Assembly: GCA_035707845.1 (NCBI GenBank)
Contig: DASSTP010000143.1
Coordinates: forward strand, 1 to 33,556
Direction: 5' to 3'
Length of the DNA stretch: 33,556 bases
Source of the DNA: Gemmatimonadales bacterium
GTDB taxonomy: Bacteria > Gemmatimonadota > Gemmatimonadetes > Gemmatimonadales > GWC2-71-9
Shown: piece after piece, positions 1 to 33,556 of the stretch
How the letters are laid out: each line of letters starts with the position of its first letter
Numbering within the stretch: position 1 is the first letter of the stretch
Program-made: the position numbers and the translations under genes
The notes under the pieces: model-generated
What the model was told of the DNA's origin: nothing
The model's input: the letters and a program-made list of their open reading frames with translations, nothing else
Databases searched by the model: none

Positions 1-1078
1 GGTCGGCATTGGCGATCACCACGCCCAGCACGTTGTTGAGGTCGTGGGCGATGCCGCCGGTGAGCTGGCCCACCGCTTCCATCTTCTGGGCCTGGCGCAG
101 CTGCTCCTCCAGCGTGCGGCGGGTGCTGATGTCACGCGCGAGCGTCTGCAGCAGTCCGTCGTCGCGGCGCCGGGCCGATACTTCCACGGGAATCAGCGAG
201 CCGTCCTTGCGCCGCAGGACCCGCTCCTCGATCACGTGACGATCATGCTCCATCCGTGGCCAGTGGCCGCCGTGCCGCTCCATATCGCCGGGATCGACCA
301 GTGACTCCATGCGCATGCTGAGGAGTTCGGCGCGGCCATACCCCAGCATGGCGCAGGCCGCGGGATTCACGTCCACCAGGGTTCCATCTTCCCGCGCGAC
401 GAAGAAGCCGTCGGGCGCCTCACCCAGCAGCGTACGATAACGCTCCTCGCTTTCCTCCAGCGCGCGCTCGGCGGCGACGCGCGCCGTCATGTCGTGAATG
501 ATGGAGAACAGCATGGGACGGCCATCCATCTGGACCGGCCCGGCGTGCACTTCCACATCGCGGATGGCGCCGCTGGCGGTGCGGTGCTGGAAGATGAAGT
601 ACTCACCGCCCTCGCGCTGGGCGGAGGAGATGAGGTCGGTGACGCGGTCTGGTGGGAGGGTGTTGATGTCCTGGATGCGGCGGGCGAGCAGTTCGTCGCG
701 CCTCCACCCATAGAACTGCACGGCCGCCTCGTTGGCGTCCATGATGCGGCCGGTGGAAGCGTCGATCAGCATGCACGCCGCACTCGACAGCTCGAACATC
801 TGCCGGTGCCGCGCCTCGCTGGCGAGCAGCTCACGCCGGGCCGCGCGCATCAGCAGGTAGAGCAGCATCGCCGTGCCGGCGATGAAGAACATCCCCTTCA
901 CGGTCTGGAGGTTGGCGAGCAGCACCGAGTTGCCGCTGGAGAGAGCCTCGGCCGCGCGATCGCTGAAGAGGATCCAGAGGATGGCCGCAAGCAGGTAGCC
1001 GGCCGCAATGCGGCCGGGTGTCAGCACCAGATGGAGCGCACGCCGGTCCCGGCGGGCCTGATCCGGCTCGACCTGCAT
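1..1078 (-). CDS. PAS-domain sensor histidine kinase, 5' portion (3' end lies beyond the window start)
   Basis: The minus-strand frame is open from ATG (1078-1076) to position 1. The translation shows an N-terminal hydrophobic segment and two PAS-like blocks ([21 protein letters not shown]; [25 protein letters not shown]). The HisKA H-box region [29 protein letters not shown] lies at the window edge. It is absent from the ORF track because no stop lies inside the window. Confidence 0.85.
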
Positions 1079-1133
1079 GGTACGGCTACCTCCTGCGTTC
1101 TGAGGGTGACAGTGAAAGCGGTGCCCGGCCCCA

Positions 1134-4124
1134 ATGTGCTCCCGTCACCTGACGGAGTGCATTGTGGGACGGTTGCCGGAACTGCTCAAGCGTGTTGCGT
1201 CGTCGGCCGATCTGTCGCCGCTCACGGCGGAATTCGGCGCCCAGCCCTGCTGGGTCGAGATCCCGCCGGCGCCCGGGTGCGCCCGGCTGGCCGTGGCCGG
1301 CCACGCCGCCGATTTCACCTGGCTCGCCGCGGAAGCCGAGGGACCGCCGCCGGTCGCCGTGCGGCGCCTGGCCCGGCGGCTGGCATCCGAGGGGCGCGCG
1401 GCCGGTGTCCTTGGATTCTACCCCGAAGCCCGGCGACTTGCGATTGCCGCCGGGGACCGGCATCTGGTGGTGGCACTGGATCAGCCCGCACCGGTGCACG
1501 TGGCGTGCCTTGCCCGGCTGGCCGACACTCCGGCCGACCTCTGGTACCCCGACCGGGTGCAGGCGGCGCTCTCGGGCAGCGAAGCGGGCGCCGCCTTCTT
1601 CCGCGACTTTCGCCAGGCAGTTGACCGCTTTGCGGCGGCGCTGCCCGGCGGGATGGCTCCGGATGATCGGCGCACGCTGGCGCTGGTGCAGCTCACCCGC
1701 ATGCTCTTCCTCTACTTCGTGGAGAGCAAGGGCTGGCTCGACGGTCATCCCGCCTTCCTGCGCGAGCAGCTCGACCAGTGCCTGGCCCGCGGGCGCAACG
1801 TCCATCGTCACCTCATCCAGCCGCTCTTCTTCGGCGCGCTCAATCGCCCGGCGCGGGCGCGGGCCGATTCCGTAAGAGCCTTCGGCCGCATTCCGTTTCT
1901 CAATGGCGGCCTCTTCGAGCCTCATCCCCTGGAGCAGGCGCACCGGGTGGCGCTGCCCAACGCGGTCTGGCGCGACGCGCTGGACCAGTTGTTCGAGCGC
2001 TACCACTTCACGGTGCACGAGAGCCAGGATGACGCCGCGTCCATAGCCCCCGACATGCTGGGACGGGTGTTCGAGGGAATCATGGCGCCGGACACTCGAA
2101 AGAGTTCCGGCACCTACTACACGCCGGCAGCGCTCGTGCGGCGCCTGGTGGACGCGGGACTGGCCGCGGCGCTCGCGGCGGGGGCGGGCCTGTCGGACGA
2201 GGAGGCATCCGCCCGGCTGGATGCGCGCGACCCCGCGATGATGCGGCGCGCCCTGGCCATGCGAGTGCTCGACCCGGCGTGCGGGTCCGGCGCCTTCCTC
2301 CTCGGCGCTCTCGAACGGCTCGCCGCGCTTCGGTCGCTGGGCGGTGATGCACCCGCGGCGGCACGCCGGGCCGTGCTGGCCCGGAACCTCTACGGCGTCG
2401 ATCTCGATCCGATGGCCGTGCGCCTCGCGGAGCTGCGCCTCTGGCTGGCGGTGGTGGCGGAGGAGCGCGACGTCACGCCGGAGACGGTGCGTCCGCTGCC
2501 GAACCTCGACTGTCTCATCCGCCAGGGCGATGCGCTGCTGGAACCACCGGAGCTCGGCCTGCCGCCTTCGCCACTCGCCTCCCGGCTGCGTGTGGTGCGC
2601 GAGACGCTGGTCCACGCGAGTGGCGACGCCAAGCGCGCGGCCACGCGCGACCTTCGCCGGCTGGAACTGGAGGCCGCCGTGGCCTCGCTCGTCATGGCCG
2701 AACAGCGGGTGACCAGGCGCATTCACGACCTGCTCGACGCCGCACGCGCCCCCGCACTGTTCGAGACGCCGGGCCGGCTGACGCGCGAGCACCGCGCTGA
2801 TCTCCGCCAGCTTCGGCGCGAGCTGCACCGGCTGCGTGGCAGCCGGCGGCGCGCGGTGCGCGAGGGGCAGCTGCCCTGGTTCAGCTTTGCCAGCCAGTTT
2901 GCCGATGTGATCGCCGATGGCGGATTTGACCTGGTGATCGGCAATCCGCCATGGGTGCGCGCCGAGACGCTGGCCCCGGCGCGGCGTGCAATGCTGATCC
3001 GGCGCTATCGGTCATGGCGAGGAGGAGGGACGGCAGGTTACCGGCACCAGCCCGACCTGGCGGTTGCCTTCCTGGAGCGCGCCATCGAGCTGAGCGCTCC
3101 GGCAGGGGCGCTGGCGCTGGTGCTTCCCTCCAAGGTGGCGACCGCCGGCTACGGTTGGGGGATACGCGGGCTGCTCACCGACCGCGCGACCGTTCACGCC
3201 GTGGTGCCGCTCGACCGGGCGGAAGAGGCACGCTTCGCGGCCACGGTGTATCCCATGGCGCTGATCGCGACACGCCGCCAGCCGCCGCCGGGACGGCTGG
3301 TGCGCTCCACACTCGAGCCCGCGCCAGGCGGCACCCCGCTTTCGTTCTACGGCGAGGGCCCGTGGATCATGCGTGGGGGGCGCGCTCCCGCCGTGGTCGA
3401 GGCGCTGGCCACCTCGCATCCGCTCTTCGGCCAGGTCTATCGCTGCCGGCTCGGCGTCAAGACCGGCGCCGACCGCGTCTTCATCGATCCCACCGACGTG
3501 GAAGCACCGCTGTTGCGGCCGCTCCTGCGTGGGCGCGATGTGCGCGCCTTCCACGCGTCGCCGCAGCACACGCTGCTCTGGACCTGTGACGACGATGGCG
3601 TACCACTTACCGACCTGCCGCCGCGCGCCTCGGAGTGGATTGCGTCGCATCGGCGCCAGCTGCTTGCCCGGCGAGACTACCAGGATGGTCCGGCCTGGCA
3701 GCTGTTCCGGACCCGTGGGGCCACCGAACGCTTTCGCGTCGTGTGGCCGGACCTCTCGCGCCAGCTGGTGGCGGCCCCCCTGCTTGGCCCGCTCCGTCGC
3801 GCCATTCCCCTCAACAGTTGCTATGTCGGCAGCATGCCGGATCGGGATGAGCTCCTGGCCGTCACCGGCTGGCTCAACGCGCCCCTGGTCCGCGCCATTG
3901 CCCGCGCCGGCACCACGGAAGCATCGGGCGGCTTTCGCCGGTTCAATGCGACGGTCGTTGGCCGGATTCCGTTTCCCCTCGCGGCCCGCGCGCACCCGGC
4001 ACTGGTGGAGCTGGCGACTGCCGCCGTTCGGGGCGCACCATCGTATCCCGATCTCGACGCCATCGTTGCCGACCTGCTTGGGGTGGATCACCGCGATCGG
4101 CGAGCGTTGCATGCACTGGCCTGA
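1134..4124 (+). CDS. N6-adenine DNA methyltransferase, Eco57I/PglX-like gamma class with TaqI_C-like specificity domain (996 aa)
   Basis: ORF track 1134..4124. It has the SAM motif [15 protein letters not shown] and the catalytic [11 protein letters not shown] (NPPW codons 2943-2954). The MmeI/PglX-type helical region is present ([43 protein letters not shown]). The tail is TaqI_C-like ([23 protein letters not shown]). An in-frame GTG at 1164 is an alternative start. Confidence 0.85.
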
Positions 4125-6333
4125 CCCGGCGCCGCTGATCGTGGCGGAGTCACTGCGGCTTGCCGCCGAGCCGCCGGTGCCGGCGCAGGACCTGTCGCCC
4201 GCGTCATCGGCAACCGTGGCGGCATCGCTAGCGCGACTTGCATGTCCACGCATGGCACCCGACGTCCCACCGCCCTGGCTGCGGCCGGCGCAGGTGGAGC
4301 CGTGGCGCAGGGTGGTGAGCGCGGTACGCGGATTTCGCGGCGCACTGCTGGCGGAGCCGCCAGGCACCGGCAAGACCTGGATCGCGCTTGCCGCGGCGCT
4401 GGCCCTCACGCGGCGGCCCGTCGCCTGCCTGGTGCCGGCGGTGGTCCAGGCGCAGTGGCGCGTCGTGGCCGCGCGCATCGGCGTACCCTTGTCGATTGGC
4501 ACGCACGAGCAGGCGAGTCGCGGCCGGCTTCCATCCTGTCACGAACTGGTGATCGTGGATGAGAGCCACCATTACCGGAACGCGGCCATCAAGCGCTATG
4601 CGCATGTGGCGCGCTGGATGGCCGGTCGGCAGTCGATCCTGCTGTCGGGAACGCCGGTGGTCAATCGGCTGGACGACCTGCTCCACCAGCTCGCACTCGC
4701 CATCCGGGATGATGCGCTCGCACTTCATGGCCTGCCGTCGCTCCGCGCGCTGGGCCAGCGGCCGGAGTTTCCCGAAGCGATGACACGTATCGTGATCCGC
4801 TCGCCGGCACCCAGCGCCCTGCCCAGGCAGCGGTCTCGAACGGTGCATTTCCGCCTGGGGCTGCGCGTGAGCCATGTGCTTCGTGCCATTCGCGCGCTTG
4901 ACATCAGCCCTGACCGGGGTGTGCGGACCCTGGTGCGGGGCGTGCTCATGCGGGCAGCGGCGTCCAGTCCGGCCGCACTCGCTGGTGCACTGAGGCGCTA
5001 TGGCTTCCTGCTCGCCAATCACGCCGACGCGGTGCGGTCGGGGTGCGCGGTGAGTCGCGACGACCTGCGGCGATGGGCCGGCGCCGGAGGCGAGCAGACG
5101 GTGATGTGGGCCATCGTGCGCGACGGCAGTGAGGGCGCCCAGCTCTGTCCCGATGACGCCGTGCGGGTCCGCGCGCTGCTCGCACTGCTGGCCGACATCA
5201 CGCCCGCCGACGATCCCAAGGCGGCCCTCCTCGCCAACCTGCTGGCTGACGGACGGCGAACCCTGGTCTTCACCTGCTCACGCGAGTCGGTGGCCTGGCT
5301 TCGCCGCGCACTCGGCTATCACCGCACCGCATGGTGCACCGGCGAGGGCGCCGGCATCGGCATGGCGCGCTGGCCTCGTGACGAGGTGCTGCGACTGTTC
5401 GGACCCGATGCAAGGGAGCAGGCACCTGCCATCCTTGTCAGCACCGACATCGCCGCCGAAGGGCTCGACCTGCAGCGCGCCGAACGCGTCGTCCACTATG
5501 ACCTGCCCTGGACGCCAGCTCGGCTGGCGCAGCGGGTGGGCCGGGCAGCGCGCCTCGGTGCGGCCGTGGCCGAGGTGGAGGTGGTGCGATTCGATCCGCC
5601 TCGCATGATCGAGCGAGCCATCCATTCGGTGCGCATCCTGAAGGAAAAGGCGGAGTTGCCACAGCGCGCCCGGCTGGTAAACGTCGGGCTGGGCGGATGG
5701 CCCCCGGTCGTAGCCAACGCCGGCGCCGCTGCGGCCTCTCGCGGTGGCATTGCCGTGATCGCTGACACCACGCGCCAAGGCGTCCTGGCCGGTCTCGAGA
5801 TCACCGGCTTCGACGAGCAGGGCCGCCTGGTATCGGGTGGACGATTGCTCTGGGTAGATGCCCAGGGGTGGAGCGACCGACTCGCCGACCTCACCGGTCC
5901 GCTGGTCGAAGCGCTCGCAGCCGATGGCGAACCACCGCCGGGCGAGCGCATCCGGCGCATGGCGCGTGCAAAGGTGGATGTGGCCGTCAACCAGCTTCTC
6001 AGTACGCTCAATGGCAGCATCTGGGAACGGAGCCGGCGGCCGGAACTCGCCGCGCTGATCGAGCGGCTCCGTCACGTGCGGCGCCGGGCAGTGGAGCAGC
6101 GTGACGCGGCGACCGCGGGGCTGGTGTCCGGTGTGCTGCGGCTGGCCGCCTCCGGCCGCACGGCGGGTGAAACCCTCCTGCTCAAGGAACTCACCCGTAC
6201 GTCGGGTCGCTCCGCGCTCCGGGCCATGGCGCTCCTCCCCCGCGCCCGGCCGGTCCAGCGGTTCGAGGTGCGGGTGGCAGGGGTGGTTGTATTTGAAGAT
6301 GGACAGCTGGACAGGTGGACAGATGGACAGTGA
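4111..6333 (+). CDS. SNF2-family SF2 helicase/translocase (740 aa from ATG 4111)
   Basis: Same frame as ORF 3373..6333, but its first 246 codons overlap the methyltransferase gene. The ATG at 4111 overlaps the MTase TGA (4122-4124) by 14 nt. Motifs: LRPAQ, AEPPGTGKT (GTGKT codons 4363-4377), VIVDESHH (DESH 4558-4569), LLSGTPVVNRLDDL, STDIAAEGLDLQ, DLPWTPARLAQRVGRAARLG. ATG 4252 (MAPDVPPPW) is an alternative start. Confidence 0.8.
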   Translation: MHWPDPAPLIVAESLRLAAEPPVPAQDLSPASSATVAASLARLACPRMAPDVPPPWLRPAQVEPWRRVVSAVRGFRGALLAEPPGTGKTWIALAAALALTRRPVACLVPAVVQAQWRVVAARIGVPLSIGTHEQASRGRLPSCHELVIVDESHHYRNAAIKRYAHVARWMAGRQSILLSGTPVVNRLDDLLHQLALAIRDDALALHGLPSLRALGQRPEFPEAMTRIVIRSPAPSALPRQRSRTVHFRLGLRVSHVLRAIRALDISPDRGVRTLVRGVLMRAAASSPAALAGALRRYGFLLANHADAVRSGCAVSRDDLRRWAGAGGEQTVMWAIVRDGSEGAQLCPDDAVRVRALLALLADITPADDPKAALLANLLADGRRTLVFTCSRESVAWLRRALGYHRTAWCTGEGAGIGMARWPRDEVLRLFGPDAREQAPAILVSTDIAAEGLDLQRAERVVHYDLPWTPARLAQRVGRAARLGAAVAEVEVVRFDPPRMIERAIHSVRILKEKAELPQRARLVNVGLGGWPPVVANAGAAAASRGGIAVIADTTRQGVLAGLEITGFDEQGRLVSGGRLLWVDAQGWSDRLADLTGPLVEALAADGEPPPGERIRRMARAKVDVAVNQLLSTLNGSIWERSRRPELAALIERLRHVRRRAVEQRDAATAGLVSGVLRLAASGRTAGETLLLKELTRTSGRSALRAMALLPRARPVQRFEVRVAGVVVFEDGQLDRWTDGQ

Positions 6334-6464
6334 TGGTCGCAGGTCGCAGGTCACAAGTCGCGCGTGCTCGACCGCTGACGACCACTGTCCAACTGTCCAA
6401 CTGTCCAACTGTCCAACTGTCCAACTGTCCAACTGTCCACCTGTCCACCTGTCCATCCGTCCGT
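6301..6464. repeat. Opposed arrays of tandem octamers: GGACAGNT x4 (6301-6330) facing CTGTCCNN x9 (6385-6456, plus degenerate CCGTCCGT), with GGTCGCA-type heptamers (6335-6362) between them
   Basis: Read directly. The left arm is GGACAGCT GGACAGGT GGACAGAT GGACAG. The right arm is 6x CTGTCCAA, 2x CTGTCCAC and 1x CTGTCCAT. GGACAG is the reverse complement of CTGTCC. The inner segment is GGTCGCA GGTCGCA GGTCACA AGTCGCG. The helicase stop TGA (6331-6333) sits between the arrays. Confidence 0.9.
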
Positions 6465-6478
6465 CTATATTTGCTGCC

Positions 6479-7147
6479 ATGCCCCAGCTCACCACGGTGC
6501 TGTTCGACCTCGACGGCACCATCATCGATTCGGTCGGCCTCATCATTGACAGCTATCACCACACGTTGCGCATGCACGGCCTGCCGGCGCGCACTGATGA
6601 GGAGTGGCTGGCGGGGATCGGCACGCCGCTCCGGGTGCAGTTCGCCGAGTGGGCGGAGCAGCCCGGCATCGAGGCGATGATCGCGACCTACCGGGACTAC
6701 AACCTGACCCATCACGACAGCCGGGTCCTGGCCTATCCCGGCGTCGCCGACATGGTGCGCGGCATCCGGGCCATGGGCCTCCGGACCGGCCTCGTCACCA
6801 GCAAGAACCGCTCGGGCGCCGAGCGCGGGCTGCGGGTGGCCGGGCTCGAGGGAACCATGGAAGTGATCATCGGCGCGGATGACGTGGAGAACCCCAAGCC
6901 CCATCCCGAGCCGGTGTTCCGGGCGCTGGACCATCTGGGCGTCAGCGCCGGGGAGTCCATCTACGTGGGCGACAGCGTGCACGACATGCAGGCGGGACGT
7001 GCAGCCGGCGTCCGGACGGCGGCGGTGCTCTGGGGCCCGTTCGCGCGGCCCCACCTGGAGCCCGCCCTGCCCGATCACTGGCTCGAGCGGCCCGACCAGC
7101 TGCTCCAGCTGGCGCGCACCCTCGCACCCACCGCCCTCGCCAACTGA
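6479..7147 (+). CDS. HAD-superfamily hydrolase (phosphoglycolate phosphatase / PpaX-like), 222 aa
   Basis: Internal ATG 6479 of ORF 6101..7147; upstream of it the frame only translates the octamer repeats. HAD motifs: VLFDLDGTIIDS (motif I), LVTSK (II), YVGDSVHDMQAGRAAG (III/IV). Confidence 0.85.
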   Translation: MPQLTTVLFDLDGTIIDSVGLIIDSYHHTLRMHGLPARTDEEWLAGIGTPLRVQFAEWAEQPGIEAMIATYRDYNLTHHDSRVLAYPGVADMVRGIRAMGLRTGLVTSKNRSGAERGLRVAGLEGTMEVIIGADDVENPKPHPEPVFRALDHLGVSAGESIYVGDSVHDMQAGRAAGVRTAAVLWGPFARPHLEPALPDHWLERPDQLLQLARTLAPTALAN

Positions 7148-7173
7148 ACCCCGCGACTGCCAGGACCTGATAG

Positions 7174-7794
7174 ATGCGCCTCCTGCCCCGTGACGAGAAG
7201 TTCTTTGACCTCTTCCGCACCGTGGCCCAGCTCAATGTGGACACGGCCCGGCTGCTGCAGGATCTCATCGCCGCCGACCCCGGCCGGCGCCGCCCGATCG
7301 TGGATGCCATCAAGCGCAAGGAGCACGAGGCCGACGAGGTGACCCACGATGTCGTGGGCCGGCTCGACCGGACCTTCATCACGCCGCTCGACCGCGAGGA
7401 CATCCACATGCTCGCCTCGCGGCTGGATGACGTGATGGACCTGATGGACGGCACGGCCCGGCGGATCCAGATGTTCCATGCCGGCCAGGCGCCCTCAGGC
7501 GCCGGGCTGATGGCGGACGTCATTCGCCGCACCTGCGAGCAGCTGCTCATTGCCGTCACCTCGCTCGAGCGGGATCGCAACGGCGCGGTGCTGGAGGCGT
7601 GCAAGCAGGTGAAGGCGCTGGAGGAGGAGGGCGACTCGCTCTATCACGAGTGGGTGGGCCAGCTCTTCGAGGGCTCCCCCGACGCGCTCCAGGTCATCAA
7701 GTGGAAGGGCATCTACGACAACCTGGAACGCACCCTGGACCAGGCGGAGGACGTCTCCAACGTCCTCGAGTCCATCTTCATCAAGCACGCCTGA
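7174..7794 (+). CDS. DUF47 / PhoU-like accessory protein of PiT phosphate transporters
   Basis: ORF 7174..7794. The N-terminus LLPRDEKFFDLF and the helical EHEADEV...DREDIH...LEEEGD pattern are typical of the YkaA/DUF47 family. It lies immediately upstream (2-nt gap) of a PiT transporter gene. Confidence 0.85.
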   Translation: MRLLPRDEKFFDLFRTVAQLNVDTARLLQDLIAADPGRRRPIVDAIKRKEHEADEVTHDVVGRLDRTFITPLDREDIHMLASRLDDVMDLMDGTARRIQMFHAGQAPSGAGLMADVIRRTCEQLLIAVTSLERDRNGAVLEACKQVKALEEEGDSLYHEWVGQLFEGSPDALQVIKWKGIYDNLERTLDQAEDVSNVLESIFIKHA

Positions 7795-7796
7795 GC

Positions 7797-8825
7797 ATGG
7801 AGCCGACCATCGGGCTGGTGCTGGGCATCATCGCGGTCGCGCTCTTCTTCGATTTCATCAACGGGTTTCACGACAGCGCTAATTCCATCGCCACCGTCGT
7901 CTCCACCCGCGTGCTGTCACCCGGTGTGGCGGTCTTCTGGGCGGCGTTCTTCAATTTTGCCGCGGCATTCATCGTGGGCACCGCCGTGGCCAGGACCATC
8001 GGCGCCGGCCTGGTGGACCCCGCGGTCGTGGATCCAATCGTGGTGCTAGCCGGCCTGCTCGGCGCCATCGTGTGGGACCTGATCACCTGGTGGCTCGGGC
8101 TGCCGACATCGTCGAGCCATGCACTGCTGGGCGGCTACGGCGGCGCCGCCATCGCGAAGGGCGGCTTCAACGCTCTGATCCTGGGCGGCTGGGTCAAGCC
8201 GATTCTGTTCATCGTGATCTCGCCCGTGCTGGGCCTCATTCTCGCGCTCTCCATCACCGTCCTGCTCAGCTGGCTGCTGCGCTTCGCCCGGCCCGGACCG
8301 GTGGATCGCGCATTCCGCAGGCTGCAGCTCGTCTCGGCAGGACTCTATTCCCTCAGTCATGGCGCCAATGACGCTCAGAAGACCATGGGCATTGTGGTGG
8401 GGCTGCTGGTGTCCACCCAGGCGCTCTTCGCCAATTCGACGGGCTGGATGCACCACCTCTACCTGCCGAACGCCGACCATGTCCCGCTTTGGATCGAGAT
8501 GGGCGCCTACACCGCGATTGCGCTCGGTACGGCAATGGGTGGCTGGCGAATCGTGAAGACCATGGGCACGCGCATCACCCGCCTGCGCCCGTTCGGCGGA
8601 TTCTGCGCCGAGACCGCCGGCGGCATCTCGGTGCTGATCGCGTCGGCGCTGGGTGTGCCGGTGAGCACCACCCATACCATCACCGGCGCCATCGTCGGCG
8701 TGGGCGCGGCCCAGCGTCCCACGGCAGTGCGCTGGAACGTCGCCACGCGCATCGTCTGGGCGTGGGTGCTGACGATCCCGCTCGCCGCAGTGATTGCGGC
8801 GTTGTGTTATCTGAGCCTGAGGTGA
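7797..8825 (+). CDS. Inorganic phosphate transporter, PiT family (342 aa)
   Basis: Internal ATG 7797 of ORF 7599..8825, 2 nt after the DUF47 stop. The duplicated PiT signature is present: FDFINGFHDSANSIATVV near the N-terminus and SLSHGANDAQKTMG in the second half. The protein is polytopic and hydrophobic. Confidence 0.9.
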   Translation: MEPTIGLVLGIIAVALFFDFINGFHDSANSIATVVSTRVLSPGVAVFWAAFFNFAAAFIVGTAVARTIGAGLVDPAVVDPIVVLAGLLGAIVWDLITWWLGLPTSSSHALLGGYGGAAIAKGGFNALILGGWVKPILFIVISPVLGLILALSITVLLSWLLRFARPGPVDRAFRRLQLVSAGLYSLSHGANDAQKTMGIVVGLLVSTQALFANSTGWMHHLYLPNADHVPLWIEMGAYTAIALGTAMGGWRIVKTMGTRITRLRPFGGFCAETAGGISVLIASALGVPVSTTHTITGAIVGVGAAQRPTAVRWNVATRIVWAWVLTIPLAAVIAALCYLSLR

Positions 8826-8866
8826 CCAGGCCGGCGCCAGACGTCCGGCGCCCGACGCCAGGCGCA

Positions 8867-9601
8867 ATGAGCAAGGTTCCGGCTGCCACCCTGCTCTTCT
8901 GGGTCATCAAGATTGCGGCGACCACGCTGGGTGAGACCGGCGGCGATGCCGTCTCCATGTCCATGGGGCTTGGCTATCTCGCCGCGACCGGCATCTTCGC
9001 CGTCATCTTCCTCGCCGCGGTGAGCGCCCAGATCGCCGCGCAGCGCTTCCGGCCCTTCCTCTACTGGCTCACCATCATTGCCACGACGACGGTCGGCACG
9101 ACCCTCGCTGACTTTGCCGATCGTTCGCTCGGCATCGGATACGCCGGCGGCTCCTCGCTGCTGCTGGTCCTGCTGCTCGCGTCACTGGCGACCTGGTACT
9201 TCACCATGGGGTCGGTGTCGATCGAGACGGTGCGCTCTCCCCGCACCGAAATGTTCTATTGGGTCACCATCATGTTCTCCCAGACACTCGGCACCGCCCT
9301 CGGCGACTGGGTGGCCGACTCCGCCGGAATGGGATACGGTGGGGCCGCCGTGCTGTTCGGCGGCCTGCTGCTGGTCGTGGCCGCGGGGTACGCGTGGACC
9401 AGGGCCTCACGCACCCTGCTTTTCTGGGCCGCGTTTGTGCTGACCCGGCCACTCGGCGCTGTGGTGGGTGACTTCCTCGACAAGCCCCTCACCCAGGGCG
9501 GAATGGCGCTGAGCCGTTACTCGGCGTCGGCCGTGCTGCTGGGGTTCATCATCATGATGCTGGTCCTCTTTCCCTCGAAGCCGGCGGAGGCGGGACACTA
9601 G
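8867..9601 (+). CDS. Conserved polytopic membrane protein (COG4705-like), 244 aa
   Basis: Internal ATG 8867 of ORF 8489..9601. The sequence KVPAATLLFWVIKIAATTLGETGGD ... TTTVGTTLADFADRSLGIGY ... FSQTLGTALGDW ... LTRPLGAVVGDFLDKP shows an internal repeat of TLG(E/D)-type helices that I recognise from this uncharacterised family. Confidence 0.7.
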   Translation: MSKVPAATLLFWVIKIAATTLGETGGDAVSMSMGLGYLAATGIFAVIFLAAVSAQIAAQRFRPFLYWLTIIATTTVGTTLADFADRSLGIGYAGGSSLLLVLLLASLATWYFTMGSVSIETVRSPRTEMFYWVTIMFSQTLGTALGDWVADSAGMGYGGAAVLFGGLLLVVAAGYAWTRASRTLLFWAAFVLTRPLGAVVGDFLDKPLTQGGMALSRYSASAVLLGFIIMMLVLFPSKPAEAGH

Positions 9602-9605
9602 GAGA

Positions 9606-9633
9606 GGTCACGGGTCGCGGGTCGCGGGTCACG
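9606..9633. repeat. Tandem heptamers GGTCACG GGTCGCG GGTCGCG GGTCACG
   Basis: Read directly. The array starts 5 nt after the TAG stop (9599-9601) of the membrane protein gene. The same GGTCRCR unit occurs at 6335-6362, 2 nt after the helicase stop. Confidence 0.9.
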
Positions 9634-9648
9634 AAGCTCGCCTGACGC

Positions 9649-9688
9649 GTCATTGCGAGGAGAGCCCGAAGGGCTCGACGAAGCAATC
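9649..9688. repeat. Imperfect palindromic element GTCATTGCGAGGAGAGCCC-GAA-GGGCTCGACGAAGCAATC
   Basis: The inner stem GAGCCC/GGGCTC has a GAA loop, and the outer ATTGC/GCAAT arms are separated by an internal loop. The CATTGCGAGG...CGAAGCAATC arms resemble a small palindromic repeat I have seen in many unrelated bacterial genomes. I cannot name it. Confidence 0.55.
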
Positions 9689-9689
9689 G

Positions 9690-9766
9690 GCTCACAGCTC
9701 ACGGCTCACAGCTCACAGCTCACAGCTCTCGGCTCACAGCTCACAGCTCACAGCTCACAGCTTTCG
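9690..9766. repeat. Tandem heptamer array, 11 units of GCTCACA (variants GCTCACG, GCTCTCG, GCTTTCG)
   Basis: Read directly, with perfect 7-nt phasing from 9690 to 9766. It ends 4 nt before the stop (9771-9773) of the minus-strand alcohol dehydrogenase gene. Confidence 0.9.
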
Positions 9767-9770
9767 GCCT

Positions 9771-10823
9771 TCAGCGCCCCTTCAACGACGCCATGTCGAT
9801 CACGAAGCGGTACTTCACGTCACTCTTCAGCATCCGCTCCCAGGCCGTGTTGATCTCATCCATCCGGATGACCTCGATCTTTGCGGTGATGCCATGCTTC
9901 CCGCAGAAGTCGAGCATCTCCTGGGTTTCCTGAATCCCACCGATCAGCGATCCGGCGATGGACTTGCGATGGAAGATCAGGTCCATGGCTGAGTGGGGCG
10001 GATGCGGCGTTGGCGGCACGCCCACGAGGCACAGCGCACCGTCGCGCTTGAGCGCCGAGAGGAGCGGATCGAGCTGGTGTTGCGCCGCGACGGTGTCGAG
10101 GATGAAGTCGAACGTTCCTTCCGCGCGCTTCATCTCGGCCGCATCGGTCGAGACCACCGTGTGGGCGGCGCCGAGTTTCATGGCGTCAGCGCGCTTGGCC
10201 GGCGACGTGGTGAACACCGTCACCTCGGCGCCCATCGCGGCCGCCAGCTGCACCGCCATGTGCCCGAGCCCGCCCAGCCCGACGACGGCCACGTTGGCGC
10301 CGGGCCCGACGTGCCAGTGGCGGAGGGGCGAGTACGTCGTGATGCCGGCGCACAGCAGCGGCGCTGCCGCCGCAGGGTCAAGATTTTCGGGGATGGAGAG
10401 CACAAAGTCGTCGGTGACCACGATATTGGTCGAGTAGCCGCCTGCGGTGGTGCCGCCCATCACCGGGTCAGGCGAACCATAGGTCATGGTGAACCCGCCG
10501 GTGCAGTAATTCTCGAGGTGGTCCCGGCAACTCGAACAGGTGCGGCAGGAGTCCACCAGGCAGCCCACACCCACCAGTTGCCCGGGCTTGAATCGCCTGA
10601 CGTCAGCGCCAACCGCCGTGACCCGGCCGACGATCTCGTGACCCGGAATTACGGGATAGGTGGCAGGGAACCACTCGCTCCGGGCGAAGTGCAGGTCGGA
10701 GTGGCAGACGCCACAGAAAAGAATGTCGATCGCGACGTCGTGTGGGCCTGGCGTGCGGCGTTCGATGGTGGTGCTCCGGAGCGGTGACGTGGGGTCGAAT
10801 GCGGCGTAGGCGGCGGTTGCCAT
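9771..10823 (-). CDS. Zn-dependent NAD(P) alcohol dehydrogenase (cinnamyl-ADH / YahK-like), 350 aa
   Basis: ORF 9771..10823. It has the catalytic Zn motif CGVCHSDLH...GHEIVGRV, a structural-Zn Cys cluster (CRTCSSCRDHLENYC) and the Rossmann motif VVGLGGLGH. Confidence 0.9.
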   Translation of the reverse strand: MATAAYAAFDPTSPLRSTTIERRTPGPHDVAIDILFCGVCHSDLHFARSEWFPATYPVIPGHEIVGRVTAVGADVRRFKPGQLVGVGCLVDSCRTCSSCRDHLENYCTGGFTMTYGSPDPVMGGTTAGGYSTNIVVTDDFVLSIPENLDPAAAAPLLCAGITTYSPLRHWHVGPGANVAVVGLGGLGHMAVQLAAAMGAEVTVFTTSPAKRADAMKLGAAHTVVSTDAAEMKRAEGTFDFILDTVAAQHQLDPLLSALKRDGALCLVGVPPTPHPPHSAMDLIFHRKSIAGSLIGGIQETQEMLDFCGKHGITAKIEVIRMDEINTAWERMLKSDVKYRFVIDMASLKGR

Positions 10824-10867
10824 GGCGGGGGACCGGTTGGGGGTTGGATGGCGCTGGAGACGGTAAG

Positions 10868-10873
10868 ATTATA
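10868..10873 (-). promoter_or_regulatory. Candidate -10 box (perfect TATAAT on the minus strand) upstream of the alcohol dehydrogenase gene
   Basis: Forward ATTATA at 10868-10873 reads TATAAT on the minus strand, 44 nt upstream of the ATG at 10823, in a rare AT-rich patch. No convincing -35 is present (ACGCCG at the 17-nt spacing). Confidence 0.25.
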
Positions 10874-10983
10874 GTGGCTCGGCGGCTCGGCGGCGTAGCT
10901 TGCCCTGAGCGCAGCGAAGGGGCGGCTCGAGGGTAAGAACCAGCCGTCCAGTCGTCTCACACATCAACCTTCCTTCACCTACT

Positions 10984-11682
10984 ATGAGACCTCCCGCACT
11001 TACACTCGCTCTTGCCTGCTGCGTCGTCGGCTCGCTCGCGTGCCAGGCGCCTGACCCGCTGCGCACTGACTGGGCCGACCTGGCTCGCTATCGGGAAGCG
11101 AATGCGAAGCTGGCGCCGCCCAGGCCAGGCGAGCAGCGCGTCGTCTTCATGGGCAACTCCATCACCGACGGCTGGGCGCAGTACTTCCCGGCCATGTTCC
11201 CGGGCAAGCCCTACGTGGGCCGGGGCATCAGCGGCCAGACCACACCGCAGATGCTGGTGCGGTTCCGGCAGGATGTCATCGCCCTGAAGCCGGCGGTGGT
11301 GGTCATCCTTGCCGGCACCAATGACATCGCGGGCAACACCGGACCCTCCACCCTCGCGATGATCGAGGACAACCTCGCGTCCATGACCGAACTGGCGCAG
11401 GCGAATGGCATCAAGGTGGTGCTCGCCTCGGTGCTGCCGGTATATGACTATCCCTGGAAGCCGGGCCTCGCGCCGGCGGAGAAGATCGTGACGCTCAACC
11501 GCTGGATGCGGGACTACGCATCTGCCCATCACGCCGTCTATCTCGACTACCACTCCGCGATGGCGGATGAACGGCAGGGCATGCGGAAGGACCTCTCCGG
11601 CGACGGCGTGCACCCGAACGAGGCGGGCTACCGGATCATGGCCCCGCTGGCCGAGCGGGCCATCAGCCAGGCGCTGCAATAG
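10984..11682 (+). CDS. SGNH/GDSL-family hydrolase with lipoprotein-type signal peptide
   Basis: ORF 10984..11682. The signal is LALACCVVGSLAC. SGNH blocks: FMGNSITDGW (Ser), GISGQT (Gly), AGTNDIAG (Asn), DGVHPNEAGY (Asp-x-x-His). Confidence 0.85.
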   Translation: MRPPALTLALACCVVGSLACQAPDPLRTDWADLARYREANAKLAPPRPGEQRVVFMGNSITDGWAQYFPAMFPGKPYVGRGISGQTTPQMLVRFRQDVIALKPAVVVILAGTNDIAGNTGPSTLAMIEDNLASMTELAQANGIKVVLASVLPVYDYPWKPGLAPAEKIVTLNRWMRDYASAHHAVYLDYHSAMADERQGMRKDLSGDGVHPNEAGYRIMAPLAERAISQALQ

Positions 11683-11703
11683 CCGCCTTACCACATCCTG
11701 CCC

Positions 11704-13386
11704 ATGCCCTCACGCCGAGACTTTCTCCAGACTACCGCCGTGTCCGCGCTGGGCATGTCCCTGCCGCCGGGGACACTTGTCGCACAGGAACGCTCGCACA
11801 ACCGGAGCGGTCGGGCGGACACCTTCCTGGATATTCGCCGCACACCCGACCGGGTCAGCGCCCAGCTCGCGAATGATCGCCGGCAGCTCCGCCGGACCGG
11901 CAGCGACCGTTGGGAGAATGCCGGTGTCACGGTCATCACCAGCGCTGCGGATACCGCGCTTGCGGTCAAGGTCGCTGCACCGTCCACCGCCGTCGAGTGG
12001 ATCCACCTTCGGTGGGACGGGCAGCTCGACGGGCTCCAGCTCATCCTTGGCGATGCCTGGGAGCGAGGCTACGGCGACCTCGAATGGCGCGGCTTCGTGC
12101 CCGACCGGGTCATGCCGTGGTACGTGGCCGCATTCGATGGGGAGGTGACCCATGCGTGGGGCGTGCGCACCGGCGCCAGGGCATTCTGCTACTGGCAGCT
12201 GGATCCGCAGGGGATCACGTTGTCGGCGGATGTCCGGAGCGGTGGCACTGGTCTGGAGCTCGGCTCGCGCACCCTGGACGTCTGTCAGGTGACCTGCCGC
12301 GCCGGCAAGCCGGATGAAGCATCGTTCGCCGCGGTGCATGCCTTCTGCGGGATAATGTGCCCCAACCCTCGGCTCGTTTCCCAGCCTGTGTACGGCAGCA
12401 ACGACTGGTACTGGGCTTATGGGAAGAACAGCACCGCCACGGTGCTCGCTGACGCCGGGCACATCGTGGAACTCTCGCCGGACAGCGCCAACCGTCCCTT
12501 CGTCGTGATCGACGACGGCTGGCAGCCCGAACGCAGCGCCAGGGGCGGCAACGTCGGCCTCTGGGATCGTGGAAACGAAAAATTTTCCGACCTTCCCGGC
12601 CTCGCGTCGAGAATCCGCGAGACAGGCGCGCAGCCCGGCATCTGGATCCGGCCACTGCTTGCACCGGATGACACGCCGCGGAGCTGGCGGTTGCCACGCG
12701 ACCAGAAGATCCTTGACCCAACGATCCCCGACGTGCGCCAGAAAGTGGCCGCCGACATTGCCCGGCTCCGTCAGTGGGGTTTCGGGCTGATCAAGCACGA
12801 CTATTCGACGGTGGACATCCTGGGGCGCTGGGGTTTCGAAATGGGGTCGGAACTCACCAGCGATGGATGGACATTCGCCAGCGGCCCCGGCCGAACCACC
12901 GCCGAGGTCATCAACGAATTCTACGGAACAATCCGGCACGCGGCGGACGATGGGATCATCCTCGGCTGCAACACGGTGAGTCATCTCTCGGCGGGGCAGT
13001 TTGAACTGTGCCGAGCCGGCGACGACACCAGCGGCACCGACTGGTCTCGAACCCGCAAGATGGGGGTCAACACGCTGGCCTTCCGGGGGCCCCAGCATGC
13101 CGCGTTTTATGGCGTGGATCCGGACTGCGTGGGCGTCACCAACCAGATTCCCTGGCCGCTGAACCGCCAATGGCTCGATCTGGCCGCCAGGAGCGGGACG
13201 ATGCTCTTTGTTTCACTTGCGCCGGACGCGCTGGGCGAGGCACAACGACGGGACCTCCGCTCCGCACTCGCGATCGCCGCGGAGCCGCAGCCATTAGGTG
13301 AGCCACTGGACTGGCAGCACACGACCTGGCCCACGCGCTGGCGCCTGATGGACGACACGCGGGTGTACGATTGGATTCCTGACTAG
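11704..13386 (+). CDS. Tat-exported glycoside hydrolase, alpha-galactosidase-like (clan GH-D flavour)
   Basis: ORF 11704..13386. The twin-arginine signal is MPSRRDFLQTTAVSALG. The VIDDGWQ and LIKHDYS segments resemble the DDGW and nucleophile K-x-D motifs of GH27/GH36-type enzymes. Family assignment is tentative. Confidence 0.6.
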   Translation: MPSRRDFLQTTAVSALGMSLPPGTLVAQERSHNRSGRADTFLDIRRTPDRVSAQLANDRRQLRRTGSDRWENAGVTVITSAADTALAVKVAAPSTAVEWIHLRWDGQLDGLQLILGDAWERGYGDLEWRGFVPDRVMPWYVAAFDGEVTHAWGVRTGARAFCYWQLDPQGITLSADVRSGGTGLELGSRTLDVCQVTCRAGKPDEASFAAVHAFCGIMCPNPRLVSQPVYGSNDWYWAYGKNSTATVLADAGHIVELSPDSANRPFVVIDDGWQPERSARGGNVGLWDRGNEKFSDLPGLASRIRETGAQPGIWIRPLLAPDDTPRSWRLPRDQKILDPTIPDVRQKVAADIARLRQWGFGLIKHDYSTVDILGRWGFEMGSELTSDGWTFASGPGRTTAEVINEFYGTIRHAADDGIILGCNTVSHLSAGQFELCRAGDDTSGTDWSRTRKMGVNTLAFRGPQHAAFYGVDPDCVGVTNQIPWPLNRQWLDLAARSGTMLFVSLAPDALGEAQRRDLRSALAIAAEPQPLGEPLDWQHTTWPTRWRLMDDTRVYDWIPD

Positions 13387-13411
13387 CATGGACGCGAGGC
13401 GCCGGGCGCCC

Positions 13412-13467
13412 GGCGTCAAGCGCCTGGCGCTCGACGCATGGCGCTCGACGCATGGCGCTCGACGCAT
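13412..13467. repeat. 13-mer GGCGTCAAGCGCC (13412-13424) followed by 3 tandem 14-mers GGCGCTCGACGCAT (13426-13467)
   Basis: Read directly in the 85-nt gap between the convergent stops at 13386 (+) and 13472 (-). The same 13-mer plus GCTCGAC repeats recur at 29992-30029. Confidence 0.9.
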
Positions 13468-13471
13468 GACG

Positions 13472-14767
13472 TCACTCCGCCAGCACTACCCGGTTCCGCC
13501 CGGCTCCCTTGGCCCGGTAGAGCGCCGCGTCGGCCGCCTGATAGAGCGTCGCCGGAGTGGCATTTGCCCCGGGGAGCGCGACACCGCCGCTCGCCGTCAT
13601 GAGGATCGACTTTCCCTCGAAGCCGACCGGCCGGGCCGAGACCATGGCCCGCAATCGCTCGGCCGTGACCAGCGCACCGTCAGCATCCACGCCGAACAGT
13701 ATCGCCGCGAATTCCTCGCCACCGGTCCGGAAGAGGCGATCGAACGGCCGCATCTCCGAGCTGATCGCCTGCGCGGCCGCACGCAGCACTTCGTCGCCCG
13801 CCGCGTGCCCGTACGTGTCGTTGACGCTCTTGAAGTGATCGAGATCAAACAGCACGAGCGCGAAAGATTCGTGCATGCGCTGCCGGCGCGCAAACACCTC
13901 GGCGATGGCGATATCGAAGGCGCGACGGTTGAGCAGCCGGGTCAGGCCGTCCCGCTGGGCCAGGTCGGCGAGTGCATCCTCCGACTCGTGGATGCGCCCG
14001 ATCATCCGGTTGAATTCCTGCGCCACCTGGTGCAGCTCCGGCGGGACTCGCACTTCGATGCGATGGTCACGATCGCCCGCCGCGAACCGCTGGGCGCCTT
14101 CCACCAGGCGCTCCACGCTGCCTGACATGACCCGGCCAATGACTGCCGCCCCTGCGAGGACGGCCAGCAGTGATACGATCGCGGCCGCCGCGGCCAGCCA
14201 TTCCGCGCGATCATAGGCACGGAGAGCGGCATCATGATCTGCGCGCAAGTCGGTGTCGAGGCTTGCATAGACGGCGCCCAGCTTGTCCACCGACGACTGC
14301 ACGAGGCCGTCGAATGCGTCCATCAGCTCCGCGCCGTGCGGGTCACCCGGTGTGCGGCGCACCGAGAGCGCCTCCGTGGCCACGCGGTCGGCGGCCGTCC
14401 AGTCGTCGCGCGCGCGCTCCACCAGTTGCTGCATCTCGGGGTCTCGGGCCATCTGGGCATGCACGGTGGCGAATGCTGCCTCGACCCGCTCGCGCGCCGC
14501 CCGATACTCGGCTGGGCGCCGAGGATCGCCCTCGTCCATGTACTCGTCGAGCGGCGGGCTTGTCTCCCAGAGGAGCAGCCGGAGCCGCTGCGCCGGGTCG
14601 ATCTCGTTGCGTTGCCGCGACGCAATATCCCGCAGTGACTCGATGACGCCGTGCTTGAGCACCACGTAGCCGCCCACCGCCGACGCGACGAGCGGGATGA
14701 TCGCCAGGGCCATCCCCAGGCCGACCCACGCACGCAGCGATGCCCCTCTCCAGATGGTGTACAGCAC
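13472..14767 (-). CDS. Membrane-bound diguanylate cyclase (2 TM sensor region - HAMP - GGDEF)
   Basis: ORF 13472..14767 (GTG start). It has two hydrophobic segments flanking a helical periplasmic region and a HAMP-like linker. The GGDEF domain has active site GGEEF, with an RxxD I-site (RPFD) five residues upstream. Confidence 0.9.
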   Translation of the reverse strand: MLYTIWRGASLRAWVGLGMALAIIPLVASAVGGYVVLKHGVIESLRDIASRQRNEIDPAQRLRLLLWETSPPLDEYMDEGDPRRPAEYRAARERVEAAFATVHAQMARDPEMQQLVERARDDWTAADRVATEALSVRRTPGDPHGAELMDAFDGLVQSSVDKLGAVYASLDTDLRADHDAALRAYDRAEWLAAAAAIVSLLAVLAGAAVIGRVMSGSVERLVEGAQRFAAGDRDHRIEVRVPPELHQVAQEFNRMIGRIHESEDALADLAQRDGLTRLLNRRAFDIAIAEVFARRQRMHESFALVLFDLDHFKSVNDTYGHAAGDEVLRAAAQAISSEMRPFDRLFRTGGEEFAAILFGVDADGALVTAERLRAMVSARPVGFEGKSILMTASGGVALPGANATPATLYQAADAALYRAKGAGRNRVVLAE

Positions 14768-14933
14768 GCCGCCTCCACTTTGGGAAAACCGGATGGACGT
14801 TCAGTGTAACGGGGCACTCCCGCGCAGGCCACTGGGTGTACTGCTTGCGGGCCACGCAGCCGCCAGACAGATTCGAGCTGGCAATCCTTCGTCATTCGGC
14901 GTGTTCGAGCCCACTGGCAAGCCCTGGATTCCG

Positions 14934-16361
14934 ATGCGCGCATTCGCCCTGAGCGTCCTGCTCACGCTCGCTCCACTGTCGCTCTCCGCCCAGATTCGCG
15001 CGCTCACGGCGTCGGATTCCGCGCTGGTGGGCCGCATACTCCTCGCCGAAGACCGGCGCGACACCTCCGACCCGGCGCTGGCGGAGGGACGGCGCGCCGG
15101 TGACGCCCGCATCCGGCGGCTCGCCGAGCGGGCCGTGGCGCGGATTACCGATTCGGCTTTTGCCAAGCGCAGCTCCTTCACGCCGCTTCCTCCACCACCG
15201 GTGTGGCCGGAGCCGGCCTGGCGACTTCGCTATCGCGCGCTCGCCGGCCAGCGGCGTGACTGCACCGCGCTGGGTGCGGCGCTGGTGGACAGCGCCTGGC
15301 CGGTCCGGCTCCGTGCCGCCGACCTGATGGACTCCACCTGCGCCGGCAATCCGGCCATCATCGCCGTGCTCACCAAGTGGGCCGACGAGGTGAACCAGGA
15401 TCTGTCCCGGCGCGAGCCGGACGGCGTCTCGTGGCAGCCGGCCGCACACGCCCTGCTGGCGCTGAGTCGCATGAAGCCCGTAGTGGCAGGCCGGCGCATT
15501 CCCGCCTTCGCCGGCCACCGGAATCCGCATCTTCGCCGCTATGCAGCCCGCGCCGCCGCCGCCATGGGTGACGCGATGACACTCTTCGAGCTGGGACGCG
15601 ATCGTGATCCCAACGTGCGCGAGGCCGTGATCGAGGCCCTCTCCCACCTGACCGGGCACGCGGACGATTCGCTGTACCTCGCCGCACTCGACGCCGACGC
15701 GCCGCAGGTGGTGCGGGCGGCCGCGCTGGCGCTGGTGGGGTCTCCCGACCAGAACGTGCCGAAGCGCGCGAACGCGGTCTTCACGCGGTGGGTCAAGCGC
15801 GGCAATGCCTCCGAGCGCGACGTACGCGTGGCCCTGCTCCAGGCCGCCGGCCGGCCAGCGAGCGACGACCAGCCACCGGCACCGGTCTCATCGCTGCCGA
15901 GCGAGGCGGTGGCGCTCGCGCTCGGCGCAGACGTACGCCTCCGGGTCACCATGACACCGGCCAGTGGCGGCGGCAGCTTCGTGGTCCGGTTACGGGGAGA
16001 CGCCGCGCCGATGACGGCCGCCCGCATCCTGGAGCTGGTGGGGGAGCGCTACTACGACGGCATGGCCTGGCACCGGGTCGAGCCCGACTTCGTGATCCAG
16101 GGCGGCGGCCCCCTCAACAACGAGTACTCCGGCTACAAGCGATACTTCCGCGACGAGCTCAGCACGGTGCATCATGTGCGCGGCACGGTGGGCATGAGCA
16201 CCCGCGCGCACGACACCGGCGACGCCCAGTGGTTCGTCAACCTGCGGGACAACCTGCGGCTCGACCAGGACTACACCGTGTTCGGCGAGGTCGTGGAAGG
16301 CATGGACGTGGTGGATGGGATGGTGGAGGGGGATGTGATAGAGACGGTAAGGCGGCTGTGA
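14934..16361 (+). CDS. Secreted HEAT-repeat protein fused to a cyclophilin-type peptidyl-prolyl isomerase (475 aa)
   Basis: Internal ATG 14934 of ORF 14697..16361 gives the signal peptide MRAFALSVLLTLAPLSLSAQ. The N-terminal ~300 aa has HEAT/PBS-lyase-like repeats (HRNPHLRRYAARAAAAMGD, DPNVREAVIEALSHL, APQVVRAAALALVG). The C-terminus carries cyclophilin motifs (YYDGMAWHRVEPDFVIQGGGP, GTVGMS, QWFVNL, TVFGEVVEGMDVVD). Confidence 0.85.
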   Translation: MRAFALSVLLTLAPLSLSAQIRALTASDSALVGRILLAEDRRDTSDPALAEGRRAGDARIRRLAERAVARITDSAFAKRSSFTPLPPPPVWPEPAWRLRYRALAGQRRDCTALGAALVDSAWPVRLRAADLMDSTCAGNPAIIAVLTKWADEVNQDLSRREPDGVSWQPAAHALLALSRMKPVVAGRRIPAFAGHRNPHLRRYAARAAAAMGDAMTLFELGRDRDPNVREAVIEALSHLTGHADDSLYLAALDADAPQVVRAAALALVGSPDQNVPKRANAVFTRWVKRGNASERDVRVALLQAAGRPASDDQPPAPVSSLPSEAVALALGADVRLRVTMTPASGGGSFVVRLRGDAAPMTAARILELVGERYYDGMAWHRVEPDFVIQGGGPLNNEYSGYKRYFRDELSTVHHVRGTVGMSTRAHDTGDAQWFVNLRDNLRLDQDYTVFGEVVEGMDVVDGMVEGDVIETVRRL

Positions 16362-16449
16362 GCTCTTCGCTGTGCGCTGTGCGCTGTGCGCTATGCGCCG
16401 AGAGGTCTACTGTCGCACAGCGCACAGCGCACAGCGCATAGCGTTCAGC
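16362..16449. repeat. Heptamer-built hairpin: GCTCTTC GCTGTGC x3 GCTATGC - 18-nt loop - GCACAGC x3 GCATAGC GTTCAGC
   Basis: It starts 1 nt after the PPIase TGA (16359-16361). Pairing 16368-16396 with 16415-16443 gives 29 bp with one A:C (16393:16418) and one G:T (16372:16439). No T-run follows. Confidence 0.85.
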
Positions 16450-16471
16450 CCCACCTACAAAGGAGCCTCCC

Positions 16472-17029
16472 ATGCCCCGACGCCCGAAGTACCACCTCGA
16501 CAAGGTCATGGTAGGAGCTGGAGAGGCGCGCCCCGCCAGCTGGACCTTTGGCGGCGCGGCGCAGCAGGGCACGGAGCAGACCTTCCTCGTCACCGATGGC
16601 AACTTCAGCGCGCGCAATCAATGGGAGTTCATGATCCGCCTGCCCAGGCAGCAGCGGGAACGGATCGAGGTACGGCCTCGCACCACGCCCAACGTCAAGG
16701 TCTGGGCCGAACTGCCGGACCGCTCCATCACCTTCCTGCGCGCGACCCTCGGCGCCGCCCGCGGCAAGCGCTATTGCCAGGTGGCCTTGGCCGATCCCTC
16801 CGGCGGCCGCAGCCGGGTGATCGTGCCGGCCGACCAGCGCGGCGACCTGCCGGCATGGTTCGACCAGCTCCGGGGACGGATGCGAGCCAAGGAGACCGTA
16901 AACCGCACGCGCGGCACCGATGCCAGGGCGCTGGTGCTGCTGGTGAACGAGGGCGACTATCCGACGATGATCCGGATCTTCTTTGCGCTGAAGGTGTGGG
17001 TGTTGAAGGAGAAGTTTGAGATGGAATGA
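16472..17029 (+). CDS. Hypothetical protein, 185 aa, no recognisable domain
   Basis: ORF 16472..17029. AAAGGAG (16459-16465) lies 6 nt before the ATG. Third-position G/C bias is strong and the amino-acid composition is balanced (K, E, F, W, Y present). The overlapping frame 16372..17019 is Arg/Gly/Pro-rich shadow. Confidence 0.7.
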   Translation: MPRRPKYHLDKVMVGAGEARPASWTFGGAAQQGTEQTFLVTDGNFSARNQWEFMIRLPRQQRERIEVRPRTTPNVKVWAELPDRSITFLRATLGAARGKRYCQVALADPSGGRSRVIVPADQRGDLPAWFDQLRGRMRAKETVNRTRGTDARALVLLVNEGDYPTMIRIFFALKVWVLKEKFEME

Positions 17030-17040
17030 TGGGCCAGACG

Positions 17041-18204
17041 CTACGCGCTCAGCGCCAAGCGCTCAGCGCTCCGCCTCTCATGCCCTTCGATCGCGCGGGC
17101 GTAGTCCTCGAGCAGCCGGTCGTCCACAAGATCCCAGCGGCGGCTGCGCGCCGTGGCCAGCGCACCGTCCGAGAGACTGCCACGCAGGTCGGCGTCGTCG
17201 AGCAATCGCAGGATGCCCTCGGCCATCGCGCCCACCGAATTGGGCTCCACCAGCCAGCTGTTCCGCCCATGTCGCGCGAACTCCAGCATGCCGCCCGCCG
17301 CCGCCACCACTGACGGCAACCCCGACGCCATGGCCTCGAGCAGCACATTCCCGAACGTTTCCGTGACGCTCGGGAATGCAAAGAGATCAGCCGACGCGTA
17401 GGCCTCGGCGAGGTCACGGCCGGTGAGCAGCCCGGTCAGGTGCACACCCGGCAGGCCTCGGCGGGCGATCTCCGACTCCAGCGGCCCCTGCCCTACCAGC
17501 ACCAGTTGCGCCGAGGGATGCCGGCTCCGGACGATCGCCCAGCTCTCCAGCAGCAGTTCGAGATTCTTTTCCCGCGCCATCCGGCCAATGTAGGTTACCA
17601 CGTGATCGCCCTGGCGCGCGCCGAGCGCGGCCCGGAAGGCGTTGGAGCGGAAGTCGGGATGGAAGGCCTCGGTGTCCACGCCGCGCGACCAGATGCCGGT
17701 GTTGTGCACCCCGCGCGACTGCAGGTGATGCTCGTAGATCCGGGTGGGACAGAGCACGGTTTCGGCCTGGCCATAGAACCATCGCAGGTAGCGCCACCCT
17801 GCGCGCACCGCCCAGTCGACCCGGTAGCGCGACGCATACTGCTCATAGTTGGTGTGCGCCGAGGCCACCATGGGCAGCGCCAGCTGACGGGCCACCCGGG
17901 TGCCAGCGTAGCCCATGGCAAACTCCGTGGCCAGGTGCACGACGTCGGGCCGGAATCGGGCGGCATCATCCACCAGCGTGCGATGCCGGGGAAAGGCCCA
18001 CTGCACGTCGGGGTAGAGGAAGAACGGCCGACTGGGCGAGCGGCAGACCTCGGCCCGGTCACCTGACGCCGGCAGGGCGTACGATGCCGAGTAGACGCGC
18101 ACGGCGTGGCCCCGGTCGAGGAGGCTGTCGGCCAGCCGCCGCAGGGTCACGCCCACGCCGCTCACCATGGGCCAGTACACTTCGGAGAAGATCGCTATGC
18201 GCAT
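17041..18204 (-). CDS. Glycosyltransferase, GT4 family (GT-B fold), 387 aa
   Basis: ORF 17041..18231. I prefer the internal ATG 18204 (MRIAIFSEVYWPMVSGVGV, the typical GT4 N-terminus). The C-terminal domain has FPSVTETFGNVLLEAMASGLPSV (E-x7-E-type motif). Confidence 0.85.
   Translation of the reverse strand: MRIAIFSEVYWPMVSGVGVTLRRLADSLLDRGHAVRVYSASYALPASGDRAEVCRSPSRPFFLYPDVQWAFPRHRTLVDDAARFRPDVVHLATEFAMGYAGTRVARQLALPMVASAHTNYEQYASRYRVDWAVRAGWRYLRWFYGQAETVLCPTRIYEHHLQSRGVHNTGIWSRGVDTEAFHPDFRSNAFRAALGARQGDHVVTYIGRMAREKNLELLLESWAIVRSRHPSAQLVLVGQGPLESEIARRGLPGVHLTGLLTGRDLAEAYASADLFAFPSVTETFGNVLLEAMASGLPSVVAAAGGMLEFARHGRNSWLVEPNSVGAMAEGILRLLDDADLRGSLSDGALATARSRRWDLVDDRLLEDYARAIEGHERRSAERLALSA
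17045..17069. terminator. Hairpin GCGCTCAGCGC-CAA-GCGCTCAGCGC between convergent genes (overlaps the last codons of the GT4 gene)
   Basis: Two copies of a near-palindromic 11-mer can pair over 11 bp with one central C:C mismatch and a 3-nt loop. It begins 15 nt after the stop of the + strand orphan (17029). There is no U-tract, so terminator function is uncertain. Confidence 0.3.
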
Positions 18205-18263
18205 CCACCCTAACTTACCGTCATGATGCACCTTGCCGCGAGCGCGGGCCGGATGGCCCGCTC

Positions 18264-18716
18264 ATGAAGCTCCAATTCTCCGGATCGCCCGAAGTCACCG
18301 CGACGCGCGAGCGCGTGTGGGATGCCCTCCTCGATCCCCACTTCGTGGCCGCGTCCGCGCCCGGGGTTGAGGAGGTGGAAGTGCTCTCGCCCGAGCGCTA
18401 CAACCTCCATCTTGGGCTCGGCATCGCCTTCTTCAAGCTGCACATCATCATGCACGTGCGCATGCATGATCTACAGCCCCAGGAGCGCGCCAGCCTCACA
18501 GCCACCGGCTCGGCGCCAGGCACCGAGGTCGAGGTCCGGTCCCGCATCCACATCGAGCCACTCGCCCCTGAACGCCAGCGGCTGAACTGGGATGCGGAGG
18601 GCGAAGTGCAGGGCGCCCTCGCCGGCCTCGGCGCCCGTCTGCTGGAAGGTGTGGTGCGGTCGTTCACGGAAGACTTCTGGAATGATTTTGCGGAGAGAGT
18701 GGGGCGTGGGGCATGA
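18264..18716 (+). CDS. SRPBCC-superfamily protein (CoxG-like), 150 aa
   Basis: Internal ATG 18264 of ORF 18084..18716. The size and the pattern MKLQFSGSPEVTATRERVWDALLDPHFVAASAPGVEEVEVLSPERY resemble CoxG/polyketide-cyclase-like proteins. The last residues (VGRGA) are encoded by the heptamer repeat. Confidence 0.65.
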   Translation: MKLQFSGSPEVTATRERVWDALLDPHFVAASAPGVEEVEVLSPERYNLHLGLGIAFFKLHIIMHVRMHDLQPQERASLTATGSAPGTEVEVRSRIHIEPLAPERQRLNWDAEGEVQGALAGLGARLLEGVVRSFTEDFWNDFAERVGRGA

Positions 18717-18809
18717 GGCGTGGGGCGTGGGGCATGAGTCACGAGTCTCGCGTAGCCCCATGCCCCATGCCCCATGCCTCATGCCCCATGCCCTATGCCC
18801 GGTGTTTTT
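18699..18809 (+). terminator. Heptamer-built hairpin (RTGGGGC x6 / CCCATGC x6) followed by a T5 run; probable + strand terminator
   Basis: Pairing 18699-18733 with 18755-18789 gives 35 bp: 29 Watson-Crick, 5 G:U (18727:18761, 18720:18768, 18709:18779, 18706:18782, 18699:18789) and 1 A:C. TTTTT lies at 18805-18809, 15 nt past the best register, and closer in slipped registers. It overlaps the SRPBCC stop (18714-18716). Confidence 0.5.
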
Positions 18810-18847
18810 CCATCTCGTGGTCGAACTCCTTCAGGAACCCTTCATTC

Positions 18848-20551
18848 ATGGCCATGCCGATGCGTTCCTTGGTGAGAAGTGAAGTATGGCGCGTGCTGGT
18901 CGTGCCACTGCTGCTGTCGGGCTGTGGGCATCGGCCCTACGATGTGGTGATCCACGGCGGCAGCGTTTACGACGGCACCGGTTCGCCAGGCGTCGTGGCC
19001 GACGTCGCCATCAAGGGCGACAGCATCGTGATGGTCGGGGCGGTTCCTCGAGGCAGTGGCGACCGCGAAATCGATGCGACCGGCATGGCCGTCGCCCCTG
19101 GGTTCATCAACATGCTGAGCTGGGCAAATGTTTCCCTCATCCAGGACGGCCGCTCGCAGGGGGGCATCCGCCAGGGCGTGACGCTCGAGGTAATGGGTGA
19201 AGGCAGTTCCATGGGTCCGCTCACCGACTCGATGCGCGCCGAGATGATTGCCCGGCAGGAGGACATCAAGTACGAAGTGCCATGGACCACGCTGGGGCAG
19301 TACCTCGAGCACATGGAGCAGCGCGGCATCTCCACCAACATCGCCTCGTTCATCGGCGCGGGTACCGTGCGCGAGCACGAGGTGGGCTACGCCAACCGTC
19401 CGGCCACACCTGAGGAGCTGGCCCGGATGCAGGACCTCGTTCGCGAGGCAATGCGCGAAGGAGCGCTGGGTGTCGGCTCGTCGCTCATCTACGCACCCGA
19501 CAACTACGCGCCCACCAGCGAGCTGATTGCGCTCGCCAGGGCGGCCGGCGAATACCACGGCATGTACATCTCCCACATGCGGGACGAAGGCGCCCACGTG
19601 CTGGACGCGCTCGATGAACTGATCCAGATCGCCAGCGAGGCGCACGTGCCCGCCGAGATCTACCATCTCAAGGCGTCGGGCCGTGCCAACTGGGCCAAGC
19701 TCGATTCGGTGATTGCCAAGGTGGATTCCGCCCGGCGGGCCGGGCTCCAGATCACGGCCGACATGTACACCTATCCCGCCAGCTCCACCGGGCTCGATGC
19801 CACCATGCCGACCTGGGTGCAGGAAGGCGGCCACAAGGCGTGGGTCGAGCGGCTCAGGGATCCGGCCATCCGGGCCCGGCTCGCGAGGGAAATGCGAGGC
19901 GGCGCCGATGGCTATGACAATTCCTTTGCCAACGCCGGCGGACCCGACGGCATCCTGCTGGTGAGCTTCCGCCAGGACTCGCTGCGCTACCTGATCGGCA
20001 AGACCCTGGGCGACGTGGCCCGCATGCGCGGCACCCCGCCGGAAGAGACGGCGATGGATCTCGTGGTGCAGGATGACAGCCGGGTGGGATGTGTCTTCTT
20101 CACCATGTCGGAAGACAACGTGAAGAAGAAGATTGCGCTCCCGTGGGTCAGCTTCGGGTCAGACGCGGGCAGCTACGCCACCGAGGGCGTCTTCCTCAAG
20201 ACCGGCACCCATCCCCGCGCCTACGGAAACGTGGCACGCCTGCTGGGAAAATATGTCCGGGAAGAGCACGTCATTCCGCTGGAGGAGGCAATCCGGAAAC
20301 TCACGTCGCTTCCGGCCACCAACCTCAAGCTGCAACGGCGCGGCCAGCTGGCGCCGGGCTACTTTGCCGACGTCGTCATCTTCGACCCGAAGACGATCAT
20401 CGACCACGCCACCTTCGAGAAGCCGCACCAGTACGCCACCGGCGTGCGCGACGTGTTCGTGAATGGGGTGCAGGTGCTCAAGGACGGCGAGCACACGGGG
20501 GCAAAGCCGGGGAGGTTTGTGCGAGGGCCGGGCGTGAGGCGTGGGGCGTGA
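18848..20551 (+). CDS. N-acyl-D-amino-acid deacylase (D-aminoacylase) family amidohydrolase, lipoprotein, 567 aa
   Basis: Internal ATG 18848 of ORF 18713..20551; the upstream part of that ORF only translates the hairpin. The lipobox is LLLSGC. Family motifs: YDVVIHGGSVYDGTG, IDATGMAVAPGFIN, ISHMRDEG, IYHLKASG, VSFGSDAGS, FADVVIFDP. Confidence 0.85.
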   Translation: MAMPMRSLVRSEVWRVLVVPLLLSGCGHRPYDVVIHGGSVYDGTGSPGVVADVAIKGDSIVMVGAVPRGSGDREIDATGMAVAPGFINMLSWANVSLIQDGRSQGGIRQGVTLEVMGEGSSMGPLTDSMRAEMIARQEDIKYEVPWTTLGQYLEHMEQRGISTNIASFIGAGTVREHEVGYANRPATPEELARMQDLVREAMREGALGVGSSLIYAPDNYAPTSELIALARAAGEYHGMYISHMRDEGAHVLDALDELIQIASEAHVPAEIYHLKASGRANWAKLDSVIAKVDSARRAGLQITADMYTYPASSTGLDATMPTWVQEGGHKAWVERLRDPAIRARLAREMRGGADGYDNSFANAGGPDGILLVSFRQDSLRYLIGKTLGDVARMRGTPPEETAMDLVVQDDSRVGCVFFTMSEDNVKKKIALPWVSFGSDAGSYATEGVFLKTGTHPRAYGNVARLLGKYVREEHVIPLEEAIRKLTSLPATNLKLQRRGQLAPGYFADVVIFDPKTIIDHATFEKPHQYATGVRDVFVNGVQVLKDGEHTGAKPGRFVRGPGVRRGA

Positions 20552-20603
20552 GGCTTGGGGCGTGAGGGCCACGGATCCTCCCATGCCCCATGCCTCACGC
20601 CCT
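20543..20603. terminator. Hairpin from GCGTGRG heptamers facing CCATGCC/TCACGCC, overlapping both stop codons of convergent genes
   Basis: Pairing 20543-20568 with 20578-20603 includes an 11-bp perfect core (20544-20554 with 20592-20602). The rest has three G:T and two or three mismatches. The D-aminoacylase TGA is at 20549-20551 and the argR stop at 20595-20597. Confidence 0.45.
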
Positions 20604-21047
20604 TCTAACGAAGCGCCCGAGCAGCCTCAGCAATTTTCGCTGCTCACCGCGACCGTGCGTCGCAAGGAAGATCGTGTCGTCGCCCGCGATGGTGCCGACG
20701 ATTTCTCCCCACGCCAGCCGATCGAGCGCGGCGCCGACCCGGCTGGCCTCGCCGGGCGGCGTGTGCAGCACCACCAGGGCATCACCGGCCGGCTCCGCCG
20801 TGAGCACGCCTTCGGCAATCCGCCGCTCATCCGGATCATCTGCGTTGATGGCACCCGTTTCCGGCCGGCGGTACGCGCCACCCACTTTCACCAGCCCCAG
20901 CGCCGCAATGTCCCGGCTCACGCTCGACTGGGTGACGTCCCACCCTTCCGATGCCAGCGCCTCGGCCACGTCTTCCTGGGTCTTGAGGGCCCGGGTCTCG
21001 ATCATCTCCAGGATCTTGAGCTGCCGCTTCCGGCGATCGTTCGTCAT
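20595..21047 (-). CDS. argR: Arginine repressor ArgR (150 aa)
   Basis: Internal ATG 21047 of ORF 20595..21083. The winged-helix N-domain is RQLKILEMIETRALKTQEDVAEALASEGWDVTQSSVSRDIAALGLVK. The C-terminal oligomerisation/arginine-binding domain has GTIAGDDTIF. It is the last gene of the arg cluster. Confidence 0.9.
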   Translation of the reverse strand: MTNDRRKRQLKILEMIETRALKTQEDVAEALASEGWDVTQSSVSRDIAALGLVKVGGAYRRPETGAINADDPDERRIAEGVLTAEPAGDALVVLHTPPGEASRVGAALDRLAWGEIVGTIAGDDTIFLATHGRGEQRKLLRLLGRFVRRA

Positions 21048-21051
21048 GGCA

Positions 21052-22419
21052 TCATCTCCCTGCCAGGCGCCGCATGGCAACATCGAACCGGCGTCGCTCA
21101 GCGCGCTGCCAGCGTTCGACCTGGCGCACCCGCTGGCGCGCCTCGGTCAGCCCCACGTTGCCCACGCCGCCGGTCGAGCGGCGACGCACCAGCAGTTGGC
21201 CGGCGGTTGGCGGGTCGAACTGTTCGCCGCCCTTGATCGCGGCCGCCACCTCGCGATAGGCGCGCCGGAAGGGGACGCCACTCTCCACCCGGCGCATCAC
21301 CTCATCGGTGGCAAGCGCGCCGCCGGCAAGCGCCGCCTGGCAGCGTTCACGGTCCACCGTCAGCGTCGGAACGGCGGTCGCCATCATCGCGAGCATCTCG
21401 CGGGTCCGGTCCAGCCCGCGGAAGAGCGGCTCCTTGAGGAGCTGGAAGTCCCGATGATAGCCGCTCGCCAGCTTCCCCTTGAGCAGGAGCAGGGAGACCA
21501 GGTCCCCGTCCAGCGCCGCCGCGCGCGCGCGCGTCAGCTCGAAGAGATCGGGATTGCGCTTGTGCGGCATGATGCTCGACCCCGTGGCCAGTTCGGCCGG
21601 CAGGATGAGATAGCCGAACTCCTCCGCGCTGTAGAGAATGGCATCGACCGACAGCCGGGAGAGTTCGTGCCCCAGCTGGCCACACCAGGCGAGCACCGCG
21701 GCCTCCAGCTTGCCCCGGCCGTTCTGCACTGTCGCCACATTGCGGTCGAGGCCGCCGAAGCCGAGGGCGCGGGCGGTTTCTTCACGCTTGAGTGGCAGGG
21801 GCACGCCGTATCCAGCCGCGCTTCCGAGCGGGCAGCGGTCCACCCGCGCCCATATGGACGGAAGCCCCTCCAATGTGTCGAGCACGCCCTCGGCCAACGC
21901 CCCGGCCCACAGTGCCACCGACGACGGCATGGCTCGGCGCTGGTGCGTGTAACCGGGCCAGAGGACGGTGCGATGGCGGCCGCCAAACTGCAGCAGCGCC
22001 GCCGCGAGCGCCGTAGCCGCGGCATGCAGGTCGAGCAGGGCATCCTTGAGATACAGCCGCAGGTCCACGGCCACCTGGTCATTGCGCGAGCGTCCGGCAT
22101 GCAGCCGCTCACCTGCGTCCCTGCTCCGTCGCGTGAGCCAGCTCTCCACCGCCGTATGGGCGTCCTCCTGGTCACGCGCGACGGTGAGGCGCCCTGCGTT
22201 CACCTCTCGGAGTGCGGCCCGCAGCCCGTGGCGCAGGGAGCGGTACTCCGCATCCCGCAACAGGCGTGATGCGCGTAACCCTTCGACGTGGCCGAGGCTG
22301 CCGAGCACGTCCCAGCGCAGCAGGCGGGCATCCCACACCGGATCATCGCCGATGGTGTAGGCCAGCATCTGCGCGTCAGGTGCCGCGCCGGGCGACCAGA
22401 GCGTGCGGGGCTCCTTCAT
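21052..22419 (-). CDS. argH: Argininosuccinate lyase (455 aa)
   Basis: Internal ATG 22419 of ORF 21052..22530; this ATG overlaps the argE stop as ATGA. Fumarate-lyase family signature GSSIMPHKRNPD. Other ArgH blocks: WPGYTHQRRAMP, RSRNDQVAVD. Confidence 0.95.
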   Translation of the reverse strand: MKEPRTLWSPGAAPDAQMLAYTIGDDPVWDARLLRWDVLGSLGHVEGLRASRLLRDAEYRSLRHGLRAALREVNAGRLTVARDQEDAHTAVESWLTRRSRDAGERLHAGRSRNDQVAVDLRLYLKDALLDLHAAATALAAALLQFGGRHRTVLWPGYTHQRRAMPSSVALWAGALAEGVLDTLEGLPSIWARVDRCPLGSAAGYGVPLPLKREETARALGFGGLDRNVATVQNGRGKLEAAVLAWCGQLGHELSRLSVDAILYSAEEFGYLILPAELATGSSIMPHKRNPDLFELTRARAAALDGDLVSLLLLKGKLASGYHRDFQLLKEPLFRGLDRTREMLAMMATAVPTLTVDRERCQAALAGGALATDEVMRRVESGVPFRRAYREVAAAIKGGEQFDPPTAGQLLVRRRSTGGVGNVGLTEARQRVRQVERWQRAERRRFDVAMRRLAGR

Positions 22420-23492
22420 GCGAGGTATCGCTCCGCCACCTGGGCATAGAGGTCCCGGGCCGCACTCACTTCGTGGAGGTCCACGTATTCGTCCGGCGTG
22501 TGGGAGCGCCGGCTGGTGCCGGGTCCGCACTTGACCGCATCGCGGTCGCGCAGGAAGACCCAGTCGGAACAGGTGGGGCTCCCATAGGAGCGCGACGCGC
22601 GACGCGTGGCCTGCATGATGGGCAGGAGCCGCGACGTGCCGGGCGTCTCGCAGGGCACCAGCCTGTCGGAGGTCACGACCACTTCGGACGCGAGCGACTC
22701 CCGGAGCCGCTGGGCGATCTGGTCATGCGGCCACGCCGGTGTGCTGCGAATATCGAGCACTGCACGCGCCGACGGCGGCGTCACGTTCCGGCTCACGCCT
22801 GCCTCGAGCATCGTGGGCGTGACCGTCGGCGCGCCGAGAACGGGATGGGGCCGGTCGGGAAAGAGGCTTGCGAGCTTGAGCAGGTCACCCGCCAGGAGAA
22901 GGGCGGCGTTGGTGAACTCGCCATCGGTAGATGCGTACCCTGCGTGACGCTGGTCCCCACTGGCGACGAGATCCACCATCATGAGTCCCCGCTGCGCTAC
23001 GGCGAGATCGAGGTTGGTGGGCTCACCGATGATGGCCGCGTCGATGGCACCCGAGCGCCGCACGGCCTCGGGCATGGTGGTGAGGCGCGTTTCCTCACCA
23101 TAGCCCAGGATCACCAGCACCCGGCCGCGCGCCAGTCGCCGGTCGCGAGCGAGATCCCAGGCTGCTGCCAGCATCGCCGCCACGGGCCCCTTGGCATCGC
23201 CGGCACCGCGCCCGTAGAGGCGGCCTTCCTCGATGGAGGCACGGAAGGGATCGCGCGTCCATCCTTCACCGGCCGGCACCGTGTCGAGGTGCGAGACCAG
23301 CGCCAGCGTCGGCCCGGGTCCCTCGCCACGCACCTCGATGCGCACGCCCGCGTCGTCGCGCGTGGCATCCAGCCCCCACTCGCGGGCGCGCGCTTCCACG
23401 AGACGGCCCACCGCCTCCTCGCTGCCGCTCACCGAGGCGGTGGAGACCAGCTCGCGCAGCAGCTCAATCTCGGGAGGCCAGGTCAACGCCAA
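22416..23492 (-). CDS. argE: M20-family deacylase (ArgE/DapE-like; acetyl- or succinyl-citrulline/ornithine deacylase)
   Basis: ORF 22416..23492 (TTG start; the first 29 nt overlap the argB 3' end). M20 motifs: LVSHLDTVP, GRGAGDAKG, GYGEET. Its position lies between argB and argH. Confidence 0.8.
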   Translation of the reverse strand: MALTWPPEIELLRELVSTASVSGSEEAVGRLVEARAREWGLDATRDDAGVRIEVRGEGPGPTLALVSHLDTVPAGEGWTRDPFRASIEEGRLYGRGAGDAKGPVAAMLAAAWDLARDRRLARGRVLVILGYGEETRLTTMPEAVRRSGAIDAAIIGEPTNLDLAVAQRGLMMVDLVASGDQRHAGYASTDGEFTNAALLLAGDLLKLASLFPDRPHPVLGAPTVTPTMLEAGVSRNVTPPSARAVLDIRSTPAWPHDQIAQRLRESLASEVVVTSDRLVPCETPGTSRLLPIMQATRRASRSYGSPTCSDWVFLRDRDAVKCGPGTSRRSHTPDEYVDLHEVSAARDLYAQVAERYLA

Positions 23493-24399
23493 GGTAGGTT
23501 GCCTTCTCCTTCCGCCCGACGATCATCGTGCCGCATCCGGCACCGGTGAACACCTCAGTCAAGAGCGCATCAGGCTGGCGGCCATCCACGATGTGGGTGC
23601 GCTCGACGCCGCCGGTAGCCGCGCGGATGCAGGCTTCCACCTTCGGCTTCATCCCGCCCGAGAGCGCGCCGCTCTGCATCAGTTCGGTCAGGTCGTCGGG
23701 ATCGGCAAAGGCGACCAGCGTCGAGGGATCGTTCCGGTCCCGGAGCACCCCCGGCGCACCGGTGAGAAAGATGAGCTTCTGGGCGCGCAGTGCCGTGGCG
23801 ATGGCTTCGGCCACCGTGTCGGCGTTGACGTTGTAGACGTTACCCTCGTCGTCACCGGCGAGGCTCGCCACCACCGGCACGAACCGCGCATCCAGCAGCG
23901 TCGTGAGCACCCTGGCATCCACCCGGTCCACGTCGCCCACGTGCCCGAAGTCCACCCGTTGCTGCCTGCCGTCGTCGCCGACCAGGTCCACGGGGAGACG
24001 GCGGTGCGCCGTGAGCAGGTCCGCGTCCACGCCGGTGATGCCGACCGCCTGCACCCGATGCTCGCGGAGCGCAGCAATGAGATCCGTACTCAGCAGGCCG
24101 GCATACACCATCTTGGCCACTTCGAGTGCCGCATCATCCGTGACCCGCCGCCCGCCGACCATCACCGGCTCCTGGCCCATGCGGCGCGACAGCGCCGAGG
24201 CCTGCGGGCCGCCGCCATGCACCACCACCAGGCGGATGCTGAGCGACTGCAGCAACGCCAGTTGCGTGGCCACCTGGTCCAGCACCTCGGCGTCCTGCAG
24301 CACTTCGCCGCCGAGCTTGACGACAAACACCTGGTCCCGGTACGCGCGCACATAGCGCAGTGCGCCCTTGAGGCCGGTGAGGGATGGGTCGAGGGACAA
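23464..24399 (-). CDS. argB: N-acyl-L-glutamate kinase (311 aa)
   Basis: ORF 23464..24399 (TTG start). Amino-acid-kinase family motifs: VVKLGGEVL, VVVHGGGPQ, NVNADTVA. It has the kinase domain only, with no fused GNAT/NAGS domain. Confidence 0.9.
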   Translation of the reverse strand: MSLDPSLTGLKGALRYVRAYRDQVFVVKLGGEVLQDAEVLDQVATQLALLQSLSIRLVVVHGGGPQASALSRRMGQEPVMVGGRRVTDDAALEVAKMVYAGLLSTDLIAALREHRVQAVGITGVDADLLTAHRRLPVDLVGDDGRQQRVDFGHVGDVDRVDARVLTTLLDARFVPVVASLAGDDEGNVYNVNADTVAEAIATALRAQKLIFLTGAPGVLRDRNDPSTLVAFADPDDLTELMQSGALSGGMKPKVEACIRAATGGVERTHIVDGRQPDALLTEVFTGAGCGTMIVGRKEKATYLGVDLASRD

Positions 24400-24414
24400 T
24401 GGGGTCTCCTGTCA

Positions 24415-24475
24415 GGGCATGGGGCATGGGGCGTGGGGCGTGGGGTCTCAAGCCCCATGCCTCATGCCTCATGCC
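24415..24475. repeat. Heptamer hairpin / G-tract array: GGG CAT GGGG CAT GGGG CGT GGGG CGT GGGG - loop - GCCCCAT GCCTCAT GCCTCAT GCC
   Basis: Read directly. It fills most of the 69-nt argF'-argB gap (24400-24468). Pairing 24423-24445 with 24453-24475 includes four G:T positions. Confidence 0.9.
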
Positions 24476-25476
24476 ATCAGTTCCAGCAACAACGCCCGCT
24501 GCACATGCAACCGGTTTTCCGCCTCGTCCACCACGACCGAGTGGGGGCCGTCGAGCACCGCGTCATCGATCTCCACGTTGCGGCGGACCGGGAGACAGTG
24601 CATCACGATGCCGGCGCCGGCACGGGTCGCCTGCTGGCGCTCGGCGGTCATCCGCCAGTGCCGGTACGGTTCACGCAGGACGCCCTCGGCCTCCGGCCGC
24701 CCGAACGCGTTGAGGGCGCCCCAGGACTTCACGTAGACGGCGTCCGCGTCTGCCAGCGCGACATCGAGGTCTTCCGATTCCGTCACGGAACCGCCGGCAT
24801 CCGCGGCGCAACGTGCGATTGTCGCCATGTCGTCCGGATCGAGCGCATAGCCAGGTGGCCGGGCAATCACCACGTCCATGCCCATCATCGCGCCGGCGAC
24901 GGCGGCGCTCGCGGGCACCGCAGTCGGCAGTGGCTTGGGATGCCAGGCCCAGGCGAGCACGAATTTCTTCCGACGAGTGTCACCCAGCTTTTCACGGAGC
25001 GTCATCGCGTCGGCCAGGCCCTGGCAGGGATGCCGCCGTGTGCTCTCCATGTTGATGACCGGCTTGGACGAGTAGCGGGCAAAGTCCCGGATGATCCGGT
25101 CCTCACGCGCCACGTCCCATGTCCCGCCCTTGGGAAAGGCACGCACGGCGAGCGCGTCGGCATAGCGCGAGAGGACCCGCGCCGCCTCGATGACGTGCTC
25201 CACCGAGGTCCCGTCCATCACCACGCCGTGCTCGGTCTCGAGCGTCCAGCTTCCCTTGCCGGGCTCGAGGATGAGGGCGTGTCCGCCGTGCAGGAACATC
25301 CCGGTCTCGAAGCTCGACCGGGTGCGGAGGCTCGGGTCCATGAAGATGGCCGCCAGCACCTTGCGCTCGAGGCCGCCGGTGACCTCTCCCTGCTTGATGC
25401 GCGCGGCCAGCGCCAGCAATTGCTCGACGCCGTCCCGCCCCCAGTCTTCCATGGCGAGAAAATCGCGGCCGCTCAC
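24469..25476 (-). CDS. argF': N-acyl-L-ornithine carbamoyltransferase (AOTCase/SOTCase type, not a canonical OTCase), 335 aa
   Basis: ORF 24469..25476 (GTG start overlapping the argD stop as GTGA). Carbamoyl-phosphate motifs are SLRTRSSFE and HPCQGLAD. The OTCase D-x-x-x-S-M-G ornithine loop is replaced by VYVKSWGAL. MHCLPVRRN, WTLETEHGVVMDG and ENRLHVQ match the acyl-ornithine transcarbamylases of Xanthomonas and Bacteroides as I remember them. Confidence 0.8.
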   Translation of the reverse strand: MSGRDFLAMEDWGRDGVEQLLALAARIKQGEVTGGLERKVLAAIFMDPSLRTRSSFETGMFLHGGHALILEPGKGSWTLETEHGVVMDGTSVEHVIEAARVLSRYADALAVRAFPKGGTWDVAREDRIIRDFARYSSKPVINMESTRRHPCQGLADAMTLREKLGDTRRKKFVLAWAWHPKPLPTAVPASAAVAGAMMGMDVVIARPPGYALDPDDMATIARCAADAGGSVTESEDLDVALADADAVYVKSWGALNAFGRPEAEGVLREPYRHWRMTAERQQATRAGAGIVMHCLPVRRNVEIDDAVLDGPHSVVVDEAENRLHVQRALLLELMA

Positions 25477-26621
25477 GCAATCACCTCCACCAGCGCCGCG
25501 ATGAGCCTGTCGGCCTCGGCCACCGAGAACGAAAGCGGCGGCATGAGCCGCAGGACGCTGGGATCGGTGGAGGTGCCGGTGAGGATACGCCGCTCGAAGA
25601 GCGCGCGCTGCACCTCCACGGCCGGCCGGTCGAGACGCAGGCCCAGCAGGAGCCCTCTGCCCTGCACTGCCTGGACGCCGGCGCGCCAGGCACCATCACG
25701 AAGGCGCTGGCCCACTACCCGCACATTCTGGAGCAGCGATTCATCGTCCATGACCTGCAGCGTGGCGAGCGCGGCAGCGCACGGCACCGGTCCCCCGCCG
25801 AAGGTGCTGCCGAGATCGCCGACTTTCACCTGCGCGGCGATGGCATCGCTGGCGACGGTGGCGCTGATCGGCAGGCCCGACCCCAGTCCCTTGGCCATGG
25901 TGATCAGGTCGGGAACGACGCCGCAGGCTTCTGCCGCGGTGAAGCGGCCGCTGCGGCCCACCCCGCACTGGATCTCATCGAAGATCAGCATGGCGCCATG
26001 CGCCGCCGTGACGCGACGGGTGGCCTGCAGGAACTCGAGCGAGCAGTCGCGCGCGCCCATCATCCCCTGCACCGGCTCCACGATCAGCGCGGCCACGGTA
26101 TCATCAATCAGCCGCTCCAGCGCGGCGACGTCGTTGAACGGCACCTTGGCCGAGAGCGGCATCCCGGCGCGCCGCGCGCCTGCTTCGTACTTCTCGCCGT
26201 CGGTAACCGAAAGACAGGCCACCGTGCGGCCGTGCCAGCCGCCCGAGACGGAGACGATCCGCTGGCGCCCCGTCACCTTCCGCGCCAGCATCATGGCATT
26301 CTCGTTGGCTTCGGCGCCCGAATTGGCAAAGAAGACGTGCGAGAGCGGCGCCGGCATCCGCCGGACCAGCTCCACGGCCAGGCGCTCGCGATTGGGATGC
26401 GGCAGGACGGTGGAGTAGAAGAGGAGCGCCGCCGCCTGCTCGCTGATGGCACGCACCACGGCCGGGTGGCTGTGCCCGGTGGCCGCCACGGCGTGGCCGC
26501 CGTAGGCATCGAGCCAGCGGTTGCCGTCGTCATCCACGATCCACGATCCGCGCCCCGAGACCGGCTTCACCGGCATCTGCGCATAGACCGGCAGCAGCGC
26601 ATCAGCAGTGCGGTTCAGCAT
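25473..26621 (-). CDS. argD: N-acyl-ornithine aminotransferase, class III PLP enzyme (382 aa)
   Basis: Internal ATG 26621 of ORF 25473..26999; upstream of it the frame overlaps argC. Motifs: FANSGAEANE, IFDEIQCGVGRSG, and the PLP-lysine region LITMAKGLGSG. Confidence 0.9.
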   Translation of the reverse strand: MLNRTADALLPVYAQMPVKPVSGRGSWIVDDDGNRWLDAYGGHAVAATGHSHPAVVRAISEQAAALLFYSTVLPHPNRERLAVELVRRMPAPLSHVFFANSGAEANENAMMLARKVTGRQRIVSVSGGWHGRTVACLSVTDGEKYEAGARRAGMPLSAKVPFNDVAALERLIDDTVAALIVEPVQGMMGARDCSLEFLQATRRVTAAHGAMLIFDEIQCGVGRSGRFTAAEACGVVPDLITMAKGLGSGLPISATVASDAIAAQVKVGDLGSTFGGGPVPCAAALATLQVMDDESLLQNVRVVGQRLRDGAWRAGVQAVQGRGLLLGLRLDRPAVEVQRALFERRILTGTSTDPSVLRLMPPLSFSVAEADRLIAALVEVIA

Positions 26622-27664
26622 GGATGGATTCCTACCGCCTCGAGTCCCGCCGTCTCGTCGAGTCCCAGCGCGATGTTCATGGCCTGGATCGCCTGGCCGC
26701 CGGCACCCTTGACCAGGTTGTCCTCCGCCACGATGACCTGCAGCTCGCGGCCGTCCTCGGTCATCGCCGCATGGATGAAGGCGTAGTTGGTGCCCACCGC
26801 CTGGGTCAGGTCGGGCGCGTGATCCATGATGCGGACGAAGGGACGCCCGGCGTAGGCATTGCGATAGAGCGCCGCGGCCCCATTCGCGAGCGCCGCTTCC
26901 GGCTCGGAGAGCCGCACGTGCATCGTGAGATAGATCCCCCGCACGAACGGCCCGCCATGCACCATCAGCCGGGCGTGGGCCTCTTCCCGTCCGGTCCATG
27001 CGCGCCAGCTGGCCAGCACCTCGGCCTCATGGCGGTGGCCCAGCACCGAGTACGCGAACACGTTGTTGGCGCGCGCGGGATGATGCGTGGTGGGACGCGG
27101 ATGCACGCCTGCGCCGCTGGAGCCGGTGATGGCAAAGAGCGTGGGCTCGCAGGTCATGCCCGCCTTGGCGATGGGCCAGAGCGCCAGCTGCGCCGCGGTG
27201 GCAAAGCAGCCCGGCGCCGCGATCGCGGTGGCGCCCTTGAGGCGCTTGCCCACCACGTCAGCGAGTCCGTAGGCAAACCGGTGCACATAGTCCGGCGACG
27301 GATGCGCGCCATAGAACTGCTCGTAGAGCCGGGGCGACTGGATCCGGAAATCGGCGGCGAGATCCACGATCAGCCCGGGGCCGGCGGCAAAGATCTCGCC
27401 GATCATCCTGGACGACTCGCCATGCTCCAGCGCCAGGAACAGCACGTCCCGTCCCGCCGCCGCTTCGCCCGGCGTGAGCCCGGCAAAGCGCGCATCTGTA
27501 AGCGGCGCGAGGCCCGGATGCACCTCGGCAATCGGCTTCCCCGCCTGGCTTCGGCTGGTGGCGATCACCTCGCTCACGTGCGGATGCTGCAGCAGGAGGC
27601 GCAGCAGCTCACCACCGGCATAGCCGGCCGCGCCGACCACGGCCACCCGAAGTCCCTCGGTCAT
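26615..27664 (-). CDS. argC: N-acyl-gamma-glutamyl-phosphate reductase (349 aa)
   Basis: Internal ATG 27664 of ORF 26615..28258, overlapping the stop of gene X as ATGA. It has the NAD motif VAVVGAAGYAGGELLRLL and the catalytic-Cys region IAAPGCFATA. Confidence 0.9.
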   Translation of the reverse strand: MTEGLRVAVVGAAGYAGGELLRLLLQHPHVSEVIATSRSQAGKPIAEVHPGLAPLTDARFAGLTPGEAAAGRDVLFLALEHGESSRMIGEIFAAGPGLIVDLAADFRIQSPRLYEQFYGAHPSPDYVHRFAYGLADVVGKRLKGATAIAAPGCFATAAQLALWPIAKAGMTCEPTLFAITGSSGAGVHPRPTTHHPARANNVFAYSVLGHRHEAEVLASWRAWTGREEAHARLMVHGGPFVRGIYLTMHVRLSEPEAALANGAAALYRNAYAGRPFVRIMDHAPDLTQAVGTNYAFIHAAMTEDGRELQVIVAEDNLVKGAGGQAIQAMNIALGLDETAGLEAVGIHPC

Positions 27665-28755
27665 GCGCCGGCGCCCACTGCGGCCGGCTCGCGCGCGGCC
27701 ATCCACGCGTCCAGGCTCCCCCGCACCGCGGCCAGCAGCCCGTCCGCGTCGCGCCGCGCATTGTGGGCCGGCAGGCCCAGCGCGGCACGGATGTAACTCC
27801 GGCCCACATCGTTGTCGGTCGCGGGTCCCGTGATGACGGTGACCGGCAGGCCGAACTGCGATCGCATGAGTTCCACCGCGCCCCAGCACGCCACCGGATC
27901 GGGCGCGGCCATGACCCACGCCGCGCCCGCACCGGCGAGCTCCGGATCGGCAAGGATATCCTGCACCCCGTATTCGCCCAGGATGCCGTCGCCCAGTTCG
28001 GCGACGATCAGGTCGGGCCGGGAGGCGGCAAGCCGGTTGAACAGGCCCTTGGCGGTGGCGACGGTGATGCCCGGATGGGTGCTGGCAATCCCGACGTCGT
28101 TGAACGTGAGCGCCGCCGTGGCGCCCGCATCCTGCATCGAGAGCGCGTCGCGCATGAGCGAGACGCCGGTGAGCTTGGCGGCGCCCACCTTGAGCCCGCT
28201 GCGCGCCAGCCCGCGCACCAGCTCGGTGGCGGCCACTGTCTTGCCCGCATTCATGCACGTCCCCGCGACGTACACCACCGGCATCCTGCTTTCCAGCCGG
28301 TCGGCCGGTGGCACGGCGTGATCGCGGATGTGCGCCGGCCGGCCGATGCGATCACCCAGCGCCGGGAAAGTGAGCACGGCACCCAGCACCTCGGCGTCGA
28401 ACGGCGGACCGATATCGGGATTCTCCGAGGTGCAGTGCCCCAGGATGCCGCCCAGGTTGAGCACCTGGATCACGTCACCCACCGCAATGTGCCTCGGTAC
28501 CTCACCCGCATAGCCGCGGAGCGCGCGCCGCGCGCCCAGCACGCCGGCCAGCACGTCACCCGCGCGCAGGGACACCATGCGTCCGGCCAGGTCCTCCACC
28601 GTGTTGTAGCTCGACTTGTCGGTGAGGATGCGGACGGCCAGCACGTAGCCCTCCTGCGCCACGATCTCGTCGCCCACGATCACCTCGGGCGTGAGCTCCG
28701 CGTTCCGCGTGCTGGAGGCAATGCGGTCCAGCCGCACCCGCGTCGTTACGACCAT
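27661..28755 (-). CDS. Uncharacterised 364-aa protein: N-terminal ~150-aa beta-rich domain + P-loop-like domain (GTCMNAGKT), embedded in the arg operon
   Basis: ORF 27661..28755 (ATG). It overlaps argG by 10 nt and argC by 4 nt, and its GC3 bias matches its neighbours. The Walker-A-like VYVAGTCMNAGKTVAATELV is at codons 28237-28263. Later blocks are AAKLTGVS, VAELGDGILGEYG and VMAAPDP. It matches no arg enzyme I know. Confidence 0.8.
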   Translation of the reverse strand: MVVTTRVRLDRIASSTRNAELTPEVIVGDEIVAQEGYVLAVRILTDKSSYNTVEDLAGRMVSLRAGDVLAGVLGARRALRGYAGEVPRHIAVGDVIQVLNLGGILGHCTSENPDIGPPFDAEVLGAVLTFPALGDRIGRPAHIRDHAVPPADRLESRMPVVYVAGTCMNAGKTVAATELVRGLARSGLKVGAAKLTGVSLMRDALSMQDAGATAALTFNDVGIASTHPGITVATAKGLFNRLAASRPDLIVAELGDGILGEYGVQDILADPELAGAGAAWVMAAPDPVACWGAVELMRSQFGLPVTVITGPATDNDVGRSYIRAALGLPAHNARRDADGLLAAVRGSLDAWMAAREPAAVGAGA

Positions 28756-29963
28756 GATTCGCCTCCTGCAGCGTGCTCCGCTGCCCGTACCGCAAGCAGC
28801 GATGGAATGGCGGCCACCCGCGCAAAGTCGCGGGCTTCCTCACCGGTCCAGAGCCGGTTCTCCTCGCCATAGGTGGCGACGGCCGGATCCATCATCGAGA
28901 ACGGACTCCGCGCGCCCACCACCTGGAAGCGCCCGGGCCAGAGCCGCACGCGCGTCTCGCCAGTCACCCGCTGCTGCGAACTGCTGATCATCGCCTCGAT
29001 GTCCCGCAACGCCGGATCGAAATAGTGCCCTTCATGCAGGCGGTCGCCGTAGAAGCGGCCCAGTTGATCCTTCCAGAATGTCTGCCAGCGGGTGAGCACC
29101 AGCTTCTCGAGCTCGCGATGCGCACCGATGAGCATGAGCGCGGACCCCGCCTCGAAACCGATGCGCCCCTTGATGCCGAGCGCCGTTTCGCCCACGTGGA
29201 TGGCGCGGCCAATTCCATAGGATTCGGCGATCTCGCCCAGGCGATCCACCAGGTCGGCGCCGGTGAGCGCGGCGCCGCCGAGCGAGACCGGCGTGCCCGT
29301 CTCCCATCCGATCACGAGCTCCGCTGGCGCCGGCGCGTCAGCCGGCGGCTCGATCAGCTCGGCGGGCGGGCCGGCCCAGGTGTCGTGGGTCCAGCCACCG
29401 CCCCAGGTGGTGCCCCAGAGGCCGCGATTGATGGAATAGGCCGACGCCTTGGCGGGAACCGGAAGATTGCGGGCCTGGAGATAGGCGATCGACTGGTCAC
29501 GCGTCACGCCCTTCTCGCGGATGGGCGTGATGATGCCGAGCTCGGGCGCCAGCACCCGCAGGGCGATATCGAAGCGGATCTGGTCATTGCCCGCGCCGGT
29601 GGATCCGTGCGCCACCGCCGCCGCGCCGATCTGGCGCGCGACGTCAATGACCGAGATGGCCTGCTGGGTGCGCTCGGCGGCGACCGAAAGCGGATAGACC
29701 TCGCCCCGCAGCACGTTGCCCTGGATCAGGAAGCGCACGAAGCGGTCGAATACCGCAGCGCGGGCGTCCACCTCATGATGCTCCGCGGCGCCGACGGCCA
29801 TGGCCTGGCGGCGGATGGCCTCGCGCTCAGCGGCCGACGAGCCGCCGGTGTTGACGAAGACGGTGTGGACGTCGTGGCCCGCGTCGCGGAGGACGGGAAC
29901 GCAGTAGGAGGTATCGAGCCCGCCCGAGAAGGCCAGGGCGACGGTGGGACGCTTGGTGTGCAT
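28746..29963 (-). CDS. argG: Argininosuccinate synthase (405 aa)
   Basis: Internal ATG 29963 of ORF 28746..29999. Motifs: the ATP pyrophosphatase motif ALAFSGGLDTS, plus AHGSTGAGNDQIRF and GRIGFEAG. Confidence 0.95.
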   Translation of the reverse strand: MHTKRPTVALAFSGGLDTSYCVPVLRDAGHDVHTVFVNTGGSSAAEREAIRRQAMAVGAAEHHEVDARAAVFDRFVRFLIQGNVLRGEVYPLSVAAERTQQAISVIDVARQIGAAAVAHGSTGAGNDQIRFDIALRVLAPELGIITPIREKGVTRDQSIAYLQARNLPVPAKASAYSINRGLWGTTWGGGWTHDTWAGPPAELIEPPADAPAPAELVIGWETGTPVSLGGAALTGADLVDRLGEIAESYGIGRAIHVGETALGIKGRIGFEAGSALMLIGAHRELEKLVLTRWQTFWKDQLGRFYGDRLHEGHYFDPALRDIEAMISSSQQRVTGETRVRLWPGRFQVVGARSPFSMMDPAVATYGEENRLWTGEEARDFARVAAIPSLLAVRAAEHAAGGESWS

Positions 29964-29979
29964 AATGCATAAATATGCA
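29959..29979. promoter_or_regulatory. Candidate ARG-box operator: overlapping palindromes TGCATAATGCA (29959-29969) and TGCATAAATATGCA (29966-29979)
   Basis: This is the only strongly AT-rich patch in the region. The arms TGCATA/TATGCA are perfect around AA, and TGCAT/ATGCA are perfect around A. It overlaps the argG start codon (29961-29963), and an argR gene closes the same operon. TGCAT-containing ARG boxes are known in other lineages. Confidence 0.55.
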
Positions 29980-29999
29980 GAACGGCCGCCTGGCGTCAA
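29970..29999 (-). promoter_or_regulatory. Possible sigma70-like promoter of the arg operon (TTGACG - 18 nt - TATTTA), 6 nt before the argG ATG
   Basis: The minus strand reads TTGACG (29999-29994), an 18-nt spacer, TATTTA (29975-29970), TGCATT, then ATG (29963-29961). Caveat: the TTGACG lies inside the 13-mer GGCGCTTGACGCC, which also occurs at 13412-13424 where no promoter is expected. Confidence 0.3.
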
Positions 30000-30010
30000 G
30001 CGCCGAGCGC

Positions 30011-31942
30011 TTACCGCTCGACGCTCGACGCAACACCCAACCAGTCCAGGACCGCACCCCTCGCATCGGTCGTCCGCCGAACGCCCGTGCGCCCCGCCTG
30101 CACCCCAGCGCCCCAGGCGCAGAGCACCGTCGCCATGTCCGGATCGATCGAGGGGAATCCATGGTTGCCGTGCACGCCGGACGGCTCGACCACTGGTCCC
30201 GACGCGCGGCTATCGAGATCGTAGCCCGGCGCCACGCTGAAGTAGAGGTCGCCGCCCGCCGGTCCGCCTCGTCCCAGGGAATCGCCCCGGGCCACCCGCC
30301 AGGTCCGGGTCACGACCGGCTCACCATCGAGCCCGCGCACCGCGCGCAGGACTCGCTCCACCGAGTCGAGCACGGCGGCGGCATCCTCCGGCTTCACCAT
30401 GCCGTCACGCCAGCGAGTGCGGTTGAGCATGATGAAAAGTCCATCCCACGCCAGCGCGCGAGTGCCGCGCACATCCACCCGGCCACTGTCATCGGCCGCG
30501 AGGAGCCCTGCCTTGCGCAACGCGACATTCGGGTGAAAGACTCGCCAGAGCGGCCGCATGCCGTGGTCGCCGGCAACCCAGAGCCGGGCGGTGGAATCGC
30601 GGGCGACAAGATCCATCAGCGCGCCGAGGCGCAGGTCGGCCAACTGCCAGGCGCGTGCGCGGAAGGGCTGGATAGCCTGGCGCATCTCATCGCTGACGCC
30701 AGGCACTCCCTCGCTGGCAAAGCCGAGCCACCGGTGGTCGGCCTCGTCGATGCCGGGGTAGTAGTCGGCCTGCAGCCCTGGGCGGCGGGCATTCCATCCC
30801 CACGCGCTGCCGGCCATGAACGCCCGGGTCATGTTCTCCAGCCCATCGAGGTAGCGCCACTCGGCCTCGCCCGACCCGCCATCGGCGAGCGTGGGGCCAA
30901 ACGCGCCGCGATCGTAGAGCTCATCCGGCCCATTGCCGACCCAGCCATCGGTGGCGGCGTCGTACGCGTCGAGCACCTCCTCACGGTTGGCCTGCAGCGC
31001 GCTGAGTGCGGGGAGGAAGAGCATATAGCTGCTGGCATCGCCACCCAGCGCAAACAGACGCACCCGCACCCGCACCCGATGGCCACGCACGTGCACCGGG
31101 ATGCCGCGGGAGTAGTAGCGGGCCAGCGGACGATCAACCGGCGATGTGCGATCCGCCGGCATGGCCGGCACCAGCACGGCGCGCGCACCATCCCGCGCGG
31201 GGGCCACCGCAAGCCGAGTGTAGATCGAATCGCCGAGGAAAAGGCCGAACAGCGAATCCTCGCCTACCTGCCAGGCGATCTCGCGCGGCGGCAGCTCGCT
31301 GCCGAGCTTCTCGAGGTGCGTCCATGCGCCCATCACGTGTGGTGGCGCGCTGTCGGCGGTGAGCACCCGATCCGGCAGGAGGTGCTCGTCGTAACCGTTG
31401 ATCACCGCGAGGGATGGCAGGGCGAGCGCCTGCTCAGCGCGCGCGCGTGGACCGGATGCGGTTGGCGCACTGGTATCCGCCGGCGGATAGCCCGGCACGT
31501 CCGGCGACTGGGTGGTCTGGTGCGCCACGACGCGTCGCCCCGCCAGCGCGGCGGTAATCCAGATCGGCTCCGCGCGGAGCTGGGTGGCGCGATACCCGGT
31601 CGTGCCGTCCGTGATGCGGTGCAATTCCGAGGGGAGGAGCGGCACCCGGTTGGCAGTGATGCCGTTCGAGTCGCCGTACACGCCGGTCCAGAGCGAAGCA
31701 TGCGACGCCGCCGTCTTGCTGGGCCACGCTGGCAGCGCCCGGTCGGCGCACGCCCCGGCAGCGAAGAGCTGGCGGAAATGCGGGGTGGCCCAGGCCGGCA
31801 CTGTCTCGAGCATGCGGCGCTCGTTCATGGCATCGAAGCTCGCGAGCAGCGCCCGATGCGTGAGCGGTGCCGGCCTTGACGGCGCGGTACTATGGCAGGC
31901 GGTGAGCGCGATGGCTGCAAGCAGCCAGCGCGCCGTCACCAT
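30011..31942 (-). CDS. Nucleotide pyrophosphatase/phosphodiesterase (alkaline-phosphatase superfamily) lipoprotein, 643 aa
   Basis: Internal ATG 31942 of ORF 30011..32428 gives MVTARWLLAAIALTAC (lipobox). NPP motifs: WPSKTAASHASLWTGVYGDSNGITAN, VAGDHGM, GNHGF. The upstream part of the ORF overlaps the M42 gene. Confidence 0.8.
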   Translation of the reverse strand: MVTARWLLAAIALTACHSTAPSRPAPLTHRALLASFDAMNERRMLETVPAWATPHFRQLFAAGACADRALPAWPSKTAASHASLWTGVYGDSNGITANRVPLLPSELHRITDGTTGYRATQLRAEPIWITAALAGRRVVAHQTTQSPDVPGYPPADTSAPTASGPRARAEQALALPSLAVINGYDEHLLPDRVLTADSAPPHVMGAWTHLEKLGSELPPREIAWQVGEDSLFGLFLGDSIYTRLAVAPARDGARAVLVPAMPADRTSPVDRPLARYYSRGIPVHVRGHRVRVRVRLFALGGDASSYMLFLPALSALQANREEVLDAYDAATDGWVGNGPDELYDRGAFGPTLADGGSGEAEWRYLDGLENMTRAFMAGSAWGWNARRPGLQADYYPGIDEADHRWLGFASEGVPGVSDEMRQAIQPFRARAWQLADLRLGALMDLVARDSTARLWVAGDHGMRPLWRVFHPNVALRKAGLLAADDSGRVDVRGTRALAWDGLFIMLNRTRWRDGMVKPEDAAAVLDSVERVLRAVRGLDGEPVVTRTWRVARGDSLGRGGPAGGDLYFSVAPGYDLDSRASGPVVEPSGVHGNHGFPSIDPDMATVLCAWGAGVQAGRTGVRRTTDARGAVLDWLGVASSVER

Positions 31943-33057
31943 GCCCGCGCCAGCGCCTCCACCATTTCGCCCAGCGCCGCCACATCCTTGAGGTCCGTCA
32001 CCTCGGCGGGCGAGTGCGAATAGCGCAGCGGCCACGCGAGCGGCACGTCCGGCACGCCCCAGGGCGCAAAGACCGACCCGTCGTTGCCGCCGCTGGTGGC
32101 GCCGTACTGCAGGGGAATGTTCTTCGCCTTGGCGAGTGCGATGACCGAATCCACCAGCACCGCGGGCGCCACGTTGCTGTTGTCCACCGCCCGGATCACG
32201 GCGCCCTTGCCCAAGGGAGCCACGCCGTATGCCGTAAGCTCGAGCGGCGCATCGGCGGAGACGAAGGTATCCACCGCGTGCACGCGGGCGGCCCGCGTGC
32301 CCAGCGCGTCGGCCGCGACGGCGGCACCCTCCAGGCCAGTCTCTTCCCGCACGCTCCAGATGAGGATCACCGGATGTTTCGGGGGATTCTGTGCCAGCCG
32401 GCGGGCGGCGAGAACGAGTGCCGTGCATCCCACGCGGTCGTCGAAGGAGCGTCCAGTGGCCCGGGTGCCCGCCAGCCGCTGATACGACTTGGGCATGGTG
32501 ATGGTGTTGCCCACCGCGATGCCGAGGGCGCGCGTCGCTGCGGCCGTGCCGGTGCCGGGATCCACCCGGAGCGCGCCGGGCGTGCGGTCAGGGTTCCGTC
32601 CGATCGAATCCCGCGGCATGAACACCGCCGGCACTGGCCCCTTGCTGGTATGCACCAGGGCGAGCTGTCCCTCGTAGAGCGACGGGAAGAATCCGCCCAG
32701 CCGCTCAAGAGTGAGGGTGCCATCGCCCAGGATTTCCTTCACCTGCCAGCCGATTTCATCCATGTGTGCCACGAACACGGTGGCCGGGCCGTCACCGCCA
32801 AAGCGCACCCAGAGACTGCCGGCGCTGTCGGTTTCAGTGCGGAGTCCCTTCGGCAGCAGCTGTTTCACGGCCTCGCGCACCGGCCCCTCCGCCCCGGAGG
32901 GGCCGTACGTCTCCACCAGCGTCTGCAGGACCGCCTGGGCTTCGTCCACCGGGATGCCCTGGGCACTGAGTGGCGCCGTCGGCAAGGCAAGCAGGGCGAC
33001 CCCGGTTGTCACCGGGGTGACGAGGGCGCGCAAGTCGCGAAGGATGGTGCGGTTCAT
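31936..33057 (-). CDS. M42-family aminopeptidase (FrvX/TET-like) with signal peptide, 373 aa
   Basis: Internal ATG 33057 of ORF 31936..33135. M42 motifs: VFVAHMDEIGWQV, SFDDRVGC, VREETGLEGA, YSHSPAE. It overlaps the NPP start by 7 nt and the upstream paralogue stop as ATGA. Confidence 0.85.
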   Translation of the reverse strand: MNRTILRDLRALVTPVTTGVALLALPTAPLSAQGIPVDEAQAVLQTLVETYGPSGAEGPVREAVKQLLPKGLRTETDSAGSLWVRFGGDGPATVFVAHMDEIGWQVKEILGDGTLTLERLGGFFPSLYEGQLALVHTSKGPVPAVFMPRDSIGRNPDRTPGALRVDPGTGTAAATRALGIAVGNTITMPKSYQRLAGTRATGRSFDDRVGCTALVLAARRLAQNPPKHPVILIWSVREETGLEGAAVAADALGTRAARVHAVDTFVSADAPLELTAYGVAPLGKGAVIRAVDNSNVAPAVLVDSVIALAKAKNIPLQYGATSGGNDGSVFAPWGVPDVPLAWPLRYSHSPAEVTDLKDVAALGEMVEALARAW

Positions 33058-33556
33058 GGCTTCCCTCCGATCCAGTCGCGCAGGCGCTGTTCCAGCACGG
33101 CCACGTCCTCGAGCGACACGGTTTCCGCCGGCCATCCGTCGAACCGGTCGCGCAGGCGCCAGCGTGTCAGCTTGCCCAGGCCTTCACCGTGCCGAGGCCG
33201 GCGCATCGAATCCGCAGCCACTGCCCCGCCCGGCGTCCCGCCTCCCGCGTCCAGCACGATTGTCTCATCGAACGGACCAGCCTCATTCCCTACGGTCAGG
33301 AGGCCGCGACCGGAGAGACCCTCCTCCACCACGAATGCGATCACCACGGTACCGCGCGGCCTGGCGGAAGCGGCGCGCACCAGCGCGGCGCACGCGGCGC
33401 GCGCGCCGACCGATGGAGCGGCGAGCAGGTCCTTCCCATAGGCCTCGGGCGCCTTGGCCAGGACGAACGGCGTGGTGACGCGGATGCCAAGGGCCGCCAC
33501 CTCATCGGCGCTGGCGGCGCCCACGTCCACGAAGGCGTTGTCGAAGGTGAATGGCT
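33054..33556 (-). CDS. M42-like paralogue, 3' portion (5' end beyond the window)
   Basis: The minus frame is open from the window end to the stop at 33054. The sequence FTFDNAFVDVGAASADEVAALGIRV...VVEEGLSGRG...WPAETVSLEDV is collinear with the C-terminal half of the neighbouring M42 protein. The ORF-track Met at 33530 is probably internal. Confidence 0.7.
   Translation of the reverse strand, partial: PFTFDNAFVDVGAASADEVAALGIRVTTPFVLAKAPEAYGKDLLAAPSVGARAACAALVRAASARPRGTVVIAFVVEEGLSGRGLLTVGNEAGPFDETIVLDAGGGTPGGAVAADSMRRPRHGEGLGKLTRWRLRDRFDGWPAETVSLEDVAVLEQRLRDWIGGKP

Follow-up and report, generated by a model that had tools for sequence, protein, structure and literature searches.

Modules that combine a DNA methylase with a translocase are known as mobile, fast-turning-over defence systems. 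In BREX, methylation depends on partner proteins, and the ATP motor of Type ISP enzymes (LlaGI/LlaBIII) is not known to be of the Snf2 class. The AchA6III type consists of a methylase and recognition protein of MmeI architecture without PD-ExK and an adjacent fusion of a PLD nuclease and a translocase (Blow et al. 2016, PMC4752239). The helicases of the Hma and DUF499-centred BREX-related systems have a Tudor domain and, in most cases, an active nuclease (PMC12839542), and in MANTIS the loading of the BREX-type methylase on DNA needs an ATPase (10.64898/2026.09.23.753747). Orphan methylases are conserved far more often than restriction-linked ones (57% vs 9% at the genus level), and those with a regulatory role are typified by lineage-wide conservation in the absence of a cognate nuclease (PMC4752239).

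We analysed a 33.5-kb stretch of DNA (the window), which encodes on its + strand an overlapping pair of genes, a methylase followed by a Swi2/Snf2 ATPase that we refer to as the helicase, and whose features are collected in Table 1. The initial annotation had read the pair as open reading frames of 996 and 740 aa, and these frames, their overlap and all the motifs it quoted are present in the translations; the methylase start at 1134 gives way to the likelier GTG at 1164, which matches a 986-aa NCBI protein (P0121) and the N-termini of homologues. Third-position GC is 0.83 in the methylase and 0.79 in the helicase, which indicates that both are coding. In most of the pair orthologues compared the overlap is about 20-90 nt long and always in the +1 register, so that the methylase TGA falls inside the Ala-Glu codons of the helicase motif IVAE[SA]L. 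Inspection of the sequence upstream of the methylase (1080..1163) revealed no sigma-70-type consensus, and a similar spacer, of 88 nt, is found in locus L001.

Table 1. Coordinates of the methylase-helicase pair and of adjoining features, as positions in the window
Feature	Position	Strand	Details
Divergent intergenic stretch, PAS sensor kinase (minus strand, probable ATG at 1079) / methylase	1080..1163	.	Presumed promoter region
N6-adenine DNA methyltransferase gene	1164..4124	+	986 aa; alternative ATG at 1134 (ORF 1134-4124, 996 aa)
Methylase N-terminal domain, ~aa 24-130	1203..1523	+	Alpha-beta-beta-beta-alpha-beta nuclease-like topology (model), without catalytic residues
Methylase helical domain, MmeI/PglX type, aa 171-300	1644..2033	+	Weak Pfam DUF7814 and MmeI_hel; PDB profile match to MmeI 5hr4 over positions 180-432
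Methylase SAM-binding motif, aa 378-392	2265..2309	+	D380, P381, A382, G384, S385, G386, A387, F388, L389 invariant in 120 sequences
Long helical (coiled-coil-like) insertion between methylase motifs III and IV, aa 471-580	2544..2873	+	Model helices 480-538, 551-577
Methylase catalytic motif IV GNPPWV, aa 603-608	2940..2957	+	G603, N604, P605, P606, W607 invariant in 120 sequences
Single target-recognition domain, aa 736-950	3339..3983	+	M.BseCI recognition-domain profile match 2.1e-18; CamA and M.BseCI fold matches
14-nt overlap, helicase ATG 4111 / methylase TGA 4122-4124	4111..4124	+	Translational coupling
Swi2/Snf2-family ATPase (DNA translocase) gene	4111..6333	+	740 aa from ATG 4111
Helicase Walker A / motif I AEPPGTGKT, aa 81-89	4351..4377	+	G85, G87, K88 invariant in 120 sequences
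Helicase Walker B / motif II VIVDESHH, aa 147-154	4549..4572	+	D150, E151 invariant
Helicase motif VI with arginine finger QRVGRAARLG, aa 474-483	5530..5559	+	Q474, R475, G477, R478, R481 invariant
Family-specific C-terminal alpha+beta/helical domain of helicase, aa 501-740	5611..6330	+	Confident model: strands 547-588, 719-728; helices 591-708
G-x-T-A-G-E motif of helicase C-domain, aa 682-687	6154..6171	+	Conservation: G686 100%, A685 97%, E687 92%, G682 92%, T684 90%
HAD phosphatase (PpaX / phosphoglycolate-phosphatase-like)	6476..7147	+	Pfam HAD_2 9.6e-48; NCBIfam PpaX 200 bits vs cut-off 218

Judged from its sequence and predicted structure, the first gene encodes a gamma-class N6-adenine DNA methyltransferase of MmeI/PglX architecture with one recognition domain of the TaqI/BseCI/CamA type. 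The order of its motifs, with motif I preceding motif IV (NPPW), and family-level profile matches place it in the Eco57I/MmeI group: Pfam Eco57I is matched at 6.7e-23 (82 bits vs a cut-off of 25.3), N6_Mtase at 2.3e-13 (50.6 vs 20.4) and MmeI_Mtase at 9.8e-9 (35.2 vs 27), while DUF7814 and MmeI_hel score under their cut-offs. Foldseek searches with a confident model (pLDDT 87.5) returned CamA, BrxX/PglX (9ewz, 1.5e-18, and 8c45; TMq 0.46-0.49), M.BseCI and MmeI (5hr4; TMq 0.50, TMt 0.65), and together with the PDB profile search they recovered the MmeI-type layout of a helical spacer, a methylase and a single C-terminal recognition domain. CamA is the best fold match of the catalytic and recognition part (7rfk, 8e-21, target TM 0.72). 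The tail had been described as TaqI_C-like; Pfam TaqI_C itself gave no match at E<=0.01, but both in profile and in fold the tail does resemble the recognition domains of M.BseCI (2e-18) and CamA. Likewise, the label PglX-like suits the architecture but not the family level, where the NCBIfam models for the BREX_1/2/5/6 MTaseX (PglX) reach 35-66 bits against equivalog cut-offs of 400-900. In distant orthologues the recognition domain is nearly as conserved (47-56% identity) as the catalytic halves (54-63%), and among orthologues the helical domain is 61-66% identical and the helical insertion only 39-43%. The N-terminal domain, 40% identical in distant orthologues, has no column with a conserved Lys and no PD-ExK active site in an alignment of 120 homologues, and its acidic positions 60 and 67 are conserved in just 58-70% of them.

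The second gene encodes a Swi2/Snf2 ATPase with all ATPase motifs intact, a private C-terminal domain and no nuclease. An SF2 core, Snf2-type motifs and an Snf2-like fold assign it to the Snf2 family, and Pfam matches it with Helicase_C (1.9e-17), ResIII (3.4e-7) and SNF2-rel_dom (3.2e-6), the last over a short stretch and just above the cut-off (26.9 vs 24.9 bits). The structure model is again confident (pLDDT 87.6) and has RapA as its top Foldseek match, followed by Chd1, ISW1, Ino80, Mot1 and SMARCAD1; RapA, a Sulfolobus Rad54-like protein and ISWI rank first in the PDB profile search, and no Type ISP or HsdR structure occurs within the top 50 fold matches. The motifs for ATP binding and hydrolysis are intact, with G85, G87, K88, D150, E151, Q474, R475 and R478 invariant in 120 homologues. 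The C-terminal domain is only 27-38% identical among orthologues; it has no Pfam match, no conserved Lys or His in the 120 homologues and no PLD or PD-(D/E)xK site. Pfam likewise finds no PLD domain on the helicase, and the PADLOC models PLD_Helicase and HKD+Snf2 match only within its C-lobe.

Comparison of related genomes identifies the methylase-helicase pair as an orthologous unit of Gemmatimonadales chromosomes. The best 80 genome matches all belong to Gemmatimonadales or Gemmatimonadota, and a syntenic pair is found in the best 80/80 genome loci as well as in more distant members. Wherever a locus is informative, that is, contains enough upstream DNA, the methylase lies immediately upstream of the helicase, down to about 35-40% identity; the two genes are together in all related loci examined and separated in none, and a scan anchored on the HAD gene gave only five informative loci. 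The shared neighbourhood is of a housekeeping kind (S66 peptidase, GT2, the pair, HAD phosphatase, and PhoU/PitA or ArgR and the arg operon), with identical synteny at 62%, 45% and 42% helicase identity and also in a lower-scoring member, P0499. More than 150 full-length clusters were obtained at 50% identity, and the open reading frames are intact across dozens of species; all members found come from metagenome-assembled genomes, with no cultured carrier identified among them. The distance matrices of methylase and helicase are closely correlated (Mantel r = 0.96-0.97), and the distances of the pair correlate with those of its neighbours (HAD r = 0.85-0.86, PHO4 r = 0.76-0.78). The pair co-diverges internally and with the surrounding housekeeping genes across Gemmatimonadales, which points to vertical inheritance at one chromosomal spot. 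Both genes are under strong purifying selection, with dN/dS of 0.07 for the methylase and 0.13-0.14 for the helicase, compared with 0.03-0.08 for the neighbours.

The window contains no gene for a nuclease, PglZ, BrxC, DrmA/B/C or DUF499 and no tRNA, integrase or defence island, and its remaining genes are all housekeeping. The initial annotation had proposed a stand-alone, tightly coupled methylase-translocase pair free of known partner genes and nuclease motifs, and this description is borne out by the window, by the Pfam, PADLOC and NCBIfam searches and by the scan of conserved residues; the neighbourhood comparison it called for shows adjacency and overlap kept in all informative related loci. 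The enrichment in defence islands that was to be looked for did not appear, the pair lying instead in one conserved housekeeping neighbourhood. Of its unrelated flanks, the PAS kinase is indeed peculiar to the close lineage of the window, whereas the HAD phosphatase is conserved downstream of the pair and in many lineages may belong to the operon as its third gene. Across 76 loci the distance from helicase to HAD gene is 10 nt or less in 27, 11-100 nt in 16, 101-600 nt in 22 and more than 600 nt in 11; because the HAD gene abuts or overlaps the helicase in the first of these groups, the statement that the module is exactly two genes may not strictly hold. The HAD gene is itself next to phosphate-transport genes.

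Searches of mobile elements gave no relatives of the helicase in phages and a single weak match on plasmids. The best plasmid relative of the methylase (25% identical over 84% of our protein) is encoded by pRadio5 of Deinococcus radiophilus (L086), in a locus that also carries an HKD+Snf2 nuclease-helicase 27-29% identical to our helicase over both lobes, and this arrangement of methylase and nuclease-translocase is that of the AchA6III type (PMC4752239).

Being nuclease-free and vertically inherited at one chromosomal spot, the pair looks more like a disarmed restriction system kept for housekeeping DNA marking than like a mobile anti-phage system. The synteny in the best 80/80 loci, with no nuclease nearby, is the group-wide conservation without a cognate restriction nuclease that characterises orphan methylases. 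We put at roughly 0.5 the probability that the pair derives from split Type IIG-like systems (AchA6III type), has been domesticated without a nuclease and works as an ATP-motor-assisted housekeeping methylation machine. In such a machine both proteins would act as one complex, in which the Snf2 motor spends ATP on tracking along or remodelling double-stranded DNA and thereby loads, delivers or activates the methylase. The methylase would place m6A on one strand of a short asymmetric motif chromosome-wide, as do other MmeI-type enzymes with a single recognition domain, and the mark would serve housekeeping (epigenetic regulation, or the marking of replication or repair) and not self/non-self discrimination. 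The ancestor may have been a split Type IIG-like restriction system made of a methylase and a nuclease-Snf2 protein; both nuclease functions would have been lost and the pair then fixed in the ancestor of the lineage. In the MmeI family a few substitutions can switch specificity, and a recognition-domain identity of about 50% is therefore no proof of one shared motif.

The main rival to the domesticated-methylation reading is a chromosomally fixed, non-cleaving defence of BREX-like logic, in which the methylase marks self and, on an unmodified invader, the complex binds its sites while the motor, without any cleavage, displaces or obstructs the proteins of replication or transcription. Nuclease-free defence does exist, as in BREX, so the missing nuclease leaves room for immunity. 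The architecture is common to PglX/BrxX and MmeI, the nearest mobile relatives lie in defence-type loci, and the best PADLOC matches, all of them partial, are to defence proteins (REase_MTase_IIG 1e-35, DrmMI 1.2e-32, DrmD 9.5e-21); the helicase C-domain and the methylase N-domain also evolve fastest, and the low identity of the former could fit an arms race too. We nevertheless regard this defence as rather unlikely, since the pair keeps the same chromosomal slot and the same housekeeping neighbours to about 35-40% identity and co-diverges with them, its dN/dS values resemble those of housekeeping genes, conservation extends to its recognition domain, phages have no relative of the helicase and plasmids hardly any, the methylase has no plasmid relative closer than 25%, the window is devoid of defence island, integrase and tRNA, and the NCBIfam defence models all score far under their cut-offs. 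These observations also speak against the minimal defence system offered as one option by the initial annotation; its second option, an epigenetic device, fits the data better.

An arrangement that we hold to be improbable is a dispersed restriction system, in which the pair would recognise, modify and translocate DNA and a gene at another genomic site would provide the nuclease or some other effector. Precedents exist in split Type IIG-like systems that encode translocase and nuclease separately, such as the OspHL35III type (PMC4752239), and our view is limited to 33.5 kb of the genome; however, more than 80 related loci share no such gene within 6-10 kb of the pair, HAD, PhoU/PHO4, S66 peptidase, GT2 and arg genes being the sole conserved neighbours, and defence partners normally adjoin one another. 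Equally improbable is a transcription- or repair-coupled device in which the Snf2 protein, like RapA, works at stalled RNA polymerase or at lesions, the methylase marks the DNA there and the HAD phosphatase, frequently in one operon with the pair, contributes to the pathway. Although E. coli RapA is the best structural match of the helicase (2.9e-17, nearly full length) and the HAD gene (PpaX / phosphoglycolate-phosphatase group) lies within 10 nt of it in 27/76 loci, the TM-scores to RapA are low (0.33-0.35), and the HAD gene, which adjoins phosphate-transport genes, is more than 600 nt from the pair in 11/76 loci. RapA contacts RNA polymerase through its N-terminal domains. These include a tandem Tudor (PMC12839542) and are without counterpart in the helicase, because only about 55 residues lie ahead of its first RecA-like lobe. 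Finally, a decaying, functionless remnant of a restriction system might be suspected from the nuclease-like methylase N-domain that lacks catalytic residues, but reading frames intact in dozens of species, invariant catalytic motifs and, above all, the selection data contradict decay and make it exceedingly improbable.

Among described systems, the AchA6III type shares with the pair its two genes, a single recognition domain for the whole system and an MmeI-like methylase without a nuclease motif of its own beside an Snf2-type translocase; it differs in having a PLD-family endonuclease fused to the translocase, whereas the helicase here has no PLD/HKD or other nuclease domain, and the pair is inherited vertically in a housekeeping context and not on mobile DNA. 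Type IIG/IIL enzymes of the MmeI type have an in-chain N-terminal PD-ExK active site that the methylase lacks. BREX resembles the pair in the architecture and fold of PglX/BrxX and in its nuclease-free logic, but PglZ, BrxC, BrxA, BrxB and BrxL are all absent from the window, and PglZ and BrxC are absent also from the related loci, whose other genes are housekeeping. Class 1 DISARM likewise combines an N6-adenine methylase (DrmMI) with an Snf2-like helicase (DrmD), and DrmD is the best NCBIfam match of our helicase, although at 89.8 bits against a cut-off of 610 and in the C-lobe only; DrmA, DrmB (DUF1998) and DrmC (PLD) are absent from the window and the related loci. With the Hma and DUF499-centred BREX-related systems and MANTIS the pair has in common a methylase, an Snf2 helicase and ATP-dependent steps, but the Hma/DUF499 systems include a DUF499 AAA+ ATPase and a methylase of the PglXI/DUF1156 type, neither of which occurs in the pair or elsewhere in the window, and the PADLOC HmaA match extends over only 67 residues (2.2e-13). 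Type ISP enzymes also unite an ATP motor, a gamma-class adenine methylase and a single recognition domain, but in one polypeptide with an active Mrr-type nuclease, where the pair has two genes, the methylase first, and no nuclease.

The pair would thus have lost all nuclease functions, yet a whole order of abundant soil bacteria retains it at a single chromosomal position, where it is under strong purifying selection. If methylation does require the motor, bacteria would have here their first housekeeping system of ATP-motor-dependent DNA methylation, and the pair would clearly exemplify the domestication of an immune system for the use of the cell; if its role is defence, the system would be unusually minimal, free of nucleases and stably inherited, and instructive for BREX-like exclusion. 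The conserved orphan methylases CamA (Clostridioides difficile), Dam and CcrM differ from it in having neither a dedicated, translationally coupled Snf2 partner nor the MmeI-type N-terminal half. A bolder and quite tentative proposal is that a whole bacterial order maintains its adenine methylome through a dedicated motor of the Snf2 remodeller type coupled to the methylase, derived from a restriction system that was disarmed and then retained as a core housekeeping function; this would be a bacterial counterpart of the partnership between DDM1/LSH and DNA methyltransferases. DDM1 and LSH appear among the fold and sequence matches of the helicase with no orthology implied, and they work on nucleosomes and cytosine methylation; DDM1 and LSH/HELLS are thus functional analogues only, likened to the pair as Snf2 ATPases that give a DNA methyltransferase access to its sites.

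The gene pair described in the initial annotation is confirmed, and all of the motifs quoted there for the N6-adenine DNA methyltransferase (methylase) and the Swi2/Snf2 ATPase (helicase) were found in the translations of the two ORFs. Pfam searches returned Eco57I, N6_Mtase and MmeI_Mtase for the first protein and Helicase_C, ResIII and SNF2-rel_dom for the second. The window has a GC content of ~70% that is uniform (about 0.68-0.73) along its length. The reported overlap of 14 nt, between the helicase ATG at 4111 and the methylase TGA at 4122-4124, was borne out; the methylase start at ATG 1134 is less likely, as it adds ten residues that have no counterpart among homologues. The start is more probably GTG 1164, because a protein begun there has the 986 aa annotated by NCBI and an N-terminus that matches those of the homologues. 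In about 50 related loci (among those labeled L010-L082) the methylase TGA falls within GCT-GAG, the Ala-Glu codons of a conserved helicase N-terminal motif, IVAE[SA]L, and the overlap spans roughly 20-90 nt in a fixed +1 register, while in the window's clade the methylase has lost eight codons at its C-terminus and the overlap is 14 nt. Owing to the fixed register, a programmed +1 frameshift that would join both proteins was considered, but with in-frame start codons and a variable, disordered helicase N-terminus the simpler explanation is ordinary translational coupling. Scans for promoters and terminators found none that exceeded chance.

Features of the window, with their positions and strands
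Feature	Position	Strand	Remarks
PAS sensor kinase	2-1079	-	divergent, upstream of the pair
Methylase ORF	1134-4124	+	third-position GC 0.83, coding
IVAE[SA]L motif	4111-4140		13 nt after the methylase stop in the window's clade
Helicase ORF	4111-6333	+	third-position GC 0.79, coding
G-x-T-A-G-E motif, helicase C-domain	6154-6171		at helix start
HAD phosphatase (PpaX / phosphoglycolate-phosphatase-like)	6334-7147		range includes the gap after the helicase; present after the helicase in most orthologous loci
ORF	11704-13383		well coded, no significant Pfam family; TAT signal and weak melibiase match only
ORF	16472-17026		well coded, no significant Pfam family
ArgR and arginine-biosynthesis cluster	20598-30000		argininosuccinate lyase, M20 deacetylase, acetylglutamate kinase, ornithine carbamoyltransferase, aminotransferase, semialdehyde dehydrogenase, argininosuccinate synthase
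ORF	27664-28755		well coded, no significant Pfam family

For each protein there are hundreds of full-length homologues at ~40-50% identity, and those that carry a name all belong to Gemmatimonadales or Gemmatimonadota. With each GTDB species represented by a single genome, a scan identified at least 556 relatives; the best 80 are all from this lineage, Gemmatimonadaceae and Gemmatimonas MAGs among them. Searching 1.84 billion cluster representatives with a profile yielded over 150 clusters of full-length proteins (at 50% identity), with scores declining smoothly from 986 to 470 bits. All members found are MAGs or metagenome contigs; a look-up of cluster members and a search that started from a Gemmatimonas MAG's helicase found no cultured carrier. 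The adjacency and overlap of the two genes are conserved in all informative related loci, and in every locus with enough upstream DNA the gene immediately upstream of the helicase, in the same orientation, is a methylase orthologue. A metagenome scan anchored on the HAD gene, limited to five informative loci, found the pair in all five with no clear absences. The order S66 peptidase, hypothetical gene, GT2 glycosyltransferase, methylase, helicase, HAD, then PhoU/PHO4 or ArgR with the arginine operon, is kept in loci whose helicases have 62%, 45% and 44% identity, and also around P0475 (42% over the motor) and P0499, which are among the most distant members retrieved.

The PAS sensor kinase adjoins the pair only in the close relatives of the window (loci L001 and L006-L008), and in more distant lineages its place is taken by a GT2 glycosyltransferase or a small HATPase/receiver gene, so that the kinase gene looks like a lineage-specific insertion. 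Downstream lie the HAD phosphatase, PhoU_div with the phosphate transporter PHO4, and further housekeeping genes including the ArgR and arginine cluster; in the distant relatives L002, L167 and L168 this cluster follows directly 3' of the HAD gene, and the chromosomal region is therefore stable. The HAD gene follows the helicase in most orthologous loci, L013, L017, L037, L167 and L168 among them. The two are separated by 10 nt or less (abutting or overlapping) in 27 of 76 loci and by more than 600 nt in 11 of the 76; the overlap is the same 46 nt in about 14 loci and 4 nt in L168, and the gap in the window is about 142 nt. In many lineages the functional unit could thus comprise three genes in one operon. 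A functional link between the pair and the HAD phosphatase, by analogy with dam-gph in E. coli, was considered and rejected, as the genes are linked in position, though loosely, and the idea has no mechanistic support.

Methylase and helicase distance matrices are correlated at r=0.96-0.97 (pairwise, Mantel), and their distances correlate with those of HAD at r=0.85-0.86 and of PHO4 at 0.76-0.78, all Mantel p values being <=5e-4. Against three close relatives, dN/dS was 0.07 for the methylase, 0.13-0.14 for the helicase, 0.05-0.08 for PhoU and 0.03-0.06 for PHO4. Among distant orthologues identity was 54-63% in the methylase catalytic halves, about 40% in its N-domain, 27-38% in the helicase C-domain and 47-56% in the methylase recognition domain, a conservation that does not establish one shared specificity. 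Searches for relatives of the helicase found none in phages and a single weak match in plasmids, and the best plasmid relative of the methylase is 25% identical. Together, these results have the pattern of vertical inheritance of a functional unit and not of a mobile defence island. A mobile element or defence island at this site was rejected, as the GC is uniform and no tRNA, integrase, nuclease or defence genes were found in the 33.5-kb window.

The AlphaFold models are confident, with pLDDT of 87.6 (helicase) and 87.5 (methylase). The best fold match of the helicase is E. coli RapA (2.9e-17), followed by eukaryotic Snf2 remodellers, and sequence profiles agree. Its two RecA-like lobes with a helical insertion are followed by a private alpha+beta/helical C-domain that carries an almost invariant GxTAGE motif, resembling no nameable motif, next to a beta-sheet in which W581, G557 and L559 are invariant; the motif is a candidate for an interface or for ligand binding. 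Over its catalytic and recognition part the methylase matches CamA (8e-21, target TM 0.72) and M.BseCI, and over its full length BrxX/PglX and MmeI (TMq 0.46-0.50). Its N-domain is modeled with an alpha-beta-beta-beta-alpha-beta topology of the PD-(D/E)xK kind, in which no column has a conserved lysine and the acidic positions are only 58-70% conserved; from topology rather than a domain-level fold search, we read it as a probable dead nuclease remnant. A hidden nuclease was rejected, since neither this domain nor the helicase C-domain has a conserved Lys or His or matches a nuclease profile.

Both enzymes are intact, obligately linked, nuclease-free, vertically inherited and under purifying selection, and we infer that they form a complex. 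The Snf2 motor would translocate on or remodel duplex DNA and so load or activate the methylase, which, as an MmeI-type enzyme with a single recognition domain, is expected to modify a single strand of a short asymmetric motif. After replication one daughter duplex would lack the mark at each site and would therefore require de novo methylation every round, so that a factor using ATP for searching or loading is plausible. There is precedent in orphan methylases, 57% of which show genus-level conservation versus 9% of restriction-linked ones (PMC4752239), and in MANTIS, where methylase loading is ATPase-dependent (10.64898/2026.09.23.753747).

We give this housekeeping, motor-assisted methylation a probability of about 0.5. 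A fixed, non-cleaving defence system would also do without a nuclease, and it is the use emphasized in the initial annotation; vertical inheritance, the one conserved neighborhood and the lack of a defence island do not support that emphasis, and we consider it unlikely, if still a serious candidate. The epigenetic device offered beside it is favoured, without being proven. A dispersed system would place its effector at an unlinked site, and a RapA-like transcription- or repair-coupled role would agree with the best fold match of the helicase; we regard both as improbable. Simple decay has next to no credibility beside two intact enzymes under purifying selection.

The view of a stand-alone pair is supported by the comparison with known systems, the nuclease and partner genes of which are absent from the window. 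BREX, DISARM, Hma/BR, MADS, Dpd and Zorya were each rejected, because PADLOC and NCBIfam gave only partial, sub-threshold matches to generic methylase and helicase cores: PADLOC REase_MTase_IIG (1e-35), DrmMI (1.2e-32) and DrmD (9.5e-21), for which no cut-off is given, NCBIfam DrmD (89.8 bits, cut-off 610) and PglX models (35-66 bits, cut-off 400-900). The partner genes by which BREX, DISARM, Hma/BR or Type ISP are defined are all missing, and a Type ISP or Type I/III-like motor was set aside because the top fold matches are all Snf2 or RIG-I-like. The DUF499-centred Hma/BR systems differ in methylase type, helicase architecture and their obligatory ATPase (PMC12839542). We take the pair for a split Type IIG-like methylase/Snf2 module, nuclease-free and probably domesticated. 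No earlier account of such a methylase-helicase pair from Gemmatimonadota was found in the literature open to searching. In the AchA6III type, a split Type IIG-like system, an MmeI-architecture methylase that has no PD-ExK motif is adjacent to a gene for a PLD-nuclease/translocase fusion, and in the related OspHL35III type translocase and nuclease are in separate genes (PMC4752239, Blow et al.). The nearest plasmid relative of the pair's methylase lies on Deinococcus radiophilus plasmid pRadio5 (locus L086, 7671-17094), where this Type IIG-like methylase is accompanied by a DUF262 protein, two small ORFs and an HKD+Snf2 helicase-nuclease; over both motor lobes the latter is 27-29% identical to the pair's helicase. 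Many toxin-antitoxin pairs surround this locus. It is a mobile cousin of the pair, and possibly an uncharacterised defence system itself. Because this relative lies in a locus of the AchA6III type, the Gemmatimonadales pair is best seen as a nuclease-less derivative of AchA6III-type split Type IIG-like systems.

What the first reader, a model, noticed from the sequence alone, without database searches (positions are those of the whole stretch)
6301..6464. Opposed octamer arrays straddling the helicase stop codon
Seen:
- GGACAGNT x4 (6301-6330) encodes the last residues GQLDRWTDGQ of the helicase.
- After the TGA come GGTCGCA-type heptamers (6335-6362).
- Then come nine CTGTCCNN octamers (6385-6456), ending 22 nt before the HAD start codon.
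- The arms are complementary at the GGACAG/CTGTCC core, but unequal in copy number (4 versus 9) and mismatched at the NN positions, so many slipped registers are possible.

This is the only 8-nt-period member of the repeat family in the window. It marks the right border of the methylase-helicase module.

Inference: it may be a terminator or insulator between the module and the HAD gene. It could also be a hypervariable microsatellite that changes the helicase C-terminus by unit gain or loss. One octamer shifts the frame by 2, so the stop position would change.
Basis: seen in the sequence. Interest (0 to 1): 0.5.

Follow-up and report, generated by a model that had tools for sequence, protein, structure and literature searches.

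The report
Microsatellite-armed hairpin between two genes
The opposed 8-base repeat arrays are real. They are one copy of a genome-wide class of fast-changing hairpin repeats that fill the gaps after genes in this Gemmatimonadales bacterium. The class is related to poorly understood repeats known from Xanthomonas and Geobacter, and it probably marks gene ends, but its function is unproven.

Summary
Four GGACAGNT units (6301-6330) encode the last ten helicase residues. GGTCGCA heptamers follow the TGA stop. Nine CTGTCCNN units (6385-6456) run up to a TATATT box 7 nt before the HAD ATG.

It is not a locus-specific device. The 2.84-Mb genome, a Gemmatimonadales MAG, holds about 1,650 arrays of period 6-10. 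They make up 2.2% of the genome and 19% of the intergenic DNA. There are 271 opposed pairs, and 86 loci use this same octamer.

- **Position:** arrays start at stop codons.
- **Polarity:** the 5' arm is purine-rich in 260 of 271 pairs.
- **Gene ends:** frequency follows the number of gene 3' ends: convergent gaps 95%, tandem 57%, divergent 14%.
- **Relatives:** five species of the genus keep a hairpin at this boundary, but with other units, loops and copy numbers. The helicase tail changes from 0 to 24 extra residues.
- **Families:** loops are specific to each unit family, and whole hairpin interiors are swapped at orthologous sites.

Best reading: a hairpin element with microsatellite arms that probably acts as a terminator or insulator without a U-tract. 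The function is inferred, not shown.

The closest published relatives are the Xanthomonas GGGAATC repeats and the Geobacter paired octamer repeats. This scan has noted the same class before in at least 58 other genomes.

The parts
4252..6333 (+). SNF2/Helicase_C protein gene. The start is uncertain: the longest ORF begins at 3373, and my own gene caller starts it at 4252. The last 10 codons are repeat units.
   Evidence: Pfam Helicase_C, ResIII and SNF2-rel_dom; DrmD-like in PADLOC; C-terminal translation.
6297..6330 (+). 5' arm: 4.2 purine-rich octamers (GGACAGNT). They are translated as ...DGQLDRWTDGQ.
   Evidence: TRF; sequence; paired with the 3'-most octamers in the predicted fold.
6331..6333 (+). 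TGA stop codon of the helicase, directly after the last 5'-arm unit.
6335..6383 (+). Nested inner hairpin. It consists of GGTCGCA-type heptamers x4 (6335-6362) and their imperfect complement (6363-6383).
   Evidence: TRF; inner pairing in the - strand fold; similar nested blocks sit in other octamer hairpins, in C22, C165 and C274.
6384..6456 (+). 3' arm: nine pyrimidine-rich octamers (CTGTCCAA x6, CTGTCCAC x2, CTGTCCAT x1).
   Evidence: TRF gives 9.0 copies at 98% matches; pattern search found 0 matches in 100 shuffles.
6457..6465 (+). Degenerate outer units, CCGTCCGTC. They are of the CCGTCC type used by the orthologous hairpins of relatives G006, G004 and G001.
   Evidence: Sequence; orthologous loci.
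6466..6471 (+). -10-like box TATATT, 7 nt before the ATG. This is a candidate promoter for a leaderless HAD mRNA. As UAUAUUU it is also the U-rich stretch right after the stem.
   Evidence: The box is conserved as TATATT, TATTTT or TACGTT, 5-7 nt before the ATG, in eight relatives. Across the genome, 79 C-rich arrays are followed by the same arrangement, against 14 in the control orientation.
6479..7147 (+). HAD-family hydrolase gene.
   Evidence: Pfam HAD_2, E 2.7e-48; orthologs in 31 of 31 relatives.

Best explanation
The locus is one copy of a lineage-specific, genome-wide class of hairpin elements whose two arms are tandem arrays of 7-9-nt units.

**Anatomy (shown).**
- A purine- and G-rich array begins at, or here just inside, the stop codon of the upstream gene.
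- Its pyrimidine-rich complement ends at the -10 box of the next gene.
- A second hairpin, built from heptamers, is nested in the loop.
- Repeats fill the whole 145-nt spacer.

**Dynamics (shown by comparison, mechanism inferred).**
- Arms gain and lose units, most simply by slipped-strand mispairing.
- The two arms stay complementary while their sequence changes.
- Loops flip orientation between species.
- Whole interiors (arms plus loop) are exchanged for those of another unit family at the same site.
- These points suggest recombination or template switching between the arms, and copying between loci.

**Function (inferred).**
- In the transcript the element folds into a very stable stem directly after the helicase stop.
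- It would act as a 3'-end stem-loop without a U-tract. That would end or insulate helicase transcription and protect the 3' end.
- The HAD gene would then be expressed from its own promoter at the foot of the stem.
- The constant polarity fits a stem that must pull a weakly hybridised pyrimidine-rich RNA out of the RNA:DNA hybrid. This last point is my inference from general nucleic-acid thermodynamics.

The translated tail of the helicase is a by-product.
For: **Class membership**
- There are 1,656 arrays of period 6-10 with at least 3 copies. They cover 2.2% of the genome and 19% of intergenic bases.
- 86 loci carry the same octamer. 41 are ordered purine-arm then pyrimidine-arm, and none has the opposite order.
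- There are 271 opposed pairs. The 5' arm is purine-rich in 260 of them, and G exceeds C in 246 against 8.

**Link to gene 3' ends**
- G-rich arrays start a median of 0 nt from the stop codon, interquartile range -3 to +2.
- In length-matched gaps of 80-149 nt, arrays occur in 95% of convergent, 57% of tandem and 14% of divergent gaps. Opposed pairs occur in 59%, 22% and 5%.
- -10 boxes placed as for leaderless mRNAs are four times commoner after tandem gaps with arrays: 13% against 3%.

**Stability**
- RNA folds of -87 and -97 kcal/mol, z -5.6 and -7.2.

**Structure kept while sequence is replaced**
- At this boundary G006 and G004 use GGACGGCT, G001 uses GACGGTTA and GACGGCTG, and G009 and G002 use GGGAAGRC.
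- G008, G007 and G003 have no array there.
- Five other window spacers behave the same way.

**Element-like behaviour**
- Loops are specific to a unit family.
- One arm-loop junction occurs 11 times in G000, 29 in G005, 7, 6, 5 and 2 times in four other relatives, and 0 in four more. The control pattern gave 0 in all but one of the 31 genomes, where it matched once.
- Of 15 orthologous sites compared between G005 and G000, 7 keep the family, 2 of them with the loop inverted. Eight carry the GGACAGNT family instead, with the flanks conserved up to the boundary.
Against:
- The class has no canonical U-tract. Only 3 of 99 tails contain TTTT and 19 of 99 have at least 5 T in 12 nt.
- The simple terminator scan flags nothing here.
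- Arrays also occur in 14-51% of divergent gaps, where no terminator is needed.
- About two thirds of arrays have no recognisable complementary partner.
- Enrichment at 3' ends could equally reflect where insertions are tolerated.
- Gene starts and stops come from my own simple gene caller, so distances to start codons are approximate.
- Copy numbers come from a short-read MAG whose contigs often break at arrays.
Confidence: 0.55

Rival explanations
1. Neutral or selfish DNA. The arrays are slippage-prone microsatellites, or self-spreading hairpin elements, with no function for the cell. They accumulate just after stop codons and before -10 boxes because those are the only places where they do no harm. 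The hairpin form and its polarity come from how they are generated, not from selection.
For: - Units, loops and copy numbers turn over quickly between congeners.
- Some relatives have no array at the same boundary and only a short spacer (L006-L008).
- Several genera of the same family have almost no arrays.
- Copy number of one family ranges from 0 to 29 between species.
- Arrays spill into coding ends and give arbitrary protein tails.
- The authors of the Xanthomonas study found no clear function either (PMC4692102).
Against: - The graded dependence on the number of 3' ends at equal gap length is stronger than simple tolerance predicts. Divergent gaps are the longest, yet they are the poorest in arrays.
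- A hairpin persists at the same boundary through complete sequence replacement.
- Where arrays are missing, relatives often carry a plain palindrome at the same place (G001 and G002).
Confidence: 0.3
2. A structure or binding site at the DNA level. The arrays would act as cruciforms, G-quadruplexes or i-motifs, or as arrays of sites for a nucleoid protein. This was proposed for the Xanthomonas and Nostoc repeats (G4) and for the Geobacter paired repeats (IHF/HU). They would shape supercoiling or promoter activity of the HAD gene.
For: - The pyrimidine arm abuts the -10 box and occupies the -35 region.
- Several abundant units in this genome carry GGGG runs, for example GGGGCGT and GGGGCAT.
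- Published analogues were read this way (PMC4692102, PMC2700814).
Against: - GGACAGNT and GGTCGCA have no G-runs of 3 or more, so they are poor G4 formers.
- More than 100 heptamer, 45 octamer and 48 nonamer units cannot all be sites for one protein.
- The octamers give no good -35 match: by my own inspection, 3 of 6 positions at any spacing of 16-19 nt.
- Enrichment is at 3' ends rather than at promoters.
Confidence: 0.1
3. A contingency (phase-variation) locus. Gain or loss of one octamer would reversibly switch the helicase C-terminus, or HAD expression, within a population.
For: - The unit length is not a multiple of 3.
- The 5' arm is translated.
- The tail and the stop position differ between species.
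Against: - Only residues after the conserved ...VVVF are affected, and two species have essentially no tail.
- The same architecture occurs at hundreds of unrelated genes, which argues against a gene-specific switch.
- Arrays lie upstream of the -10 box, not between -10 and -35 at a spacing-critical position.
Confidence: 0.05

Closest known systems
Intergenic G-rich heptamer repeats of Xanthomonas (GGGAATC) and Nostoc (GGGGAYT), Rehm et al. 2015, PLoS One (PMC4692102)
   Same: - Tandem 7-nt units, mostly about 4 copies, with about 185 arrays per genome.
- The G-rich strand is the sense strand within 50 bp of, or overlapping, the stop codon, and the antisense strand upstream of genes.
- They are rare between divergent genes.
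- There are 70-75 convergent inverted pairs able to form stem-loops.
- Length and sequence vary strongly between close species.
- All of these rules recur here.
   Different: - One unit family there; here more than 100 heptamer, 45 octamer and 48 nonamer units.
- The density here is about nine times higher (1,656 arrays).
- The unit at this locus is 8 nt and cannot form a good G-quadruplex.
- Loops are family-specific, hairpins are nested, and hairpin interiors are swapped at orthologous sites. I did not see these points in the passages of that paper that I searched.
Paired tandem-repeat sites of Geobacter metallireducens, classes 1-3 (Aklujkar et al. 2009, PMC2700814)
   Same: [quoted passage not shown]
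- They are mostly found as pairs on opposite strands at a variable distance, with the outer units poorly conserved.
- This matches the paired, outward-decaying octamer arms seen here.
   Different: - There they were read as IHF/HU binding sites, with about 16-48 sequences per class.
- Here there are many more families and copies.
- Here they are anchored at stop codons and linked to 3' ends.
REP/BIME elements and REPINs of proteobacteria, mobilised by RAYT (Y1) transposases (from my own knowledge of the field)
   Same: - Multicopy extragenic palindromes concentrated after gene 3' ends.
- Roles in stabilising 3' ends or in termination.
- Families that differ in copy number between relatives.
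- RTAG...CTAY at about 22% of hairpin boundaries recalls the GTAG of REPs.
- The genome encodes a RAYT-like protein and 15 classical GTAGGGGC...GCCCCTAC palindromes.
   Different: - The arms here are tandem microsatellites of variable length, not a fixed 20-40-nt palindrome.
- The RAYT-like gene is not flanked by arrays.
- The GTAG signature is absent at most boundaries, including the left one of this locus.
Canonical intrinsic (Rho-independent) terminators
   Same: - A stable G+C-rich stem directly after a gene.
- At this locus a U-rich UAUAUUU follows the stem.
   Different: - The stems are far longer, with large or nested loops.
- The class as a whole lacks a U-tract.

Membership tests
Bacterial intergenic 7-9-nt tandem repeats of the Xanthomonas/Nostoc/Geobacter type | Tandem units of 7-9 nt, typically about 4 or more copies, multicopy in the genome | tested here: met
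   Period 8 x4.2 and x9, and period 7 x3.9, at the locus. Genome-wide there are 859, 311 and 134 arrays of period 7, 8 and 9.
Bacterial intergenic 7-9-nt tandem repeats of the Xanthomonas/Nostoc/Geobacter type | G-rich strand is the sense strand at or overlapping the stop codon; C-rich strand is the sense strand upstream of genes | tested here: met
   The locus follows this rule. Genome-wide, 505 stop-adjacent arrays are G-rich against 185 C-rich, and 338 start-adjacent arrays are C-rich against 97 G-rich.
Bacterial intergenic 7-9-nt tandem repeats of the Xanthomonas/Nostoc/Geobacter type | Under-represented between divergent genes; inverted (convergent) pairs common | tested here: met
   In gaps of 80-149 nt, arrays occur in 14% of divergent, 57% of tandem and 95% of convergent gaps. 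There are 271 opposed pairs.
Bacterial intergenic 7-9-nt tandem repeats of the Xanthomonas/Nostoc/Geobacter type | Length and sequence vary between close relatives at the same gene boundary | tested here: met
   Six species at this boundary, and five further window spacers.
G-quadruplex-forming repeats (the reading of Rehm et al.) | At least four runs of GGG or longer with short loops | tested here: not met
   GGACAGNT and GGTCGCA carry only GG. Other families in the genome do carry GGGG.
Canonical intrinsic terminator | G+C-rich stem with a short loop, followed by a U-tract | tested here: inconclusive
   The stem is very stable. TATATTT follows it, giving 5 T in 8 nt. However, the loop is large and nested, the consensus scan finds nothing, and class-wide only 3 of 99 tails have TTTT.
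Canonical intrinsic terminator | Transcript 3' ends map to the base of the stem | not testable with these tools
REP/REPIN (RAYT-mobilised) | Conserved GTAG at the 5' foot of the palindrome | tested here: not met
   There is no TAG at the left boundary of this locus (GAAGATGGACAG). Class-wide, NTAG occurs at 29% of boundaries and RTAG at 22%.
REP/REPIN (RAYT-mobilised) | A RAYT gene flanked by copies of the element | tested here: not met
   A RAYT-like gene lies at C274:4202-4759. Its flanks hold no arrays, only a GTAGGGGC-type palindrome.
Phase-variable contingency locus | Repeat-number change switches a gene on or off within a population | not testable with these tools
   Only between-species differences were seen. 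Only the non-conserved tail is affected.

The most novel reading that the evidence does not exclude
The hairpins may be a previously undescribed kind of non-autonomous mobile element. In this reading each one is a REPIN-like hairpin whose arms are microsatellites and whose loop is the family signature. It would spread between loci, home into existing hairpins (their loops, or TAG/CTA feet at stop codons), and replace the resident element. That would explain the nested hairpins, the family-specific loops, the copy-number bursts (0 to 29 per genome) and the complete replacement of interiors at conserved sites. The resident RAYT-like transposase, or another enzyme acting on single-stranded DNA, might drive the spread.
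Probability: 0.2. Interest if true: 0.7.

Novelty: new variant of a known kind. Interest (0 to 1): 0.45.

Why it matters
- **Scale.** About a fifth of the intergenic DNA of this genome, and nearly every mid-sized convergent gap, consists of these arrays. They shape how genes end and start in a whole bacterial order.
- **Practical effects.** They break short-read assemblies, and they add arbitrary tails to proteins, which misleads annotation.
- **If the hairpins terminate transcription.** They would be a lineage-specific terminator without a U-tract, whose sequence is free to drift as long as polarity and pairing are kept. That would be a useful natural test of what a terminator needs.
- **If the hairpins spread and replace one another.** They would link microsatellites and mobile palindromes, two repeat classes usually treated apart.
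- **For this locus itself.** The finding is ordinary within that class. It is not a special device of the methylase-helicase pair.

Tried and rejected
1. **Rfam on 6150-6600.** Only sub-threshold look-alikes of microRNA hairpins appeared, at 17-24 bits against cut-offs of 71-100. No known RNA family matches.
2. **Consensus promoter and terminator scan of 5800-7000.** Nothing was found at the locus.
3. **A canonical U-tract behind the hairpins.** Absent in the class.
4. **A -35 hexamer supplied by the octamers.** At most 3 of 6 matches at any spacing (my own inspection), so rejected.
5. **RAYT link.** The genome has one apparently intact and one truncated Y1-transposase-like gene. Their flanks carry GTAGGGGC-type palindromes, not arrays.
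6. **Mobile-island border.** Rejected, because the helicase-HAD synteny extends to other genera.
7. **G-quadruplex reading.** Rejected for this unit, which has no GGG.
9. **Literature.** No paper in the searchable library links Gemmatimonadota with such repeats.
10. **My first attempt to see a leaderless signal at all predicted starts.** The signal was only weak, about 10% of starts, probably because my start prediction is crude. The array-anchored test was clearer.
Full report
**1. The observation**

Tandem Repeats Finder reports three arrays:
- 6297-6330: period 8, 4.2 copies.
- 6335-6361: period 7, GGTCGCA, 3.9 copies.
- 6384-6455: period 8, 9.0 copies, 98% matches.

Three CTGTCC cores spaced by 8 nt occur 10 times in the window, all at this locus. 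The same pattern gave 0 matches in 100 dinucleotide-preserving shuffles.

The 5' arm is translated. The frame ends ...VRVAGVVVFEDGQLDRWTDGQ*. The upstream protein carries Helicase_C and SNF2 domains, and the downstream ORF at 6479-7147 is a HAD_2 hydrolase.

As RNA the region folds at -87.4 kcal/mol on the + strand (z -5.6) and -96.7 kcal/mol on the - strand (z -7.2). No shuffle folded as well. In the fold, the four 5' units pair with the 3'-most octamers. The other octamers and the heptamer block lie in the loop, where the heptamers form a nested hairpin.

After the last full octamer come the degenerate units CCGTCCGTC (6457-6465). Directly after them is TATATT (6466-6471), then 7 nt, then the ATG. 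Repeats therefore fill the whole spacer between the stop codon and the -10-like box.

**2. The locus is one of many**

The window is contig C143 of a 2.84-Mb assembly with 315 contigs and 67.5% G+C. Contigs of MAGs titled 'Gemmatimonadales bacterium' align to it over nearly their whole length at 81-93% identity. The genome is therefore a Gemmatimonadales MAG.

Repeat census:
- TRF finds 859, 311 and 134 arrays of period 7, 8 and 9 with at least 3.5 copies.
- After merging overlaps there are 1,656 arrays of period 6-10 with at least 3 copies. They cover 2.2% of the genome and 19% of all intergenic bases.
- The octamer of this locus occurs at 86 loci. In 41 of them a GGACAG array is followed by a CTGTCC array. 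The opposite order never occurs.
- GGTCGCA is the commonest heptamer, with 118 arrays.

**3. Rules of the class**

I called genes with a simple codon-usage model of my own. It gave 2,642 genes and 91.5% coding, and it reproduces the Pfam-supported genes of the window. Its start codons are approximate.

*Polarity.*
- Of 271 opposed pairs, the 5' arm is purine-rich in 260. G exceeds C in 246 pairs, against 8 with the reverse.
- Unpaired arrays follow the same rule relative to the nearest gene. After stops, 505 are G-rich on the sense strand against 185 C-rich. Before starts, 338 are C-rich against 97 G-rich.

*Anchoring.*
- G-rich arrays begin a median of 0 nt from the stop codon, interquartile range -3 to +2. 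C-rich arrays most often end about 14 nt before the start codon.
- 79 C-rich arrays are followed at once by TANNNT (mostly TATCTT), then 5-6 nt, then ATG and a coding ORF. The control orientation gave 14. The HAD gene is one of these candidate leaderless genes.

*Dependence on 3' ends.* In gaps of 80-149 nt:

| Gap type | With an array | With an opposed pair |
|---|---|---|
| Convergent | 95% | 59% |
| Tandem | 57% | 22% |
| Divergent | 14% | 5% |

*Other regularities.*
- Tandem gaps with arrays are followed four times more often by a -10 box in the leaderless position: 13% against 3%.
- There is no canonical U-tract. Tails are 65% pyrimidine, but only 3 of 99 contain TTTT.
- Genes whose stop abuts an array use TAG in 54% of cases, against 17% elsewhere.
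- TAG (mirrored as CTA) is enriched at hairpin boundaries even on start-facing sides: 25% there and 37% on stop-facing sides, against a background of 6%. The form is mostly RTAG.

**4. Relatives**

HAD orthologs exist in all 31 related genomes searched. The helicase C-terminal part precedes HAD in all ten relatives inspected, at 36-85% identity. This boundary is therefore old, not the edge of a mobile module.

A hairpin built of arrays sits at this boundary in six species of the genus, counting the window itself:

| Genome | Unit at this boundary | Helicase tail after ...VVVF |
|---|---|---|
| G000 (window) | GGACAGNT, 4 and 9 units, with nested heptamers | EDG plus 9 residues |
| G002 | GGGAAGRC, 4 and 4 units, with the family's typical loop | GHGKAG* |
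| G006 | GGACGGCT | GDG* |
| G004 | GGACGGCT | GDG plus 8 residues |
| G001 | GACGGTTA and GACGGCTG | GDG* |
| G009 | GGGAAGRC, with a GTAGGGGC-type palindrome nested in the loop | GDG plus 24 residues |

G008, G007 and G003 have no array there, only a short spacer and TACGTT before the ATG. The remnant CCGTCC units at the outer edge of the window's 3' arm match the unit type of G006, G004 and G001.

At five other spacers of the window the same holds. Hairpins persist, units and copy numbers differ, and sometimes a plain palindrome takes the place of the arrays.

Array density differs across the order:
- G000 has about 30 period-7 and 11 period-8 arrays per 100 kb.
- Congeners have 8-15 period-7 arrays per 100 kb.
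- Five other genera of the family had no period-7 array and few arrays of period 8-9 in the 20-40 kb sampled from each.
- Two other families have intermediate densities.

**5. Element-like behaviour**

- Loops go with the unit family. Nine of 13 GGGAAGAC-family hairpins share a 16-nt loop (TCTGGAGGAATGAAYA) in either orientation, although their flanks are unrelated.
- The GGACAG family has a few recurrent loops: an ATGCAT type, a CTTGCCAGCGAAG type, and nested heptamers like those in the window.
- One arm-loop junction of 18 nt occurs 11 times in G000, 29 in G005, 7 in G004, 6 in G002, 5 in G009, 2 in G006, and 0 in G001, G003, G007 and G008. The control pattern gave 0 in 30 of the 31 genomes and a single match in G022.
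- I compared 15 orthologous sites between G005 and G000. Seven keep the family, two of them with the loop inverted. Eight carry a GGACAGNT hairpin with a different loop. Flanks are conserved right up to the boundary.

Slippage alone explains the changes in copy number. It does not explain family-specific loops or the replacement of whole interiors. Those need copying between loci: ectopic conversion, or insertion into resident hairpins followed by decay of the outer arms. Nested hairpins such as the one in the window fit the second route. Loop inversion fits recombination or template switching between the arms, which would also keep the arms complementary. These mechanisms are inferred.

A RAYT-like Y1 transposase gene (C274:4202-4759) and 15 GTAGGGGC...GCCCCTAC palindromes exist in the genome. 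The arrays do not flank that gene.

**6. Function**

The best-supported reading is a 3'-end stem-loop that separates transcription units. It rests on four points:
- the dependence on the number of 3' ends;
- the anchoring at stop codons;
- the persistence of a stem through sequence replacement;
- the own promoters of downstream genes.

The constant polarity could reflect the weaker RNA:DNA hybrid of a pyrimidine-rich 3' arm. This is my inference from general knowledge. At this locus UAUAUUU follows the stem.

The main rival is that these are neutral or selfish repeats that survive where they do least harm.

**7. What is known**

- Rehm et al. 2015 (PMC4692102) describe the same positional rules, inverted pairs and between-species variation for GGGAATC repeats in Xanthomonas and GGGGAYT repeats in Nostoc. 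They found no clear function.
- Aklujkar et al. 2009 (PMC2700814) list paired tandem octanucleotide and heptanucleotide sites in Geobacter metallireducens.
- I found no paper on such repeats in Gemmatimonadota.
- Earlier reports of this scan describe the same class in at least 58 other genomes, mostly Gemmatimonadales, and class it as a variant of the Xanthomonas type. I agree.

**8. Verdict**

The locus is an ordinary member of a striking, lineage-specific variant of a known but unexplained repeat class.

Noticed in passing
G000 contig C274:4202-4759 and C192:10579-10992; palindromes listed: A RAYT-like (IS200-type Y1) transposase gene that looks intact, and a truncated second copy. There are also 15 classical REP-like palindromes, GTAGGGGC...GCCCCTAC. 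One overlaps the truncated gene, and a relative of them sits nested in the loop of the G009 hairpin at the HAD boundary (L005).
   Followed up: partly
Genome-wide; window examples 9599-9601 and 13384-13386: Genes whose stop codon abuts an array use TAG in 54% of cases, against 17% elsewhere. TAG/CTA is also enriched at hairpin feet that face gene starts, where CTA runs into the -10 box (CTATCTT). It is unclear whether the TAG belongs to the element, is its target, or is a decayed unit.
   Followed up: partly
Loci L019, L025, L027, L033, L012, L014, L050: Long unpaired arrays of the same octamer (GGACAGGT or CTGTCCAC) occur in MAGs of Bacteroidales, Clostridia, Actinomycetota and Chloroflexia, several per genome in some Bacteroidales bins. 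Either this unit recurs independently or it is shared across phyla.
   Followed up: no
G000 C113:631-826, C163:7141-7394, C204:8844-9033, C277:3048-3244, C283:1783-2074, C10:1275-1503: A second palindromic element (GTCACCCTGAGCG...CGCTCAGGGTGAC, 16 half-sites in the genome) is repeatedly nested in the loops of octamer hairpins.
   Followed up: no
window 1134-4124 and 4252-6333: The Eco57I/MmeI-type N6 methylase and the SNF2 helicase resemble DISARM DrmMI and DrmD, and type IIG enzymes, in PADLOC. The helicase keeps its place next to HAD across the genus and beyond, so the pair looks like a long-resident gene pair rather than a recent island.
   Followed up: partly
G000 contig ends, e.g. C147:1-137, C308:7-92, C202:4366-4419; G002:C131: Many contigs begin or end inside arrays. 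The repeats break the short-read assembly, and copy numbers of long arrays may be unreliable.
   Followed up: no
window 9606-9766: In the convergent gap 9601-9771 the two arrays (GGTCRCG and GCTCACA) are not complementary. Each is nevertheless G-rich on the sense strand of the gene it follows. The polarity rule therefore holds even without a hairpin. G001 has only 3 units where the window has 10.
   Followed up: partly

Follow-up and report, generated by a model that had tools for sequence, protein, structure and literature searches.

What are the short tandem repeats that lie between the genes of the DNA analysed here (the window, a stretch of 33,556 nucleotides from a Gemmatimonadales soil bacterium), and how do they arise? 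Nearly every gap that follows a gene in this segment holds gene-end hairpins of tandem 7-base units. These arrays are a new example of the known, unexplained heptanucleotide repeats of bacteria, and not a new kind of element. We put at roughly 0.6 the probability that they are hypervariable, slippage-driven repeats, mostly of 7 nt (some of 8 or 14), of the heptanucleotide-SSR kind, serving as 3′-end RNA structures. Repeats of this kind are known from Xanthomonas, Burkholderia and cyanobacteria.

Arrays at gene ends

With TRF, 13 arrays of period 7 reach 3 copies or more in the window, against 0.47 expected (maximum 2) from thirty dinucleotide-preserving shuffles of it. Arrays take up 539 of 1345 intergenic bases (40%) and 178 of 31790 coding bases (0.6%). 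By the gene map and gap sequences of the window, they lie in 10/10 gaps with a gene 3′ end and in 0/4 divergent gaps. TRF and a sequence check recover all nine arrays described by an earlier sequence-only reading and add two, at 8831–8865 and 17045–17071. That reading also had most gaps longer than 60 nt occupied, which is true of 6 of the 8; the two without arrays are divergent promoter gaps. Its picture of microsatellite-like, mostly 7-nt arrays as a real hairpin-building class at gene 3′ ends is supported, as is a non-coding origin, though the last codons of genes are invaded. Terminators of the canonical U-tract kind show no enrichment, with 6 against an expected 5.7. The features, located with TRF, are as follows.

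6297–6330, + strand: octamer array (AGATGGAC) x4.2, G-rich 5′ arm of an outer stem
6335–6361, + strand: heptamer array (GGTCGCA) x3.9, inner part of the 6297–6455 hairpin
6384–6455, + strand: octamer array (ACTGTCCA) x9, C-rich 3′ arm complementary to 6297–6330
8831–8865, + strand: 14-mer array (CCGGCGCCAGACGC) x2.5, filling the 41-nt PHO4/DUF347 gap
9606–9633, + strand: (GGTCRCG) x3.6–4, beginning 5 nt past the DUF347 stop codon
9690–9766, − strand: (GCTCACA) x10.4–11 as read on the + strand, and (TGTGAGC)n on the strand that codes for Zn-ADH
13391–13474, unstranded: hairpin on a 14-mer (CGCATGGCGCTCGA) x3.4 (13421–13468), in the convergent gap between a 560-aa gene and a GGDEF gene
16355–16443, unstranded: (GCTGTGC) x6 facing (GCACAGC) x4, arms 16355–16398 and 16414–16443
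17045–17071, − strand: (GCGCTCA) x3.9, within the 3′ end of a GT4 glycosyltransferase gene
18699–18800, unstranded: (GTGGGGC/ATGAGGC) x5.5 facing (GCCCCAT) x6.6, arms 18699–18733 and 18755–18800
20530–20602, unstranded: (GGCGTGR) x5 facing (CCCATGC/CTCACGC) x3, arms 20531–20567 and 20580–20602
24415–24475, unstranded: (GGGCRTG) x4.4 facing (CCYCATG) x3–4, arms 24415–24445 and 24447–24475
29990–30031, unstranded: small hairpin GCGTCAA-GCGCCGA-GCG / CGCTCGA-CGCTCGA-CGC, detected as x2.4 at 30015–30031

As had been proposed, arrays supply the last residues of the helicase, CoxG (SRPBCC), D-aminoacylase and NPP. The octamers at 6297–6330 reach the stop codon at 6331–6333 and encode the helicase tail ...GQLDRWTDGQ; the 29990–30031 hairpin, which adjoins an ARG box upstream of argG, encodes the NPP tail ...ASSVER. 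The 17045–17071 array likewise encodes the GT4 tail ...AERLALSA. For two of these proteins the orthologues end differently: CoxG ends ...FAERVGRGA in the window, from the 18699 hairpin, versus ...FARRVSEAQTASSADGP in contig L004, and D-aminoacylase ends ...GPGVRRGA versus ...GPGWRKE. The 20530–20602 hairpin covers the stop codons of both D-aminoacylase (20551) and argR (20595). The 16355–16443 hairpin stands between the cyclophilin gene (stop 16361) and a 185-aa gene, the 24415–24475 hairpin within the arg operon between argF (stop 24469–24471) and argB (start 24399), and the 9690–9766 array beside the Zn-ADH stop codon at 9771.

Folding of the arrays

With a C-rich reverse-complement array downstream, the DNA strand or its transcript can fold into a hairpin of 25–45 bp, in several 7-nt registers. 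Window hairpins have minimum free energies of −54.8 to −89.5 kcal/mol (z −5.4 to −9.9), matched by 0/200 shuffles. The region 6290–6470 folds at −83.5 kcal/mol (z −7.3), 13391–13474 at −55.9 and −60.3, 16355–16443 at −69.4 and −68.3 (z −6.2 and −7.9), and 20530–20602 at −59.5 and −49.9. The + strand of 18699–18800 folds at −89.5 kcal/mol and its − strand at −78.8; the corresponding values for 24415–24475 are −54.8 and −42.1. The small hairpin at 29990–30031 (−25.7 kcal/mol, z −3.3) has GGCGTCAAGCGCC...CGCTCGACGC in common with that at 13391–13474. Speaking against the proposed role as 3′-end structures, several arrays have no complementary partner, among them those at 8831, 9606 and 9690 and a (GCTGTGC)x9 array of L004. 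The 9606–9633 array, G-rich on the coding strand, has no significant fold (z −1.1), and (GCTCACA)x11 pairs weakly with itself.

We infer a role for the hairpins at mRNA 3′ ends. They would be factor-independent 3′-end structures that persist where harmless or useful, and might serve as terminators without a U-tract, as barriers to 3′-to-5′ exonucleases or as insulators between cistrons. The results presented here do not depend on such a role. The REP/BIME-like role suggested earlier, in termination or mRNA stabilisation, is plausible from position. For the three GGGGCRT-type loci it had been pointed out that the G-rich arm lies on the left of the + strand whatever the gene orientation; part of this is trivial, since the two strands of an inverted repeat read alike. 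In the same three hairpins the G.T pairs fall on the + strand irrespective of gene orientation, and in the argF-argB hairpins discussed below the antisense strand folds more stably in 15/23; selection on the sense transcript alone therefore does not fit.

Copy-number change between strains

Strain contigs 98–99% identical differ in their arrays by whole units, +7, +14 and +28 nt, so that the "register-shifting" ascribed to these repeats is seen directly among conspecific contigs. Contig L161 matches the window at 99.13% over 19.4 kb, and all 21 gap positions fall within two arrays: the left arm of the 18699–18800 hairpin gains two units (+14 nt), and the 20530–20602 hairpin gains one (+7 nt), as it does in L162. 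The 16355–16443 hairpin is unchanged in L161. In L166 the 9606 array is x8, a gain of +28 nt or four GGTCGCG units; in L165 it is x7 and includes variant units. The (GCTCACA) array at 9690 has x11 in L166, as in the window, and x5 in L165. Substitutions also occur in the 8831–8865 array of L165, and the strain comparison gives 0.030 substitutions per site in arrays versus ~0.0065 elsewhere. The arrays thus expand and contract in whole units, as replication slippage predicts.

An assembly artefact might be suspected, as short-read contigs frequently end at arrays; L165 and L161, for instance, independently end at the 13391–13474 hairpin. We give this virtually no credence. The same arrays, differing by whole units, are present in assemblies made independently (ENA ERZ16264126 and ERZ16264127, NCBI JACZCT01, JGI contigs), and unrelated genomes, dozens of MAGs and isolates, contain analogous ones.

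The same gaps of related genomes hold different units or no array. The helicase-HAD gap of L001 is only ~5 nt long and has no array, and no array is present in its argF-argB gap; no single hairpin is therefore essential. At the gap of 29990–30031, L001 has a larger hairpin of different units, and in the D-aminoacylase/argR gap both L004 and L001 carry units other than the window's. Another dispersed palindromic family is also seen in these gaps in relatives.

The argF-argB gap

In array-less relatives the argF/argB overlap reads GGAGGAGTGAGATGAC or GGAGGAGTGAAATGAC, and hairpin-bearing relatives have, at exactly this overlap, the units GTGAGAC, GTGAAAC, GTGAACG and GTGAGCG. This directly indicates that the array was seeded from local sequence at the stop codon. 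In ~22 lineages the units in this gap differ and the opposite arm always matches; units are homogenised within each arm, and the arms remain complementary, G.T being tolerated.

These observations bear on whether the arrays are a functionless by-product, in which slippage repeats accumulate where harmless, behind stop codons but not in promoters, and the arms become complementary through template-switch copying between them, not through selection. Differences among close relatives in array presence and unit, copy-number polymorphism within the species, the want of a consistent preference for the sense or antisense strand, and unequal arms (4 versus 9 copies at 6297/6384) all agree with it, as does the lack of arrays in divergent gaps, which purifying selection on promoters would give. 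Against it, the argF-argB hairpin is kept in many lineages with ArgF only 65–75% identical to that of the window, its arms complementary despite unit drift, and a compensatory pair (TTAAG/CTTAA versus TCAAG/CTTGA) distinguishes contigs L081 and L162 from each other. The G-first polarity described below is also unexpected under undirected template switching. We therefore regard the by-product reading as rather unlikely.

Two contigs ~99.7% identical have unrelated hairpins between argF and argB; L162 and L081 carry a GAGTTGA hairpin instead of the window's. The replaced tract, 106 nt, includes the whole hairpin with a new loop, the alleles are non-homologous, and scattered substitutions flank it. 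Entire hairpins are swapped or rewritten between strains.

Polarity and unit sharing across genomes

The class extends beyond the window. Period 7 leads all other periods in 2 Mb of loci, both related and unrelated, with 132 arrays versus 46 of period 6, 66 of period 8 and 45 of period 9, and 70/132 heptamer arrays have an inverted partner versus 6/132 in the control. The 5′ arm has G>C in 35/37 array hairpins of these loci; ordinary inverted repeats (n=706) show no G polarity, splitting 292 to 292. Across loci, G>C holds on the coding strand in 44/61 arrays adjoining the end of a long ORF.

The units had been called locus-specific, which is overstated, because they recur between loci of one genome: GGGGCRT at three loci of the window, GGTCRCR at two (the 6335–6361 array belongs to the same unit family as that at 9606) and GCTCGAC at two. 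GCTGTGC, GCTCACA and GCGCTCA differ from one another by one base. Elsewhere, GGTGAGC recurs at 3 sites in L124 and CGTGAGA/GGTGAGA in L131. Units are shared by 19/75 site pairs within contigs versus 194/3411 between contigs.

Three features are left over by slippage plus selection alone: the strictness of the G-first polarity, the recurrence of units at several loci of a genome, and the replacement of a whole hairpin at ~99.7% identity. All three would suit an active writing or rewriting of arrays by directional DNA synthesis, not ordinary slippage. Such synthesis might copy a genome-specific template, or might extend the two 3′ ends at a double-strand break or cleaved hairpin reiteratively before they are joined. 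It would yield the G-rich strand 5′-to-3′ toward the centre from both sides. The unequal copy numbers of the two arms are a further point in its favour. Rearrangement junctions also speak for it. The 18699–18800 hairpin occupies the place of the DinB-like gene of L004, exactly at the deletion junction, with a remnant of codons 1 to ~17 at 18800–18850 (− strand); the arrays at 8831–8865 and 17045–17071 form the left and right edges of an 8.3-kb block missing from L001. However, any intergenic element tends toward such junctions, the argF-argB units agree with the ancestral sequence of that place and so favour in-situ duplication, and the substitutions flanking the replaced tract resemble a short import by homologous recombination. 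No candidate enzyme or template was found in the window. We consider active writing improbable.

Comparison with known repeats

Spread of a mobile palindromic element (REP/BIME or MITE type) between intergenic sites by a transposase such as RAYT could also place one unit at several loci of a genome. Hairpin alleles that vary between strains, independent assemblies that break at arrays as at dispersed repeats, and the second palindromic family in the same gaps of relatives would fit it. Yet the copies of a family agree in the unit only and differ in arm length, variant order, loop and flanks; they have no separate terminal inverted repeats, target-site duplication or conserved GTAG-type motif, and the argF-argB units derive from local sequence. 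Membership of REP/BIME fails: a conserved palindrome is lacking, and neither a RAYT nor any transposase is found in the window. This origin is highly improbable.

The sequence-only reading knew of no described family with this design, but close precedents exist in heptanucleotide SSRs, STRR and GGGAATC arrays. STRR heptamers occur in the cyanobacteria Calothrix and Nostoc. Mrazek et al. (2007), in the summary given by PMC4679880, described long SSRs in which heptanucleotides predominate. In Xanthomonas and Nostoc, GGGAATC / GGGGA(C/T)T arrays form 70–75 convergent inverted pairs per genome (Rehm 2015; PMC4692102).

The analogous Xanthomonas and Nostoc units form G-quadruplexes (G4) in vitro (PMC4692102). 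The G-rich arm might act here as a G4, a role put forward for GGGAATC repeats, or might offer 7-nt-spaced sites to a protein that binds RNA or DNA with a specificity of its own in each genome. Three loci have at least 4 runs of G3–4 with 3-nt loops (for example GGGCATGGGGCATGGGGCGTGGGGCGTGGGG at 24415), and the sharing of genome-specific units among loci would agree with co-evolution of repeat and trans factor. G-runs are nevertheless absent from most units of the window and related loci (GCTGTGC, GGTCGCG, GCTCACA, GAGTTGA, GTGAACG, AATTACG), pairing with the complementary arm would work against G4 folding, and the neighbouring genes suggest no binding protein; we think this very unlikely.

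Slippage-driven repeats serving as 3′-end structures remain our preferred reading. GGGAATC-type arrays lie on the coding strand at most 50 bp from stop codons or overlapping them, are under-represented between divergent ORFs, and differ in length from one relative to another (PMC4692102). The window arrays follow the same positional rules as these Xanthomonas repeats (PMC4692102).

Gene content and location of the arrays

The gene map of the window is based on Pfam scans and on the gene calls of a near-identical ENA contig. A GC3-based gene caller missed or mis-called several window genes and was therefore dropped from the census of gap classes. The G+C content across the window is 64–73%, and the nearest relatives of the D-aminoacylase are from Gemmatimonadales MAGs, with a best amino-acid identity of 82%, which places the window in a Gemmatimonadales species that the representative genome set lacks.

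Genes of the window, in order
PAS sensor, MmeI/Eco57I-type methylase, SNF2-type helicase
HAD, PhoU_div, PHO4, DUF347, Zn-ADH (Zn-ADH on the minus strand)
GDSL, 560-aa TAT protein, GGDEF (GGDEF on the minus strand)
HEAT-cyclophilin, 185-aa unknown, GT4 (GT4 on the minus strand)
CoxG, D-aminoacylase
argR-argH-argE-argB, array gap, argF-argD-argC-x-argG (minus strand)
NPP, M42

Nucleotides 1134–6333 encode an MmeI/Eco57I-type N6-methylase fusion of 996 aa, followed by a SNF2/ResIII helicase. The pair, which also occurs in L001, a partly syntenic locus of a related genome, probably forms a type IIG/ISP-like restriction system or else a BREX-like defence module.

All the arrays listed in the sequence-only reading were recovered at their positions by Tandem Repeats Finder and in the raw sequence, and Tandem Repeats Finder added two, at 8831–8865 and 17045–17071. 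Thirteen period-7 arrays reach three copies or more in the window, against a mean of 0.47 (maximum 2) in 30 dinucleotide-preserving shuffles of it. Arrays cover 539 of the 1345 intergenic bases (40%) and 178 of the 31790 coding bases (0.56%), the latter nearly all in last codons, which bears out the intergenic bias described earlier. An array is found in each of the ten gaps that hold a gene 3′ end (six co-directional and four convergent, including 17029–17041, whose array sits in the tail of GT4), and in none of the four divergent gaps. In the way of arrays, the gap 10823–10984 contains only an octamer of 2.4 copies. The suggestion that arrays supply the last residues of several proteins also holds, as these tails are array-encoded and the orthologues carry other C-terminal tails.

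Arrays and hairpins of the window
6297–6455, true hairpin (array facing its own reverse complement)
16355–16443, true hairpin
18699–18800, true hairpin, GGGGCRT type
20530–20602, true hairpin, GGGGCRT type
24415–24475, true hairpin, GGGGCRT type
13391–13474, smaller hairpin on the common GCTCGAC unit
29990–30031, smaller hairpin on the common GCTCGAC unit
9606–9633, array without a complementary partner
9690–9766, array without a complementary partner
8831–8865, 14-mer of 2.5 copies, without a complementary partner
17045–17071, (GCGCTCA) of 3.9 copies

Hairpins and strand asymmetry

Folding energies of the five true hairpins range from −55 to −90 kcal/mol, and their z scores from −5.4 to −9.9. 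At least five unit families are present in the window, the majority without G-runs (GCTGTGC, GGTCGCG, GCTCACA, TGGACAGN and GCTCGAC are such units). G-runs are found at only 3 of about 11 loci, the GGGGCRT ones, which by their sequence would be G4-capable.

The arm mismatches at the three GGGGCRT hairpins are all G.T on the + strand (A.C on the − strand), and the + strand folds 10–12 kcal/mol more stably, independent of gene orientation. In the 18699 hairpin, the units of the left arm are all GTGGGGC and those of the right arm all the complement of ATGGGGC; the uniformity within each arm indicates that the two arms were homogenised separately. The weak GC skew of the window does not allow the direction of replication to be assigned.

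A scan of the entire window against Rfam on both strands found no family reaching the gathering score. Terminators with a U-tract are not enriched in the window (6 found, 5.7 expected by chance), and none of the array hairpins is among these terminator-like hits.

Variation within the species

Slippage in unit steps is seen directly between contigs of the species. Contig L161 matches the window at 99.13% identity across 19.4 kb, and all 21 gap positions between them lie inside two arrays (+2 units at 18699, +1 at 20530). Substitutions and gap positions together amount to 0.061 per site in arrays versus 0.0075 outside. The GGTCGCG array has four copies in the window, eight in L166 and seven variant units in L165, and the GCTCACA array has eleven copies in the window versus five in L165. 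Array lengths thus change in steps of +7, +14 and +28 nt, and from ×5 to ×11, between contigs that are 98.4–99.1% identical.

Whole hairpins are also replaced. Two further contigs of the species, L162, with an ArgB identical to that of the window, and L081, which is 98.75% identical across 1358 nt of argF, carry in the argF-argB gap a GAGTTGA/TCAACTC hairpin wholly unlike that of the window. Outside a 106-nt tract containing the hairpin, L162 differs from L161 at 12 positions in about 4170 nt. The GAGTTGA type is also carried by L082, a related locus about 80% identical to the window and 82% to L081; because it is common to both, GAGTTGA is probably the ancestral allele and GGGGCRT, a type present at two further loci of the window genome, the newcomer. 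The replacement may represent either a brief import by recombination or rewriting on the spot, and we do not favor one over the other. A raised mutation rate in the array flanks was considered as the source of the allele difference and rejected, as the flank rates are not clearly raised (0.008, 0.021 and 0.007 per site at 1–25, 26–50 and 51–100 nt).

Separately, substitutions relative to L161 and L162 cluster at window 21000–21400 (about 25 in 400 nt) and 25200–25400 (15 in 200 nt), over a background of about 0.7% elsewhere. These clusters, one at the argR/argH boundary and the other within argF, look like short recombination tracts.

Some independent short-read contigs of the species terminate at arrays. 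L165 ends and L161 starts at array 13391–13474, the end of L081 falls within the argF-argB hairpin, and L163 begins about 45 nt past array 6384–6455. The contigs matched through PhoU_div are short and end before the flanking array gaps, and an exact-protein match for the long GT4 ORF gave no hit, probably owing to a wrong start codon. In practice, arrays fragment short-read assemblies and yield spurious C-terminal protein tails, and they are usable as strain-typing (VNTR) markers.

Orthologous gaps in related genomes

L004, another locus of a related genome, and L001 are both syntenic with the window over 17.1–30 kb, and L001 also over 1.7–8.8 kb. The same gap holds different repeats in these genomes.

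Contents of orthologous gaps
Gap 3′ of D-aminoacylase: window, GGCGTGR hairpin; L004, GGCTGGA-type repeat; L001, (GAAGTGA) ×3
argF-argB gap: window, GGGGCRT hairpin; L004, direct (GCTGTGC) ×9; L001, none
argG-NPP gap: window, small hairpin; L004, other downstream gene; L001, nested hairpin of CGAAGGA and CACGGAG units
Helicase-HAD gap: window, arrays of about 145 nt; L004, non-syntenic; L001, about 5 nt

In L004, a DinB-like gene on the minus strand (9511 to about 9990) separates CoxG and D-aminoacylase. The window retains only its first 17 or so codons (MAMNEGFLKEFDHEMEKH; 18800–18850, − strand), and the hairpin 18699–18800 occupies the place of the remaining DinB-like gene and of the original CoxG tail. 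An 8.3-kb block, window 8813–17120, comprises the eight genes from DUF347 through the 185-aa unknown and is missing from L001. Arrays lie at both edges of the block, and in L001 PHO4 and GT4 are convergent neighbors with about 10 nt between them.

The argF-argB gap was followed through 80 loci obtained from a metagenome scan with ArgF. In distant relatives the argF stop overlaps the argB start, reading GGAGGAGTGAGATGAC or GGAGGAGTGAAATGAC. A heptamer or octamer hairpin beginning at the argF stop codon is present in about 22 lineages, with units such as GTGAGAC, GTGAAAC, GTGAACG, GTGAGCG, GTAAGCG and GTAAGAA. Each unit is a variant of the ancestral local sequence and has its complement in the opposite arm, which points to hairpins that were seeded in situ and long retained, both arms evolving in concert. 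In a few lineages the gap contains a dispersed palindromic element of another kind.

General features of array-built hairpins

General rules were drawn from 2 Mb of fetched loci. The modal period is 7, with 132 arrays, compared with 46 of period 6, 66 of period 8 and 45 of period 9. An inverted two-unit partner lies within 200 nt of 70 of the 132 heptamer arrays, versus 6/132 for a reversed-unit control. Array hairpins were found in Gemmatimonadota, Saprospiraceae, other Bacteroidota and Phycisphaerae.

In 35 of 37 array hairpins G exceeds C in the 5′ arm, a property that is identical on either strand. Inverted repeats overlapping arrays are G-first rather than C-first by 37 to 8, and ordinary inverted repeats clear of arrays (n = 706) divide 292 to 292. 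G-first polarity is therefore general to array-built hairpins and absent in other inverted repeats. Among arrays adjoining an ORF end, judged by a crude test for the end of a long high-GC3 ORF, the coding strand has G>C in 44 of 61.

Units are shared within a genome: 19 of 75 site pairs inside one contig have the same unit versus 194 of 3411 between contigs. For instance, among three syntenic genomes, one has GGTGAGC at three sites at which another has CGTGAGA or GGTGAGA.

The proposal that a 7-nt unit with TGA or TAA serves as an all-frame stop was also considered. A stop trinucleotide is present in the G-rich-orientation units of 14 of 39 clusters, with 15.5 expected when their own letters are permuted. 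Since there is no enrichment beyond composition, stop codons were rejected as an independent driver.

Comparison with known repeats

The sequence-only reading knew of no described family with this design; the design has in fact been published (Mrazek 2007; STRR; Rehm 2015). Rehm et al. (2015) described the G-rich heptameric repeats GGGAATC in Xanthomonas and GGGGA(C/T)T in Nostoc, in 2–26 tandem copies whose number varies between relatives (PMC4692102). They are strongly intergenic, lie at most 50 bp from or over a stop codon, are G-rich on the coding strand and are scarce between divergent ORFs. Each genome has 70–75 convergent G-first inverted pairs capable of forming stem-loops; there is no link to mobile elements, and the authors left the function open (PMC4692102). 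The present arrays are alike in lying at gene 3′ ends (10/10; 0/4 divergent gaps), in having frequent inverted partners (70/132) and in being G-first in 35/37 hairpins. However, each Rehm genome has one dominant consensus unit, with G4-capable runs of three or four G and a preference for four units, whereas five or more unit families are present in the window and G-runs are found at only 3 of about 11 loci. Between Xanthomonas species the same repeat is kept at 83% of sites (PMC4692102), whereas units here differ between relatives of 78–82% identity, and strains of one species can differ as well. A further difference is the phylum, Gemmatimonadota.

The LSSRs of Mrazek, Guo & Shah (2007), as summarised in PMC4679880, have units of 5–11 nt, heptanucleotides being the commonest; they are phylogenetically scattered and biased to non-coding DNA, and polymerase slippage was suggested as their cause. 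The preference for period 7, the scattered phylogeny and the non-coding bias seen here agree with that summary, which makes no mention of a paired hairpin architecture or of G-first polarity. TAACTGA repeats are known from Beggiatoaceae, cyanobacteria and Bacteroidetes; unlike the arrays here, most sit immediately 5′ of start codons, and inverted sets are exceedingly rare (1 indirect against 169 direct) (PMC4679880). The present arrays resemble STRR and TAACTGA repeats in having several heptamer families per genome, an intergenic location and 7-nt-step indels between strains. STRR (short tandemly repeated repetitive) heptamers were reportedly described by Mazel et al. in 1990 in Calothrix, Anabaena and Nostoc; their units differ from ours in being AT-richer and conserved genus-wide. 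With above-chance head-to-tail copies, whole-unit changes and a non-coding excess, the arrays fall among heptanucleotide SSR/LSSR/STRR repeats.

REP/BIME elements, with proposed roles in mRNA stabilisation and termination, are likewise strain-variable intergenic hairpins at 3′ ends and in operon interiors. REPs, however, are imperfect palindromes of 20–40 nt with a conserved sequence, a GTAG-type motif and many near-identical copies, whereas the hairpins here consist of tandem units that change in unit steps and have no fixed sequence. No more than the 7-nt unit is common to the loci, which vary in loop, flanks and arm length. A Pfam scan found no RAYT (Y1 transposase) among the 27 window genes. 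As for MITEs, the three GGGGCRT hairpins show no target-site duplication at their borders and consist of array throughout, without a unique core. The hairpins share with intrinsic terminators a GC-rich stem-loop immediately 3′ of the stop codon, but their stems are 25–45 bp rather than 5–12 bp, the U-tract is absent and some lie within operons. None of the papers in the library searched gives an account of such repeats in Gemmatimonadota.

Compared with the published cases, the phylum, the several mostly non-G4 unit families and the much faster turnover are distinct or new. So are the strain-level allele replacement and the general G-first polarity of array-built hairpins.

Origin and possible role

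The safest statement is that the elements are heptanucleotide SSR hairpins. They slip in unit steps, and their hairpin potential is maintained. Their association with gene 3′ ends is established for the window and supported across loci. From this position and the absence of canonical terminators we infer a role as RNA structure at the 3′ end, in which they might act as U-tract-less terminators, exonuclease barriers or cistron insulators. A purely sense-RNA role is less easily accommodated. Selection on the sense transcript alone is expected to place G.U pairs on the sense strand, but the antisense fold is stabler in 15 of 23 argF-argB hairpins, and the G.T pairs of the GGGGCRT hairpins all lie on the + strand whatever the gene orientation. 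Selection of this kind alone was therefore rejected.

Slippage with selection leaves the G-first polarity, the unit families shared across a genome and the replacement of whole hairpins unexplained. For this reason we keep in view, as an improbable alternative, that the hairpins are products of a directional repeat-writing process and not passive microsatellites. Such a process could extend both 3′ ends of a break, or of a cleaved cruciform, by reiterating 7 nt and then join them, or it could be a templated rewriting specific to each genome. It would account for the near-absolute G-first polarity, the unit "dialects" common to unlinked loci of one genome, the swap of an entire hairpin between contigs about 99.7% identical, the hairpins at deletion or insertion junctions and the cross-phylum choice of exactly 7 nt. 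Against it, the window genes include no enzyme candidate.

In many bacterial genomes, no class of long microsatellite is as common as heptanucleotide repeats. The heptanucleotide SSR hairpins of this lineage offer a natural and dense set of comparisons, within-species polymorphism included, in which gaps can be traced from no repeat to a seeded array, a full hairpin and a replaced hairpin. Two rules are independent of the unit and testable on complete genomes: the G-rich 5′ arm, confined to array hairpins, and the sharing of units within a genome. The mechanism behind them would bear on replication slippage, on hairpin processing and on U-tract-less transcript 3′ ends in high-GC bacteria.

Other repeats and motifs

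A second palindromic repeat family, conserved in sequence (GTCATTGCGAG...GAAGCAATC and GTCAYCCTGAGCGNAGCGAAGG...), shares intergenic gaps with the heptamer hairpins. Its motif CTGAGCGNAGCGARGG occurs in 6 of 166 loci. The family is similar to the repeats behind spurious peptides such as 'VILSEAKDL' and 'CFASLAMT' in metagenome annotations.

Occurrences of the second palindromic family
9648–9690, window
10907–10930, window
L085, a related locus
argF-argB gap of the related loci L143, L155, L160 and L121

A palindrome, CATAATGCATAAATATGCAG, lies immediately 5′ of argG at window 29961–29980 and is kept in L004 and L001. By its sequence it looks like a candidate ARG box for ArgR, which is encoded at 20595–21047 at the end of the same operon.

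Follow-up and report, generated by a model that had tools for sequence, protein, structure and literature searches.

The locus shown above raises the question of how arginine biosynthesis is begun in a bacterium whose arginine operon seems to lack the first enzyme. Within the window, by which we mean the whole stretch of DNA that was analysed (33.5 kb), the neighbours of the gene under study, here called X, were identified with NCBIfam models, giving the order argG-X-argC-argD-argF'-argB-M20 deacylase-argH-argR. According to these identifications every arginine step from N-acylglutamate onward is encoded in the operon together with the repressor ArgR, and a glutamate N-acyltransferase is the sole gap. 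No GNAT, ArgA or ArgJ gene was found elsewhere within the window. Glutamate N-acylation is the single function of the pathway that is missing from the operon, as a preliminary description of this DNA had proposed. The operon comprises:

28746..29999, minus strand: argG, argininosuccinate synthase (TIGR00032, 278.8 bits; NF001770, 284.5 bits), its true start lying probably downstream of the listed TTG
28762..28767, minus strand: Shine-Dalgarno sequence of X, AGGAGG, within the 3' end of argG and separated from the start codon of X by 6 nt
27661..28755, minus strand: X, 364 aa, candidate N-succinyl-L-glutamate synthase of an undescribed family (ORF, homologue clusters, AlphaFold)
26615..27664, minus strand: argC (TIGR01850, 332 bits)
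25473..26621, minus strand: argD, N-acylornithine aminotransferase (NF002874, 353 bits), with the start MLNRTADALL
24469..25476, minus strand: argF', N-acylornithine carbamoyltransferase, predicted succinyl-type (NF003384, 423 bits; best PDB match 3L06)
23464..24399, minus strand: argB, N-acylglutamate kinase (TIGR00761, 226 bits)
22416..23492, minus strand: M20 ArgE/DapE-family deacylase, candidate N-succinylcitrulline desuccinylase (TIGR01910, 128 bits, and TIGR01892, 122 bits, both sub-cut-off)
21052..22530, minus strand: argH, argininosuccinate lyase (TIGR00838, 286 bits), the listed ORF being over-extended at its 5' end
20595..21083, minus strand: argR, arginine repressor, the last gene of the cluster (TIGR01529, 106 bits)

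The ORF of X runs from ATG to TGA. Its start is contained in the stop region of argG (ATGGTCGTAA), which gives an overlap of 10 nt (28746-28755), and at its other end the tetranucleotide ATGA is shared with argC (27661-27664). The ORF length and both overlaps reproduce those given earlier. With these overlaps and its own AGGAGG X is translationally coupled within the arg operon, in agreement with the co-translation that had been claimed. That X is a real gene follows from its homologues, which form more than 3,000 clusters at 90% identity and 1,459 clusters at 50%, and from its GC3 of 0.88.

Domains and family of X

AlphaFold gives a two-domain model of X with a pLDDT of 96. The following elements were distinguished in it:

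28300..28755, minus strand: N-terminal all-beta domain, residues 1-152 (modelled separately with AlphaFold, pLDDT 96)
27664..28293, minus strand: C-terminal BioD-like (SIMIBI) P-loop domain, residues 155-364 (Foldseek, profile against PDB, hhalign)
28237..28263, minus strand: Walker A GTCMNAGKT, G165-T173, with the BioD-type spacing GTxxxxGKT (sequence, hhalign)
28174..28176, minus strand: K194, invariant, aligned to BioD K37 (hhalign, conservation)
28147..28149, minus strand: D203, near-invariant, aligned to BioD D54 (hhalign, conservation)
27997..27999, minus strand: E253 of the ELGDG motif, invariant, aligned to BioD E115 of EGAGG (hhalign, conservation)

The model of the N-domain contains strands only, apart from one 6-residue helix, which bears out the beta-rich region of about 150 aa noticed at first reading, and no fold match for it was found in the PDB (Foldseek best E 0.27, TM 0.30). 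Four of its residues (S14, E54, R76 and P87) are invariant in arg-type members; for S14, E54 and P87 this invariance is restricted to arg-type members, while R76 is conserved universally.

For the C-domain Foldseek returned SRP/FtsY, BioD, HypB, MeaB, the DUF1611 structure 2OBN and DgcN 7XRJ (E from 4e-6 to 1e-4), and dethiobiotin synthetases (BioD) were the best PDB matches in the sequence-profile search. The Walker-A-like motif had been located exactly, and the further motifs pointed out with it (AAKLTGVS, VAELGDGILGEYG and VMAAPDP) are each found in X. Alignment of the family profile with E. coli BioD by hhalign (probability 70%, E 4e-5; the numbering of the BioD sequence agrees with the literature) places X 155-256 on BioD 5-124 and pairs K172/T173 with K15/T16, K194 with K37, D203 with D54 and E253 with E115. 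In BioD, K37 contacts the gamma-phosphate and the substrate, and D54 is a Mg2+ ligand. K172/T173, K194, D203, D220 and E253 are invariant or nearly so throughout the superfamily, including distant non-arg paralogues. Judging from this conservation, the invariant polar residues of both domains look catalytic.

No Pfam or NCBIfam family matches X above threshold, sub-threshold P-loop matches being the best obtained. GNAT, AAK+GNAT and ArgJ (PF01960) domains are absent from X at E<=1 in both libraries, and since neither yields a match to an Arg enzyme family, the unlikeness to ArgA-J enzymes stated before stands. X is a member of an undescribed two-domain family and is neither a GNAT protein nor ArgA or ArgJ.

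The suggested resemblance to DUF1611-type proteins, on the other hand, does not amount to membership. With PF07755 X reaches 19.5 bits, short of the cut-off of 25, and the match spans only 40 residues (155-194, profile positions 9-48 of 201), and PF17396 (DUF1611_N) finds no match in X by Pfam, where the Rossmann-like N-domain is absent and an all-beta one stands in its place. PF07755 is reached at E<0.01 by 8 of 33 family members, none of them above the cut-off in the Pfam copy used, and two family members carry a precomputed PF07755.18 match. In the Foldseek ranking 2OBN takes place 18 and 7XRJ place 27 (TM 0.38-0.42, rmsd 5.0-5.5 A, for 7XRJ over the C-domain only), with SRP/FtsY, BioD, HypB and MeaB scoring the same or higher. 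By sequence and model comparison X is outside DUF1611, and its likeness to DgcN appears to be generic P-loop similarity.

DgcN (PDB 7XRJ) is reported to be a D-glutamate N-acetyltransferase using acetyl-CoA. With DUF1611 proteins such as DgcN (PF07755 plus PF17396) X shares the division into two domains, a length of about 340-360 aa and a BioD-like P-loop C-domain with a GTxxxxGK Walker A, the C-domains superimposing with a TM of about 0.4; both DgcN and, as we infer, X N-acylate the alpha-amine of glutamate. The differences are that DgcN acts on D-Glu with an acetyl group in catabolism, whereas X would act on L-Glu with a succinyl group in biosynthesis, and that the N-domain of DgcN is Rossmann-like. 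With BioD and CobQ/CbiA-type ligases X has in common the Walker A spacing and the equivalents of K15, T16, K37, D54 and E115. Unlike BioD, it possesses an additional N-domain of 150 aa and has no biotin or cobalamin context, and no full-length BioD, CobQ or MobB model matches it (TIGR00347, 17 bits against 83; cobQ, 12 against 310).

Genomic context of the X family

In all 89 bacterial chromosomal loci inspected X homologues adjoin arg genes, and the named loci span five phyla. The order that starts with argG-X-argC was present in 80 of 80 Gemmatimonadales loci, as far as each contig extends; argG-X-argC is also found in Myxococcota, Elusimicrobiota and Thermoanaerobaculia, Planctomycetales have X-argC, and homologues at 28-29% identity lie in clusters of the types argG-X-argF and carAB-argG-argF-X-argC-argB-...-argD. 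One operon (locus L090) contains X and lacks the M20 deacylase, and in one X operon a domain of the AstE/AspA type (succinylglutamate-desuccinylase family) is fused to ArgH.

A single ORF in which X is followed by an ArgB-type kinase domain was registered in one 90% cluster (4 contigs from 4 samples). This fusion looks real but rare. It recalls ArgA and NAGS/K, in which kinase and synthase parts are likewise joined, but has the domains in reverse order. Fusions of X with ArgC (P0240, P0438) were discarded: they reside on long-read-style contigs that also merge argR-argG and argF-argB, and since X and argC normally overlap by ATGA, a single indel would join them, so that such ORFs are no evidence.

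Paralogues of X outside arginine operons are carried by plasmids of Rhodobacterales and Bacillaceae and by archaeal and eukaryote-like contigs, and the fold alone, therefore, does not specify glutamate succinylation. On the Bacillaceae plasmids they adjoin carbamoyltransferases and ATP-grasp ligases, many ATP-dependent ligases of this ATP-grasp type being encoded in some paralogue clusters, and in archaea they adjoin AstE/AspA deacylases. Plasmid genes annotated as 'DUF1611 domain-containing protein' proved to be paralogues from the X family whose PF07755 scores stay below threshold; neither 2OBN nor 7XRJ came up in PDB searches started from them, and the motif scan of all loci revealed no true DUF1611 sequence.

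The nature of the acyl group can be approached through ArgF'. In the window its position 92 is Val (codon 25201-25203, minus strand), and its best PDB match, 3L06, is the E92V mutant of AOTCase. Substitution of E92 by A, P, S or V switches the Xanthomonas enzyme to N-succinylornithine (Shi et al. 2007, summarised in bioRxiv 10.1101/2024.10.14.618325), so that ArgF' without Glu92 indicates succinylated intermediates. Of the 69 ArgF' proteins from X operons, 63 have V at residue 92, two each have A and P, one each has I and Q, and none has E. On the basis of its sequence the transcarbamylase is of the succinyl type, as it had seemed to be at first reading, an assignment that hangs on one ArgF' residue.

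Proposed reaction of X and alternative roles

Based on this data we propose, at a probability of roughly 0.7, that X fills the gap at the head of the pathway as an N-succinylglutamate synthase, with succinyl-CoA as the simplest donor and a division of labour between the two domains. X would N-acylate L-glutamate to N-succinyl-L-glutamate, which would then pass through ArgB, ArgC, ArgD, the succinyl-type ArgF', the M20 deacylase, ArgG and ArgH. The all-beta N-domain may bind the amino-acid substrate, while the P-loop C-domain may bind a phosphate-bearing co-substrate and perform the chemistry, its P-loop presumably holding the CoA phosphates of succinyl-CoA. The synthase function is well supported by context, namely by the linkage to arg genes, the succinyl-type ArgF' and the X-ArgB fusion; together with the operon gap these give computational support to the candidate non-orthologous synthase that was suggested at the outset. 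Succinyl-CoA is the simplest donor by analogy with DgcN, the sole characterised remote relative, and this analogy is weak.

The idea of such an activity is not new: on like evidence, Price et al. have already predicted that Steroidobacter ACG33_RS14135 and the proteins homologous to it act as an alternative N-succinylglutamate synthase (GapMind 2026, bioRxiv 10.1101/2024.10.14.618325). According to this preprint the homologues are hypothetical proteins that are virtually always located in arg operons and are mutually exclusive with ArgA homologues, proteins of this type show a weak Foldseek match to 7XRJ, and ArgE is absent in Steroidobacter (bioRxiv 10.1101/2024.10.14.618325). X and ACG33_RS14135 (A0A127FCT3) appear, from their matching descriptions, to belong to the same family; no Steroidobacter-named protein was met among the named X homologues or in the cluster look-up. 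Both are family-less hypothetical proteins amid argB, C, D, F', G, H and R. Residue 92 of ArgF' next to ACG33_RS14135 and its homologues is A, P, S or V and rarely Gln, of which X operons also have one case, and the rmsd of the Foldseek match to 7XRJ is 5.6 A for ACG33_RS14135 and 5.0 A for X, both matches being weak. A difference is that an M20 deacylase accompanies X in its operon, whereas Steroidobacter has no ArgE. The preprint is silent on the novel N-domain, the BioD-type residues, the ATP-dependent alternative, the X-ArgB fusion and the non-arg paralogues.

Among the synthases described, the reaction proposed for X is that of ArgA2 (BT3761, Q8A1A5), a synthase of N-succinylglutamate found in Bacteroidetes and of GNAT type, which like X lies in an arg operon with succinyl-type ArgF' and fills the gap left by absent ArgA/ArgJ. 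ArgA2, however, is a small GNAT-fold protein with fitness data, while X shows no GNAT similarity and its role is predicted. The classical enzymes for the step proposed for X, the first committed one of arginine synthesis, are ArgA (AAK + GNAT), ArgJ and, in Xanthomonadales, the bifunctional ArgA/B; in sequence and fold they are unrelated to X, whose acyl group is probably succinyl, not acetyl.

The P-loop also leaves room for another chemistry, possible though in our estimation unlikely, in which X is an ATP-dependent succinate:L-glutamate ligase that forms an acyl phosphate on the P-loop, as BioD and CobQ/CbiA do, and passes it to the alpha-amine of glutamate with no acyl-CoA involved. The BioD spacing GTxxxxGKT and the full set of BioD Mg-ATP and phosphoryl-transfer residues recovered by hhalign, invariant even in distant non-arg paralogues, would suit such a ligase, but the same Lys, Asp and Glu may equally bind CoA phosphates and serve as general base or oxyanion stabiliser, and the BioD alignment spans only about 100 residues at moderate probability. 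Dethiobiotin synthetases as the best profile matches and paralogue clusters rich in ATP-grasp ligases point in the direction of ATP; DgcN, which reportedly uses acetyl-CoA, points away from it, and to our knowledge all N-acylglutamate synthases either use acyl-CoA or transfer the acyl group from acetylornithine. Tentatively, X could be the founder of a new class of ATP-dependent succinate:L-glutamate ligases with the novel beta-domain binding the substrate, and its paralogues could make up a broader group of ATP-dependent synthetases for N-acyl amino acids.

It is improbable that the product of X is N-acetylglutamate or some other N-acyl-glutamate, the pathway being acetylated or otherwise acylated despite the ArgF' signature. 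The name of the NCBIfam model matched by ArgF' (NF003384) is N-acetylornithine carbamoyltransferase, DgcN is an acetyltransferase, and one neighbouring ArgF' carries Gln92, but Val92 in the window, with V, A, P or I in 68 of the 69 operon proteins, argues for succinyl, as do the Xanthomonas E92V/A/P/S mutants that turn to succinylornithine, the match to one of which (3L06) is the best in the PDB, and the AstE/AspA-type domain fused to ArgH in one X operon.

Least of all do we expect X to stand outside the enzymes of the pathway as an accessory NTPase, whether it supplied the M20 deacylase with metal as a G3E-like metallochaperone, served assembly or as a scaffold, or regulated ArgB: HypB and MeaB do have the best target-normalised Foldseek TM (0.55-0.61), one archaeal homologue has a weak CobW/HypB/UreG match in Pfam, and a regulator or scaffold was named as an alternative in the preliminary description, yet X lacks the NKxD/TKxD guanine motif (there are five lysines in its whole sequence), it is present in operons without the M20 deacylase (L090), Steroidobacter likewise has no ArgE (bioRxiv 10.1101/2024.10.14.618325), the BioD-type substrate lysine K194 looks catalytic, as does the other domain with its invariant Ser, Glu and Arg, and the pathway would be left without a first enzyme in the face of the reported exclusion between X homologues and ArgA (bioRxiv 10.1101/2024.10.14.618325). 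The metallochaperone variant (HypB/UreG/MeaB/CobW) was rejected, as X has neither [NT]KxD nor a Pfam match to PF02492, its fold similarity to these proteins is generic, and some of its operons have no M20 enzyme.

Arginine biosynthesis in X-bearing lineages

Of greatest interest is the choice of donor, between succinyl-CoA on the one hand and ATP with succinate on the other. If the ligase were the true one, the first step of arginine biosynthesis would be CoA-independent in at least five bacterial phyla. If X is an N-succinylglutamate synthase, a further unrelated fold for N-acylglutamate synthesis would stand beside the GNAT-based enzymes and ArgJ, and a function would be given to a family of more than 1,400 50%-identity clusters that is modelled in neither Pfam nor NCBIfam. 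For large, mostly uncultured lineages, namely Gemmatimonadota, Thermoanaerobaculia, Planctomycetota, Myxococcota, Elusimicrobiota and Steroidobacter-like Proteobacteria, the last gap in arginine biosynthesis would then be closed; without it they are wrongly scored as arginine auxotrophs when metabolism is predicted from genomes.

Arginine operon and the position of X

The arg genes of this Gemmatimonadales MAG contig form a compact minus-strand cluster in the order argG-X-argC-argD-argF'-argB-M20-argH-argR, where X is an ORF of 364 aa and ArgF' is the N-acylornithine carbamoyltransferase.

Genes of the arg operon in the window
28746–29999, minus strand, argG
27661–28755, minus strand, X (NCBI: hypothetical protein VFL88_06520, exact protein)
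26615–27664, minus strand, argC
25473–26621, minus strand, argD
24469–25476, minus strand, argF'
23464–24399, minus strand, argB
22416–23492, minus strand, M20 ArgE/DapE-type deacylase
21052–22530, minus strand, argH
20595–21083, minus strand, argR

The ATG codon of X lies within the argG stop region (ATGGTCGTAA) with a 10-nt overlap, its 3' end shares 4 nt (ATGA) with argC, and AGGAGG is located 6 nt upstream of the start. Both overlaps by which the preliminary description tied X to its neighbours were reproduced, and the Walker-A-like GTCMNAGKT is indeed encoded exactly at 28237–28263. Given the thousands of homologous clusters (more than 3,000 at 90% identity and 1,459 at 50%), GC3 of 0.88 and mean pLDDT of 96 for the AlphaFold2 model, X is a real gene.

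The order argG-X-argC was found in all 80 fetched Gemmatimonadales loci, to contig limits, and the full array from argG to argR in 33 of them. The same gene order with 4-nt overlaps was registered in MAGs named Myxococcota, Elusimicrobiota and Thermoanaerobaculia, and the X-argC pair in one Planctomycetales MAG. Homologues with just 28–29% identity to X reside in an argG-X-argF cluster and in carA-carB-argG-argF-X-argC-argB-(AstE/AspA domain fused to ArgH)-argD. Arg genes adjoin X in 89 of 89 bacterial chromosomal loci; no GNAT, ArgA or ArgJ gene was found within these operons or anywhere in the window, in agreement with the initial suggestion that glutamate N-acylation is the only gap of the operon.

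In one lineage X and an ArgB-type kinase domain are combined in a single ORF, present in four contigs from four samples (L081, 7860–9881; L082–L084); these fusions form a single 90% cluster and are hence rare. The fused gene is not part of an arg operon and diverges from a gene of the arginase family. Two apparent X-ArgC fusions (proteins P0240 and P0438) were rejected as frameshift artefacts, as they come from long-read-style contigs with other adjacent genes merged. Arg-operon gene calls of such contigs (L086, 6309–13676; L104, 8301–12253) are merged or broken (argR+argG, X+argC, argF+argB, fragmented argC), which is one source of false “fusion” proteins in protein databases.

Tandem heptamers, (GGGGCRT)n facing (AYGCCCC)n, make up inverted repeats in the intergenic regions 24415–24475, 20540–20600 and 18700–18800; one of these repeats is located within the operon, in the argF'/argB gap. 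Their hairpins are very stable (−44, −46 and −90 kcal/mol; z from −5 to −10), and CATGGGGCATG with at most one mismatch occurs 14 times versus 1.9 expected. The repeats resemble REP-type elements and give rise to spurious “MPHASCPMPY” ORFs.

Fold and conserved residues

No Pfam or NCBIfam model exceeded its own cut-off for X or for 33 diverse members of its family. The DUF1611-type resemblance of the C-terminal part, noticed in the preliminary description, was detected as a sub-threshold match of DUF1611_C to residues 155–194 (19.5 bits, cut-off 25), and short sub-threshold matches around the P-loop were also given by MobB, AAA_26, CbiA, bioD, mobB and cobQ. Since the C-domain failed the threshold, the Rossmann-like DUF1611_N is absent and the N-domain is different, X does not belong to DUF1611; it represents a separate unnamed family sharing with DUF1611 a BioD-like P-loop domain.

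In the model of X, an all-beta N-domain (residues 1–~150, with one short helix) precedes a C-domain of the alpha/beta P-loop type. Only the latter was matched in the PDB by Foldseek, about equally across the whole SIMIBI class (SRP54/FtsY, BioD, HypB, MeaB, 2OBN, 7XRJ). Of these hits, 2OBN, a DUF1611 structure, ranked 18th, and 7XRJ, which is the D-glutamate N-acetyltransferase DgcN, ranked 27th (C-domain, TM 0.38/0.41, rmsd 5.0 Å). The N-domain modelled alone retained pLDDT of 96 and gave no significant Foldseek match in the PDB (best E 0.27, TM 0.30). Dethiobiotin synthetases ranked top in the PDB profile search with the X family, and hhalign of the family profile against E. coli BioD gave a probability of 70% with E 4e-5.

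Residues of X aligned with BioD by hhalign
X GTCMNAGKT, K172 and T173: BioD GTDTEVGKT, K15 and T16
X K194: BioD K37
X D203: BioD D54
X E253 (ELGDG): BioD E115 (EGAGG)

R76, D220 and the residues listed above show no or almost no variation, the most distant paralogues included (a few family members have Glu in place of D203, and a few in place of D220). Invariance of S14, E54, P87 and Y262 is confined to members of the arginine-operon type and to archaeal and eukaryote-like relatives of these.

Proposed reaction and the acyl group

The best-supported reading of these comparative data is that X makes N-succinyl-L-glutamate from L-glutamate, the absent first step of the pathway. It is favoured by translational coupling of X to the genes of a pathway lacking this step solely, by its fusion to the next enzyme in one lineage, by catalytic-looking conservation in both domains and by mutual exclusivity with ArgA reported by Price et al. 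(GapMind, bioRxiv 10.1101/2024.10.14.618325). The non-orthologous synthase proposed at the outset is a prediction with strong comparative backing. Glutamate would be bound by the N-domain via the arg-type-specific S14, E54 and P87 together with R76, and the P-loop domain may accept a phosphate-bearing co-substrate. By analogy with DgcN, the acyl donor would be succinyl-CoA. The likeness of X to DgcN is, however, no more specific than that to BioD, and the complete BioD set of Mg-ATP and phosphoryl-transfer residues is kept throughout the superfamily, which makes an ATP-dependent succinate:glutamate ligase acting via succinyl phosphate a serious, though less probable, alternative and the most novel of the readings. 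An accessory or chaperone NTPase is unlikely, because X has no NKxD motif, is present in operons without the M20 enzyme and in this role would leave the pathway gap unfilled.

The nature of the acyl group can be judged from ArgF'. Xanthomonas N-acetylornithine transcarbamylase structures cover 96% of the window protein, and the best PDB match is the E92V mutant 3L06, because the window ArgF' has Val at position 92 (codon 25201–25203). According to Shi et al. 2007, as cited in bioRxiv 10.1101/2024.10.14.618325, replacement of Glu92 by Ala, Pro, Ser or Val shifts the enzyme to N-succinylornithine. Of the 69 operon ArgF' proteins encoded next to X homologues in the loci examined, 63 carry Val at this position, two Ala, two Pro, one Ile and one Gln; none carries Glu. 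The transcarbamylase does look succinyl-type, as initially proposed. The Gln92 protein belongs to Myxococcota, where it is encoded next to X (L100, 12029–13084); the preprint, too, mentions this uncommon variant. One X-containing operon (L090), in which M20 ArgE is missing, has a 735-aa gene (10869–13076) for argininosuccinate lyase joined to an AstE/AspA (succinylglutamate desuccinylase/aspartoacylase) domain. Its product, ArgH fused to a candidate N-succinylcitrulline desuccinylase, likewise points to succinylated intermediates. Based on this fusion and the residue-92 signature, the intermediates are most likely succinylated, and an acetyl product of X is unlikely.

The role assigned to X is not original, as the 2026 preprint predicts the same for apparently the same family. 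Steroidobacter denitrificans has no ArgA-like protein, and its arg cluster holds the hypothetical protein ACG33_RS14135 (A0A127FCT3), for which structure prediction shows a weak similarity to DgcN 7XRJ (rmsd 5.6 Å); position 92 is A/P/S/V in 90% of 70 neighbouring ArgF' proteins and Gln in two, and this type of enzyme is marked there as predicted (bioRxiv 10.1101/2024.10.14.618325). Compared by description, every descriptor checked fits X, the rare Gln variant included, and X therefore very probably belongs to this family. Among established enzymes, the one nearest in function is ArgA2 (BT3761) of Bacteroidetes, a GNAT-type protein for which fitness data exist.

Relatives beyond arginine operons

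Search of plasmids by tblastn revealed X paralogues outside arginine operons. On Rhodobacterales plasmids (Paracoccus and Sulfitobacter; L094, 5018–8525; L097, 4088–7612; L099, 4066–7471) an X-like gene forms the middle of a conserved trio, between an alpha/beta-hydrolase or hypothetical gene and an ABC transporter, with genes for S8 peptidase and ECF sigma factor nearby. Labels “DUF1611 domain-containing protein” or “dethiobiotin synthase” given to these genes look like mis-annotation of the X family: PF07755 is sub-threshold, and hhalign with the X profile gave a probability of 99.9% over both domains. In putative natural-product clusters of Bacillaceae plasmids (Priestia megaterium L095, cluster 2793–11481, paralogue 5962–7023; Bacillus paranthracis L098, cluster 1–7062, paralogue 4866–5894) the X-like gene is accompanied by carbamoyltransferase, ATP-grasp ligases and TPP-dependent enzymes, with an M20 peptidase, LLM oxidoreductase and PEP-mutase-family protein added in the former and a TauD dioxygenase in the latter. 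Thus, pairing with a transcarbamylase recurs outside arginine synthesis.

The archaeal homologue P0217 (31% identity; L087/L088, 6984–9923) is flanked on one side by the gene of an AstE/AspA-family deacylase and on the other by a convergent gene for a RimK-type ATP-grasp protein, with ribosomal and Spt4 genes around them; this setting suggests participation in a different N-acyl-amino-acid metabolism. Proteins P0213 and P0209 (31–32% identity; L089, 8001–9047; L092/L093, 8001–9086) come from eukaryote-like contigs with wide gene spacing and no arg neighbours, one of 3.4 Mb with LysM, ankyrin and LPMO genes and others with PP2C, RNase III and MRP-S33. An unannotated phage genome from human faeces (MT835675.1, 34990–35739) contains an X-like ORF with 30% identity over residues 24–273 (tblastn), and a 587-aa “transposase” of a Microvirga ossetica plasmid (L096, 5911–7674) joins an X-like part with a Mutator-family transposase domain, probably by insertion or annotation merge.

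Since paralogues are found outside arginine operons, the X fold is a general scaffold, of which the arg type is one specialised branch, and X itself adds a Gemmatimonadales member to a kind of enzyme that has been predicted before. Its acyl donor, CoA-linked or ATP-dependent, is of real interest, and so is the novel N-domain with its structure and role.
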